In this document: piece by piece, positions 1 to 64,000 of the stretch | Numbering within the stretch: the stretch's first letter is position 1 | Layout: the number at the start of each line of letters is the position of its first letter | Assembly: GCA_951406725.2 (NCBI GenBank) | Contig: OX597816.1 | Span: forward strand, 176,204,001 to 176,268,000 | DNA: 64,000 nucleotides | Direction: 5' to 3' | Source: Octopus vulgaris | Taxonomy: Eukaryota | Program-made: the position numbers and the translations under genes | Notes under the pieces: model-generated | Seen by the model: only the letters and a program-made list of their open reading frames with translations | Told to the model about the DNA's origin: nothing | Databases searched by the model: none

Positions 1-231
1 CATAAGAGTGTTGAAAAAATAACAAGTGTTCCTGTGTCATTTCTCAAAATCACTCTATGAAGACAGTTTGCAATGGTGTCTCCATGAAACTGGTAGTTTG
101 CAGAATATTATGTACTTGCATTATGTTAACTACCCAATGAGGAATGAGATCCAGTATGCAGGGTTTCTTTTTGTTCCAGTTCGTGGTAGTCCAATATTTT
201 GCCCATATACTACACAATTATTACTGGTATT

Positions 232-612
232 GGAGGCGCAATGGCCCAGTGGTTTGGGCAGCGGACTCGCGGTCATAGGATCGCGGTTTCGATTCCCAGA
301 CCGGGCGTTGTGAGTGTTTATTGAGCGAAAACACCTAAAAGCTCCACGACGCTCCGGCAGGGGATGGTGGTGATCCCTGCTGTACTCTTTCACCACAACT
401 TTCTCTCACTCTTACTTCCTGTTTCTGTTGTACCTGTATTTCAAGGGGCCAGCCTTGTCACTCTCTGTGTCACGCTGAATATCCCCGAGAACTACGTTAA
501 GGGTACACGTGTCTGTGGAGTGCTCAGCCACTTACACGTTAATTTCACGAGCAGGCTGTTCCGTTGATCGGATCAACCGGAACCCTCATCGTCGTAACCG
601 ACGGAGTGCTTC
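232..612 (+). mobile_element. tRNA-derived SINE (octopus OR-like head), tail type A
   Basis: A box TGGCCCAGTGG and B-box-like GGTTTCGATTCCC. The head is shared with the copies at 13931-14237 and 36844-37133. Confidence 0.8.
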
Positions 613-1084
613 CACCATTACTGCTATAAATTTCTCACTCTGCAGAAAGAGGGATGCTGGAAATAATTTTAATTTCATATTTTTGTGTGATAAAGAAAAT
701 ATAATTTGTAAACAAGATAACTTTTTCTATTAGCCTCAACTTCAGAGATAAAATATTTTGTAATATTTATGTCTAATATTTTTCAGTTTGTTTAATTTCT
801 GATCATCATTGGGTATCTTATTCCTGGATAGTACCAGACCGGGTTTCGTTGTAACTGTATTATTTTGATAGTAATGTTGGCTTAGTGCTTATGATAATCT
901 ACTGATTCAGAGATAAGGAATTCAAACCTCATTTTATTCTTAGCTTTTCAAATATTCGTTGAAGACATGACTGGTTTTGAAACTACTATTGCACTGTGAC
1001 TGTAACATAAGCTGTTAATTTTCAGGCTGTCATGTATGTATGTTGCACTATATCAGGTCAAGTTGAAGCTACCTCTCAAGTCCA

Positions 1085-1420
1085 TCATCATCGTTTAGCG
1101 TCCGCTTTCCATGCTAGCATGGGTTGGACGGTTCTACTGGGGTCTGTGAAGCCAGAAGGCTTCATCAGGCCCAGTCAAATCTGGCAGTGTTTCTACGGCT
1201 GGATGCCCTTCCTAACGCCAACCACTCCGAGAGTGTAGTGGGTGCTTTTTACGTGCCACCCGCACAGGTGCCAGACAGAGCTGGCAAACGGCCACGAACG
1301 GATGGTGCCTTTTATGTGCCACCAGCACGAGGGCCAGGCGAGGCTGGCAACGGACACGAAACGGGGCGGTGCTGGCAACGGTCGCGAAACGGAAGGTTCT
1401 CTTACATGCTACCGGCACTG
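1085..1420 (-). repeat. representative RTE 3'-tail repeat (other copies near 2163, 4813-5613, 7221, 9510, 11140, 24485, 24812, 27950, 34790, 38304, 39495, 41257, 45268, 53073)
   Basis: Shared GGTTGGCGTTAGGAAGGGCATCCAGC...CCGTCCAACCCATGCTAGCATGGAAAGCGGACGTTAAACGA(TGA)n. It is contiguous with RTE ORFs at 15-16 and 17-19 kb. Confidence 0.85.
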
Positions 1421-1469
1421 GTAACACATCTGCAATTTCCATTGATCGATTTCGATTGGAAAAGCAAGG

Positions 1470-2790
1470 CTCTTAACCATGCTTGAAGATTCGAAAGACA
1501 GGCAGAAAATGGAAAATATGGAAAATCAAGGAGGTGGGGGATGCAGCCTTACAATCAGAGAAATAATGGGATATATTGAAGCCAATAGGCAAGGACTGTG
1601 CATAACAGAACTGCAATGGTGGTTAGAGGCCAGGAGAAAATTGAGGAGGGATCTGATTCTGCAGAAGATGAAAAGGGAAGAGAATGCCATGTAGAGTAGA
1701 ACGAAGAGGGCCAATGGAGGATGTAGAAAGGTGCACTCCAGAATTGTCTTAGCTGGAAACACTTGTGACATAATGACACCTCTTGGAATAAGTTTTTATC
1801 TTCAGATTTGTCTTTGATCTCCTTTCAAACATGAACCTAGTGAAGTAGGACAAATCAGATAATCCTGTGTGCCCACTCTTTTGAAGTAGATAGACAAGGG
1901 AACATGTTCTAAGCTCCTGGAAGAGTAGAACTAGCCCAAGGAAGATACACAAGGAGGCACTGTCCACATAATTAGTATGGTAAGAGTAGAACCAGAATCT
2001 CTTTCAACATTTTACATGGCAGGAGGTAGCAAATCATGACCAGGAACACATGCCATACGAGACACAAGAATGAACCCTTCTGAGTAGTGTGAATGACTGG
2101 GATTGCTCAGCAGACTTTCCAGGATCAACAAAACAACCAGAAATCACCAGGAAGGGTGGTGTCATCATCATCATCATCGTTTAATGTCCGTTTTCCATGC
2201 TAGCATGGGTTGGACGGTTCGACCGGGGATCTGGGAAGCCAGAAGGCTGCAACAGGCTCCGGTCTTATCTGGCAATGTTTCTACAGCTGGATGCCCTTCC
2301 TAATGCCAACCACTCCATGAGTGTAGTGGGTGTTTTTTACATGCCACCTGCACTGGTGCCAGGCGAGGCTGGCATCGGCCACGGTCGGATTGGTGCATTT
2401 TACGTGCCACCGGCACGGAAGCCAGTCGAGGCGGCACTGGCTTCGGCCACGATTCGGAGATGTGAGTTCAGATATTGTATTCTATTCCAGTTCATCAAAG
2501 CAACTGATTTTGATTGAACTCACGTTGCTGTTTGAAAGTGCACTAGAAGAATATATGTTCAAGCCTGTAAAACACACCAGTCTGACCAACATCTTGGGGG
2601 AAGCAAACTTTCAGGTCAAGGTTGTTGCTATAGAGGTTGGAGCCAGAAGTTTTGTGATTAAATCTGCTTATCATCTTAACCTCTAGGAAGAACAAGACAA
2701 AAGCCCTAAAGGCAATATCAGAGACAGCAGAGAGAATTTCCAGCTAAATTTGGCTGAAGAGGAACAAAAACGACCTCAATACTGTGTGAA
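1470..2790 (+). pseudogene. decayed RLE-type non-LTR retrotransposon C-terminus (HERO-like)
   Basis: DKSDNPVCPL...EHVLSS...AQGRYT (CCHC-region remnant) and QLILIELTLLFE...VAIEVGARSF (restriction-like endonuclease motifs IELTVPWE / VEVGARGF). It has many stops and is split by an RTE tail at about 2163-2457. Confidence 0.7.
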
Positions 2791-2974
2791 GATAATATTT
2801 TTTATGTAAAGTATAGAAGCCATCTTAACATGGCTAACCACATAGGGGAGGGGGTGTTACTGTAGCTCTATAGCCCCAGGAGATCGTCGTCTCTAGCTGG
2901 CTTTAGACACCATTTCAGTGCCCTTGAAGTATTTACAAAGGGAGGCCATCCCTTCCTCGCAAGCCTGAGTGATA

Positions 2975-3017
2975 CGCTCGGACTAGTTTCGGGATTTTTG
3001 TCCCTTGTCAACGGGCG
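2975..3017 (-). ncRNA. minimal type-I hammerhead ribozyme motif, U3-A8 variant
   Basis: Minus strand reads CGCCCG-UUGACAA-GGGA CAAAAA UCCC-GAAA-CUAG-UC-CGAGCG. Stem I has one mismatch, stem II is 4 bp, stem III is the palindrome ACUAGU, and the cleavage triplet is GUC. Confidence 0.75.
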
Positions 3018-3860
3018 GTAACCACCAGGTCACGATGAAAGAGAAGGCCGCCTTGCAAATATATAAGAGTTTTTCTAGTGACGTCTGCCACTGATTTCGA
3101 ATAATTTTAATTACAAATTTTAATTACAAATCAAACAGGTAAGATGCATTAAGAATTTCAATTTTAGTGTTTATCCATAATATTATTGCTTTTACATCTG
3201 TTGATTAAATTTACCTTCCCATAAAAGTCAAATTCAATCAGCAAGATCAGCTAAAATTACATAACTATAAACCACTGGTATATAAGCACCCACTGACAAA
3301 ATTTCAAATCTGCATGTAAAAAATTAACTAAGTTACAAGCAAATATTTTGGACACCCCCTTTGAACCTGAATAATTCAGAATAACATGAGCAAATAAGCA
3401 TTAAATTTTACAGATTAAACTGAGCACTAAAGGGTTAACTGCACAAGTCTGATATCCAAGTGACTGAAAAGTGTCAGTACCCAGAAATCATGATCTGATA
3501 TATTTGGAGCTATGTCCTTTTAGTTGGATAATCTTCAGTACAAATGTGTGTGTGTATGTACACAAACACATATACACAAGATGTATATATATGTATACAT
3601 TGATGTTTGTTTTTATGTTCAGTTATAATAAAAATAATTTTATATTAATCTGATGGGCTATTCTATATTTTCATAGAGTACAAATTTATCATTCTCATAA
3701 AAGGATGTTTTTATCTGACTTTGAAGTTAAGGCAAGTTAAGCCTTCATCGGACTGCAGTATGATGATGACTTAGCTGGCCATAACTTTAAAGTCACTGTG
3801 AACAACATTCTTGGATAAAAATAGTAAATATATGTGTATATGTATGAATATATATATATG

Positions 3861-4190
3861 CAATTACAGCGTGGAAGGTGTTTATAAGCCATTTAAGAAA
3901 CACACAAAAGTCGTTCGATTCACTTCAACATTTAAGTTTAATTTGTCAAAATATTTTCGTCGCTAAAATCCGCGACCTGTTCACTGACAAAAATCCGGAT
4001 TTTTGTCAGTGAACAGGTCGCGGTCTTATAGCGGCGAAAATATTTTGACAAATTAAACTTAAATGTTGAAGTGAATTGAACGGCTTTTGTGTGTTTCTTA
4101 AATGGCTTATAAACACCTTCCACGCTGTAATTGTTTTCGTTTCAGCACACGATCTCAGATCAAATTACTTGCTATGCAAGTACATCTCCT
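3861..4190. mobile_element. head-to-head inverted copies of a Penelope pseudo-LTR-like repeat (palindrome 3861-4133)
   Basis: Arms of about 136 bp meet without a spacer at AAAATCC|GGATTTT (3996/3997). The same family recurs at about 12930-13135. Confidence 0.7.
4002..4052 (+). ncRNA. atypical hammerhead-like motif, G3-C8 variant (mirror copy at 3942-3991 on the minus strand)
   Basis: UUUGUCA-GUGAACA-G-GUCGC(loop)GCGGC-GAAA-AUAUUU-UGACAAA. Stem I is 7 bp, there is an extra nucleotide after A9, stem III is the palindrome AAUAUU, and the triplet is UUU. Confidence 0.55.
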
Positions 4191-4771
4191 ATATATATAT
4201 ATATGAATATATGTATAAATATATATGTGTAAATCACAAAACCTATTCTTTCCACCTTTCCTAAGTGTTAAACTAATACGTTCCATGTGTTTGTGCGTTT
4301 GTTATTTTTAATGCTCAAATGTTTGTTCAAGTTTTAATTCAATTTGACTATATATGTGTGTATATATAGGTATGTATGTGTATATATAGATTAGAGGCAG
4401 ATATTCTCTGTATAGAATACTCTTCGTAGTGCTCAAGAAATTTGAACTTGAGCAGGTAGAGGAGGAGTAAATGTAAGGACAAGCAATTTAGGCTGGTCGA
4501 CACACAAAAAATATTAAATATATTTAATACAAAAAATGTACATATAAAAAAGTCTGACTTACACAGAATAGAAATGATATCAGGAATTAAAGGGGTTGAG
4601 TGGTAGTTTTATGAGTTCAACAGCTGTTTCTGGGGGTTTGGTGGTGCAAATTAATGATTGTAACTTGATTCTATCAACAGATAATGACAGCCTCCATCTT
4701 CAGGGAGGAATTTTACATTTGAGGTGTTGACAGAATGGAGAGAGAGAAATAAAAAACCCAAAAGGAATATG

Positions 4772-4803
<32 letters not shown>

Positions 4804-5883
4804 TGTGTGTGTGTGTGTGAAGAAGTGCCACTCCCAAAGTGTTGAAGGAACCCGGGATAGAGGTAGACCCAGGAAGACATGGGATGAGGTGGTCAAGCAT
4901 GACCTTTGAACGAAAGACCGAGACCTCTGGAAATATGCTGTGACTGCGAAGACCCGACAAATGAAGTGAGTTCATGGCTCGCAGGACGGCCTGCTATGCT
5001 AACCTCGGATTGTAGGGCGACCTGCTGTGCTTGGGGAAACCTATTGAGTCAAGTACATCAATATCAAAATAAAAATCAAATGGATAGTGTAGTTGTGGTG
5101 CCCGTGGCACGTTGGGCCTCACAGTGGAAATGATGAAAGACCGAGATCTGAGATATGCTGAAGTCAGTTCATGGCTCGCCGGACGGCCTGCTGTGGTAAC
5201 CTTGGATTGTAGAGTGACCCGCTGTGTTTGAGGAGACCTATTGAGTCAAGTACATCAACATCAAAATAAAAATCATGAAAATTGTAGTCATGATACCCGT
5301 GCCAGTGGCACGTAAAATGCACTGTCCAAGCGTGGCTGATGCCAGCGCTGCCTGACTGGCATCCGTGTCAGTGACACGTAAAAGACACCAACTGATCATG
5401 GATGTTTGCCAGCCTCCTCTGGTCCCTATGCCGATGGCACATAAAAAGCACCCACTACACTCACTGAGTGGTTGGCGTTAGGAAGGGCATCCAGCTGTAG
5501 AAACTCTGCCAGATCAAGACTGGAGCCTGGTGCAACCTCCTGGCTTCCCAGACCCCGGTTGAACCGTACAACCCATGTTAGCAAGGAAAATGGACGTTAA
5601 ACGATGATGATGATATATATATGTGTGTGTGTATATATATGTATGTATAGATATGTATATATATATAGAGATACGTAATAGAAATATGTTATAAAAAGAA
5701 AATAGAAACTACACAAGGAAATGTAAGGGGAAAGTAAGAAGAAAAACAAGCGAAAATGCACATTGGAAGTAAAAAAAGGTAAAGGCTTTTTATGAAAAGT
5801 AACGATAGATATACACAATTACTTGAACTGAGGTAGGAATAAAAATAATAAAGGTCATTATTGTGAATTGTTAAAGAGATTCA

Positions 5884-5922
5884 AAAGCATACGGGTTTCG
5901 TAAATTTACTACTCATTGCTTT
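5884..5922 (-). ncRNA. minimal type-I hammerhead ribozyme motif, A3-U8 variant, in a Penelope 3' end
   Basis: Minus strand reads AAAGCA-AUGAGUA-GUAAAUUUAC-GAAA-CCCG-UA-UGCUUU. Stem I is a perfect 6 bp, G10.1-C11.1 is present, and the triplet is GUA. It lies downstream of the GIY-YIG remnant on the same strand. Confidence 0.7.
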
Positions 5923-6079
5923 GAATACACAGCAATTAATGAACTGTGTCAGTTTTACTAGTCACTGAGTAAAAAGATTATGTGTAAGGGAGGTAAGTAG
6001 TTCAGGATTTGGTGCAATTAGGGTAGATATAGATCTGTACTGTGTATGGGATGTATGGGGGTTATTGGTATTAATTGAA

Positions 6080-6296
6080 AGGCGGCGAGCTGGCAGAAAT
6101 GTTAGCACGCCAGGCGAAATGCTTAGCGGTATTTCGTCTGTGTTACGTTGTGAGTTCAAATTCCGCCGAGGTCGACTTTGCCTTTCATCCTTTCGGGGTC
6201 AATAAATTAAGTACCAGTTACGCACTGGGGTCGATGTAATCGACTTAATACCTATGTCTGTCCTTGTTTAGCCCCTTGTGGGTAATAAAGAAATAG
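6080..6296 (+). mobile_element. SINE family AGGCGGCGAGCTGGCAGAA (also 10153-10387 +, 28638-28871 +, 54618-54831 -)
   Basis: GAGTTCAAATTCC B box and GCCTTTCATCCTTTCGGGGTC central box. Clear TSDs: GGTATTAATTGAAA here, GGTACTACACTTTGCC at 10.1 kb and GTTATATATTATCTTAT at 28.6 kb. Confidence 0.88.
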
Positions 6297-7189
6297 GTAT
6301 TAATTGAAAGGTTAGTAGTGTTCTGTATTATGTTATGTGTTCATATTGAGTTGGGGAAGATATTTATTGATGAAAGTTGCCTCTTTATTCATTCCTTGTT
6401 GTACTGAGGTGTTCTGCGAACATTGATAGAAAGGGGAAATTAGGATTAAGATTCCTATCACACCTTTCTATGTGTTCACTGACCTGTAACTGTCTGTATT
6501 GTGGGTGGCGGATTTGTTCTTTGTGGATAGTGGTTCTTCGACGGAGTGATATTCCTGTTTGGCCAATATAATTATTACCACACCCTAAACATGTAATGGC
6601 ATAGATTAGATTTTCCGAGGTACAGGAGAAATTTGATTTGATCTTAAATATTTCACCTTGTTTAAAGTGGAACTCTGAACCCTCCAAAAAGGGGGGGGGG
6701 CATGTACCACAGTTAGGTCAACCACATTTTTTCGCTTTTGATTCTGTTGTTAATGGATATAGTCTTGCGCTGGTTAATATTTTCTTCAGTGATTTAGGTT
6801 GCATTTTGCTTTTGATAATTTTGTATGAGCTTAAAATTTTGTTCATTGTTTTATCTCCTGTGAAGATGGGAATATTTTGGGTGCTAATATTGAAAGCTTC
6901 GTTGCTTCTAAGGTTATATGTGGAGATGTACGGGAGTATTTTTAAGTCTGGTTTAGTATTTCAGTTGACTTCCCTTAATGTTCGTATATCTATTTCCATA
7001 GCTTGTTTATAGATATGTATATATAGATATGTATATATATAGATATGTATATATAGATATATATACGTATGTATATAGATATATATATGTATGTATATAT
7101 GTGTGTATATTTATGTATACGTGTGTGTCTATATATACATACGTGTATAGATATGTGTATATTTATGTACATCTGTGTGTGTATATATG

Positions 7190-7220
<31 letters not shown>

Positions 7221-7667
7221 CCAGCTGTAGAAACACTGCCACATCTGACTGGCCTGGTGCAGCCTTCGGGCTTCCCAGACCCCAGTTGAACCGTCCAACC
7301 CATGCTAGCATGGAAAGCGGACGTTAAACGATGATGATGATGATGATGATGATATATATATGTATATGTGTGTGTGTGTGTGTAGGTATATATATATTTA
7401 TTTCTATTAACATGTCTGTTTGATGAGTGTTGTTATTTATATCTTTTCTGATGAGATTGATGCATTGCTGGCCATGATTTATCCTGTTGGACATTTTTGG
7501 AGTGCATCTGTCAAAACATACGTAGAAGACTTCAGGGTATAAATGGTTTAACATCCCAAGCATTCCTCTCCTTATTCAATTTTCCTATATTTGTATATAT
7601 GTGTATGTGTGTGTGTGTATATAAATATATGTATAGATGTATATATATATATATATATATATATACA

Positions 7668-7709
<42 letters not shown>

Positions 7710-7814
7710 TGTATATGTGTATATAGATGTGTGTGTATATATAGATAGATAGATAGATGTATATGTGTATATAGATGTATATGTTTATATAGATGTATGT
7801 GTGTGTGTGTATAG

Positions 7815-7879
<65 letters not shown>

Positions 7880-8032
7880 AAAAAAAAGGGACAGGCAACA
7901 GGTTGCTTGACCACATACTGAAAAAGTAGAAATAGCAGTCAAGAATGCTTATTTCTATTTTCCACAAGTGGGGCTCTACCAGTAAATAATTGTGGTCTTT
8001 TTTTAAAAACCATTATAGAAATTATTTACTCT

Positions 8033-8090
<58 letters not shown>

Positions 8091-8093
<3 letters not shown>

Positions 8094-8490
8094 AGTGGCT
8101 GTGTGGTAAGTAGCTTGCTAACCAACCACATGGTTCCGGGTTCAGTCCCACTGCGTGGCATCTTGGGCAAGTGTCTTCTACTATAGCCTCGGGCCGACCA
8201 AAGCCTTGTGAGTGGATTTGGTAGACTGAAACTGAAAGAAGCCCGTCGTATATATGTATATATATATATATGTGTGTGTTTGCGTGTCTGTGTTTGTTCC
8301 CCTAGCATTGCTTGACAACCGATGCTGGGGTGTTTACGTCCTTGTCACTTAGCGGTTTGGCAAAAAAGAGACCGATAGAATAAGTACTGGGCTTACAAAG
8401 AATAAGTCCCGGGGTCGAGTTGCTCGATTAAAGGCGGTGCTCCAGCATGGCCGCAGTCAAATGACTGAAACAAGTAAAAGAGTAAAAGAG
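8091..8490 (+). mobile_element. tRNA-headed SINE with CORE-like box and GAGTAAAA tail (also 14523-14937 -, 41901-42310 +, 52668-53067 -, 53452-53861 -, 60747-61153 +, 61520-61900 +)
   Basis: A box TGGCTGTGTGG, B box GGTTCAGTCCC, CTTGGGCAAGTGTCTT, an internal (TA)n(TG)n, and the 3' end GACTGAAACAAGTAAAAGAGTAAAAGAG. Confidence 0.88.
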
Positions 8491-8495
8491 AGAGA

Positions 8496-8546
<51 letters not shown>

Positions 8547-8559
8547 TGTATATATAAAT

Positions 8560-9500
8560 TGACTCAAAAAGTTTCAGTTTTTTCATGTGCTGTTTGTTTA
8601 CCCCTTTCTCCTAACCTATACTGCCCATTCAATTTTCTGATTACTACCTTATTCTTCAGCTCTCCTCTCATTCTCCTATTCACTTGCCCCAGTTCTTTCT
8701 GTGTCTTTTCCAGCTTCATTCATATTCTCTTCCTCCAGTTTTGGTTCTTTCTTTTCATTTGCTTTTATATCTTCAGGTTTTCACTTGTAACCTACAATGT
8801 TACCTATGACATTACCAGCAGCAGCTGGTTTGTTTTACTGATGTTTTCTGTTTCATTCAAGCTTATAACATTCCTCACTTGTTTTCTGTCCATACATCTT
8901 ACATTTGGTGGTACTTCATTGTTGCCATCAGATATTTTACCTTGAAACATTTCTAAGATTTCTTTGTCTTAAATTTTGTGCGGTACTTACTGTCACTTCA
9001 TTAGTTACTTTATCAGTATTCTCTGGTACTCTGGTTTCCATCTGTTTCAAGTTCTTCGTATCTTTCCCTTTAATTACTACTTTAATTACTACTGCTGTTT
9101 CACTCTCCTTCTGCTCTCTTTTTATTATGTTTCTCCGATTTCTTCAATCTCTACTCCCGTTATCCAATTGTCTCAATGGATTACTCTTGCTTGCTCTATC
9201 AGTCACTGGGGTGGATGCTTCAAAACCTCCTTTTTCATCCCATATTCTCTTCATTTGATTCATGAAACCTCTTTTATTTGACTTACATCTCAGCTGGCAC
9301 TTTATTACTATTTAGTTTACATCTTTTCCCCATTTTATTCTTTTTCTTCTGCACTTTTGACTGCAATTCTGGTCCTGATCAATAGCTTGATGACAACCTG
9401 CTGGAACTTCATCAGGTACTCCCTGCCTACCATGCACGACACCTTCACTGTTAACAGCTCCACTCCCATTAGCACAGTTGTGGTTATTATTTAATTTTAA
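8560..9500 (-). pseudogene. decayed R4/Dong-like non-LTR retrotransposon N-terminal region
   Basis: Minus-strand pieces KRGFMNQMKRIWDEKGGF...EQARVI..NWITGVEIEEI and KEPNWRKRI..KLEKTQKELGQV...KLNGQYRL resemble R4-clade ORF N-termini (recognised by eye). Confidence 0.55.
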
Positions 9501-11317
9501 CATCACTCATTTGGCCGAAGCCAGCGCCGCCTCGACTGGCTTCCGTGCAGGTGGCACGTAAAATGCACCAATCCGACCGTGGCCGATGCCAGCCTCGCCT
9601 GGCACCACTGCAGGTGGCACATAAAAAGCACCCACTACACTCATGGAGTGGTTGGCGTTAGGAAGGGCATCCAGCTGTAGAAACATTGCCAGATAAGACC
9701 GGAGCCTGGTGCAGCCTTCTGGCTTCCCAGATCCCCGGTCAAACCGTCCAACCCATGCTAGCATGGAGAACGGACGTTAAACGATGATGATGATGATTTA
9801 GAGGTAGCATTTGTAAGGTTGTGCAATCACCAGTATTTCTAATGTGACACCATCACTAGGCTTGTTGCTAGCCAAGGCTCCAAGAGTCTACATCTACCTT
9901 CATGTACACTGTTTTTTGTGCCAGTCTTGTTCTATCCATTGTTTTATATCTTTGTATTTGACATTTTCATTCCTGAGAATTTTGGTGTTGAAGTGGCACA
10001 TCCATCAGTGTTTTTATTGAGACACCTTCTCTAGAGGGGTTGCCAACCAAGGCTAAAGGGACCCTTCCTCCCCTGAGACAGGCTTAACCCTGCCAGACGT
10101 CAATGTGGTATTTCCAGATCTTTGGGTAGGCTTACAGGTACTACACTTTGCCAAGGCGGTGAGCTGGCAGATACGTTAGCACGCCGGGCGAAATGCGTAG
10201 CCGTATTTCGTCTGCCGTTACGTTCTGAGTTCAAATTCCGTCGAGGTCGACTTTGCCTTTCATCCTTTCAGGGTCGATAAATTAAGTACCAGTGATGCAC
10301 TGGGGTCGATATAATCGACTTAATCCCTTTGTTTGTCCGTGTTTGTCCTCTCTGTGTTTAGCCCCTTGTGGGTAGTAAAGAAATAGGTACTACACTTTGC
10401 CCAATGGTGACCTGAAGAGTAACTTTGTTCTTCCCACATCGTGATGCCACAACTGGTTGCAGTTTCATGCCATACTCAAGGTGTGTTATCATTAGTATTA
10501 TCATCATTTGCTTGTGTTGTTAGTGGTGGTGGTGGTGGTGGTGGTCGTAGCACTGGTGTAAACTATTGTTCTCTTTGACTATTTCCTGTAGTCCTGGTGG
10601 CTCTGTTACCATTATTGCTCTTCTGTCTCTGATTGTTTCTGTTGCTTTTGTGTTTGCGTTCTTGTTGTTGACTGTGTTGGTGGGATGGCCTTTGTTGTTA
10701 TTGATTTAGAACACTTTCTATGGCCTTCCAAATTGGAGTACTAATGTTCATTCTCTTTGACATGCTGTTTTTACATATTTGGGTGGGAGTAGGGGCTGCT
10801 GGATGAGTTTCTGGTTTGGTCTGTTAGGAGCAAAGGTGGTTAGATTGGCTGTCTTGCCATATATGTGCCCTGGAGCATTATTTTCATGGCCATTCAGACT
10901 GCTTGGTTCGTTTTCAAATAGCTGTCTGGTTGGTCAGGTATTATTATTTAACTATTATTCACCTTACATCTAGATCTCACCTCTTTCTCTTTCCTGGTAG
11001 GCAAGCTATGTATTCACCTCTTAGGCAAGGCACCTGGTCCTTGTCTATCATAGTTTCTTATCCCTGCATTTTGTACCCAACACAATTGAGAGGCCTTACT
11101 TTGCAGATACTTGACAACCTTTTTAAGTGGCTCTGCTGGTGTCATATAACAAACACCCAGTACACTCTGTTAAGTGGTTAGCATTAGGAAAGGCTTCAAG
11201 CTGTAGAAACCAGGCCAAAGCAGACATAGAATCTGGAGCAGCCTTCTGGCTCATCTATTCTTATCAAACTATCCAACCCACGCCAGTGTGAAAAGGACAT
11301 CAAATGATGATGATGAT

Positions 11318-11359
<42 letters not shown>

Positions 11360-11454
11360 TAAAGTTAATCCAAACATGAAAACACAAAGAGAAAACACAA
11401 CAACGCGAGGACGTGGAACAAATATAGTATTATTGGATGCAAGGGAAGAAGGAG

Positions 11455-11490
11455 GGTTTTACGTTATGAGCGGAGCTCTTCGTCAGAAAC
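11455..11490 (-). ncRNA. degenerate hammerhead motif (C3-G8) in a Penelope pseudo-LTR-like repeat (~11360-11548)
   Basis: Minus strand reads GUUU-CUGACGA-A-GAGC UCC GCUC-AUAA-CG-UA-AAAC. The GAAA box reads AUAA, so it is probably inactive. Confidence 0.5.
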
Positions 11491-11555
11491 ATAGAAGGGA
11501 AGACAGAGGAAAAAAATCGCCAATGGCACACACTCGGTCACATTTTGGAATATAT

Positions 11556-11591
<36 letters not shown>

Positions 11592-11688
11592 GAATAAAAA
11601 ATGGAGTTAACGCAGGTGTAATTTTGCTGCCCTGGTAACTATTTATTTATTTTTCCGTGTTAATTGTTAACAAGGTAAAAATACACTC

Positions 11689-11721
<33 letters not shown>

Positions 11722-11775
11722 GATAGATAGAAAGGTACAATATGTATACATTATATGAAACATACATAATATATA

Positions 11776-13144
11776 CTAGCAGAAAGTTCGCCCCTGGTCG
11801 GTTTTCTGCTAGCCCCTTGATAATATTTTCACATTTGATTCCAATTTCTAATAATTTTAATATTTTACATCTAATTATTTCTTTGTATAACAGTGCTCAC
11901 TTGCTAGTAAATATTGCTTTCATTATTTTATAACAGTCATAATCTCTCTTTTTTAAGCAAACATCACTGTAGTCCAAAATCAGAGGGAGAAGCAGTTTGT
12001 TGTGTTTTACCTTCACCTCAAAGCAACATAGAGATTTCAATTCAGCAGTTCTTTTGTGTGTGTGTATGAGAGAGAGAGAGAGAGAGAGAGCACATGGCAA
12101 ACAATGAATGAAATAAACATGAAATTTTAAAATTGTATAAATAAAAGGGCATTACTATATGTATATGCCCCACCACCACTACCACTTTGTTGCCTCATAT
12201 CATCCAGAAAAATGGATACTTTTTTACAATTTTAAATTTCCTACAAAAATGGATACTTTTTACAAAATTTATAGGGATTTATAGGAAAGAATTTTTGCAA
12301 GGGGGTGGAGAGAGGATTTCAGAAAATTCACATGATCTGACATTTTTCCCTCATAACTTTCAGGAAGGTAGGTATCTTTTAATGAAAATTTATACAAATA
12401 CCTTTCAAATGGCATAGATTATGATTAAAAAGAATTTTGTGGGGGATTTTCCCCATTTTTTAAACCACGACCTTCAAAGTGATGGGGTGGGGGACATCTT
12501 TGTATAAAAAAATTTTGAAAACTTCTTTTTTATATCCCTCCCCGCCTCATTATCCCACTCTGGACCTATTTAGGCCAATTTTTTTCCTCTTCAAAACCAT
12601 GGGAAGAGCATTTATGGTAAAAAAAAAATTTTTTAAGCTATTAATACTTTCAGAGGGAAAAGTGATTTAAGGGTGATTTGGCTGTTGTTTCTAGCACACC
12701 CGAAGACAACCCACCTTGTTCCTTTATCACTCTCGCATGTATTGATGTTTTTCAATATCCCCCCCCCCATAAATACATTTATATATTGTAAAGAAGAAAA
12801 TTTGAGAAATTATGAATTTGTTGCAAGCCTACTCCCTGACACCAATTATTTCTGTTTAGAAATTAAAATATTGAAGAGCCTGAGAAGGTCATTGCTGGCT
12901 TTATCCACAGTGATTTAAAAAAAATTTCGGGAATGTACTTTGCATAGCAAGAGACTTGATCTGAGATCATGTGCTGAAACAAAGACAATTGCAGCATGGA
13001 AGATGTTTGTAAACCATTCAAGAACGCACAAATACCATTCATTTGTGTCAAAATATTTTCGTTGCTTTGAAACTGCGACCTGTTCAGTGACAAAACTTCA
13101 CAAACGCGATGCAGCAAAGTTTTATCAGTGAACAGCACACGCAT

Positions 13145-13182
<38 letters not shown>

Positions 13183-13750
13183 ATTGCCTTTCATTTGCAT
13201 GTATGTGTATCTATGTGTTTGCGAGTGTATGTGTCACTGTTAAAGTTGTGTTTGGAAACTGAATAAGATGCAAGTTTCAAGCAGTTGTTAGTAACTTTTT
13301 GTTTTTTTTCTTCTCATCTTCTAATAGTAATTATCCAATTTTCCAGGCTCTTCTCACAGCTATCCCACACTCAAAAATTATATGGATATTTTTTTTAAAT
13401 TTTCATTCAATAAATAATGTTTTTACATTATGTATACATTAACAGCAAATTAAAACTTAAAAGAGAAAGTGAGAGACTTCGCAAATGAAAATAGAATACT
13501 TTGCAGTGAATGCAATGAATATTTAAATTTGTGATTAATTGGACGCAGTGAATATTTAAATTTGCGAGAAATTGGAGTTTAAAAAATTCAATGAACTTGA
13601 GAAATCGAAATTATAGAAAATTTCTTTGAACATGAATTTAACATGAAATATTTCCAGACAGTCAACTCTTTAATAATTGCTTTCTTTAAGTACTTTTAGT
13701 AATTGTCACATACCTAATTAATTAGCAGCTTTCTCCATTATAGTATAGAT
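11776..13750 (-). mobile_element. possible non-autonomous Helitron-like element
   Basis: CTAGCAGAAA...TTTCTGCTAG inverted repeat at the left end, and a minus-strand start ATCTATACTATAATGG at the right end. Confidence 0.4.
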
Positions 13751-13930
13751 AGTATATCTTCTATCTTGTTTCAGTCATTCGACTGCAGCCATGAGGGTCA
13801 TGACCATGAAGGGGTTAGCTAAACAAATCAATCCCAGTACTTATTTTCCGAAGTCTGGTACTTATTTTATTGGTGTCATTTGCTGAACTGCTAGATTTAA
13901 GAGATGTAAAGAAACCAATATATAGATATA

Positions 13931-14237
13931 TCACGTGATCATGTGACCGACCAGTCCATCAGATGTTGTTACACATCGCTGGTCACAATGCGTCCGCATT
14001 GTTTTAGCCCTCGAATGACACCACCCCGCTGGCTAAGCGAGCAGGCCAACAGAAGAAAGAGTGGGAGAAAGGGTGGTGAAAGAGTACAGCAGGGATCACC
14101 ACCCCCTGCCGGAGCCTCGGGGAGCTATTTTAGGTGTTTTTCGCTCAATAAACACACACAACGCCCGGTCTGAAATCGAAACCGCGATCCTCCGACCGCG
14201 AGTCTGCTGCCCTAACCACTGGGCCATTGCGCTTCCA
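13931..14237 (-). mobile_element. tRNA-derived SINE, same head, tail type B (also 36844-37133 + and truncated 24615-24776 +)
   Basis: The tail reads ...GACCAGCGATGTGTAAC...GGTCGGTCACGTGAT. The 5' end lies only about 38 nt from the BAP18 acceptor at 14275. Confidence 0.8.
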
Positions 14238-14275
14238 CATATAGATATATATGTTTGTAATTTGTTAAATTTCAG

Positions 14276-14377
14276 TGGTAAATGGACAGAGCAAGAAATA
14301 GAACTACTAAAATCATCAGTGAAACGGTTTGGAGAAGATCTGAATAAAATCAGTGATGTCATAAAAAACAGAACTAC
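14276..14377 (+). CDS. BAP18: BAP18/C17orf49 orthologue, internal coding exon (SANT/Myb-like domain)
   Basis: tttcag|T GGT AAA TGG ... AGA ACT AC|gtaagt. Encodes GKWTEQEIELLKSSVKRFGEDLNKISDVIKNRT, matching human BAP18 AKWTETEIEMLRAAVKRFGDDLNHISCVIKERT as recalled. Phase 2/2. Confidence 0.93.
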
Positions 14378-15097
14378 GTAAGTCAAACCATTTTACTATT
14401 TGGTATTTTTTAAAACCGTTTTGTTATATTTCTAACCTGATTTTATTTCTATTAAATTCTATCAACATATTAATGTGATTAAAATAGGGCGAAAATGTTA
14501 AAATTGACACTAAATTAATAGCTCTTTTACTCTTTACTCTTTTATTTGTTTCAGTCATTTGACTGCGGCCATGCTGGAGCACCGCCTTTAATCGAGCAAA
14601 TCGATCCCGGGACTTATTCTTTTGTAAGCCCAGTACTTATTCTATCGGTCCCTTTTGCCGAACCGCTAAGTAACGGGGACATAAACACACACCAGCATCG
14701 GTTGTCAAGCAATGCTAGGGGGACAAACACACACACACAAACACACACACATACACATACATATATGTATATACGACAGGCTTCTTTCAGTTTCCGTCTA
14801 CCAAATCCACTCACAAGGCATTGGTCAGCCCGGGGCTATAGCAGAAGACACTTGCCCAAGATGCCACGCAGTGGGATTGAACCCAGAACCATGTGGTTGG
14901 TTAGCAAGCTACTTACCACACAGCCACTGCTGCGCCTATTACAGCTGTAAACAAAATTACATGCAATTTGCTTCTAAAATAAGTTAAGCGTAATGCTATC
15001 AAATGTTAAAAGGAGAAAATCGTAACAATGACAAAAGTTATTCAAAAAAATCGTAACTCTATTTCTGAAAAAGGAAATTACTTTCTTGCCAACCCAA

Positions 15098-16490
15098 TCA
15101 TCATCATCATCATCATCATTTAACGTCCATTTTCCATGCTAGCATGGGTTGGACGATTTGACTGAGGACTGGCGAACAAGATGGCTACACCAGGCTCCAA
15201 TCTGATCTGGCAGAGTTTCTACGACTGGATGCCCTTCCTAATGCAAACCACTCTGAGAGTGTAGAGGGTGCTTTTACGTGCCACCGGCACAGGGCCAGTC
15301 GGGCAGTACCGGCAACGGACACGCTCAAATGGTGTTTTTTACATGCCACCTGCACAGGAGCCAGCTTTCCATGCTAGCATGGGTTGGACGATTTGACTGA
15401 GGACTGGCGAACCAGATGGCTACACCAGGCTCCAATCTGATCTGGCAGAGTTTCTACGACTGGATGCCCTTCCTAATGCAAACCACTCTGAGAGTGTAGA
15501 GGGTGCTTTTACGTGCCACCGGCACGGCCAGTCAGGCAGTCCCGGCAACGGCCACACTCAAATGGTGTTTTTTACATGCCACCTGCACAGGAGCCAGTCC
15601 AGTGGCACTGGCAACGACCTCACTTGAATGTTTTTTCACATGCCACTGAAACAAGTGCCAGTAAGGCCACACTGGTAACGATCATGCTCAAATGGTGCTT
15701 TTTACGTGCCACCGGCACAGAAGCAAGTCAGCTGCTCTGGCAACGATCACACTTGCATGGTGCTCTTAGCGCTCCACTAGCACAGATGCTAGTCATCGAA
15801 TTTGATTTCGATTTCACTTGCTTCAACAGGTCCTCACAAGCAGAGTTTAGTGTCCAAAGAAGGAAAGGTACACATAAGTGGGCTGGTAACGCCCCTGGCA
15901 TAGGCCACGAGATTATGGTCTCACTTGGCTTGCCGGGTCTTCTCAAGCACAGCATATTTCCAAAGGTCTCGGTCACTAGTCATTGCCTCAGTGAGGCCTA
16001 ATATTTAAAGGTCGTGCTTCACCACCTCATCCCAGGTCTTCCTGGGTTTACCTCTTCAACAGGTTCTCTCAACCGCTAGGGTGTGGCACTTTTCACACAG
16101 CTATCCTCATCCATTCTCATCACATGACCATACCAGTGCAAACGTCTCTCTTGCACACCACAACTGATGCTTCTTAGGTCCAACTTTTCTTGCAAGGTAC
16201 TTACACTCTGTTGAGTGTGCACACTGACATTACACATCCATCGGAGCACACTGGCTTCATTTCTTGCGAGCTTACGCCTGTCCTCAGCTGTCATGGCCCA
16301 TGTTTCACTGCTATGTAGCATGGCTGTTCATACACATGCATCATACAGTCTACCTTTTACTCTGAGCGAGAGGCCCTTCGTCACCAGCAGAAGTAAGAGC
16401 TCTCTGAACTTTGCCCAAGCTATTCTTATTCTAGCAGTTACACTTTCAGTGCACCCTCCTCCACTACTGACTTGGTCACCTAGGTAACGG
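15098..16490 (-). mobile_element. 5'-truncated RTE LINE with duplicated 3' tail
   Basis: RT C-terminal remnant at 16076-16321. The tail segment of about 235 bp is present twice (starting near 15130 and 15365). Ends in (TGA)n. Confidence 0.85.
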
Positions 16491-17129
16491 TATCATATAA
16501 ATGAAAGGGCATATGAAAAACTATACTGTCCTATTCTAACGTAAAACATCAGAGATTTCATGCTAAACTAGTCTATATAATATATGAGAAAATGGCTGGT
16601 AAGGATGCTGTATGGGAGAGAAACATTAAACATGATTGCATGAAATAAACTAAGACCAATTTTTAAAAACTTAGCTTCTGTTTTCACCTCCAGCAATAAG
16701 AAAATAAAACAAAACAATGTCTATCAATGCAGAATGTTTTTGCAATATGAACGTTGTTTTTTTTTAACATTCAAAACTTTTATTGTATATATATATGTAT
16801 ATTTATAAGTAATTATTTAAAACTTGGGTATACATCTAATAGTATGCCAATTAAAGTACTTTCACTATTCTACGGCTACTTGATGTCATCAACTGTATGG
16901 ATATAAATGCCACTGGATCTACCTCAGGAATTCACAAGATTCTTTAGTAATCACAACAATTGTTTCGACCCATCTGGCATCGATCCCAGTTGGGTGACAT
17001 ACTATACAACTGGTTGTGGTGCATCCCTCAGTGTAAAAGTGTCAGGTGACTTTTCAAACGTGGAATGACAAACTGTAAAACCTGTATGCAACCAGCTGCA
17101 AGCAAATGCTGACATGTATTATGATCAAC

Positions 17130-17570
17130 CCCAAAAAAAGCAGATTATTGAGCATGGTACCTTTTGAAAAGTCACCTGAGGATACATATCAGTTTCCTCT
17201 ATTTCGATATTATCAATAATTGCCATCTTTTTGTGTAGAGCTGTGGTGCCAAAGAACTCATTAGGTACACCTATTTTCAAGTGCCACATTGAAGTTGTGA
17301 AAAGTAATCTTGCATTGCACATTGAGTATTTCACTGATCCTCTGGGGATCTACAGTCAGTGAGCCATTTTCTTCAAACATTGGCCCTAACTTGTACCATT
17401 CTGAAGCAGACTCTTTTGCAAATATATAGAAGGCTTTAGGGTTTGTCTCCATATTTTTAACAGCCCTGACTTCTTTCTCTGCCCTCCCCTTTCCATGGGA
17501 GTATTTGTGTTCATTTTTGATTTCGAGCAATGTTTGTTTGAAATAGGATCCTTTGCTGGTCATTGCACTT
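17130..17570 (-). pseudogene. CR1/jockey-like LINE ORF2 remnant
   Basis: EVRAVKNMETNPKAFYIFAK...LGPMFEENGSLTVDPQRISEILNVQ is typical of the linker just before the RT domain. Confidence 0.55.
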
Positions 17571-17659
17571 CAATGACATTGATGATATCTTGAGTGAAGT
17601 ATTAACCTTACATGTTCTTAATTCTTATGAGGGATTTTCTACCAATGTAAAACAGAATT

Positions 17660-19145
17660 CATCATCATCATCATCATCGTTTAGCGTCCGCTTTCCATGC
17701 TAGCATGGGTTGGACGGGTCAACTGGGGTCTGTGAAGCTGGAAGGCTTCGTCAGGCCCAGTCAGATCTGGCAGTGTTTCTACGGCTGGATGCCCTTCCTA
17801 ACGCCAACCACTCTGCAAGTGTAGTGGGTGTTTTTTACGTGCCACCTACACAGGTGCCAGACAGAGCTGGCGAACGGCCACGAACGGATGGTGCTTTTAC
17901 GTGTCACCGGCACGGGGCCAGGCGATGCTGGCAACGGACATAAACGGATGGTGCTTTTACGTGCCACTGACACGGTTGCCAGACAGAGCTGGCAAACGGC
18001 CATGAGCGGACGGTGCTTTTACGTGTCACCGGCACGGGGGCCAGCCGAGGCTGGCAACGGACACGAACGGATGGTGCTTTTACGTGCCACCGACACGGGG
18101 CCAGACAGAGCTGGCAAACGGCCACGAACGGACGGTGCTTTTACGTGTCACCGGCACGGGGCCAGGCGAGGCTGGCAACGAACACGAACGGATGGTGCTT
18201 TTACGTGCCACCGACACAGGGCCAGGCAGAGCTGGCAAACGGCCACGAGCGAATGGTGCTTTTACGTGTCACCGGCACGGATGCCAGACGAGGCTGACAG
18301 CGGACACGAACGGATGGGTCACTTAACCCCTGCTTTCTGATATATGATTTGATTTTGATTGTTCTCACTGGTCTTGCCGGGTCTTCTCACGCACAGCATA
18401 CTTCCATAGGTCTCGGTCTCTGGTCATTTCCTTGGTGAGACCTAGAGTTCGAAGGTCGTGCTTCACCACCTCGACCCAGGTTTTCCTGGGTCTACCTCTT
18501 CCACAGGTCCCCTCAACTGCCAGGGTGTGGCACTTTTTCACACACCTATCTTCATCCATTCTCACCACATGACCATACCAGCGCAATTGTCTCTCTTGCA
18601 CACAACATCTGATTCCTCTTAGGTCCAACTTTTCTCTCAAGGTACTTACACTCTGTCGACTATGAACACTGACATTACACATCCAACGGAGCATACTAGC
18701 TTCATTTCTCGCGAGCTTACGCATGTCCTCAGCAGTCACGGCCCATGTTTCACTGCCATGTAGCATGGCTGTTCGTACACATGCATCATACAGTCTGCCT
18801 TTTACTCTGAGCGAGAGGCCTTTAGTCACCAACAGAGGTAAGAGCTCCCTAAACTTTGCCCAGGCTATTCTTACTCTAGCCGTTACACTTTCAGCACACC
18901 CACCCCCACTACTGACTTGGTCACCAAGATAACGGAAGCTATCAACTACTTCTAGTTTTTCCCCCTGGAAAGTGACGGAAGTTGTTTTCTGCAGATTTTC
19001 AGAGGTTAATGCTCCCGAGCATCTGCCACATACAAAAACCATCTTCCTAGTTAGCCTTCCTATGACATTGCTGCACCTCTTATGTGTCCATAGCTTACAC
19101 TTGGTGCATCTTATAGAGTTTCTACCTACACCTTTTCTACAGATC
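17660..19145 (-). mobile_element. 5'-truncated RTE LINE with long 3' UTR
   Basis: ORF 18365-19042 (FRYLG...LRWYGHVVRMDEDRCVKK...GRGRPRKTW), followed by about 8 tandem 60-bp UTR units and a (TGA)n tail. Confidence 0.9.
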
Positions 19146-19269
19146 TATGATACTCTGGATAAATGTGATCAAGGATTTTATTGTAGTCTATATTAAGATG
19201 AAATGTTTCAATAGATTATATTTTGCTGAGTTTTGCCTATTTCTCGAGATCATGAAGTAAATAAGATTT

Positions 19270-20400
19270 GCTTTCTTTCTCAACATTGAACACGGCATCC
19301 ATCATTGACTCTATCACATCACTGACTCCTTCACCTGCACTTCTACCAATGTCATCTACTGCATCTCCTGCTCTCTCTGCCCTTCTCTATACATTGGACA
19401 AACAAGACGCTGCTTGGTTGACTGGTTCGCGGAACACCTCCGACTTAGCATTGACACCCTGGTCTTGCGTCATTTCTGCTCTACCAGTCACTCTTTGCAA
19501 CACCTGTCCGACTTCGGATTGTCCTTGCACAGGGGCATATGAATTCCCGTTTGCACCATGAACAGAGATTAATCTTCTCTCTTCATTCCTTTGCACCACA
19601 TGGGCTCAACTCCCCTCCCCTCTTTATCTAACCTCCTCCCCTCGCCTCTCCACCTCACACCTACTCCTTCCCACCTCTCCTCTCTTGCTCCGACTCCTAC
19701 TTCTTCTCTTAACTCCTACTCGCTTTCTCTCTTCTCTTCACTCCTATCCACCATCTCCTTCCCTTTCATTGTCACACCTCCCTTGTAACCCCACCCCTAC
19801 ACATTCCAACCCCACCTTCCCTATCCTCCCCACCCCCTCCCACATACCCTGCCTCTAACCCCACCTACCTACCCACATACCCCACCTCTATACCTACCCT
19901 CAGCCTAACCTGCATCCCACCCTTGCTTTCCCACTCTCGCCTCTCCCACCTTGCACCACCATCACACCACACCACACCACACACCACCATACCACACAAC
20001 ACATCACATCACACAACCACGCACACACTAGCACTGACCACTTCCCAGCCCCACATCTTCACACCTACACATACACACACAATCACACGTCAAGCTCTTT
20101 TCCACATTCACATACATACTCTCTTATATACATGCACGCGCACCTTCGTTTTGGGATCACCACTACTTTATTATCTCCCCTTCTTCCTAGCTCTCCTGTG
20201 TGACCCTTCTGTCCGGCATTCGCCATGATAGATCGCTAGCCACAGTTCACATTCTTTATTTTCTCTCCTTGTTTCTTTCTGTGGAAAAGCGTAGGCTCGA
20301 AATGTTAAAGACTTATTCACTTCTCAAGCGTTAAACTAATGCATCTGTTTGTTGTCTACACCACCTGTCTTTTGGTTTGTTTGGTTTTTTTTTGTGAATT
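19270..20400 (+). mobile_element. second Penelope-like retroelement 3' fragment
   Basis: A frame starting at 19315 and not listed in the ORF track reads HITDSFTCTSTNVIYCISCSLCPSLYIGQTRRCLVDWFAEHLR. After a frameshift it reads EQRLIFSLHSFAPHGLN. A C/A-rich spacer and a hammerhead-bearing end follow. Confidence 0.85.
20274..20311 (+). ncRNA. degenerate hammerhead motif (C3-G8) in a Penelope 3' end
   Basis: UCUUU-CUGUGGA-A-AAGC GUAG GCUC-GAAA-UG-UU-AAAGA. A6 is substituted. It lies downstream of the GIY-YIG remnant at 19315 on the same strand. Confidence 0.5.
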
Positions 20401-21070
20401 CTCCCTCTGTACAATCTAACCATGGACAGAAAAAACTGACTGACTAAATTGGTTTCAATCATTGTAATTTCCTCAACAACCAACTATTCTTCTCTTACAA
20501 CTAGTGGTAACATTGTGTTTATAGTCACTATTATTATTATTGACTTTGTTAAATCACATACACTGATTTACACAAATGCCAGTTCAATTGCGAAGTAACT
20601 AACATGTTAGTAATTATTCTTGATGTTATGATGTACTACCAGTATTGAAGCATGTGTGAATTAAAATTAGTGAAATATTTTAGTTGTAAACAGTATTTTA
20701 TCACATGGTCTTGAGTTTAAACTTTATCACAGTTATCCATGTCCAAGGCACACGATAACTGTTTGTTTCAGCTTGGTAGAATGTTAGGAAGTGCAAAACA
20801 CTTTTTTTTTTACCAAATTTTTTGCAACCATTGTATTGACATTTTTACACATCTGACATAATTTCAATTCTTAAATATATTTATTTTCCTTGCAGGTGGC
20901 ATGAACAAAACAGGTCTAATTTCTTATTGAGAAGTAAATAACATTTGTATGAGATAAATAACTATTGATTGATTGAAAGATAATGTGTTTTAGAAATATC
21001 TAGAAATAGTTATGTGAAGTGAGGGAAAATTGAGTCTGTTTGTTATATCATAATTATTGACTATTATTAG

Positions 21071-21213
21071 ATCACAGATTAAAGCCCAACTGAAGAGGAA
21101 GGCATATGAAGATGCTGGTTTACAGCCACCAACTGATGCATCACCAAAGAAACAAGTTTCACAGAAACCCACAATCTCAGAACAACCACAGCCTAAAAAA
21201 CAGAGATCTTCAG
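21071..21213 (+). CDS. BAP18: BAP18 internal coding exon
   Basis: tattag|A TCA CAG ATT ... TCT TCA G|gtaata. Completes the ACA codon from the previous exon. Encodes SQIKAQLKRKAYEDAGLQPPTDASPKKQVSQKPTISEQPQPKKQRSS (human AQIKATVKRKVYEDSG...PKK...KKQK). Confidence 0.92.
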
Positions 21214-22292
21214 GTAATAATAACAATAACTGTTTCTAAATTGAATTTTTAAAATCCCAGAACTTTCGAAATGAGGGGTTAGGCAATACTGTTGACCCTA
21301 GTGCTTGAATGGTACTGATATTATTGATACCAAAAGAATGACAGACGAAATTGACCTTGGTGTGGTTTTGAAGACAGAGAGTAAAGAGCCAGGGACACTT
21401 TTTTGATGCTCTTAAAATTATGCCGACCTCGCACTTCAATGATGATTTATAGAAATTTTTAAAAAGTTGAGGGAAGAATCACTATCATTTTATACCCATT
21501 TTACCATCCTAATATGGGTAAGACAGATCTTGGCACTTCCCCTTCTTTATCTGACAAACTGTGCAACATAACAAACTGCCATTCATGTGTTTGGTTTGAT
21601 TTTATAGCTGAATGCCACCACTTGACAGCAGGTACCAGCAGTATGATGACATGTACCCAGTACATTTCATCATACTGCTGGCACTCTAGAGTTTCATCTG
21701 CAGTAGAGCTAATGTTTAGTAAGGGACCAGAGTTTTTATTCAGAGTTACTGCTCTTCCAGACAGGTTTTCTGTGGTTTGTGGAGCTTGCATCTACATAGG
21801 CAGTATCATCCTCAGTTCTTAATGTAAAGAAACAATTTTGATACCCAAAGGTATTTGAAACTGGAACATAAAAGGGATGCAACTAAAATACAATGTTCCA
21901 CTGTCTCTGCATATAAAAGGAATTTCTTTTCCATATTTTTGTAGATAATTCATTGAATTCATTGCCCATCTTCACCTCTATTACTGTTCTTCACTCCCCT
22001 CTCAATATTCTTGCAGTCTTCACTTACCATTCCTGACTCTTGTCATCACTTTCTCTTTACATCCAAGCTAAAAATAAAACATAGTGGTGAGACGTGATCC
22101 TCTAATCCATTTAGAAAAGTCATAACTCCAAACAAAAACTGACTCACACTAATAATCTGTCCACCCCATGCCAGCTTGGAAATTGGACACAAAATCAAGA
22201 TTCATATAAAATTGTGTCCTTCCTTAGTGTCCTGCCTAAGGTTTATATATATATATATAAACCTTAGGTTTATGTGTGTGTGTGTGTATATA

Positions 22293-23939
22293 CACTTGCG
22301 TCAGAAATTAATTAGCACTTCTCAAATTTCTACATTTTCTTACATTTTTTTAATTTAATTAACTTATTATCAGAAACGAACCCGTTTTTAATCAAAAATT
22401 TATTAAAACATATCCCACCATACCACATAATAGTCAATATCTTGTTGCACAGGTACTGTGCAGGGATGGCCCTCCATGCAGCAAGAAGTGCCCCAAACAG
22501 CTCGTGTCAGTTCCTGTATTGCTGCACATTCAAATCCCTACCCAATCGACTCCAGAGGTTCTCAATAGGGTTCAGGTCAGGTGACTGGCCAGTCCATGAC
22601 TGTCACCCTATGGTCCTTGAAGAAACCGGTTGTGAGCTTGGCTGTGTGGGGAGGCGCGTTGTCCTGCTGGAGCACGTACTCCTCGCCACCAAAGAGTTAT
22701 CCCGCAGAGGGTAGGGCAGCATTCCGTACTATCTCAACGTACTTTGCTGCGTTGATGTTGCCTTCGACGGCATAGAGCTGCCCAACACCACTGTAGCTGA
22801 ACGCCCCCCACACCATCAGACCACCCCCACCATGCTTCATGGTGGGAGCAATGCAGTCTTTGTTGAAGCGCTCACCCCTGCGGCGTCGCACATGGACAGG
22901 CTTGTCACTGACGAGACTGAAGCGCGACTGGTCAGTGAACATCACTGTCCGCCACTGCTGCACGGTCCATGTCTTGTGGGCACGGGCCCAGAGCAGCCGC
23001 CTCTTCCGGTTTTGGGCTGTAAGGAGCGGCTTACGGGCGGCCCTACAGGATTTTAGACCAGCTTCCAGTAATCTGGTCTTGACGGTGGTTGTAGACAACT
23101 GCTTCCCTGTCACCTTTTGCATCTCCTCCGCCAGTTGCCGGCTCGTTGCCCTTCGGTTGTTCAGCGACTTTCGGATCAGCATCCGGTCCTCCCGCTGGGT
23201 CGTCAGCCTCTTCTGTCCCCTACCCTTTTTGTCAGCTGCTGATCCGGTTTCTTCGTATTTCTTAAATAAGCACTGAATTGTGCGCCTGGCTACACCAAGT
23301 TTTCTGGCTATTGCAGCCTCCGACAGCTTCCCACGCCACGAGAGAGCCTCGTACCGTCTCTCCAAGGTCATGCGAGGTCTTGGGCCCCTCTAGGAATGAA
23401 CGACAAAAACCAGTTATTTTCATTAAAACTATTCATTTGAATAATGTTATGCTATAACAAAACTACTATGAGTTATTATTCATTAAACAAAAAAGAAAGA
23501 AAGCAGAATTTCTCACTTTATTTGATGTATAACAGAAAGTTTTGTGAACCGGAAGTGACCTCATCAAGCAGAGTGTAGGAGAATTTGTGAGGAAAAAAAA
23601 TCTTGCAAATACACAAATCAATTAACCTACAAGCTGTTCAAAACGTCTTACGCGATGAGAAAACTTAGTACGGTGTGATTTCGGTCCTTGCGAGGCGCTA
23701 CCTATATCTATTAAACAAAGGAAGATTTGTCTGCATCCGCACTCCAAGCTATTGTTGCACTGCTGTGTCAACATCATTAGGCTGTAGACTCAAACCGCTC
23801 TGCAAACAAAGTTACGTCATCGTTCTGCGCAACAGTGAACTCGCAACAAAGCAATAGTTCGAGATATGGCCACTAGGTGACAGCACATACCTTGAGTGAA
23901 GAGCAAATCAAGGGTGCTAATTAATTTCTGACGGTAGTG
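22293..23939 (-). mobile_element. full-length Tc1-family DNA transposon, inactive
   Basis: 26-bp TIRs CACTTGCGTCAGAAATTAATTAGCAC / GTGCTAATTAATTTCTGACGGTAGTG with TA on both sides. The transposase ORF 22697-23371 has an HTH, RKPLL, FTDQSRF and KHGGGGLMVWGAF. It continues through frameshifts into LQQDNAPPH and QSPDLNPIENLW. Confidence 0.93.
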
Positions 23940-23950
23940 TATATATATAA

Positions 23951-24412
23951 TTTCTCAATTCACTAGAGCCTCCTGGACTACCTCCACACATATTAGCACT
24001 TAAAGTTGGAACTCCTGTAATGCTACTCCACAATCTGGAACCACCAAGACTTTGCAATGGAACACAACTGGTGATAAAGGAAATGATGTCACACGTTATC
24101 GAGGCAATCATTCTTTCTGGATGTGGAAAAGGTGATGACGTCTTTATTCCAAGAATTCCTCTTACTCCATCAGGAGCAGAAATTCCATTTACATTCAGAA
24201 GACTGCAATTCCCCCTTCATGTCAGCTTTGCCATGTCCATTAACAAATCTCAGGGTCAAACCCTCTCTGTAGCTTGTCTTCTCTTGGAAGAGCCCTGCTT
24301 CTCGCATGGGCAACTGTATGTTGGCTGCTCAAGAGTAGGAACCAAAAGAAACCTTTTAGTATATGCTCCACAAGGAAAAACAAGGAACATTGTTTACAAC
24401 GAGGTGTTATAA
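23951..24412 (+). mobile_element. Helitron RepHel Pif1-like helicase C-terminal fragment
   Basis: [34 protein letters not shown]...FIPRIPL...[21 protein letters not shown]...[13 protein letters not shown]...[10 protein letters not shown]. Confidence 0.9.
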
Positions 24413-25091
24413 TCTCAACAGCCAGGAGGTATATACATGATCCCCTTTTTTTTAACAAACTTCATGTACTTTCATGTATTTATATTCATCATCATCATCA
24501 TCATCATCGTTCAACGTCCGCTTTCCATGCTAGCATGGGTTGGACGGTTCAACTGGGGTCTAATATACATATATAGGTGTGTGTGTGTATCCATGTATAT
24601 ATAACAGAAAAATCAGGGGTGATCCCTGCTGTACTCTTTCACCACTCTTTCTTCTGTTGGCCTGCTCGCTTAGCCAGCGGGGTGGCGTCATTCGAAGGCT
24701 AAAACAATGCAAACGCATTGTGACCAGCGATGTGTAACTACATCTGATGGACTGGTCGGTCACGTGATGTGACGCGATATATACATATATATATCTGTAT
24801 ATGCATATATATCATCATCATCATCATCATCGTTTAGCGTCCGCTTTCCATGCTAGCATGGGTTGGATGGCTCAACTAGGGTCTGGGAAGCCAGAAGGCT
24901 GCACCAGGCCAGTCTGATTTGGCAGTGTTTCTACTGCTGGATGCCCTTCTTAATGCCAACCACTCCGTGAGTGTAGTGGGTGCTTTTACGTGCCACCGGT
25001 GGTACTGGCAAGTTTATATAGGGTTGGCACACTGAAAGGTAGGTCTAGTGAGATTGTTGAGATGCTTGAACGGAGATGAGTTGATATATAC

Positions 25092-27931
25092 AGCTAGGGT
25101 GTGGCACTTTTTCACACAACTATCTTCATCTATTCTTACTACGTGTCCATACCAGCGTAGACGCCTCTCTTGCACACTACACACATCTGATGCTTCTTAG
25201 GTCCAACTTTTCTCTCAAGGTACTTACACTCTGTCGAGTATGAACACTGACATTACACATCCATCGGATCATACTGGCTTCATTCCTTGTGAGCTTACGC
25301 ATATCCTCAGCAGTCACGGCCCATGTTTTACTGCCATGTAGCATGGTTGTTCGTACACATGCGTCATACAGTCAGCCTTTTACTCTGAGCGAGAGGCCTT
25401 TTGTCACCAACAGAGGTAAGAGCTCTCTGAACTTTGCCCAGGCTATTCTTATTCTAGCAGTTACACTTTCAGCACACCCGCCCCCGCTACTGACTTGGTC
25501 ACCTAGATAACGGAAGCTATCAACTATTTCTAGTTTTTCTCCCTGGAATGTGGCGGAAGTTGGTCTCTGCACATTTTCAGTGTTTATTGCTCCTGAGCAT
25601 CTGCCACAGACAAAAACTATCTCTCCTAGTTAGCCTTCCTTTGACATTGCTGCACCTCTTATGTGTCCATAGCTTACACTTGGTGCATCTTATAGAGTTT
25701 CTACCTACGCCTTTTCTACAGATCGAGCAGGGCCATCTACCTGAAGGCGTTTGTGACTTGTCTACCTTCCTACTTATTAGGACTTTGGTTTTAGCTAGGT
25801 TGACTCTAAGGCCCTTCGATTATAATCCTTGCTTCCACACCTGGAACTTCTCCAGTTCTGATAGTGACTCTGCAATTAGAGCAAGGTCGTCAGCATAGAG
25901 GAGCTCCCAGGGGCATCCTGTCTTGAATTCCTCCGTTATTGCCTGTAGGACTATGATAAATAGGAGGGGGCTGAGGACTGAACCTTGTTGGACCCCTACC
26001 TCCACCCGGAATTCTTCACTGTACTCATTGCCAACCCTCACCTTACTAGCAACGTCCCTATACATGGCCCGCACAGCTCTCACTGACCATTCATCTATCC
26101 CTAGTTTCCTCATTGACCACCAGATAAGGGATCAGGGGACCCTGTCGAAGGCTTTCTCCATGTCAATGAAAGCCAGGTACAGGGGCTTATCTTTGGCTAG
26201 GTATTTCTCCTGCAGCTGTCTTACCAGAAATATAACATCAGTGGTACTTTTCCCGGGCACGAAACCAAACTGCATCTCATCTAAACTAATTCTCTCTCTA
26301 ATTAGTTGGGCTATGACCCTCTCCGTGATCTTTATTACCTGATCCAACAACTTGATACCTCTGTAATTATTTGTAACTAGGGCGTCACCTTTACCTTTCT
26401 AGCAGTTGACTATTATGCTGCTACACCAGTCATTGGGTATGACTCCTTCGTGTATCACCTGGTTAACTATACGGGTGACTAAGCTATAGCCGACACTACC
26501 AGATGTTTTGAGCATCTCTGCAGTAATTCCTGATGGGCCTGGGGCTTTCCCTGTCTTCATGCTTCTAATTGCCTTAACTACCAAGGAACTGTCAATTTGG
26601 ATAGCTGGTCCCTCTGTTGGGTCGATATTCGGCAGACTCTCTTTCTCCCATTCATTTTCTTTATTCAGCAACCTTTCATAGTGGCGTCTCCAAACCTCTC
26701 TCTTTGCATCCTCATTTAGCGCAAGTGTACCATCATCCATGCAAACACATTTCTCTCTTACCACATCACGATTCTCTCTCACACACTGTCTTGCAACACA
26801 AAATACCCCAAGTCTTTGGTCCTCACGGCGCATAACATTGGCAAATTTTTTCTTATCTGCTTCCCCTCTGGCTAAATAAACCTGTCTCCTAGCTTCTCTT
26901 TTGGCAGTCTGATACAATTCCCTGCTACCACCATTCTTCCAGTCCTTCCAAGCCTGTCTCTTTTCTCTAATAGCCCTGTCTACAACATTGTTCCACCACC
27001 ACGTTATTTTGGGTCGAGAGGGGACTTTGCACCATCCACAGATCTGGTCAGTGGCTCTCAGCAGGTTGTCTTGTAGAAACCTCCAGTTGTCTTCAACATT
27101 ATGTGAATCTATATCCTCATCTATTTCGTCAAAGGCTTCGAGTAATATGTCTCTAAATCTCTGTCCATTTGCAAGGTCTTTAAGCTTCCAGACCCTTCTT
27201 TTCCATGTTGGTCGTCTTCTGGTCATCCTCTTAGTCTTGATCCTAAAGTCACTCACTACCAGTCTATGTTGTGGGGTACATTCTTCACCTGGGAAGGTTT
27301 TGGCATTTATAAGCAACCATCTTTCCCTTTTTCTGGCAAGGATGTAGTCAATTTGGCTAGTATGTCAGCCCGATCGGTAGGTGACTGGTAGGTTTCCTGA
27401 AGTTTGTAATGCAAACCATAAGATCATTTGCGTCTCAGAACTCCAGCAGCCTGGTTCCCTCCTCATTCCGGGAACCATAGCCGTAGCCTCCATGTACACC
27501 ATGGAAGCCCCCGTATGCTGTCCAACATGTCCATTGAAGTCACCAGCCACAAAAAGAAGGTCCCTGTCGTTTGGCAACGAGGTAGTCTGCAGTAGGGTGT
27601 CATAGAATCGGTCTTTCTGTCCATCAGGTAGCCCCAGCTGAGGGGCATAGGCTGAGATAATGGTTGCTAACCCATGATGAAGCACTAATCTAATCCTAAG
27701 TATTCTGTTGCATACTCTGACTGCCTCAATTACCTTATCTACCCGTTTTTCAGCGAGAAGTATACCAACGCCCCCGACCCCGTCAGTGTTCCCTGCCCAG
27801 AAAATTCTTTGCCTGTGAGGAACCTAGCAGAACCTCCTCTCCACCTTACTTCTTGGATTCAGTATATATCAACTCATCTCCGTTCAAGCATCTCAACAAT
27901 CTCACTAGACCTACCTTTCAGTGTGCCAACC
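25092..27931 (-). mobile_element. near-complete RTE-clade LINE ORF (APE endonuclease plus RT), frameshifted
   Basis: VGTLKGRSSEIVEMLERR, SAYAPQ, AGDFNGHVG, PQHRLVV, KAPGPSG, QFGFVPG, FIDMEKAFDRVP, GVQQGSVLSPLLF, LLYADDL, FRYLG. A PHD-like Cys region is present; there are several frameshifts. Confidence 0.93.
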
Positions 27932-28343
27932 CTATATAAACTTGCCAGTACCACCGGTGGCACGTAAAAGCACCCACTACACTCTCAGAGTGCTTGGCGT
28001 TAGGAAGGGCATCCAGCTGTGGAAACTTTGCCAGATCAAGATTGGAGCCTGGTGCGGCCGTCTGGTTCGCCAGCCCTCAGTCAAAATCGTCCAACCCATG
28101 CTAGCATGGAAAGCGGATGTTAAACGATGATGATGATGATGAAAATATGACTTGAGTCTCTTGATGAAGACATTTCTGCTATGTTAATGTTTCCACCAAA
28201 TTTGATATGACTGCTTTGAACAAATATTACTATCTTATGGTATTTGAATTTCACTACTTTCATTGCAAAAAGATTAAATATACAATAATTGTTATTCTAA
28301 ATTTAATTACAAATATTGTAATTTAATTTCTTTGGTTTTCCAG

Positions 28344-28442
28344 CTGAAGTCACTTTAAGTGCCCTCAATGCACCCGAGAGTGATGTTGATATTGAAGGTT
28401 TAGGAGAAAGCTCTGCTTCAAAAAAATTAGAATTTGATTCAG
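28344..28442 (+). CDS. BAP18: BAP18 internal coding exon (absent from the ORF track)
   Basis: ttttccag|CT GAA GTC ... GAT TCA G|gtaagt. Phase 1/1. Encodes [33 protein letters not shown] (human [36 protein letters not shown]). Confidence 0.92.
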
Positions 28443-29170
28443 GTAAGTTAAATATCTGCTTTGTGACTTGACTAGCAGGTGTAAGTTTGTAGTAATTAAC
28501 ATTTACTTTGATCAGTAGTTATTGAATGTCTTTCCTATCACTAACCACTCGATTATTTTATTTATGCTTTACTGGATTGAATACGTTTACAACATTATAC
28601 AGCTCCAAAGAGTCACTGTTATATATTATCTTATATAAGGCGGCGAGCTGGCAGAAACGTTAGCACGTCGGGCGAAATGCATAGCCGTGTTTCGTCTGCC
28701 GTTACGTTCTGAGTTCAAATTCCGTCGAGGTTGACTTTGCCTTTCATCCTTTCGGGGTCGATAAATTAAGTACCAGTTACACACTGGGGTCGATATAATC
28801 GACTTAATACCTATGTCTGTCCTTGTTTGTTCCCTCTGTGTTTAGCTCCTTGTGGGTAATAAAGAAATAGTTATATATTATCTTATGTGGTACTTTCTTG
28901 TCTATGAAAGCTGTCTTATTTCATGTCATTGTTCATTGGCTTCACTTAACACTACCAATAAATGTCTTTTCCCACTTTACCTTTCAATACCTTCCCATTG
29001 AATGTAGTCACATTGTTTAGTCATGTCAGTGTAATTATATTCCTCTTAGACTTAGTTCTTTATTGCCTGAAGACATGTAGTCAAACATGAAATGTTTGTA
29101 TTTCTCTCTTGACTGGATAGAGATATTAGTCAGTGGTGAAATTTAGCAAATAATTAAAAAGCTACTATGA

Positions 29171-29459
29171 CAGTGTTTCTCAGCCTTGTGTAACCCTTAA
29201 AATAAATTACATGTCTCAAGGAACCCTGCATGAAAAATGTTTTATATATATATGGTTGTTATATTTTTTTGATAGCATAATAGGTTAGATAAAATGATGT
29301 CTATATTACAAAATTACAATAACCAATAATATGTTGTGCCTGTATAGTAATATTACAATCATAAAATTAGTATTAGCTTATCTCACTCTTTCTCTCAGAA
29401 TCCCTAGGAACCTTTTGTGAAACCCTAGGATTCTGGGGAATCTTGGTTGAGAAATGCTT
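29171..29459. mobile_element. hAT/Charlie-like MITE
   Basis: CAGTGTTTCTCAGCC ... GGTTGAGAAATGCT ends with internal GGAACCC motifs. No clear 8-bp TSD. Confidence 0.55.
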
Positions 29460-30853
29460 ATCTACTTACTTTAGTTTTCTTCTGCAACATGCATTAAATG
29501 AGAAATGTATAATATCATCTTGGACATGCTTGGAGGAATTCAGTTCTACACTTCAAGCCATTAAACATTATTGTTGCTTATACTGGTGTGATACAGTGAG
29601 TGCTGTTGACAAAATATGAACCACTCACCTAACAATTGGTTGTCTGAAACTACATATCTTCAAAGAAACTTTCATTTTCTAAATGAGGATTCCGTGCTTA
29701 AAGTCTTAAAACTAAATAGCCATAATAGAAATGGTATTCTTGCAGCCAGTTGAACTCCTCATTCAGTAAATTACCTTATTTACACTTGGCCTTTTGGATT
29801 GTTTAGTTTAGAAATAAAAGTTCTTATTTCAAATACCCCATACACATTTCAGAACAAGCCACCTGGTGGCAACTAAGATAAAAACTAATTGAAATATAGT
29901 GAAGATATAAACTCTAAAGATGGGGTTAGTTACCCAGAAAATTGTAATTTACTACTTCAATAAAACTAAATCAGTTGTGCAACAACTAAAGAGTTAATTT
30001 GAACTTCTTTCTTTGTGCATTGAAATAAGACATTAGCTGCCACCTGTCTGGATAATTAGAACATCCTCCGAAGCTTCTCAGGAATACATTTTGATGATGA
30101 AGGCATTATGTTGAGGTTTTAATATGAAACCAGAATATTATTTTTATTAGTCTCCTCTCATCTCTATAGTATCAACAGATACATAATTATTGTCTAAGTT
30201 ATTTAATTTAAGACCTTGGAATTATGAATGGTAATTGGAAACTACTTTAGTGGTACCAGAAAGCAGTAATTTTGGGCTGTACCAGTTCAAAGAGAAAAAG
30301 GGAAATGGTTCTTTTGTGAATAAAACTCTTGTTCTTAATGTATATAATGTAAAGCATTTTTCTGTCATTATCGTCATTGATTTTATGGCCCTTTTTCTAT
30401 ATTGACAGGACTTTTTGCAGTAGTGTATTATCATTGGATGCCCTTCCTAATAATTTGTTCCCTCTTGCATCATACTGGGCTGCAGTGTATCTATTCTGTA
30501 ATATAGGATACTTATACAAATTTTATCAAGAAACTGCTAGAAGCATATCCAACTCTGTTTAATTGTCATAATGTATAGTTGCTAATGCATTGTATATACT
30601 GCATTAGCAACTATTTAAATTAGTACTGATTGAAAACATCATCTTAAATACACTTAGTTTGTGTTATTCCTGCTAAACTATATCAAAATGTCAAGTTAAT
30701 TTCAGTCATTAATGTACAAAAGTATATTGCAATCATAATCTATCAATAAATCTGTTACAATTCCACAATGCTCAACTATTTCCAATGAAGCAACCTTCTA
30801 CATATTTGCTCTGTAAAAATGACCGTATTTCTCTTAACCATCACCATCTTTAA

Positions 30854-31072
30854 CCCCTTAGTATTTCAACCGGCCATATCCGGCCAGAATATTTCATCTG
30901 CTTTATGTTCAAACTGACCAGATCCAGGCTCTCACACCTACCCTACAATGTTATTCTACATTAAGTAATTACACCATCAAGATCTTGAAGATATGAGATA
31001 AAGCATGATTAATTCAAATCAATGGGAATCAATAGGCATTATGTTTGATAGAATAATCTGAACACTAAAGGG
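30854..31072. mobile_element. piggyBac-type MITE
   Basis: TTAA-CCCCTTAGT ... ACTAAAGGG-TTAA. A related right end occurs near 3434. Confidence 0.75.
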
Positions 31073-31610
31073 TTAAAAAAAGACTGATTGGATAACCTGA
31101 TCTGAGTTTTACAATACCTGAAAGAAAGGGATGGCGGGATCTTGTGGCTAAAATGCTTTTTCATGATCAGCACTCTGACTTAGGGTCAAATAACAACCAC
31201 CTCTACTGTAACTACTACTTCATACATTGTGGCTATATTATTGTACTTATCAAAAGTTACTTCTATTTTAATATTAGATACATTTCCACCTTCAGTTATA
31301 TTTTATCTTTCTTTGATTTTCTTGTTTTTAGACTAATTTATCTTTATTTTCTTTCCTTAAATTGAGGAAAGTGATGCATTTTTTAAAAGACACAGTTACA
31401 TGTTTAGAGTTGATAAAAAATAAATCTTTTAGATTTGTTTTATGTTATTTATTATATTGTTCTGAAATCTAACCTATAAGTCTAGATCCCTCCTTCTATA
31501 GGAAAGTGTGTATGTGTTACAAAAATAAAATAACCAATGTAGCCTCTATCATCCATTGATGGTGATCTTTACAAAAATAATGTAACATATTAAACTGTTT
31601 TCTTTGTCAG

Positions 31611-31633
31611 ATATGGATTCCAACTTGTTATGA
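31611..31633 (+). CDS. BAP18: BAP18 last coding exon
   Basis: ttttctttgtcag|AT ATG GAT TCC AAC TTG TTA TGA = DMDSNLL*. The phase fits the previous exon, it resembles the LDSGLL motif of the longer human isoform, and AT-rich UTR-like sequence follows. Confidence 0.75.
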
Positions 31634-31866
31634 AAATCTTGAGATGTAAGTGAAGGCGGTGTCCCCATCTGCTGGCCAGATCCCTTTATATATATATATG
31701 TATATATATATATAAAAATTAGAGGCATAGAGATAGTGACAACTTACTTCACATTGTACAGTTTTGTTTTTCTTATTAGAATCAAATTTCATGTCTAAAA
31801 GCCCATTTAAAGAAATGTATTTGTCAATGAAAAGGTGTCCTGAAAATGGCAGATTATTTCAATTTT

Positions 31867-31872
31867 AATAAA
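31867..31872 (+). promoter_or_regulatory. candidate polyadenylation signal of BAP18
   Basis: AATAAA about 235 nt after the stop codon with T-rich sequence downstream. The AT-rich context makes chance occurrence possible. Confidence 0.35.
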
Positions 31873-33925
31873 CTTTTTTTACAATAATGTCATATTTTTC
31901 GTTGCCTTTTTTTAATATATGTATATGTAAAATACAAAGTGTATATAATTTGATATATTTATATTATTTAATATCTTTGTATTTTTGCAATCTATAATGA
32001 ATTTATTGTAAAATATAAGAATAAGGAAGGTATGATGATGATATTAATTTATATTTGTAGACCTAAGACTATTTTAGTAAAATTAATGTAGGCCTAATCC
32101 TACTATTTTTTTATTCCTGGATATTTTATTAATCTGGGTGGGTTAGAAAACAATACTCAGTCGTAATTGTATTTGAATTCAGAAACTACTGAACTAGTTG
32201 ATATAATTCATCTTGTTGAGCTATCATGACTTAACTTTCCCAATGAGAATCCTCAATGTTAGCTTGCAGAGTTGAGCATACAACTAAGAGTAGAATTTGG
32301 GAGAGAAATAAGTTCTTTGAATAGACTAAGTTAAGCCATAATCCTCTGGTATTATTCTTACAACATAAAACTGTTGTGGGGCTCTTTTTCAATTTTAGGC
32401 AATCACTTAAATGAAGACTTAGCCACATAATTGCCTTTGCATAGAGATGTGTCATAGTTTTCATTCAAGATGTGTCATGGTTTTGATAATCATGCGCATA
32501 TGTATAGTACTAAGTTGTTTTCATGAAATTAGAGCTTGAATTATAAAAAAATTGTCAATTTTATCTCTGACACCTTAAATTTTGATTATGTTGTGTAAAT
32601 TCCCAACTAGCTAAGTGCTATAATATCTTTTGATGTAAACAATATTGAATATTTTATCGTGGGTTTTTCTATTAGATTTTTTTTCTTCATATTTTGATTT
32701 CTTGTAGTTAATTTATGAAAATTAGGTTTTAATGCAAATATTTTTTCTTGCAGGGAAACAAAATATTTAAAATGTCCTTACTACTACTACTTTCTTCTCC
32801 ACTCTCTTAGGGCATCAAATTCATCCTATCACAAGCAGATTTTGATGTCTTAACTCTACAAGCTGATTCTTACTGAAAAACTGAGATTTCTGAAATATTA
32901 GGATTTTTTTTAAATCACCAACTTAAACTATAAACATTATATGCATGGGGAAATGAAACTTGTAAATGCTGTGACTTTACTTTTGTAAGTATGTTCAAAG
33001 AAGAGAGGGTAAATTTCTGGAGTAACTTCTAACCACAAACTTCAGGAGTGAAGTCTGCTAGAGTTATTCTAAGAAGACATCATGAAACACATGTTACGTT
33101 TATTTTATTCATCATATTGGTTAATATTAGGTTTTAAATGAATGAAAAATGATACCTTTCAATCTTTTTATCTAAACAAAGAAAATCAAAATCACAGCAT
33201 AAATGGAACATAAAGTATCACTACTACCTTTATTTACAACAGTATCATCATCAAAAACAAAAGATATATTTAAAAAAAGTAATATTTAATATCAAATTGC
33301 CTTCAATATTTTCAAAATGAGGTGATTAAAACAAATATACTGTCACACATTGTGAAATTAAAAGACCATTATTTAAACAATTTTAACTGGATTTTTGGTT
33401 TTGTTTCTTTTAATCACTTTCTTTTTGATTCTTGTGTTAGTACTACAGAGTGAAACCTGTTACAATTATATTGTTATGGTACACTGATTTGTTGGCTGTT
33501 TTACAGTGTTTAAATCTGCTAAGTGGGCAGTGAGGGGTAGAAAGGATGGAAGATAAACACAATTTTCTTCATTGTTAATCAAGAATCTTTTAAGTATTAT
33601 ATATAGCAGAGTGTTATCTGTTACATGAAGGGTCACTTTAGAAGTATCCTTTTGCCACTGTGTTTAATATCATTCCATACACCCAATAGTTATAATGTAA
33701 CTTTTCTCAAGTTTTCTGTTCTTTTTACCCTTTTCTTGCTTAGATTATTCCATTTTGTAGATTCATGAAACAATTGAAAAAGACTTTACACATGCAGTTG
33801 AGTGATGTTTCTTTCAATCAAATAATCTGGCTCAAATATTGTAAATACGATGTGCTTGTTTACAGTTTATATATGAGCTGTTTAGATTTTCTTTTAGTTG
33901 TTCACAAAACCAAAATTCCTTTTAA

Positions 33926-34147
33926 CCCTTTTGTTACTGTATTTATTTTGAAATGCTCTGTGTTTCTTTCCATTAATTTTAAATATAACAAAGAATTTAG
34001 TAAAATAACTTACTTATCATTAAGCTTGTGTTAGGAACATAAATTGTGACTAAGGTTTGGTGGAAGATTTTAATTCAAAACTTATGAAAACAAGAAATTT
34101 GTACCACAGAGCCAGAGTCGGTTTTGGCCGGGTTGGTATCAAAAGGG
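33926..34147. mobile_element. piggyBac-type MITE
   Basis: TTAA-CCCTTTTGTTAC ... GTATCAAAAGGG-TTAA. Confidence 0.78.
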
Positions 34148-35837
34148 TTAATTGAAAAGGAAAGCAAATTTTGAAAGAATGATAAAATGTTTATGAGGGA
34201 TGTTTTCTGCTATTTTTCTTGTTCAGTTTTCAACAATTGAAAGGTGTCACATACTGTAACAATGCTCTTCAAGTCATGTGATGCTTCCACTTCTACTATG
34301 ATTGGCCAACTAGTTGTTACACACGGACCACATGGGAACTTTCTGGAATTCTGGAATGTTTTGAAAAATTCAAATGTATAGTGTTTTATTGCTATTGAAT
34401 GTAAAATATACTAGAAAATGATAATTAAGCTGGTTTAATTAACCTCAGTACACGTATACACTATGTGTGTGGAATCCCCAAATGTCTTTTTAAAAAATCC
34501 AAGTTTTTTTTGGGGGGGGGGGGGGCTGTACTTTACTGATCTTATATGTTTATAAAACGAAATATCTACAGTTTGATGCCCTATCAACTTTATTTCCTCG
34601 TAACTTTCCTAAAAAAAAAAGCTTATTTCTTTAATTGAAATTTTGCATTGGTACATTTTCTACAGTGTACATTAGGATTATAATTGATAATATTAACTTT
34701 TTTTTTCTGTGAAGTTTCAAATCATTTTCCCTGCCTTCCTGATTTTCTCTCCATATAATTCTTATTAACGTGCATATTTTTAAATAACATTGGATGGTGG
34801 GCACGTAACAAACACCATCCGATCGTGGCTGTGCCAGCCTCGCCTGGCCTCCGTGCCAGTGGCACGTAACAAACACCATCCGAGCATGGCCGTTCGCCAG
34901 CCTCGTCTGGCACCTGTGTCGGTGGCACATAAAAAACACCATCCGAGCGTGGCTGTTCGCCAGCCTCATCTGGCACCTGTGTCGGTGGCACATAAAAAAC
35001 ACCATCCGAGCGTGGCCGTTCGCCAACCTTGTCTGGCATCTGTGTCGGTGACACAGAAAAAGCACCCACTACACTCACGGAGTGGTTGGCGTTAGGAAGG
35101 GCATCCAGCTGTAGAAACACTGCCAGATCTGACTGGAGCCTGGTGCAGCCTTCGGGTTTCCGAGACCCCAGTTGAACCGTCCAACCCATGATAGCATGGA
35201 AAGCGGGCGTTAAACGATGATGATGATGATGATTTTTGTGAAATGTGTTTTTAAGAATGTAGATTACATAATGGTTAAATAAACCTGAAAAGTGATTGAA
35301 AAATGCTTAAGCTACAGAAATTGGTGGTAACAGAATCTGGAATGAGGCAGATGTTCTAAAGTTCCTCCCCAAAATATTTTTCTCAATTTTATCAACTTCA
35401 TCACAATCTGCATTGTTGAAAACTTATCTCTGCAAAGTTTCTGAAAAAAATGTGTATTTTTCAAAAGTTACAAGAATTAGAATAGATGGTGAGATACCAA
35501 AATGGAGTTATGCCTCTTTCTATCTGCCCTATAAATAGACACAGGCATGGCCGTGTGGTTAAGAAGCTTCCTTCCCATCATGAGTTCAATCCCTTAGTAC
35601 AGCATCTAGGGCAAGTGTCTTTTAGCTCAGCATTAGGTCAACCAAAGACTTGTGAATGGAAACTGAAAGAAGCTTGTTGTTTGTGTGTGTGCATGATAGT
35701 TCTAAGTAAGTTTATTGTCCATTTCCTGTCAAGTATGAAAATATGTCACTCATGGGAAATATTACCTTACATGGAAGCAGGTTAGAGTTGCATTTGGCCA
35801 TAGACAGTCCAACTCAGCAAAGTCTATCCAATCTGTA

Positions 35838-36264
35838 CATGGTTAGAATGACTGACGAACAACTTCCCAAACAGATCTTCTACTCCCAACTCAAAGACGG
35901 CAAGCGTACAAAAGGAGGCCAGAAGAAACGCTACAAGGACTCCCTGAAAACGAACCTCAAAAAGTGTGACATTAACTTCACCAACTGGGAGGAAACGGCA
36001 AAAAACAGACCACTCTGGAAAACCACCATCCATGAGGGAACGGTGACTTTCGAGTCGAAAAGGTCGGCAGAGCTGGAGGAGAAAAGACGACGACGGAAGG
36101 AGCGCCAACAACAACCACGTGCGACTCTCCCTTCTGGCACTAGATGTCCGCACTGCGACCGATCTTTTCAAGCAAGAATTGGTCTTATCGGTCACCTACG
36201 GACTCACCAGTAAATTTGTGCGAAGACCATCATCCTCGACCTTGAGGGATTGCCATCATCATCA
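35838..36264 (+). mobile_element. RTE (BovB-like) LINE 3' fragment with C2H2 finger
   Basis: RMTDEQLPKQIFYSQLKDGKRTKGGQKKRYKDSLK...CPHCDRSFQARIGLIGHLRTHQ*, followed by a short UTR and (CAT)n. Confidence 0.88.
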
Positions 36265-38739
36265 CATGCATGGAAAAGTGGACATTAAATGATGATGATA
36301 TATACATATATCTCATAATCATTTTCACGTCCATTTTCCATGCGTGCATGGATTTGGTAGATTTCTTATGCTGTGTGCCCTTCTTGTTGTCAGCCCTCAC
36401 CTTCTCCCAAGTAAAGTAATATTTCTGCATGGCCAGGTGGGTTTTCACAGAATGTTAGAAACAAAGGACACTGCTAGCATGACGATAGCACTTATTTACA
36501 ACTATCGTGTGATATCAATGCATATACATTTATTTATATATACATGGGAAGAGCTTCTTTCAGTTTCTGTCTACCAAATCCACTCACAGGCTTTGGTTGG
36601 CCTGGGGTGACAGAAAACACTTGCCCAAGGTACTGAGCAATGGAACTGAACCTGAAACCATATAGTTGAGAAGTAAGCTTCTTACCACACAGCCATGCTT
36701 TCACTTATGTGTGTGTATATATATATATATATATATCTTATTGTTACTAATTGTGACTGAGGGCGCTGAAGCACCTTCATTGTGGAATAAGAGTTAAAAA
36801 CACTTGATCCGGTAAGAAGCATGCAATATATATATATATATGTGGAGGCGCAATGCCCCAGTGGTTAGGGCAGCGGACTCGCGGTCGTAGGATTGCGGTT
36901 TCGATCCCAGACCGAGCGTTGTGTGTTAATTGAGCAAAAGCACCTAAAAGCTCCACGACGCTCCAGCAGGGGGTGGTGATCCCTGCTGTACTCTTTCACC
37001 ACTCTTTCTTCTGTTGGCCTGCTCGCTTGGCCAGCGGGGTGGCGTCATTCGAAGGCTAAAACAATGCGAACGCATTGTGACCAGCGATGTGTAACTACAT
37101 CTGATGGACTGGTCGGTCACGTGATTACGTGATAAACAATAATAATAAATAGTAATAATGTGTTCTGAATGGCACAACAATGCACTAAAATAACTGTTAT
37201 GATTTAATCATCCATAGTCTGATATAATATTTTGGAATATAAAAGTTCCTTCTTCAGATATCCCTAGGGATTGATCGAGTCACATAATTGATTTTCTAAC
37301 AGCTTTTTTCTTTTTTCCCCTTTCTTCCTTCTTCCATTTTTCCTTTTTTTTTTTTTTTTGTCCCCCGGAAGTGTCTCCTCTGCACTGGTTTTATGAAACT
37401 CCTTCCGGAATTCCTCATGAGAAGTGCATGAGGCGGCCGTGTTTCAGGCTCATGTGTGCCGGCACATCCATAGCGCTGCTTCTAAGTTATGTATTATACA
37501 TGAAGTTTCCTTTTTTCCTTCCTTTTCTCTTTCCTTTTTTTTTATGAATAATACATGAGCATGTCATAAAAAAAAAACCTACATGCATCCAAATGTAGCT
37601 AGAGAATATATTGACTGCTAAGCTCCAGCCTGTTGTTGATTTGGGGCCCTAGTCTGTCTATGAGAATAGCTTCCTTAATTCTTAAATTACCCAAGTTTCT
37701 TTCATTGTCCTCAATTGTGACAGTTATGCTTTTGACAAAAGCATAACAGTAATTCCAAGCGATGGAACCATGTTGTTGGTAAGCAAGCTACTTACTAGTA
37801 TATATATTTTTACCATAAAAATTTATGAGAGTTAGCAAAATGCTAATACATATATTAAAAATTAATATAAACAGCTAGGCACAATATAATATCACAATGG
37901 AAACGTTTTATTGTTACTATTGCGACTGACAATGCTAAAGACCTGTATTGCAATAAATAAGAGTTAAAAACTCTGGATGTTGTAAAAAGCATGCAAAGTA
38001 TATAGACTGATGGGAGATGACCACTCTATGAGTGTCTGTAGGATCACTAGACTGGACTAGTTTCTCCTATCAGCCATAGGTTCATCAGTGGTGACTACTC
38101 AATTGCTTGATGGTTTGGCTAAAGCTGACTGTTATCTCTCCTGTTTATATATTGTGTGCTTCTTTCTGTATTGAGAGTTTTTAACTCCTATTTCTTGCAA
38201 TATAGGTATTTCAGCAACCCTCATTCACAATTAGTGATGATAAAATGTTTCCTTTATGGTTTTATATTGCACCTAGCTGTTTATATTAATTTTACACACA
38301 CACATCATCATCATCATCATCATCATCATTTAGCGTCCGCTTTCCATGCTAGCATGGGTTGGATGGTTCAACTGGGGTTTGGGGAGCCCGAAGGCTGCAC
38401 CAGGCCAGTCAGATCTGGCAGTGTTTCTACAGCTGGATGCCCTTCCTAACGCCAACCACTCCGTGAGGGTAGTGGGTGCTTTTTATGTGCCACCGACACA
38501 GGTGCCAGACGAGGCTGGCGAATGGCCAGGCTCGGATGGTGTTTTTTATGTGCCACCGACACAGGTGCCAGACGAGGCTGGCAAACGGCCACGCTCGGAT
38601 GGTGTTTTTTATGTGCCACCGACACAGGTGCCAGACGAGGCTGGCAAACGGCCACGCTCGGACGGTGTTTGTTACGTGCCACCGGCACGGAGGCCAGGCG
38701 AGGCTGGCACGGCCATGATCGATATAATATATATATATA

Positions 38740-39491
38740 TTGGGTCATCCCATAATAATGCAGTTTTTTCAATTGCATGAACTAAAAGTTAACTTGCTAT
38801 AAAAGCTGGTAGTAATTTTACCATGTCCTTATGCTTAGTGCAAGTTTTGAAGAGTGCAGTTCGATTTTAACAGTTATTTTTTCAAAGCTATAATGGAAGT
38901 GACAAAGGAGCATATTTTGCTTTATGAGTTCAATGAAAGCAACAACACAATGGAAAGTGCAAGGAATATTAATGCAGTATCTGGGTATCAGGCAATAAGC
39001 GTAAGCCAGTGTCAATGGTGGTTCCAGAAATTTTGAGCTTGAAACTACAACCTAGAACATGAGCCTTGTACTGGAAAATCTGTAGAGCTTGGCTAGGATG
39101 TCCTGAAAACCCTGGTGGAACAAAATCCATCATAACTGTTGAGGAATTGGCAGAGAGGCTTCGATTTGGTCATTTATCCATTCATCAACATCTGTGTGCC
39201 TTCAGATAAGTCGGCAAATTAGGTCAATGGGTTCCTCACAAACTTTCTATGTCTAATCAAAATCATTGGGACAGAAAAAATACGAATTCTGTAGACAAGG
39301 TCTGGAGGAGTATTTTTCATTGTAGACAACTGGATTTTGGAAGAGGGGGGGCCTTGCAAGTCTACCAGATAGATGGAAGAGCTTTGTAGAAAATGAAGGA
39401 AAGTATATTTTAGATTAAAAAAGAACTTTATCTTAGTTTTGAAGAATAAAAGAAGTATAAAAAAAACTGTATTACTTATGGGATAACCCAA
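38740..39491 (+). mobile_element. internally deleted mariner element
   Basis: TA-flanked TIRs TTGGGTCATCCCATAA / TTATGGGATAACCCAA. The remnant reads MEVTKEHILLYEFN...CQWWFQKF...KLGQWVPHKL. Confidence 0.85.
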
Positions 39492-40654
39492 TATATCATC
39501 ATCATTTAATGTCCCTTGTCCATGTTGGCATGGGTTGGACAGTTTGACTGGGCTGGCACACTGGAAGGCTGCACCAGACTCCAGTCTGATTTGGCTGGAT
39601 GCCCTTCCTAACGCCAACCACTCTGAGAGTGTAATGGGTGCTTCTACGTGCCACCGGTGCAGGTGCTATTTGCATGACACCGGGGTGCTTATATATATAT
39701 ATCATCATCATTTAACTTCCATCTTCCATGTATATATGAGTAGAGTGGTTCACAGGAGCTGGCCAGGTAGAAAAACTACCTTGTGCAACTGGATGCCCTT
39801 CCTAACACCAGCCACTCTGCAGAGTGAACTCAGTGGTTTTTATGTGGCACCAGCACAGGCAAGGTTACTTTTGGCATGATTTTTACAGCTGGATGCCCTT
39901 CCAAATGTCAACCGCTTTACAGTGTGGACTGGATGCTTTTTATGTGGCACCAGCAGTGTCAAGATCTCCATGTAACTCGCAAGATAAGGAATTGAGAGGC
40001 AGGGGCATTTGAGGAGGGAAACTTGTGTCAGATAATGAAAGGGAAAGAGGGGCAGAAACGAGTGTCTTGCTATAACAGAGGGGGTATTGATGAAAGGTTA
40101 GAGTGTGACAGAAAATTAGAGAGGCAGAAATAGGTATGCAGTTGTAGAGGAGGTACATGGCTACTCAGCCAGAGGGAAGAGAGATAGTAGGAACCCACAA
40201 AACTGTAAGAGAGAGATGGTGAAGTGCCAGGGTATACTCACAAGTAATAAGATCAGAGCATAGATGTGATGGTAAAGAAAAGAGGGGTATGAAGGTCGTA
40301 ATATATGCAGTCAGGTATTACCAAGAAGGTGCAAGTAGGGAGTGGGGATTGCAGTGACTAGTGAAAACCTGGGTAGAGGGCAGGAATAACCTGATTAACT
40401 ATGCAAGTGACTAGGCTGTATCCCACACTACCTGATATTTTAATCATCTCAGTAGTGATACCTGAAGGTCCAGGGACTTTCCTAGTCTTCATTTTCTTAA
40501 TTGCCTTATCTATTGTGCTGCTGTCAACTCTGGAGGTTGGTCCCTCAATTGGTTCAATATTTGAAAGACTCTCCTTCTCCCAATCATTCTTCACATTTAG
40601 CAACCTTTCATAATGGCATCTCCATGCATCTTTCTTCTCTGAGTCACTAAGCAC

Positions 40655-40975
40655 CATTGTTGGCATCCTTTTTGTCTCGGGAGACAATGGAGTTGCGCAT
40701 AAAATAGTCCAGTCCGGCTTTTACATTTCATGTCCTGATACACTTCCTGCTGTGGCTGTGTAGTCCTATCCTGGACAAACACTCCCTCTGGCAGGTACCG
40801 CAAATGTAGCGAAGACTGTTCCTGGCTGGTTGTAATGCCATAGTTTCTTGTTGACGTCTTTTCTTGTCTTTCCATTTCTCCTCTCTCTCTCTGTCACTCC
40901 TTTGTATTCCCTCTCTTACGGTACGTCGCCAGTCTCCACGGTTGCCGGCAACTGCCTCCCAACCGCTAATATTAT
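40655..40975 (-). mobile_element. second BovB-like RTE 3' fragment nested in another RTE
   Basis: WEAVAGNRGDWRRTV...YICGTCQRECLSRIGLHSHSRKC, fused in frame to host-RTE sequence (ORF 40728-41054). Confidence 0.8.
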
Positions 40976-43842
40976 CAATATTATCCATTTGCACACATTT
41001 CTCACCCACCACATCTCTATTCTCTCTGATACACTGCTTTGCAATCTTGAACACCTCATGCTTCTGATCCTCACACTGTAGAACATTGGTTAACTTTTAA
41101 CCTTCCACTTTTCCTTTTGCTATGTAAACCTATTGCCTAGCCTCCCTCTGGCTCCCTGTTATAATGCTCTGCTTCCACCATTTTCCCAGTCCTTCCAGGC
41201 CTGTCTCTTTGCTTTTATATCACTGTCCACCTCCTTGTTCCACCACCACTTCACCTATCATCATCATCATTTAATGTCTATAGTCCATGCCAGCATGGGT
41301 TGGACAGTTTGACCAGGACTGGTAAGCTAACAGGCTTCACTAGACTCTAGTCCAATTTGACGTGGTTTCTACAACTGGATGCCCTTCATAACGCCAAACA
41401 CTCCGAGACTGTAATTAGTGCTTTAATGTGCCAGTTGCATGAGACCAGTATCTACCACAACTACAATTTCACTTGGCTCAATTGGTCTTATTCTCAAGCA
41501 CAGCATATTGCCAAAGGTCTTGGTCATTTGTCATTGCCTCCATGAGGTCCACCATTTAAAAGGTGCTTCTTATGTGCTGCAAGCACAGGTGCTAGTTATG
41601 TGACACCAACATTGACCGCATTGCCGCTGTGATGCCCAACGCTCAAAAGAGACCAGTGGCTTGTCAGGACTTCTCAAACATGGCATATCATCAAAGGTCT
41701 CAATCACTAGTCATTACCTCTGTGAGGCCCAATGTTCGAAGATCATGCTTCATCACCTCGTCCCATGTCTTCCTAGGTCTCCCTCTTCCACAGCTTCCTT
41801 CCAATGGTATAGATTTTGTCTCTCTTGTACATTACATTTGATGCCTCTTATGCCCAGTTTTTCTCTCAAGATATTTACACTCTGTTGTAAATGCACACTA
41901 AGTGGCTGTGTGGTAAGTAGCTTGCTAACCAACCACATGGTAACGGGTTCAGTCCCACTGCGTGGCATCTTGGGCAAGTGTCTTCTGCTATAGCCCCGGG
42001 CCGACCAATGCCTTGTGAGTGGATTTAGTAGACGGAAACTGAAAGGAGCCCGTCGTATATATGTATATATATATATGTGTGTGTATATGTGTTTGTGTGT
42101 CTGTGTTTGTCCCCCTAGCATTGCTCGACAACCAATGCTGGTGTGTTTACGTCCCCATCACTTAGCGGTTCAGTAAAAGAGACCGATAGAATAAGTACTG
42201 GGCTTACAAAGAATAAGTCCTGGGGTCGATTTGCTCGACTAAAGGTGGTGCTCCAGCATGGCCGCAGTCAAATGACTGAAACAAGTAAAAGAGTAAAGGA
42301 GTAAAGAGTAACATTATACATCCAGATAAGCAAATCAGCTTCGTTTCTTTCAAGCCTTCACATCTCCTCTGCAGTCACAGCCCATGTTTTATTGCTGTGT
42401 AGCATGGTTGTTCGCACACAGGTACGATACAATCTGACTTTCACTCTGAGGGAGAGGCATCCACCACCACCACTACTGACTTGGTCACCTAGGTAATGGA
42501 AGTTATCAACTGCTTCTAGTTTTTCCTCCTTGCATTTGATGGAGTCTATCTTCTGCACATTTTTAGTTTTAATTGTATCTGCACCATCCACACACAAGAA
42601 CTAGTTACCTTGCTAACCTTCCTCTGATATTGTTGTACCTCTTATGTGTCCATAGCTTACACTGGGTACATCTTATGGAATTTCTACTTACACCTTTCCT
42701 ACAGATTGAGTAGGGCCATCTACCTGAGGGGTTTGTGATTTGTCTGCTTTCCTACTTACTAGGACTTTGGTTTTTGCTAGGTTAACTCTAAGGCCCTTTG
42801 ATTCTAGACTTTGCTTCCATATCTGAAACTTCTCTAGTTCTGGTAATGATTCAGCTATAAGAACAAGGTCTCAGCATAGAGGAGCTCCCAGGGGTAGCCC
42901 GTCTTAAATTCCTGTCATTACTTGGAGGACTATGAGGAACAAGACGAGAATGCAGACTGTTCATTGGTGAACCCCTACTTGTACTCTGGATTCTTTGCCA
43001 ACCCTCACCTTACTGACAGTATCCTTGTACATGGTTTGTTCAGCTCTCACCATCCACTGATCTATCCCTAGTTTCCACACTGACCTCCAGGTAAGGGAGC
43101 TGGAGAACTGTCAAAGGCTTTCCCCATGTCAACATTATGTACGACTCCTTTGTGTACCACCTGGTTAACTATATGGGTGACTAGGCCATAACATACACCA
43201 CCATATATTCTAAGCATCTCAGCAGTGATTCCTGTTGGGCTAGGGACTTTTCCTACCTCCATATCCTTAATTGCTTTATCTACCAAGGTACTGTCAATTC
43301 AGTTAGCTGGTCCCTCAGTTGGGTCAACATTTGGCAGACTCTCCCTCTCCCATTCATTCTCTTCATTTAGCAGCCTTTCATAATGGCATTTCCAAGCCCC
43401 TTTCCTTGCAGAATTATTAAATGCAAGTGAACCATCATCCATGCAGACACATTTCTCTCCTACCACATCACAATTTTCTCTCGCACACTGTCTTGTAATC
43501 CAAAGCACTTCAAGTCTCTGGTCTTCACATCACAGAGCAGTGGCAATCTTTTTTTCTACTACTTCCCTGACTAAATACACCTGCCTCCTAGTTTCCCTTC
43601 TGGCTGTCTAATACAATTCCATGCTACTTCCAGTCCTTCCAGACTTGTTTCTTTGCCCTAATGGCCTTGTCTACAGCATCATTCCACCACCACATCACCT
43701 TTAGTCTAGATGGGACTTTACACCATTCACAGATTTGGTCTGTGGCACTTAGCAAGCTGTCCCGTAGGAATTCTCAGTTGCCCTCTATGTTACAAGTCTG
43801 TAGTGTCTCCTCCTCCTTATCAAATTTATTAACTTGGATATC

Positions 43843-44265
43843 CCTAATTATTACACACATGTGAGTGAGAACACTTTGAGATATTTTTGGTATCTAACAT
43901 ATGTCAGATACTGCGAGTGCTGCTTCTGATTGGTCAATCCATGGTGATGACCCGAGGTCACGGTGACAGCGCTGCTTCTGATTGGTCAATCCATGGTGAT
44001 GACCTGAGGTCACGGTGACGGCACTACTTTTGTCATTCATAAGTTACAACTAAACATGAAGAATTTAGTTATTGGGTTAATAAAATATGGTCGTTTATTC
44101 GTGTGTAATAAATAAAATACCAAACTCATTCCCTATGGATACTGTATTTATTACAACGAGTGGCTTGTAAACGTATCTAACAAGCGAAAGTGAGTTAGAT
44201 ACGTTTACAAGCCACTCGTTGTAATAAATACGGTATCCATAGGGAACTCATTTGGTATTCTCTAT
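43843..44265. mobile_element. non-coding DNA-type element with long internal hairpin, inserted in an RTE copy
   Basis: TTATTACACAC / GTGTGTAATAA inverted pair, a 2 x 52-bp tandem (43919-44022), and 53-bp inverted arms 44129-44181 / 44194-44246. Confidence 0.65.
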
Positions 44266-44797
44266 ATCTCTGATGACCATATAGAGGATCCCTAAGCTTC
44301 TAGATCGGTCTTTTTTGTGGTACCCTTCTGGCCTGAGGTCTAATGTTATTTACGACTAGTCTATGCTGCAGGGTACATTCTTCACCAGAGAAGATCTTTG
44401 CATTTATGAGCAACCATGTATCTCACTGTCTGGTGAGAATGCAATCGATCTGGCTAGTGTGGTCATCTGATTGATAGGTAATCAGGTGGCTGTCTAGCTT
44501 CTTCAAGTTGGTATTGCAAATCGATAGGTTATTCACATCACAAAACTCCAGTAGCCTTGTCTTCTCTTCATTTCGAGAACCTATTCCATGGCCCCCATGT
44601 GCACTATGGAACATACCTGGCTGCTGCCCAACATGTCTTCTGAAATCACCAGCCACGAAGATGAGATCATTGTTATTCCTCTTTGAGATAGCCTGCGGAA
44701 GGATATCATAAAAGCAGTCCTTTTGTTCATTTGATAGATCCGCTTGCAGGGGCATAAGCAGAGATAATTGTCGCTGTTCTATTTTGCAAAACTAATC

Positions 44798-44833
<36 letters not shown>

Positions 44834-44857
44834 CTGTACATCACATCCAAACCTTCT

Positions 44858-44909
<52 letters not shown>

Positions 44910-44924
44910 GTGTGTGTGTGTATA

Positions 44925-45204
44925 CTAGCGGTATTGCCCGGCATTGCTGAGGTTTGTTTTGACACATTTTTCTGTTTGAAATACGCCGAAAAATGGCGAC
45001 ACAGCAGTCAAAAAATTGTAAAAAATAAGGATTTTCATAGAAAAAAAGCACCTTTTTGATGTAAATAAGTTTTGGTGTTAATATGGTCCAATTCTATCAT
45101 ATCCTCAATTTTGGTCAACTTACGCTGCAGGGTCTTGAAGGAGATTATGTTAGTTGAAGGCTACCAAACCTGCCACATATAGACAACTTAAGTTTTATAT
45201 ATAT
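44925..45204 (-). mobile_element. non-autonomous Helitron-like element
   Basis: The minus strand starts TATATATAAAACTTAAGTTGTCT and ends with a GC hairpin remnant plus ...ATACCGCTAG. Confidence 0.6.
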
Positions 45205-48200
45205 ACTGAAGGTGACCAGCTCTACGCGCGGGTAAGAGTGTGGTTGTTACTTTCTGTTGCTTCCTTTCAGCACGTAAAAAGCACCATCCGAACGTGGCCG
45301 ATTGCAGCGCCACCTTGACTGGCTTCTGTGCCGGTGGCACATAAAAAGCGCCAACCGATCATTGCCGCTGCCAGCCCCCCTGGCACCTGTGTCGGCGGCA
45401 CAAAAAAAGCACCCACTATACTCACAGAGTGGTTGGTGTTAGGAAGGGCATCCACCTGTAGAAACACTGCCAGATCAGACTGGAGCCTGGTGCAGCCTCC
45501 TGGCTTCCCAGATCCCGGTCAAACTGTCCAACCCGTGCTAGCACGGAAAACGGACGTTAAACGATGATGATGATGATTCTCCCTCTTTGTTTCTCTCTCC
45601 TTTCTCTCTCACTTTTCCCACTCTCTTACTCTTCCTTTCTCTCGGACTCTCCCTCGCTTTCTCTTACTCTCTATCTTTATCTATCTCTCTCCCATTTATA
45701 AACAACAAAAGATCTTGAGTAAGTTGAGAAATAAAATATTTAGAAAGATCAATCATAAATATCAGGCAGTAACAACGGAAAGGTCTGCTTCAAGGCAGAC
45801 AGCAAAACACTAACATTTAAAAGGGACAGACGAACTTGCGAGCTGAATGAAAATAATAAAATATTAGAAACCAAAGTTTGAAGGGATAGAATTTGAGGAT
45901 AGTAGAGTCACCATGGCTGGCATTTCTTAACGACGGACAGCAACGTATTGACAGTTCAACGGCTGGCGTAAAATTTTGAACTTGATGTAAAAGAAAATCC
46001 CTAAAAACCAAGTTTTGAATCGATTCTTTCTCATGACAGTAGACTCACCATGGCAAGCATTCAAAACTTCTTCATCATGGACGGCAACACATTGACGATT
46101 AAAAGGCTGGCACAAATTTTTTAGCTTGATGTAACAGAGAATTGCTAAACACCCGCTCCTTTAAATTTTAATCCCCTTCCAGCCCCATTTAGACCCCTTT
46201 TCACATTTTGGTTAATATAACCCGATTTCATTTGGGTCTACTGGGGCCACATTTTATAAGATGAGGACTCAACCAAGTTTCCCGAGTTCTGGTCATAGAC
46301 CATAGAACACTCAACCAAGTTTCCCGAGTTCTGGTCATAGACCATAGAACAGTCAAGCAAGTTTCCCGAGTTCTAGTCATAGACCATAGAACACTCAACC
46401 AAGTTTCCCAAGCTCTGGTCATAGACCATAGAACACTCAACCAAGTTTCCTGAGTTCTAGTCATAGACCATAGAACACTCAACCAAGTTTCCCGAGTTCT
46501 GGTCATAGACCATAGAACACTCAACCAAGTTTCCCAAGCTCTGGTCATAGACCATAGAACACTCAACCAAGTTTCCTGAGTTCTGGTCATAGACCATAGA
46601 ACACTCAACCAAGTTTCCTGAGTTCTGGTTATAGACCATAGAACACTCAACCAAGTTTCCCGAGTTCTGGTCATAGACCATAGAACACTCAACCAAGTTT
46701 CCCGAGTTCTGGTCATAGACCATAGAACACTCAACCAAGTTTCCTGAGTTCTGGTTATAGACCATAGAACACTCAACCAAGTTTCCTGAGTTCTGGTCAT
46801 AGACCATAGAACACTCAACCAAGTTTCCTGAGTTCTGGTTATAGACCATAGAACACTCAACCAAGTTTCCCGAGTTCTGGTCATAGACCATAGAACACTC
46901 AACCAAGTTTCCCGAGTTCTGGTCATAGACCATAGAACACTCAACCAAGTTTCCTGAGTTCTGGTTATAGACCATAGAACACTCAACCAAGTTTCCTGAG
47001 TTCTGGTTATAGACCATAGAACACTCAACCAAGTTTCCCGAGTTCTGGTCATAGACCATAGAACACTCAACCAAGTTTCCCAAGCTCTGGTCATAGACCA
47101 TAGAACACTCAACCAAGTTTCCTGAGTTCTGGTCATAGACCATAGAACACTCAACCAAGTTTCCTGAGTTCTGGTTATAGACCATAGAACACTCAACCAA
47201 GTTTCCCGAGTTCTGGTCATAGACCATAGAACACTCAACCAAGTTTCCCGAGTTCTGGTCATAGACCATAGAACACTCAACCAAGTTTCCTGAGTTCTGG
47301 TTATAGACCATAGAACACTCAACCAAGTTTCCTGAGTTCTGGTTATAGACCATAGAACACTCAACCAAGTTTCCCGAGTTCTGGTCATAGACCATAGAAC
47401 ACTCAACCAAGTTTCCCAAGCTCTGGTCATAGACCATAGAACACTCAACCAAGTTTCCTGAGTTCTGGTCATAGACCATAGAACACTCAACCAAGTTTCC
47501 TGAGTTCTGGTCATAGACCATAGAACACTCAACCAAGTTTCCCGAGTTCTGGTCATAGACCATAGAACACTCAACCAAGTTTCCCGAGTTCTGGTCATAG
47601 ACCATAGAACACTCAACCAAGTTTCCCGAGTTCTGGTCATAGACCATAGAACACTCAACCAAGTTTCCTGAGTTCTGGTCATAGACCATAGAACACTCAA
47701 CCAAGTTTCCCGAGTTCTGGTCATAGACCATAGAACACTCAACCAAGTTTCCCGAGTTCTGGTCATAGACCATAGAACACTCAACCAAGTTTCCCGAGTT
47801 CTGGTCATAGACCATAGAACACTCAACCAAGTTTCCCAAGCTCTGGTCATAGACCATAGAACACTCAACCAAGTTTCCTGAGTTCTGGTCATAGACCATA
47901 GAACACTCAACCAAGTTTCCTGAGTTCTGGTTATAGACCATAGAACACTCAACCAAGTTTCCCGAGTTCTGGTCATAGACCATAGAACACTCAACCAAGT
48001 TTCCCGAGTTCTGGTCATAGACCATAGAACACTCAACCAAGTTTCTGAGTTCTGGTTATAGACCATAGAACACTCAACCAAGTTTCCTGAGTTCTGGTTA
48101 TAGACCATAGAACACTCAACCAAGTTTCCCAAGCTCTGGTCATAGACCATAGAACACTCAACCAAGTTTCCTGAGTTCTGGTTATAGACCATAGAACACT

Positions 48201-51200
48201 CAACCAAGTTTCCCGAGTTCTGGTCATAGACCATAGAACACTCAACCAAGTTTCCCAAGCTCTGGTCATAGACCATAGAACACTCAACCAAGTTTCCTGA
48301 GTTCTGGTCATAGACCATAGAACACTCAACCAAGTTTCCTGAGTTCTGGTCATAGACCATAGAACACTCAACCAAGTTTCCCGAGTTCTGGTCATAGACC
48401 ATAGAACACTCAACCAAGTTTCCCGAGTTCTGGTCATAGACCATAGAACACTCAACCAAGTTTCCCGAGTTCTGGTCATAGACCATAGAACACTCAACCA
48501 AGTTTCCTGAGTTCTGGTCATAGACCATAGAACACTCAACCAAGTTTCCCGAGTTCTGGTCATAGACCATAGAACACTCAACCAAGTTTCCCGAGTTCTG
48601 GTCATAGACCATAGAACACTCAACCAAGTTTCCCGAGTTCTGGTCATAGACCATAGAACACTCAACCAAGTTTCCCGAGTTCTGGTCATAGACCATAGAA
48701 CACTCAACCAAGTTTCCCGAGTTCTGGTCATAGACCATAGAACACTCAACCAAGTTTCCCGAGTTCTGGTTATAGACCATAGAACACTCAACCAAGTTTC
48801 CTGAGTTCTGGTCATAGACCATAGAACACTCAACCAAGTTTCCCGAGTTCTGGTCATAGACCATAGAACACTCAACCAAGTTTCCTGAGTTCTGGTTATA
48901 GACCATAGAACACTCAACCAAGTTTCCCGAGTTCTGGTCATAGACCATAGAACACTTAGCTAAAATCTAGTTTCTACCTAGTCTGAACAAATCAATCCGC
49001 CGCAGTCTTCATCCACACAGAGCTTACTCAACCATGTTCCAGTTCCAGCGACAGACGACCAGACCAGCCAGTCATGTTCCTGCTCCAGCCAATGACGACG
49101 CTAACATACTCCAGCAACGCCACTGACGCCTTCATCTCAACGTTGCCATCACCATCGTCGTCCTTCACCTTCACGTCGTCTCCATCTCCGTCGCCTTCAT
49201 CTCCAGCAACACTAATATGTACATAGCACTCATTCAGGTTTAGCTTTCACGCTGTTATGATTTTCACCGAGGTTAACAGCACAGCACTACCTGCGAGATC
49301 TTCTGTACCAATGTAACCTGGCACAGCATTGAAGCCACAACCACTACACAACATGTGTTCAACCGGCATCTGCACTTGTGATCCGAACATCCTGTTACAG
49401 AACGAACTGCTATTATGTACTTTACTACGAACTGGGAAATTAACTCCATCTTGTCTGAAATACCCTGAGAGACTTTTCCTATGCACTGTATTTTGTTTTG
49501 CCCACATACACCTTGTTTGTACTTCTGTCGCACACACGAACACACATAGTTAATACACACACAAATGCTATCTCTGTCACATTCATACACCACACATGCC
49601 TTTCTTGATTGTTTTTCATGCTCAATGTGCCCTTGTAAACACAACTCATCTCTGTAAGACCCTAGGTCGGTCACGTATACATAGAGAAAGTTGTTTGTCC
49701 CTTACAACGCGCCAGCATGCCATACTTTTGTTCCTGCACGACCAAGGCATATAATAGCTCAAGCACTGGCTGGCAGCCTCAGCCTTACTGCATTAATCAC
49801 TGGGATATTCAATACTGTACACTGTATTTCAGCCTAGCAAGCCCTATTGCACTCATGCACCTCTGTTCTGCACATGTACTCCCTTGTTTTGCAACACGTC
49901 TGCGTCAGCTCAATTCTTCTCCCGACTCAAAGCACGTCGGATGTTCACATGCGCTGCGCTCATGTTTAGGCATAATTTCCCCTGTTAGACCCCTGTTGGT
50001 CACGTAATTAACAGAGAAAATTATCTGTCTCGCACCCAAGTTGCACCCAAAAAGTGTAGAAAAGCAACCAGTTCCCTTTACGTAACTATCAAAAAGTATT
50101 AAAAAGTTTAATATACATAAATACAGACATATACACTTTGTATATATACATATTTATATATAGAACACACACACATATATATAAACGCTCGTTGGTGTTT
50201 TCTGTTTGTATTTGGTCGATGGGCACGGTGACAAGTAGACAATAGAATGCGGTGGCGATGGCGATGGAATATTTGTTTCTCTGTATGAATGCAGACAGAT
50301 ACATGAGTAAAAGTTATGGGAAGCTAAGAGATAGAGTGAGTGAAAATGTTCTTACATTAAATAATGGGAGTGGAATTGTCAAAGTTATAAATGAAGGAGA
50401 GTTAGGCGGGAATGTAGGAAATAGCGTGAGTGAGGAAGATGGCCCCTAGCAACCACACCTTTTAAGATAGGGATTTCTAAGGTAGCCCACGGGCATCGTC
50501 ACCTCATTCTACATGTCCCTGTAAATTTTGGAGCGTATCGGACAGGACGTAGTGGCATTGAAAGCGATCCAAGCGGTAAAAACGCATTTCAGTTTTATAT
50601 ATAGAGATAGATTTGCTACACACTACTTTCCATCCTTAATAATGAAACTTGGTAAATCCAAAAGTTAAACACAAAGACACACAAGTTGAGTTTTATATAT
50701 ATAGATTTCTCAACGGGGATTTCAGGGGAGAGTTTCAGGGAGTCGCTGGCGATGTATCGTGATGAACAAAAATTTGGCCTGCTAAAATTTGGTTAAAGTG
50801 ATTCAAACTGCAAACTCAACACAAAATGGTCACATTTAATTCAAAGTGTTAAAAATGTTATGAAAACAATTGGTATGTGTTCACAAAGTCCAAACGATTA
50901 ATACGAAAAAACCCTCCAGGCTACATCCCGAAAATTCATTTCTTGGCCGAATTTCTACAATGTTTACGGCGATTCGTTTTTATATCTTGATTTTTTTATT
51001 TTTCATGCAATTTACTCATGCTTGCATGCGTGGTGAACACAGTTCACGTCAAACAGCTGACTGAGTAAAGTTCACAATTCAATGCATGGGATAAGGCCTA
51101 AACAAACACATTATCGTTTTTTGCACTTGCGAGATGAATTTCGGAACAGAAATAGCGCAGTTCAATTTTCATTCGCCTAAACTTTAAGTGACCCATTGTT

Positions 51201-51290
51201 GGTGGTTCTATGATTTGTTGGCTAGGAGGAGATGTGCCGGGAAGTTAAACACACAGACACACAAGTTGAGTTTTATATATATAAATATAT
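45205..51290 (-). mobile_element. Helitron-like composite region hosting the 42-bp minisatellite
   Basis: A hairpin-like end GACCAGCTCTACGCGCGGGT lies near 45214. Recurrent ...AGTTTTATATATA(GA) ends occur near 50600, 50700 and 51280. Boundaries are uncertain. Confidence 0.4.
46267..48956. repeat. 42-bp minisatellite, about 64 copies
   Basis: Unit ACTCAACCAAGTTTCC(C/T)GAGTTCTGGT(C/T)ATAGACCATAGAAC, with a variant CCCAAGCTCT and one 1-bp deletion near 48044. There are no spacers. Confidence 0.97.
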
Positions 51291-51379
51291 ATATATAACA
51301 AAGTGGAGTTGTAAGGTACTGCACAAGTGGAATTATATATGAAAGAAGGTTTGAAAATGCAATTTTAAAAGATGTTTAT

Positions 51380-51425
51380 TTACTTTACCGGTTTCACTTT
51401 TTTAAAAAAAGATTGTCAAAAGTAA
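51380..51425 (-). ncRNA. minimal hammerhead-like motif, U3-A8 variant
   Basis: Minus strand reads UUACUU-UUGACAA-UC(U)7(A)6GU-GAAA-CCGG-UA-AAGUAA. Stem I is perfect, stem III is the palindrome ACCGGU, and the triplet is GUA. The first stem II pair is a U.U mismatch. Confidence 0.6.
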
Positions 51426-51890
51426 CATGTAAAAGCTTGGTTGTGTTAGGTGCTGGTTGTCACAAAATATTACAATATACATATACATTCTTTGATAATA
51501 AGAACATGTTTACAAGGGAAAATCTTCGGAAAATATAAAAAAGTCGAACAAGTTCATTAAAATATTGGGCACAAAAGATTACAATATATATATACATTCT
51601 TAAGAAAATGTTAAAGACAGTTTCCAGAAGGAATTATTAAAAAGTTCAGTGGAATATTGGTATTGTATCTGTATATACATACAAAAAACAGAATATTATA
51701 AGTTCAAAAAAGTTTACATTTTAGTAGTAGGGAAGCTCAAACTGACCTAGTCCACCATGTTATCGTAAAAGACTATTTTTTATTTCAAGGGACAATGTAG
51801 GTGTGTTTTTTTTGTGGGGGAGTAATGTGGAATTGAAAAGAAGTTTTTTGTTTCCCTTTCAAGTAGCAACGATTTGGGGGATTGGCTTTA

Positions 51891-52353
51891 GAGGTCAGGA
51901 TGGTGTGAGTGTGTTTATATATATATATATATATACATGTGTTTGTGTGTGTGGGCCATTTTTGATTGGTCCCAGGGTTTATTGTGGTGTAAATAGATGT
52001 GTCTGCGTGTGTTTTTAAAATTTGGTAGGATGGTGTGTGTATATGTGTGCCCGTTTGTGTGTGTGTGTGTGTGGTTAATGTTTGTTAGTGTTGTGTGTGC
52101 GCTAGTGTATGTGTTTGTATGTGTGATCTGTGGGTGCGTGTGTATTCTTGTGTTGGTGGGGATGTTATGTGTGTGTAGGTGAGTGTGTGTGTGATTGGTA
52201 TTTGTTATAGTGTTGTGTGTGTGCACGTATGTGTGTGTATGTGTGCGTCTGTATGTGTGTGTGTGTGTATGTATGTGATTGGTATTTGTCATGGTGCTGT
52301 GTGTGCGCATGTGGGTGTATATGTGCGTCTGTATGGAGGTCAGAATGGTGTGA

Positions 52354-52407
<54 letters not shown>

Positions 52408-52650
52408 GTGTTTGTGTTTGTGGGCCGTTTTTGAGTGGTCCCAGGGTTTATTGTGGTGTAAGTAAATGCGTCTCTGTGTGTTTTATATTTGGTAGGATGG
52501 TGTGTGTGTATATATGTGTGCACGTTTGTGTATGGTTAATGTTTGTTAGTGTGTGTATGTGTTTGCTCGCATGTATTTGTCATGGTGTGTGATTTGGTAT
52601 TTGTCATGGTGCCGTGTGTGTGTATATGTGCGTTTGTATATGTGCATCTA
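51891..52650. repeat. imperfect ~445-bp tandem duplication of a TG-rich unit
   Basis: GAGGTCAG.ATGGTGTGAGTGTG...GGTCCCAGGGTTTATTGTGGTGTAA...TTTGGTAGGATGGTGTGTG occurs near 51891 and near 52336. Confidence 0.75.
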
Positions 52651-54041
52651 TATATATATATATATACATTACTCTTTTACTTGTATATAGTCATTTAACT
52701 GTGGCCATGCTGGAGCACCACCTTTAGTCAAGCAACTCGATCTTATTCTTTGTAAGCCTAGTACTTATTCTATCAGTCTCTTTTGCTGAACTGCTAAGTT
52801 ACGGGGACGTAAACACGCCAGCATTGGTTGTCAAACGATGTTGGTGGGGCAAACACAGACACACAAACATACACACACACACATACATATATATACATAT
52901 ATACGATGGGCTTCTTTCAGTTTCCATCTACCAAATCCACTCACAAGGCTTCAGTTGGCCCAAGGCTATACTAGAAGACACTTGCCCAAGGTGCCATGCA
53001 GTGGGACTGAACCCAGAACCATGTGGTTGGTAAGCAAGCTACTTACCACACAGCCACTCCTATGCCTGTATATCATCATCATCATCATTTAGCATCCGCT
53101 TTCCATGCTAGCATGGGTTGGACGGTTCAACTGGGGTCTGGGAAGCCAGAAGGCTGCACCAGGCCCAGTCTGATCTGGCAGTGCTTCTACGGCTGGATGC
53201 CCTTCCTAACGCCAACCACAGTGGGTGCTTTTTACGTGCCACCAGCACAGGTGCCAGCCGGGGCATATATATATATGTATGTATATATATTATTTAGTAG
53301 AAGCAACAGAGTGACTCAAAGGCTGAGAGTTTCATATGTTAGACTTATCAAGCCAGTTACAAATCAAGGGGTTCTATATACCAGTGATAATGCTATTTCC
53401 CTGTATAGTTCTTGAACAAATTATAAAAACAATTACAATATCATATGACTATACTCTTTACTCTTACTCTTTTACTTGTGATCAGTCATTTGACTGCGGC
53501 CATGCTGGAGCACCGCCTTTAGTCGAGCAAATCGACCCCGAGACTTATTCTTTGTAAGCCCAGTACTTATTCTATCGGTCTCATTTTGCCGAACCGCTAA
53601 GTGACGGGGACGTAAACACACCAGCATCGGTTGTCAAGCAATGCTAGGGGGACAAACACAGACACACAAACACACACACACACATACACATATATACGAC
53701 AGGTTTCTTTCAGTTTCCGTCTACCAAATACACTTACAAAGCATTGGTCGGCCCGGGGCTATAGCAGAAGACACTTGCCCAAGATGCCACGCTGTGGGAC
53801 TGAACCCAGAACCATGTGGTTGGTTAGCAAGCTACTTACCACACAGCCACTCCTGCGCCTATATGAACTATAGTTTATATTTTTCAAACAGTTTACGCAC
53901 ATGCACGTCATTGTCAGCTTAACAGCCATCTTTCATGTTGGCATGAGTTGGATGATTCAGTAGGATTTGACAAACCTCTTTGGCATGGTTTCTCTGGTTG
54001 GATGCCCTTCCTAATGCTAATCACTTTACAGGGAGTACTGA

Positions 54042-54110
<69 letters not shown>

Positions 54111-54583
54111 CCGTCTGGCACCTGTGCCGGTGGCATGGAACTGGTGCTACTGAGGTCACTATGTAACTCACAAGACAAAAAAATTCCTCTATTGAATGAC
54201 GGTGCAGTAGACATTGTGGCTTTATGCCAGGTATTGGTAGGTTAACGTATGATCATTATTCTCAACTCACCCTTATATAACACAAAGCAACAAAGATTTT
54301 GTTACAGAAGACCAAATGGGTGTTCCTAGCTAATTTCAAATCTATAATTAGATTTTTTTCTAGCATGTCTAGATTTTGTGTAAAATGCAAATCATTAACT
54401 AAAATTTCTACCACATCCAGACTTTGGTTTTAATAGGGTTAGTGCCTGTAATATGAAACTTGCTTTTCAAGGTTAGAGCAATTTTTGTTTGCCAACTATA
54501 TACAGGTTCTAATGATTTTAATCAATAAAATTTATCTTGAGTTGGCAACACTGAGTAACAGATCAACAGTCAGTCATTACGTG

Positions 54584-57500
54584 TTTAGCGAGCTTTTAGC
54601 CCACTAATTTAACATAAATTTCTTTATTGCCCACAAGGGGCTAAACAAGGACAGACAAAGGTATTAAGTCGATTACATCGACCCCAGTGCGAAACTGGTA
54701 CTTTATTTATCGACCACGAAAGGATGAAAGGCAAAGTCGACCTCGGCGGAATTTGAACTCACAACGTAACGCAGACGAAATACCGCTAATCATTTCGCCC
54801 GGCGCGCTAACGAGTCTGCCAACGCCGCCTTATTAATATAATAATAATTTAATATAATGTCCGGTCATCCTTCGATAGCTGTAGGAATTGATCCAGTGAG
54901 AAACAACAACAATTCCTATGAGTTTTCGAAGCCTTCATGTACCTGGTGTATTTATTCCAATCCAGGATGAGAGCATTTATACACAGCTTGTAGATTAACA
55001 TTTAACAGAACAGAATGGAAGTTGAATAAGAAAAGGTTTTTGTCTTGCCGCCTTCCATGACTGCTATAGTGGATTCAGCTAAATTCAAATCAACGCGGCG
55101 GGCTCGTCCAGTAGCAGGAACAGAGAGGAAGACGATGCAGTTAGCATCAGGCTGTGTAGGAGGTGCTAAAGAGGCCGTTCTTGGTTGTCCCTATCTCATG
55201 GGTGCCACCTCGTTGTTAAGGATGGGACCAGGGGAGGAAACTCTAGATGACCCATATTAAAACATTGATTCAACTAAGGTGGCCTACATAACCCTCTCCG
55301 AGAGCGAAAGAAGAGAAAAGGTCAAAAAGACAAGGAGTAAAACTGTAGGCACCGAAGGAGATAATTGTCTTGCGTTTCACAAGGCTGAGCGGAGATACTG
55401 AGGGCATGTGAATGACTATCATGGAACACGGCAAAACGCGAACAATGCATGCAAACACAAGAATAGGTAAATGAAAAGTTGCAGAATCTGTATGAATGTA
55501 TGTTATGCAATGTTAAGGTCGTGTGCAGGATGTGCCAGCCAGTGCAAGACTGAGGTACAAGACGCCTGACATGCAAACACGATAACAACTGTCCAGGAAA
55601 CTGGAAATCATAGGATGCAAGAGTCAAAGTATTTTAAGTTAGCAAGAGCGGGAGGTCACTTACAAGAGGCTAGTGTCGTAAGCGTGCAAGAGTGGTGGGT
55701 CGCTTGCAGAGGCTGGAAGTACTAGCATGTAGGAGCAAGGAGAAAACAACTAAAATCCTAGAGTGTGGTGTATGTGTGCACGAACATTGAAACAACATAT
55801 AATATACACAGAAAGAAAAAGCCTTTGAAATGTACAAGGCTGCAAATGCCATGCCAAAATTAGTGGATGCAAAGGCAAGGTAAACAAGTATATACATGAA
55901 AAGGAAAAACAGAATAAATGCATTAAACAGGAAAGAAAAAAAACAAACAGAATCTGAGTTTCATATAAAAATAGTTTTACAAAGTTTTTGAGACCAATTA
56001 ACATGACACACACTGCGGGTATGACGTATGTTGGTGGGTGTGGGGAAGATGCGTGTAACTGAACTGGTGGTGGATGCAGTGGGGCAGCATTTCCCTGTTG
56101 TATAGTGAAGGATGGGGGAGTATGAGGCTCTGGTGTGAGCGCGTCTGTTTAGGCCTGTTTAAGTCTATCAACCGAGACTATTTCTCAGGAACCATTCAAG
56201 TTTATGGGGAAATGTTTATCATTGCGTGCCAACACGCGATAGGGTCCTGAGTAAGGAGGAGTGAGGGGACCTCTCACTGCATCCTTACGTACAAAAACGT
56301 GAGTCCACGAGGCAATATCCTTGGGGACCAAAGATTTTATTGTCTGCTGCTGAGTGTTTATTGGTGGAAGCTCCTGAAAGTATGCACGCAGGTGGTTAAC
56401 ATAAAGGGCCGGATCTTGAGTAGTAAGATCAACTGGTGCGAGCATCTGCCCCGGCAAGGACAATGGGGTACCATAAAGCAGCTCAGCTGGAGAGAAACCA
56501 AGGTCCTCCTTAACTGATGTTCGGATACCAAGGAAAACAATAGGAAGATACTCAGTCCAATGCTGGGTGTCAAGAGAGGCTCGTAAAGCAGCTTTCAGCT
56601 TTCCACCATACCGTTCGAAGCTGGATGGTAACTGGTAGTCCTAATCCGTTGAGCCCTGATGATTTTTGCCAACTTGGAAAAGAGGTGTGACTCGAACTGC
56701 CTGCCACGGTATGTAGTGATGGTGGTGGGAACACTATAGCGCAATATCCATCCTGATACTAGAGCTCGCGCTACCGATTCAGCAGTAACATCTGTTAACG
56801 GAATCACTTTAGGCAATCGGCTGAAGTGATCAATACAAGTCAAGATATATGTGAATCCCTGACTGATATTCCACGGTCCCACAATATCAATATGCACATG
56901 AGAGAAATGGGTGTCCTGAGAGTTAAAAGTGCCGAAAGGTGCCCATATATACTTGTGCACTTTAGACTTTTGGCATTGAAGACAGGCGTGAGACCATTTG
57001 GTCTCATGTTTGGCCAGAGAAATCTAGCTGTAATGAGTTTTACCGAGGCCGCGATGCCAGGATGAGCCAGCCTATGCAAAGCATAGAAGACAACCTTGTG
57101 GTGCTTCTCCGGAATGAAGGGGAGAGGTGACTCCGTCGATATGTCGCACAAGATGCTCCTGTCGGCAGTTGGTATAGGCAGGTACTTGAATTTACATGTT
57201 GCAAATTCAGCAGATGTGGTATCAAATGAGTCCAAAAAGGCTGGTCTGAGGCTAAAACCGTTAAGTCAATTGCAGAAGTGGGTGCGAATTAGTTGATTGG
57301 CAAATGGGACAAGGCCCCAGCAGGAGTGTTCTGGGTTCCCGAGATATGCTGAATGTCGCTGGTAAACTGGGCAACAAAATCGAGATGTCTTGTTTCCCTC
57401 AGCGAATATTTTTCAGGCTTAGACCGTAAGGCAAATGCAAGGGGTTTATGGTCCGTGTAGAAGGTAAACTGTCCCCCTGACGGAAGTGTTTTACTGCCAG

Positions 57501-60500
57501 GTAAATTGCCAATAATTCACGTCCAAAAGTACTATAATGGGTCTCGGTGGGTTGCAGCTGCCGAGAGGAAAATGCCAAAGGTTGCATATGCTCTTGATGG
57601 AACTGTTGCAACACAGCGCCGACAGCTGTATTTGATGCGTCTCCCACAAGCGAAAGCTTTGCACCATAAACAGGGTGCGCTAACAGTGAGGCTTGTGCAA
57701 GTTCACGCTTTACCGTTTGAAAAGCATCCATTTGGGAAGGTGAGAATGAAATAGCTTCATTTTTGTTCTTGCGATCCTTTAAAAGCTCAGTAAGAGGAGC
57801 AAGGTGCTCCGCACAGTGAGGGATAAATCATCTGTAAAAGTTCAATAATCCCAGGCAATGACTGAGCTGCCGGAGTGAGGTAGGAGGAGGAAGTTCTTAG
57901 ATGACCCGGACTTTTTCAAGAAGAGGCCTAATACCCACTTCATCGATGAGGTGGCCAAGGAAAACAAGGGAAGAGGATCCAAAAACACATTTAGCTGGAT
58001 TTATTCTAACTCTGAATTGTGTCAGGCGCTGGAAAAGCAGCTTTAAATGTTGTACATGCTCATCAGTACTAGAACTGGCAATCAACAGATCATCGATATA
58101 AGCATAGATGAAGTCCAGCCCATGAATGACCTCATCTATAAAGCGCTGGAATGTACTAGCAGCATTCCGCAGCCCGAACGGCATTGACAAAAATTCAGAA
58201 GTGCCAAACGGTGTTGTCACAGCAGTTTTCGGTATGTCTTCCGGGTACACAGGTATCTGATGATAGGCCTGAACCAGATCGAGCTTAGAGACACACTGTA
58301 GACCCCTGTAAAGATGAAGCAAAGTCCTGGAGAGGAGGGATTGCATAATGATCCGGGACAGTCATAGCATTAAGGTGTCGGAAATCTCCAGTAGGGCACC
58401 AGTTGCCTGATCCTTTGGGGACCATGTGCAATGGTGAGGCCCATTGGCAGGTGGAGGGGCGGATAATCCCTAGCTGGAGCATGTGTTCAAACTCCGTCTT
58501 GACTGCCTTAAGCGTCTCTGGAGATAGGCGACAAGGTCGAGAAAAAACAGGAGGCCCAGCTGTAGCAATAAAATGCCTTGTCGAGTGAGCAGGGTTATCC
58601 ACCTGGAAGTTTAGTTTGGTCATTTCTGGGAAAGAGGCCAAAATAGCCTGATACTGATCACCAGCTGCGGCTTTGAAGAAAACTGGGCTGGCTGCAGGAG
58701 TATTCGCCATTCGTCCAGGAATATGGAGATCAGTGGTGCTGTCTACCAGTCTCTGCTTACGTATATCAACCACGAGGGGGAAAAATGATGGAGAAAATCT
58801 GCACCTAGGATTGGATAGGGCAGATCAGCGATGATAAAAATCCACTTGAAGTCTCATTGAAGGGCCAAATCCAGAGAAAGAGAAACCTAACCGTATGTTG
58901 AAATGGGTGAGCGGTTGACAGCTTGCAGGGTAACATCTGATAGAGGAGGCTTGTCCTTGAATTTCAGTGGCCAAATACAACAAGCTGCACTGGAATCTAC
59001 CAGGAAATATTTGCTTGATGAATGATCTTTAACGAAAAATGCACGGCTCTGGGGATGTGTACTAGGAGCAGCCGCCGTGCTTAGTATCCAGTAGTGGAGT
59101 TTCCCTGGCTCAAATAAGAGCACGGTTGAATTCACTTCCTAGCATTCCGTCCAAAACGACGATGATACTAGTATAAGTCTGACGAGAGGGCAGGAGGTAA
59201 AGCACGTCGCCTGGAGGAAGGTGACCAGCTGAACATTCGCCGTCGTGGCGAATTCTGAGTGGCACATAGGCTCTTCACCTGCTTGGTAAGTTCCCTAATA
59301 GCCTGTAGAGTGTCCGCCTGAGTAGAATCAGGCTGCTGAAATGAAGCTGCGACTGTTGAGGGAGAAGGAGACACAGCAGCCAATTTGTTGTCTGCAGTTC
59401 CATTTCCAGTGTACTCCAAAATTCTATCAGCAGATAAGGCCAACTGGTCAATAGGAGTGGCGTCCATGCTAGGGGCGAGAATCCCCTGCACATGCGAAGG
59501 CAAACGGGAGAAAAGCTGTTTTAGCAAGGAGCTGTTGAGTCGGCATCCTGCCATCCAAATGCTGGTCACAAATTAACGTGCGGAAACGCTTACTCTCGGG
59601 TACAGCCATCCTGTAAATGATCTCACTCTTGACGGAAGCATATGTGGCATCTTTAGGGGTGTCAATGATGATATCCTTGAGACTATTTGCCAGTGATGGA
59701 GGGGTGGAACTCAGTAGGATATGCAGTTGCTGCCGCTCAGACGAAATGTCGCTTGCCATGAAGTAGGAGTCCGACTGGGAAAACCAGAGCCACACATCAC
59801 CACTAAAGGCTGGTAACGGTGACGAAATCGAAGAATGTTGAGTGATGGCAGCGAGCAGGTAAAATCCAGGTGAAAACGAAGCAAAGCATTAGGATGCATG
59901 CATGAGGCACATGGTCAAGGAATGCGGACGAAAACCACTCACCATGTTGTCAACAACAGAATCTTCACACACGTGGATGTCAAAAAGGAGAACAAGGTAT
60001 TTAAAATACTTTTCTTTTTTTTGCTTGTTTCAACACGTATCTCCTGCCTTTTTGTTTTCTTTTTTGGTTGTTTTTTTTTTTAAAAGAAACTATCCGGGGG
60101 ATAGTTTCTTTAGCGAGCTTTTAGCCCCCTAATTTAATATAATGTCCGGTCATCCTTCGATAGCTGTAGGAATTGATCCAGTGAGAAACAACAACAATTC
60201 CTATGAGTTTTCGAAGCCTTCATGTACCTGGTGTATTTATTCCAACCCAGGATGAGAGCATTTATACACAGCTTGTAGATTAACATTTAACAGAACAGAA
60301 TGGAAGTTGAATAAGAAAAGGTTTTTGTCTTGCCGCCTTCCATGACTGCTATAGTGGATTCAGCTAAATTCAAATCAACGCGGCGGGCTCGTCCAGTAGC
60401 AGGAACAGAGAGGAAGACGATGCAGTTAGCATCAGGCTGTGTAGGAGGTGCTAAAGAGGCCGTTCTTGGTTGTGCGCGTCTTGGTTGTCCCTATCTCATG

Positions 60501-60587
60501 GGTGCCACCTCGTTGTTAAGGATGGGACCAGGGGAGGAAACTCTAGATGACCCATATTAAAACATTGACTCAACTAAGGTTGCCTAC
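54584..60587 (-). mobile_element. Ty3/Gypsy LTR retrotransposon with both LTRs and decayed gag-pol
   Basis: LTRs at 60109-60587 and 54584-55288 (the latter SINE-interrupted). Domain order is gag (WLWFSQSDSYF...), PR (FLVDSSA), RT ([14 protein letters not shown]), RH (DASNTAVGAVLQQ), IN (HVHIDIVGP, YHPASNGMVE, GPY). A PPT GGAGAGGG precedes the 3' LTR start TGTAGG. Confidence 0.93.
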
Positions 60588-61681
60588 GTGTGACAGTCAA
60601 ATAGTGTGGTTGTTGAAACTCTCTGCTGGTAAGTAAGTAACAGGCTGTGCTAACTTGTGATTTTATAGCATTTGTTTTGTACTATCGTGTATATTTCTTT
60701 TTATTTTGTACACCATAATTATTACTATGTTTTTTTTTTTTCAGATAGGCGCAGGAGTGGCTGTGTGGTAAGTAGCTTGCTAACCAACCACATGGTTCCG
60801 GGTTCAGTCCCACTACGTAGCACCTTGGGCAAGTGTCTTCTGCTATAGCTCCGGGCCGACCAATGCCTTGTGAGTGGATTTGGTAGACGGAAACTGAAAG
60901 AAGCCTGTCGTATATATGTATATATATATATGTGTATGTGTGTGTGTGTGTCTGTGTTTGTCCCCCTAGCATTGCTTGACAACCGATGCCGGTGTGTTTA
61001 CATCCCCGTCACTTAGCGGTTCGGCAAAGGAGACCGATAGAATAAGTACTGGGCTTGCAAAGAATAAGTCCCGGGGTCGATTTGCTCGACTAAAGGTGGT
61101 GCTCCAGCATGGCCGCAGTCAAATGACTGAAACAAGTAAAAGAGTAAAAGAGTATATTGTAAGGTAATTAAAATGCAATCAAATAGACATGCTTGTGTAA
61201 ATCAACCAGACAACCGTTGCTGTATCTAAGGACAATATACACTTAAGACACAATGTAAAGACATAACAACAAAGATTAAACTTGGCTACAAGTATTATTT
61301 TAACTGGGAGTTAGGAGAGCAAAAGCAGGACTGGACAGCACATATTTGCTGTGCCTATTGCAATGCAATGTTAATAGCTTAGACGAATAGTAAAAAAAAA
61401 AAAAGCTATGCTGTTCTCAGTCCCTATAGTTTAGTGTGGGCTAGAAAATCATTTCAGTGATTGTTATTTTTGTTGGACCAAGATTGCTGGTTTCACAAAG
61501 AAAAACAAAAAAAAAAATCATGGCTGTGTGGTAAGTAGCTTGTTTACCAACCACATGGTTCCGGGTTCAGTCCCACTGTGTGGCACCTTGGGTAAGTGTC
61601 TTCTATTATAGCCTCGGGCCGACCAAAGCCTTGTGAGTGGATTTGGTAGACGGAAACTGAAAGAAGCCTGTCGTATATATG

Positions 61682-61714
<33 letters not shown>

Positions 61715-61884
61715 TTGTGTGTCTGTGTTTGTCCCCCTAGCATTGCTTGACAACCAATGCTGGTGTGCTTATGTCCCTGTTACTTAGCGGTTCGGCAAAA
61801 GAGACCGATAGAATAAGTCCCAGGTTCGAGTTGCTCGACTGAAGGCGGTGCTCCAGCTTGGCCGCAGTCAAATGACTGAAACAA

Positions 61885-64000
61885 GTAAAAGAGTAAAGAG
61901 TAAAAGAGTAAAGAGTAAAAGAGTAAAGAGTAAAGAGTAAAGAGTAAAAGAGTAAAAGAGTAAAAGAGTAAAGAGTAAAAGAGTAAAGAGTAAAGAGTAA
62001 AGAGTAAAAGAGTAAAAGAGTAAAAGAGTAAAGAGTAAAAGAGTAAAGAGTAAAGAGTAAAAGAGTAAAAGAGTAAAGAGTAAAGAGTAAAGAGTAAAAG
62101 AGTAAAGAGTAAAAGAGTAAAGAGTAAAGAGTAAAGAGTAAAAGAGTAAAGAGTAAAAGAGTAAAGAGTAAAGAGTAAAGAGTAAAAGAGTAAAAGAGTA
62201 AAAGAGTAAAAGAGTAAAGAGTAAAGAGTAAAAGAGTAAAAGAGTAAAGAGTAAAGAGTAAAGAGTAAAGAGTAAAAGAGTAAAGAGTAAAAGAGTAAAG
62301 AGTAAAGAGTAAAGAGTAATAGAGTAAAAGAGTAAAGAGTAAAAGAGTAAAGAGTAAAGAGTAAAGAGTAAAAGAGTAAAAGAGTAAAAGAGTAAAGAGT
62401 AAAGAGTAAAGAGTAAAAGAGTAAAAGAGTAAAAGAGTAAAGAGTAAAGAGTAAAAGAGTAAAGAGTAAAGAGTAAAAAGTAAAGAGTAAAGAGTAAAGA
62501 GTAAAGAGTAAAGAGTAAAGAGTAAAGAGTAAAGAGTAAAGAGTAAAGAGTAAAGAGTAAAGAGTAAAAGAGTAAAAAGAGTAAAGAGTAAAGAGTAAAA
62601 GAGTAAAGAGTAAAGAGTAAAAGAGTAAAAGAGTAAAGAGTAAAGAGTAAAAGAGTAAAAGAGTAAAGAGTAAAGAGTAAAAGAGTAAAGAGTAAAGAGT
62701 AAAAAGAGTAAAGAGTAAAAGAGTAAAGAGTAAAAGAGTAAAAGAGTAAAAGAGTAAAGAGTAAAGAGTAAAGAGTAAAAGAGTAAAGAGTAAAGAGTAA
62801 AAGAGTAAAGAGTAAAGAGTAAAAGAGTAAAAGAGTAAAGAGTAAAGAGTAAAGAGTAAAAGAGTAAAAGAGTAAAAGAGTAAAAGAGTAAAGAGTAAAA
62901 GAGTAAAGAGTAAAGAGTAAAAGAGTAAAGAGTAAAGAGTAAAAGAGTAAAGAGTAAAGAGTAAAAGAGTAAAAGAGTAAAGAGTAAAAGAGTAAAGAGT
63001 AAAGAGTAAAAGAGTAAAGAGTAAAAGAGTAAAAGAGTAAAGAGTAAAGAGTAAAGAGTAAAAGAGTAAAGAGTAAAGAGTAAAAGAGTAAAGAGTAAAG
63101 AGTAAAAGAGTAAAGAGTAAAGAGTAAAAGAGTAAAGAGTAAAAGAGTAAAGAGTAAAAGAGTAAAAGAGTAAAGAGTAAAGAGTAAAAGAGTAAAAGAG
63201 TAAAGAGTAAAAGAGTAAAGAGTAAAAGAGTAAAAGAGTAAAGAGTAAAGAGTAAAAGAGTAAAGAGTAAAGAGTAAAGAGTAAAAGAGTAAAAGAGTAA
63301 AGAGTAAAAGAGTAAAAGAGTAAAGAGTAAAGAGTAAAGAGTAAAAGAGTAAAAGAGTAAAAGAGTAAAGAGTAAAGAGTAAAGAGTAAAAGAGTAAAGA
63401 GTAAAAGAGTAAAGAGTAAAGAGTAAAAGAGTAAAAGAGTAAAGAGTAAAAGAGTAAAGAGTAAAGAGTAAAAGAGTAAAGAGTAAAAGAGTAAAAGAGT
63501 AAAAGAGTAAAAGAGTAAAGAGTAAAGAGTAAAAGAGTAAAGAGTAAAAGAGTAAAAGAGTAAAAGAGTAAAGAGTAAAAGAGTAAAGAGTAAAGAGTAA
63601 AAGAGTAAAAGAGTAAAGAGTAAAAGAGTAAAGAGTAAAAGAGTAAAAGAGTAAAGAGTAAAGAGTAAAGAGTAAAGAGTAAAGAGTAAAGAGTAAAAGA
63701 GTAAAAGAGTAAAAGAGTAAAGAGTAAAGAGTAAAAGAGTAAAAGAGTAAAAGAGTAAAAGAGTAAAGAGTAAAAGAGTAAAAGAGTAAAGAGTAAAAGA
63801 GTAAAGAGTAAAGAGTAAAAGAGTAAAAGAGTAAAGAGTAAAGAGTAAAAGAGTAAAGAGTAAAAGAGTAAAGAGTAAAAGAGTAAAGAGTAAAAGAGTA
63901 AAAGAGTAAAAGAGTAAAGAGTAAAAGAGTAAAGAGTAAAAGAGTAAAGAGTAAAGAGTAAAGAGTAAAAGAGTAAAAGAGTAAAGAGTAAAAGAGTAAA
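61885..64000 (+). repeat. GAGTAAA / GAGTAAAA mixed 7/8-bp tandem array running off the window end
   Basis: Directly continues the 3' tail of the SINE at 61520-61900. Confidence 0.97.

Follow-up and report, generated by a model that had tools for sequence, protein, structure and literature searches.

Hammerhead motifs and their repeat families

The window, a stretch of 64,000 nucleotides of the Octopus vulgaris genome (contig OX597816.1, positions 176,204,001 to 176,268,000), holds seven hammerhead motif sites that stem from six high-copy repeat families, termed A to F. All seven core heptamers of the original prediction were found at their positions and on their strands. The features are:

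2804..3104, minus strand: family B element, an incomplete copy of a retrozyme-like unit of 357 nt that is non-coding and circularly permuted
2975..3017, minus strand: family B hammerhead, U3-A8, C17, stems I and II of 6 and 4 bp, loops like those of HH9; cleavage predicted after 2981
3942..3991, minus strand: family A hammerhead with G3-C8, U17 and an additional G following A9; tailless inverted copy, element 3861-3997
about 3996-4190, plus strand: family A element, tail of about 55 nt; forms one long hairpin with the inverted copy in read-through RNA
4002..4052, plus strand: family A hammerhead with G3-C8, U17 and an additional G following A9; cleavage predicted after 4045
5676..7009, minus strand: family C element, 3' end of a Neptune-like Penelope element, interrupted by another repeat at about 6083-6295
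5884..5922, minus strand: family C hammerhead, A3-U8, A17; stem III palindrome broken and a private G7 in this copy
11338-11561, minus strand: family E element, short unit with a fixed 5' end
11455..11490, minus strand: family E hammerhead, C3-G8, decayed; GAAA reads AUAA, so that G12 and A13 are lost
12924..13095, minus strand: older family A copy, 75% identical, C3·C8, inside a Helitron-like repeat; absent from the original prediction
19294..20405, plus strand: family F element, 3' end of a Neptune-like Penelope element, with a GIY-YIG remnant at 19309-19611
20274..20311, plus strand: family F hammerhead, C3-G8, U6, decayed; G10.1 lost and stem III palindrome broken
51292..52653, minus strand: family D element, 3' untranslated stretch of a Neptune-like Penelope element
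51380..51425, minus strand: family D hammerhead, U3-A8, U10.1·U11.1 mismatch opening stem II; position 17 is A here, cleavage predicted after 51386

The architecture of each site was checked against its own family. Hammerhead architecture had been claimed for all seven sites; four copies were intact, and those at 5884-5922, 11455-11490 and 20274-20311 were decayed. The intact copies, 2975-3017(-), 3942-3991(-), 4002-4052(+) and 51380-51425(-), run in the order stem I, core, stem II, GAAA, palindromic stem III, UH and stem I'. The two family A sites among them, previously counted as separate cases, are a single insertion with its inverted duplicate. Most likely, the window copies are dead insertions.

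Family-typical copies of A to F have a three-way junction of stems I, II and III that is open at stem I, and a stem III palindrome of 4-6 nt is present in the majority of copies of each family. In all six families, G5, A9, G12 A13 A14, A15.1-U16.1 and a non-G at position 17 are the majority state. U4 and A6 are kept in families A-D and changed in E (C4) and F (U6), and an extra base follows A9 in A, E and F. Positions 3 and 8 form a Watson-Crick pair in A, C, D, E and F and mostly a U·G wobble in B. In all families, the distance from the motif to the fixed 3' end downstream of it is 100-250 nt; in A and E the 5' end is fixed as well. Self-cleavage after position 17 is the likely activity predicted from these motifs.

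The window was scanned with a descriptor that was free at positions 3, 7 and 8 and, by design, blind to sites with a change of U4, of A6 or of the first pair in stem II. It found five matches, four of them Watson-Crick at 3-8 and three with both the palindrome and the Watson-Crick pair, compared with averages of 0.75, 0.25 and 0.017 in 60 local dinucleotide shuffles of the window. When the entire window was searched against Rfam, none of the 81 matches at E<=10 was a hammerhead, and no Rfam hammerhead match was obtained for family A or for a canonical relative, the array L205. Since even the canonical array was missed, Rfam is insensitive here.

Core states of the six families

Family A was counted genome-wide with positions 3 and 8 left free. 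G3-C8 was present in 93 of the 100 first listed of 6,124 pattern matches, and old copies with changed stems retained it in 6 of 8 readable cases. Like family E, family A is a short unit with a Penelope-type inversion or tail, and no Penelope parent was found for either. For A, a parent was sought beyond the tail, and no common coding continuation was seen among 80 rows. The lone common continuation (9 matches) was rejected as a parent, being a Helitron-like repeat with an old A copy in it. An apparent 191-nt tandem of A on contig 28 was likewise rejected as a full element; it consists of two insertions with a microsatellite between them in a duplicated host gene.

Families C, D and F are the 3' ends of Penelope-like elements, which by their features probably belong to the Neptune clade. 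Their hammerheads lie downstream of RT/GIY-YIG coding remnants on the same strand, with GIY-YIG Pfam scores under the cut-off on the decayed fragments. In C, a GIY-YIG remnant is located at 6852-6388, upstream of the hammerhead and on its strand; in D, RT and GIY-YIG precede the motif in two longer copies (L299, L300). The translations of C, D and F contain a CX2-5CxxC linker preceding the C-terminal GIY-YIG. Pfam had no match in four RT-side fragments, and a PDB search with an RT fragment returned nothing useful. The families show the traits of Penelope pLTRs, with a fixed 3' end, truncation at the 5' side, an inverted 5' copy and an optional tail. The proposed origin from Penelope pLTRs is supported for C, D and F by their RT and GIY-YIG remnants; RT/GIY-YIG coding upstream of the hammerhead was not found for A, B and E.

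In family D, U3-A8 was present in 98 of the 100 first listed of 1,309 pattern matches. Avoidance of pairing between positions 17 and 3 would fit A, B and C but not the A17 copies of D.

Family C had A3-U8 in 94 of the 100 first listed of 246 pattern matches, and a subfamily of 22 copies had G3-C8. This subfamily is a compensatory swap inside one family. C8 was found in 22 of 26 G3 copies and in 2 of the 100 first listed A3 copies (Fisher p 2e-18, for copies that share ancestry), when about 0.09 double changes would be expected from independent decay. The G3-C8 copies have other diagnostic sites in common; the tree of family C copies does not cleanly separate the subfamilies. Two rows with C3-G8 that the family C pattern returned contain no hammerhead; they were dropped as chance matches. 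The majority cores of A, C and D are thus non-canonical (G3-C8, A3-U8 and U3-A8).

Families E and F had been taken for plain C-G cases; both carry core changes that were not flagged. Among the rows listed of 13,441 family E matches, C4 was found in 62/100 and U4 in 37/100. The U4 copies are not mere CpG decay of C4, since the neighbouring CpG decay amounts to 5/100 per strand. Family F had U6 in 98/100 rows listed of 9,200 matches, together with C3 in 98/100 and G8 in 99/100. Position 7 of the hammerhead is free to vary. In F it varies, and position 4 is kept.

Family B, described originally as a minimal pLTR hammerhead, turned out to be a full HH9-like hammerhead in a 357-nt non-coding unit. 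A 301-nt slice with the 2975 site matched Hammerhead_HH9 of Rfam, both loops included, with 32.7 bits (E 1.2e-6), which is under the gathering threshold of 52. The unit spacing was 357-358 nt in the locus L037 and in four row pairs of the B listing, with the unit end running into the unit start. The majority of copies are monomers, dispersed and ending in a Penelope-type tail. Over about 230 nt, B is 66-67% identical to a 359-nt tandem array whose core is C3-G8, and the B circle is predicted to be strongly folded (z -4.7). Although each family had been expected to have fixed its own non-canonical core, which holds as the majority state in several, B is not fixed for U-A: 254 copies have U3·G8 versus 91 with U3-A8. 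Part of these 91 may be CpG decay. CpG decay as their only source was rejected, since it runs at 1-5% and the A8 copies also have C17 and further linked sites.

Pairing of positions 3 and 8 and its interpretation

For an unbiased sample, 800 kb were picked by coordinate and scanned with the descriptor free at 3 and 8. All 22 matches were Watson-Crick at 3-8, and none came from a family with a fixed 3·8 mismatch (0/22). In 40 shuffles of the sample 1.35 matches were found on average, of which 22/54 (41%) were paired at 3-8; in the window and in the sample alike, random sequence lay far below the real match rate. Twelve of the 16 loci lacked CUGANGA, which shows that searches with a fixed core overlook the majority of this genome's hammerhead loci. 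We conclude that positions 3 and 8 change together and remain able to pair, as was predicted, and that they do so even within one family (C). Independent swap events are few because copies of one family share ancestry; we group them into about seven non-C3 lineage states.

Could the motifs be chance look-alikes, or ordinary CUGANGA hammerheads in random decay, picked out by eye? The three decayed window copies, the two spurious C3-G8 members of C and the mismatch at 3·8 in 3 of 35 distinct descriptor strings from the flanks would suit such an explanation. It is refuted by the genome-wide counts with 3 and 8 free, where non-canonical cores are the majority, by the shuffles, and by controls with reversed patterns, which gave 0-3 matches.

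We consider it likely, with a probability of about two in three judged from sequence, that the type I hammerheads of the six families still fold actively and cut their own RNA, probably slowly, as dimers or with the help of the element protein. The 3-8 pair would form in the active fold, and because it is kept through swaps, this suggests selection on the fold in the master copies. The swaps would go via wobble, from C-G through U·G to U-A in B and between A-U and G-C through G·U in C. The palindromic stem III may allow the pairing of two copies in a tandem transcript, and cutting would release unit-length RNA. In B, the released RNA might be a circle that is copied back in trans by Penelope proteins.

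Against strict Watson-Crick selection stand B with mostly U3·G8, F with fixed U6 and E with mostly C4. The constraint is loose, since wobble, C4 and U6 cores have each reached hundreds to thousands of copies. In the literature, active hammerheads are favoured by the partial rescue through C3G/G8C of a Penelope hammerhead that cuts only with protein (PMC11167929), by the rescue through the G:C swap at 3-8 in a pairwise scan (PMC9901934) and by the natural occurrence of U3-A8 and U10.1·U11.1 (PMC3088659). Against them, U-A and A-U gave no rescue in that scan, and A6C and U4C lower the in vitro activity.

These deviations could also mean that the ribozymes are relaxed or vestigial. Spread would then no longer need cutting, the paired cores would be relics in successful masters, and U·G, C4 and U6 would be steps of decay. 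The U6 of about 9,000 F copies, the C4 and U3·G8 majorities in E and B and the U·U at the stem II base of D fit this reading. So does the anole Penelope hammerhead, whose catalytic mutants left in vitro insertion unaffected and for which no RNA ends at the cut site were seen (PMC11167929), and Naiad elements spread without canonical hammerheads according to the part of PMC8557442 covered. We regard this reading as unlikely, however, in view of the compensatory swap within C at low divergence, the lack of any fixed-mismatch family in the 800 kb, the constancy of positions 3, 4 and 8 in F while 7 varies, and the G3-C8 pair that old A copies keep despite changed stems.

Alternatively, the fold might be kept as a structure, for example as a binding or pausing site of the RT-EN near the start of reverse transcription, with cutting incidental. 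The constant distance range to the fixed 3' end would agree with this, as would the anole hammerhead, which folds for cutting only with protein and whose main template is the uncut RNA (PMC11167929). The catalytic set is, however, kept across families with unrelated stems, and a protein site would be expected to conserve sequence and not a swappable buried pair. We think this rather improbable.

Returning to active hammerheads, a wider version can be offered as a speculation that we hold less probable than not. Penelope-type hammerheads in general would be protein-assisted, with core rules far looser than the textbook ones. Function would extend to every Watson-Crick pair at 3-8 as well as to U·G, C4 and U6, and families would move among them; with most loci invisible to CUGANGA searches, counts in animals would be several-fold too low.

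Taken together, G-C, A-U, U-A or U·G stands in place of the C-G pair in four of the six abundant families, the other two have different core changes, and the families mostly escape standard pattern searches. They form a natural series of core variants for which copy numbers, sister subfamilies and intermediates are available. Related retrozymes cover C-G, U·G and U-A, a single Penelope family covers A-U and G-C, and more than 6,000 copies carry G-C. With short RNAs, the series makes it testable whether Penelope hammerheads must cut for spread and whether the element protein relaxes the core rules.

Comparison with known hammerheads and elements

Lunse et al. 2017 reportedly dealt with minimal type I hammerheads with palindromic stem III of Penelope-like elements. 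Outside that work, natural G3-C8 or A3-U8 cores were not found in the portion of the hammerhead literature covered.

Family B resembles the non-LTR retrozymes (Cervera and de la Pena 2020, PMC7229834; bioRxiv 10.64898/2026.07.22.740005) in its non-coding 357-nt unit and head-to-tail dimers, and Rfam Hammerhead_HH9 in its stem lengths and loops. Non-LTR retrozymes have canonical type I hammerheads, whereas B has U3·G8 or U3-A8 cores and occurs mostly as dispersed monomers with the Penelope-type tail.

U3-A8, U10.1·U11.1 and changes of U4 and A6 occur naturally as rare single examples (Perreault et al. 2011, PMC3088659); in the portion of its text covered, A6U, G3-C8 and A3-U8 are not named. Here, in contrast, such variants predominate in families whose copies number from hundreds to more than ten thousand.

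The Neptune clade, in the part of Craig et al. 2021 (PMC8557442) considered, shares with C, D and F the C-terminal GIY-YIG, a CX4CxxC linker, (TA)n-adjoining insertion, 5' truncation, inversion and tail. The hammerheads of C, D and F are, however, non-canonical and would escape the descriptors given there.

Also close to the octopus motifs are the type I hammerheads that Cervera and de la Pena 2014 (PMC4209133, in part) described for Penelope-like elements. They have the same type I topology, palindromic stem III and extra base after A9 (here in A, E and F), and lie in the 3' repeat of RT and GIY-YIG elements, mostly as single truncated copies and inverted pairs. U3-A8 was described there in Schistosoma and a U3·G8 core in a Saccoglossus element, so U3-A8, the extra base and the inverted pairs are not new. 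Relative to the part of that work covered, the octopus families are set apart by G3-C8 and A3-U8 as high-copy majority states, by the G3-C8/A3-U8 swap in one family and by fixed U6 or C4.

Hammerhead copies in the window

The seven hammerhead cores of the original prediction were all present at their positions. The full type I layout predicted for them was demonstrated in four copies, whereas the other three were decayed relative to their families. The sites belong to six repeat families, A to F:

2975-3017, minus strand: family B
3942-3991, minus strand, and 4002-4052, plus strand: family A, core GUGAACA
5884-5922, minus strand: family C, decayed, stem III palindrome broken
11455-11490, minus strand: family E, decayed, AUAA in place of GAAA
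20274-20311, plus strand: family F, decayed, G10.1 lost and palindrome broken
51380-51425, minus strand: family D, full layout except for a mismatched basal pair (U·U) in stem II

The two GUGAACA sites had been counted as separate cases, but they are a single insertion and its inverted duplicate. In the folding model they form one long hairpin (-227.6 kcal/mol), which would mask the hammerhead in read-through RNA. With a descriptor free at positions 3, 7 and 8 of the hammerhead core, the window gave 3 palindromic, 3-8-paired matches against 0.017 in 60 shuffles, so the hit rate of shuffled sequence was not equal.

The window also contains fragments in several frames (56188-58824, minus strand) that resemble a gypsy-type LTR retrotransposon, with RT, RNase H and integrase-like parts. 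A stop-free stretch of 230 aa (22700-23389, minus strand) resembles a Tc1/mariner transposase. At 46231-48966 a long tandem array has a 39-base period, and its minus strand is a 912-aa stop-free repeat.

Core states and paired change at positions 3 and 8

DNA searches with each site yielded 1,104-5,126 first-look candidates; 40 of them were then scored, and 30 were retrieved. Since the retrieved copies were biased toward the window copy, exact patterns with free core positions were counted in the whole 2.8-Gb genome. The totals are complete, and the compositions are hand counts of the first 100 matches listed, drawn from the first contigs. Family A had 6,124 matches, with G3-C8 in 93 and other states in 7 of the first 100 listed, and family D had 1,309, with U3-A8 in 98 of the first 100 listed. 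In family C, 246 matches carried A3, and U8 was found in 94 of the 100 listed. The first 100 listed for family E (13,441 matches) had C3 in 99, G8 in 95, and C4, U4 and A4 in 62, 37 and 1; those for family F (9,200 matches) had C3 in 98, G8 in 99 and U6 in 98, with position 7 mixed. For family B, 254 matches with a base other than A at position 8 stood against 91 U3-A8 copies, and all 100 of the former that were listed had U3·G8. A non-canonical core is the majority among the listed copies of A-F, and these genome-wide counts therefore show that the unusual cores are characteristic of the families and did not arise by decay of CUGANGA. The proposed strict scheme, in which all four Watson-Crick versions are fixed, was too tidy, but G3-C8 and A3-U8 majority families exist. 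At two loci elsewhere in the genome (L275, L277), a minority form of family D has A-U in place of the mismatched basal U·U of stem II.

The U6, C4 and U3·G8 cores could represent vestigial ribozymes in decay. We regard this as unlikely overall, although the amplified forms are compatible with decay as well as with a loose, protein-helped function, which leaves vestigial ribozymes a live alternative.

The predicted covariation of positions 3 and 8 was demonstrated in family C. Its 31 non-A3 matches comprised 22 G3-C8, 4 G3·U8, 2 U3·U8, 1 U3·C8 and 2 C3-G8, the last two being chance matches that were dropped. C8 was present in 22 of 26 G3 copies versus 2 of the 100 listed A3 copies (p 2e-18), and independent decay would give about 0.09 double changes. 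Since the 22 G3-C8 copies have further diagnostic sites in common, the swap is, judged from these sequences, a single compensatory event that was later amplified. A tree of the short copies did not cleanly separate them.

Family B shares 66-67% identity over about 230 nt with a 359-nt tandem array with C3-G8. This array, at locus L205 (3083-4560), is built of 359-nt units, five direct and two inverted copies, whose type I hammerhead has the canonical C3-G8 pair; Rfam gave no hammerhead match on the array despite this motif. For the family B core, a path from C-G through U·G to U-A is suggested, whose direction we infer from unrooted sequences. U17 was found in 11 of 12 U3·G8 copies and C17 in 35 of 35 U3-A8 copies, together with further linked differences. 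This tracking of position 8 by position 17 (U17 with G8, C17 with A8; L324-L335 against L033-L062) could reflect simple linkage or a compensatory substitution.

An unbiased 800-kb sample (80 stretches of 10 kb, picked by round coordinates) was scanned with a descriptor that left positions 3, 6, 7 and 8 free and accepted either C or U at 4. It gave 22 matches at 16 loci, 18 with C-G, 2 with G-C and 2 with U-A at 3-8, and none mismatched. In 40 shuffles the mean was 1.35 matches (maximum 5), and 22 of 54 were paired at 3-8. CUGANGA occurred in just 10 of the 22 matches, 7 of them supplied by one array, and at only 4 of the 16 loci, which bears out that CUGANGA-based searches miss hammerheads here. 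By our own grouping the 16 loci represent about nine families, so the independent events are far fewer than the matches. When a wider scan took in the locus flanks, 32 of its 35 distinct strings were paired at 3-8 and 3 were unpaired. An additional U3-A8 family with canonical type I geometry, absent from the window, was observed at L255 (minus strand) and L244 (plus strand).

Elements carrying the motifs

Copies end at a fixed 3' end 100-250 nt beyond the motif, and their 5' ends are ragged. Same-strand GIY-YIG remnants lie upstream of the motif in the window in families C and F (6852-6388 and 19309-19611), and longer family D copies join it to RT and GIY-YIG. The GIY-YIG Pfam matches are weak and under the cut-off (E 4e-4 to 8e-3); the RT fragment of family D is similar to HTH_animal clusters (0.96-0.97). 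The predicted link to Penelope-like elements is thus demonstrated for C, D and F. All three contain a CX4CxxC linker, which PMC8557442 assigns to Neptune and Nematis, and by this feature they appear Neptune-like.

Family B had been predicted to be a minimal pseudo-LTR hammerhead. It is a closed 357-nt non-coding unit, the end of which continues into its start, and head-to-tail dimers are present. It is predicted to fold well as a circle (z -4.7), and its Rfam HH9 match, below the gathering score, includes both loops. Family B is retrozyme-like instead.

The units of families A and E are about 200 nt long and have a fixed 5' end; A also shows an inversion and a tail. A parent element was not found for A in the continuations of its copies, nor for E among its 30 loci. 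A non-coding repeat of about 2 kb (approximately 11770-13200 of the window, minus strand; L336-L346) ends in a hairpin followed by CTAG, presumably a Helitron-like end. This repeat gave 9 exact pattern matches and hosts an old family A insertion made up of an inverted and a direct copy. At L031 and L032 (contig 28, 25045000-25063500), a tandem duplication of about 5.2 kb carries family A insertions in each unit and a 316-aa reading frame that resembles a fucosyltransferase exon.

Proposed mechanism and comparison with known hammerheads

Positions 3 and 8 are not known to pair outside the active hammerhead conformation. We propose that the master copies are under selection for this active fold, with a slow cut predicted after position 17, as palindrome-mediated dimers or with protein help. 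Cutting would release the unit RNA, in family B possibly as a circle that is copied in trans. In published work, the 3-8 pair is present in crystal structures and a pairwise scan shows rescue by a G:C swap (PMC9901934), and a Penelope hammerhead needs protein for cutting, with partial rescue by C3G/G8C (PMC11167929). Against the mechanism, only G:C gave rescue in that scan (PMC9901934), hammerhead mutants left insertion in vitro unaffected, RNA ends were not found at the hammerhead site (PMC11167929), and A6C and U4C lower activity (PMC3088659).

The comparison also covered PMC7229834, PMC3884650, PMC6765202, PMC6155905 and bioRxiv 10.64898/2026.07.22.740005. No paper on octopus hammerheads was found in the literature searched. 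In the portions covered, G3-C8 occurred as a laboratory variant only and A3-U8 did not occur; Lunse et al. 2017 and Przybilski and Hammann 2007 lie outside this scope and may bear on novelty. Earlier papers describe natural U3-A8 (PMC3088659 section 8; PMC4209133), natural U10.1·U11.1 (PMC3088659), and both an extra base after A9 and inverted pairs (PMC4209133). A Saccoglossus element has a U3·G8 core (PMC4209133 supplement), as has the family B majority. In conclusion, the octopus hammerheads are real, well-supported core variants carried by element types already known, and their majority G3-C8 and A3-U8 families, within-family swap and amplified wobble intermediate go beyond the print located.

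Follow-up and report, generated by a model that had tools for sequence, protein, structure and literature searches.

A hammerhead-like motif with an A3-U8 core, probably a new variant of the minimal hammerhead, in the pseudo-LTR of a decayed Penelope-like element of Octopus vulgaris

The stretch of DNA analysed here (the window) comprises 64,000 nucleotides of the Octopus vulgaris genome (GCA_951406725.2, contig OX597816.1, positions 176,204,001 to 176,268,000 of the forward strand), and all positions below are counted within it. On its minus strand, Pfam, protein comparison and tblastn revealed a broken, 5′-truncated ORF remnant of a Penelope-like element (PLE) at 6333-7008 (7008-6345 by tblastn), which retains the end of the RT thumb, a linker of the CX2-5CxxC type (here C-x4-C-x2-C, its spacer containing one stop) and a GIY-YIG endonuclease with its CCHH residues. 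Two TGA codons interrupt the reading frame, which also shifts near 6440 and terminates at a stop at 6335-6333. From two stops in 223 codons, the divergence d of this copy was estimated as ~0.06 (95% range 0.008-0.23). The Pfam match to GIY-YIG is marginal (E 1.4e-4, 22.5 bits versus a cut-off of 22.6). In the protein comparison, eight of the 542 candidates matched at E<=1e-5 with 35-51% identity (best 3.5e-51); several of these are full-length RT plus GIY-YIG proteins showing 42-49% identity to the remnant, and the only named relatives among the eight carry a cephalopod label (46% identity). The alignment of the remnant covers residues 542-725 of an RT protein of 753 aa, which places the GIY-YIG domain C-terminal to the RT. 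Furthermore, a search of representative proteins, which come with no DNA context, recovered 1775 proteins at E<=1e-3, the mark of a large family.

The element is 5′-truncated at ~7008, where it adjoins a (TA)n/(TACA)n microsatellite (7010-7200). Its 3′ UTR or pseudo-LTR (5669-6332, minus strand, with an approximate 3′ boundary) is U-rich past the motif described below and ends at a (TA)n tract; a tract similar to that of 7010-7200 lies below ~5668, and the insertion is flanked by (TA)n. This pseudo-LTR is single, and the window holds neither an upstream pseudo-LTR nor a tandem partner for it. A search with short motifs found no 5′ exon of the SANT-domain gene (see below) upstream of the PLE.

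A SINE, identified by BLASTN within the window and by its TSDs, interrupts the 3′ UTR at 6082-6295 on the plus strand, antisense to the PLE. The preliminary description had put it at about 215 bp, and it measures 214 bp between two 15-bp TSDs (6067-6081 and 6296-6310) that agree at 15/15 positions. Its orientation was judged by eye from an A-rich tail and a B-box-like motif. Three full-length relatives of this SINE occur in the window, none of them homologous to the hammerhead motif; four of 180 columns hold changes private to the present copy, and among the substitutions seen in the copies, G>A and C>T are the most frequent (12/25). The SINE was rejected as the carrier or promoter of the motif, including as a non-LTR retrozyme or SINE-borne hammerhead, because it has the wrong orientation and is bounded by TSDs. 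A second abundant SINE-like repeat family, with copies that are 70-89% identical, is present at 5400-5667 and at at least 12 other sites.

Within this 3′ UTR, sequence, descriptor, shuffles and folding define a minimal type I hammerhead-like motif with an A3-U8 core at 5884-5922 (minus strand), and its sequence is exactly the one quoted earlier. It had been placed ~460 nt downstream of the ORF, a distance counted from a stop that the frameshift induces; the true C-terminus lies in another frame, and 417 nt separate the stop at 6335-6333 from A3, or 188 nt after subtraction of the SINE and one TSD. The expected pseudo-LTR position, on the same strand and after the stop of a GIY-YIG PLE remnant, is borne out. 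The 5′ strand of stem I (5917-5922) pairs at 6/6 positions with 5889-5884, and ~4 more base pairs are possible across a bulge (5926-5923 with 5883-5880). The first core box, AUGAGUA (5910-5916), supplies A3 (5916), U4, G5, A6, G7, U8 (5911) and A9 (5910), and A9 is followed without an extra nucleotide by stem II (5900-5909), which consists of 3 bp and a 4-nt loop with the closing pair G10.1-C11.1 (G5909/C5900). Stem II is perfectly palindromic over its ten bases, with a self-duplex energy of -7.6 kcal/mol. The GAAA box (5899-5896, G12 to A15.1) and the stem III remnant ACCCGU (A15.1 to U16.1 at 5891) together span 5891-5899, and the pair A15.1-U16.1 and an NUH site are present. By hammerhead numbering, cleavage is predicted after GUA, between A17 (5890) and U1.1 (5889), in agreement with the site proposed before. 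The bases at positions 3 and 8 (A5916/U5911) are Watson-Crick partners, a complementarity seen in the sequence only. In the predicted 400-nt fold, both stems of the three-way junction form, stem I with 6 bp and stem II with 3 bp; the predicted pairing probabilities of stem I run from 0.24 (outer) to 1.0 (inner), the inner three pairs being at least 0.9, in the 400-nt context as well. Since the box does not read CUGANGA literally and helix III is not palindromic, the motif was filed as a variant.

We then considered whether this copy could dimerise. ACCCGU had been described as one substitution away from the palindrome ACCGGU of a motif at 51.4 kb, which would permit dimeric folding. The 51.4-kb motif does carry an ACCGGU stem III, and the distance of one substitution is correct, but ACCCGU lies equally close to ACGCGU, leaving two candidate palindromes. 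Dimeric folding through stem III fails for the copy as it stands, ACCCGU giving almost no homodimer duplex (-0.3 kcal/mol versus -8.3 for the 51.4-kb motif). Nearest-neighbour folding, a secondary-structure model that ignores the tertiary energy of the core, paired A3 with U16.1 (P 0.85-0.91) and gave A15.1-U16.1 a P of 0.0, and hammerhead-shaped dimers reached -5.6 and -6.8 versus -29.4 for the best cofold. This model thus predicts a sequestered core, with A3 trapped by U16.1. The 5884-5922 copy is probably a catalytically inactive fossil. A dimer formed by swapping stem II was not favoured, its modelled energy being about that of the stem III swap and a self-complementary 4-nt loop being common by chance (~0.1 by our estimate); that the palindromic stem II lets the family dimerise by stem II rather than stem III exchange is improbable. 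A17 avoids an N3-N17 pairing with A3, a rule broken by the 51.4-kb motif (U3 with A17), and this avoidance is weak evidence consistent with a functional ancestor.

Several other elements were noted in the window. A short non-coding element at 3861-4185 adjoins (TA)n and has a 274-bp, 96% palindromic arrangement resembling the inverted 5′-truncated structure of PLE insertions; it contains two hammerhead-like motifs placed back to back (cores at 4009, plus strand, and 3984, minus strand) with G3-C8, an extra G, a 7-bp stem I and a palindromic stem III. A 74%-identical relative of this element lies at 12933-13095 (minus strand); positions 3 and 8 of its core are mismatched (C/C), and its stem II is weakened. 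The 51.4-kb motif (51381-51425, minus strand) is hammerhead-like with U3-A8 and the palindromic stem III mentioned above, shares with Hydra-clade rows a U/U opposition beside the core, and has an A17 that could pair with U3; no PLE ORF was detected near it with the PLE queries used, and BLASTN gave no homology between it and the motif at 5884-5922. A second PLE endonuclease remnant (19309-19630, plus strand) has a long C/CA-rich 3′ region and is followed by a decayed minimal hammerhead-like motif with C3-G8, recognised by eye (20274-20311, plus strand). Exon-like pieces at 14280-14381 and ~21070-21170 (plus strand) belong to a host gene, putatively BAP18-like, in which Pfam recognises a Myb/SANT domain (E 2e-6). 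The remaining elements are a fragmented LTR-retrotransposon with DUF7041, RT, RNase H and integrase pieces (56188-59888, minus strand), a Tc3-like transposase (22700-23389, minus strand), a Pif1 helicase piece (23951-24409, plus strand), an RT fragment (25823-26131, minus strand), a C2H2 zinc-finger stretch (35710-36210, plus strand), a Mos1-like HTH (38851-39033, plus strand) and an endonuclease fragment (44426-44791, minus strand). None of the 56 rows published in Fig. S3 of PMC4209133 shows G3-C8, just as none shows A3-U8.

Further copies were sought within and beyond the window. BLASTN of 5400-7100 and of 5840-5960 against the window returned only copies of the SINE and of other repeats, and the best non-self match of the motif region in the window had an E of 0.24. 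A GTDB scan yielded two PLE relatives (L001 and L002) among 50 candidate stretches; tblastn of a PLE relative against plasmids gave no match. L001 is an apparently intact, full-length PLE (positions 1-3875 of a Bacteroidota MAG contig, 42% identical) with a long open region upstream and a canonical hammerhead at 3660, 146 nt after the stop, which has a C3-G8 core, no extra nucleotide, G10.1-C11.1 and a palindromic stem III. L002 (33% identical) is a decayed PLE amid microsatellites (2000-5600 of a Rhodospirillales MAG contig), in which C3-G8 first boxes with incomplete partners were seen by eye. Both records probably represent eukaryotic DNA, from misbinned animal sequence, in bacterial MAGs. 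A pattern search for the motif itself found one match in the window, namely the motif under study, and none in L001 or L002.

A question raised by this single copy is whether its A3-U8 pair reflects the state of the parent family or the decay of one insertion. As an indirect approach, a descriptor blind to 3-8 pairing was applied to the window and to shuffles, and found four matches from three independent insertions, compared with 0.053 per shuffle. The 3-8 pairs of these strong motifs are A-U (5916), U-A (51419) and G-C (4009/3984), all of them Watson-Crick and none canonical; among shuffled matches the pair was Watson-Crick in 10/32, and three such pairs in a row have a probability of ~0.03. 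Two weaker, sub-threshold motifs judged by eye, at 13087 (C/C mismatch) and 20279 (decayed C3-G8 core), are exceptions to the all-non-canonical pattern. The non-canonical Watson-Crick pairs of the three strong motifs favour family-level covariation over decay. Pair counts on all five motifs (87% paired, 0/500 shuffles, one row being off register) are circular for the stems, which the descriptor had picked, and only the 3-8 column is informative: it reads A-U, C-G, G-C, U-A and one mismatch. The low number of stops, the identical TSDs and the few private changes of the SINE point to a modest divergence of this copy, which speaks for the family reading. We also used a posterior model combining an assumed family prior for A3-U8 with the copy divergence d. 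It assigned family-level A3-U8 a posterior of 0.53-0.99 at d 0.06-0.10 with an assumed prior of 0.1-2%, and of 0.14-0.69 at d 0.15-0.23 with an assumed prior of 0.1-0.5%, the whole range under the assumed priors being 0.14 to 1.0. Judging from the sequence comparisons, it is likely that A3-U8 is the family state.

The strongest alternative is an ordinary PLE hammerhead, of a family with C3-G8, U3-A8 or G3-C8, in which two private substitutions happen to pair. Two transitions would be enough from G3-C8, a core that does occur in the window, and G>A and C>T are the very changes that are most frequent among the SINE copies; moreover, this one copy is visibly decayed, its ORF carrying stops and a frameshift and its stem III being broken, both L001 and L002 have C3-G8, and a genome scan favours the picking of such oddities. 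Against this stand the joint chance of such substitutions, which the posterior model puts at ~2e-4 to 3e-3 per copy at d 0.06-0.10, the intactness of the remaining core and of stems I and II, and the expectation that decay mostly produces mismatches, yet three independent motifs are compensated. We regard this alternative as unlikely, and a family-level A3-U8 as the better account of the pair.

A further alternative accepts A3-U8 as the family state and takes the motif for a non-catalytic structured RNA element, active in protein binding or template folding, in which the 3-8 pair serves the fold only; it overlaps in anatomy with the reading that we prefer. In an exhaustive double-mutant scan of a type III hammerhead, 3-8 was rescued by the G-C swap only and the A-U swap was not (PMC9901934), although that scan is not decisive, since the natural U3-A8 was likewise unrescued. 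Mutants of a PLE hammerhead showed unimpaired insertion in vitro, and no reads mapped to the cut site (PMC11167929); the predicted misfolding of the present core points the same way. Against this reading, G12, G5, A9, A13-A15.1, U16.1 and an H17 are all kept, and selection on catalysis would be the simplest reason for compensation at a tertiary pair of the active core. We rate a purely structural role as improbable; by analogy with related elements, it is fairly likely that the ancestral family was catalytically active.

Chance was assessed with descriptors of different stringency. A first descriptor matched the 5884-5922 motif alone in the 64-kb window, and a strict descriptor, its thresholds chosen post hoc once the motif had been seen, accepted 0/300 block-shuffled windows. 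When the 413-nt stretch 6081-5669 was shuffled, relaxed criteria (stem I of at least 3, stem II of at least 3, any bases at 3 and 8) were matched in 22/40,000 cases, 7/40,000 with a Watson-Crick 3-8 pair and 0/40,000 with a stem I of at least 6. Folded as 39 nt, the motif had a z-score of -2.8, and as 50 nt one of -2.9. A loose descriptor matched 85/300 shuffled windows, the two core boxes by themselves were found in 10/100 shuffles, and the 86-nt context folded no better than shuffles (z -0.8, 38/200), so the signal rests on boxes, stems and position combined. At gathering score, nothing in the 64-kb window matched Rfam, whose models may not cover PLE minimal hammerheads, and none of its 46 matches in 3500-7200 at E<=10 was a hammerhead; ARAGORN found no tRNA. 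A chance arrangement in an AT-rich 3′ UTR, for which the loose matches, the Rfam result and the unremarkable 86-nt fold may be cited, is scarcely credible given the absence of matches with a 6-bp stem I among the local shuffles and the correct strand and distance from the PLE stop, as in L001.

Overall, the motif is almost certainly a PLE hammerhead by origin. As a composite reading, we favour with some confidence that it is the pseudo-LTR hammerhead of a Neptune/Nematis-type PLE, whose parent family carried A3-U8 and of which this copy is probably an inactive fossil. In the parent family, A3-U8 would be the normal core, a swapped form preserving the 3-8 tertiary pair, and stem III would be a six-base palindrome. 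Two pseudo-LTR copies of a tandem transcript would exchange their palindromic stems III, and only in this dimer would a slow cut after GUA take place, probably assisted by the element's protein. The present copy would have arisen as a 5′-truncated insertion in (TA)n that was later interrupted by the SINE, and one change in stem III would have broken its palindrome. More tentatively, A3-U8 may be fixed in an active PLE family, and the PLEs of this genome may use all four Watson-Crick 3-8 pairs, forming a pool hidden from CUGANGA searches; under this four-pair reading, no family would carry at position 17 a base that can pair with its N3, as A3 is found here with A17.

Selection of PLE hammerheads for cleavage is debatable, as they cleave weakly and their cleavage was dispensable for insertion in vitro. 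If true, family-level 3-8 compensation in all four combinations would provide direct comparative evidence of selection on active-core geometry, would extend the natural cores by a variant of poor activity in one laboratory scan, and would mean that published counts of PLE hammerheads are underestimates. If instead the family is C3-G8, the locus is an ordinary decayed repeat.

The literature on octopus hammerhead ribozymes that we searched held nothing bearing on the A3-U8 motif, and a search for natural A3-U8 cores found none. Such cores may be contained in Lunse et al. 2017, reportedly a survey of PLE hammerhead variants, and in Przybilski and Hammann 2007, which is said to deal with exchanges of the 3-8 pair. 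Among the 56 rows of Fig. S3 in PMC4209133, we counted 53 with C3-G8, three with U3-A8 and none with A3-U8, and A3-U8 occurs in 0/34 rows of File S2 of PMC8557442. The earlier claim that A3-U8 is an uncommon natural core agrees with these rows, but its force is reduced, as both sets come from CUGANGA-based descriptors and the absence is partly by construction. The descriptor of PMC4209133 demands 'cuganga' and 'gaaannuh', and the present motif fails both boxes. Five short motifs were also absent from the available part of the PMC8557442 supplement.

In its endonuclease and linker features, the element resembles the Neptune/Nematis EN+ PLEs (PMC8557442), sharing a C-terminal GIY-YIG with CCHH, a CX2-5CxxC linker and a microsatellite target; the likeness rests on these features, the RT core being missing from the 6333-7008 copy. 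The motif agrees with the PLE minimal hammerheads described in PMC4209133, which cleave weakly and as dimers only, in its type I topology, tiny stem III and G10.1-C11.1, and in its position in the 3′ pseudo-LTR after a GIY-YIG ORF in a single 5′-truncated copy; Table S1 of that work likewise includes 5′-truncated copies with a 3′ hammerhead only. Unlike them, it has the core AUGAGUA. It shares a two-base insertion in helix III with the PLE hammerheads that have a six-base palindromic helix III (L001 and, in the same Fig. S3, the rows of Marsupenaeus japonicus and Drosophila); an extra nucleotide after A9 is likewise missing from L001 and the M. japonicus row, the latter sharing A17 too, whereas all of these retain C3-G8 and an intact palindrome. 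The hammerhead of Anolis Poseidon (PAc) offers a case of 3-8 dependence in a PLE: its protein-assisted cleavage requires the 3-8 pair, and C3G/G8C gives partial rescue (PMC11167929). This hammerhead belongs to another clade, however, has a natural C3-G8, and no A-U is among the mutants in the part of the study available. A C3-G17 pairing has also been proposed (PMC3884650). A parallel for the core is U3-A8, reported among natural variants (PMC3088659) and known as a family-level covariation in PLEs, including those of S. mansoni (PMC4209133). The present motif shares with these variants the compensation of 3-8 to a pair with two hydrogen bonds, in the reverse order, with a purine at 3 and a pyrimidine at 8. 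On these sequence comparisons, its A3-U8 core is probably a new variant of the PLE minimal hammerhead.
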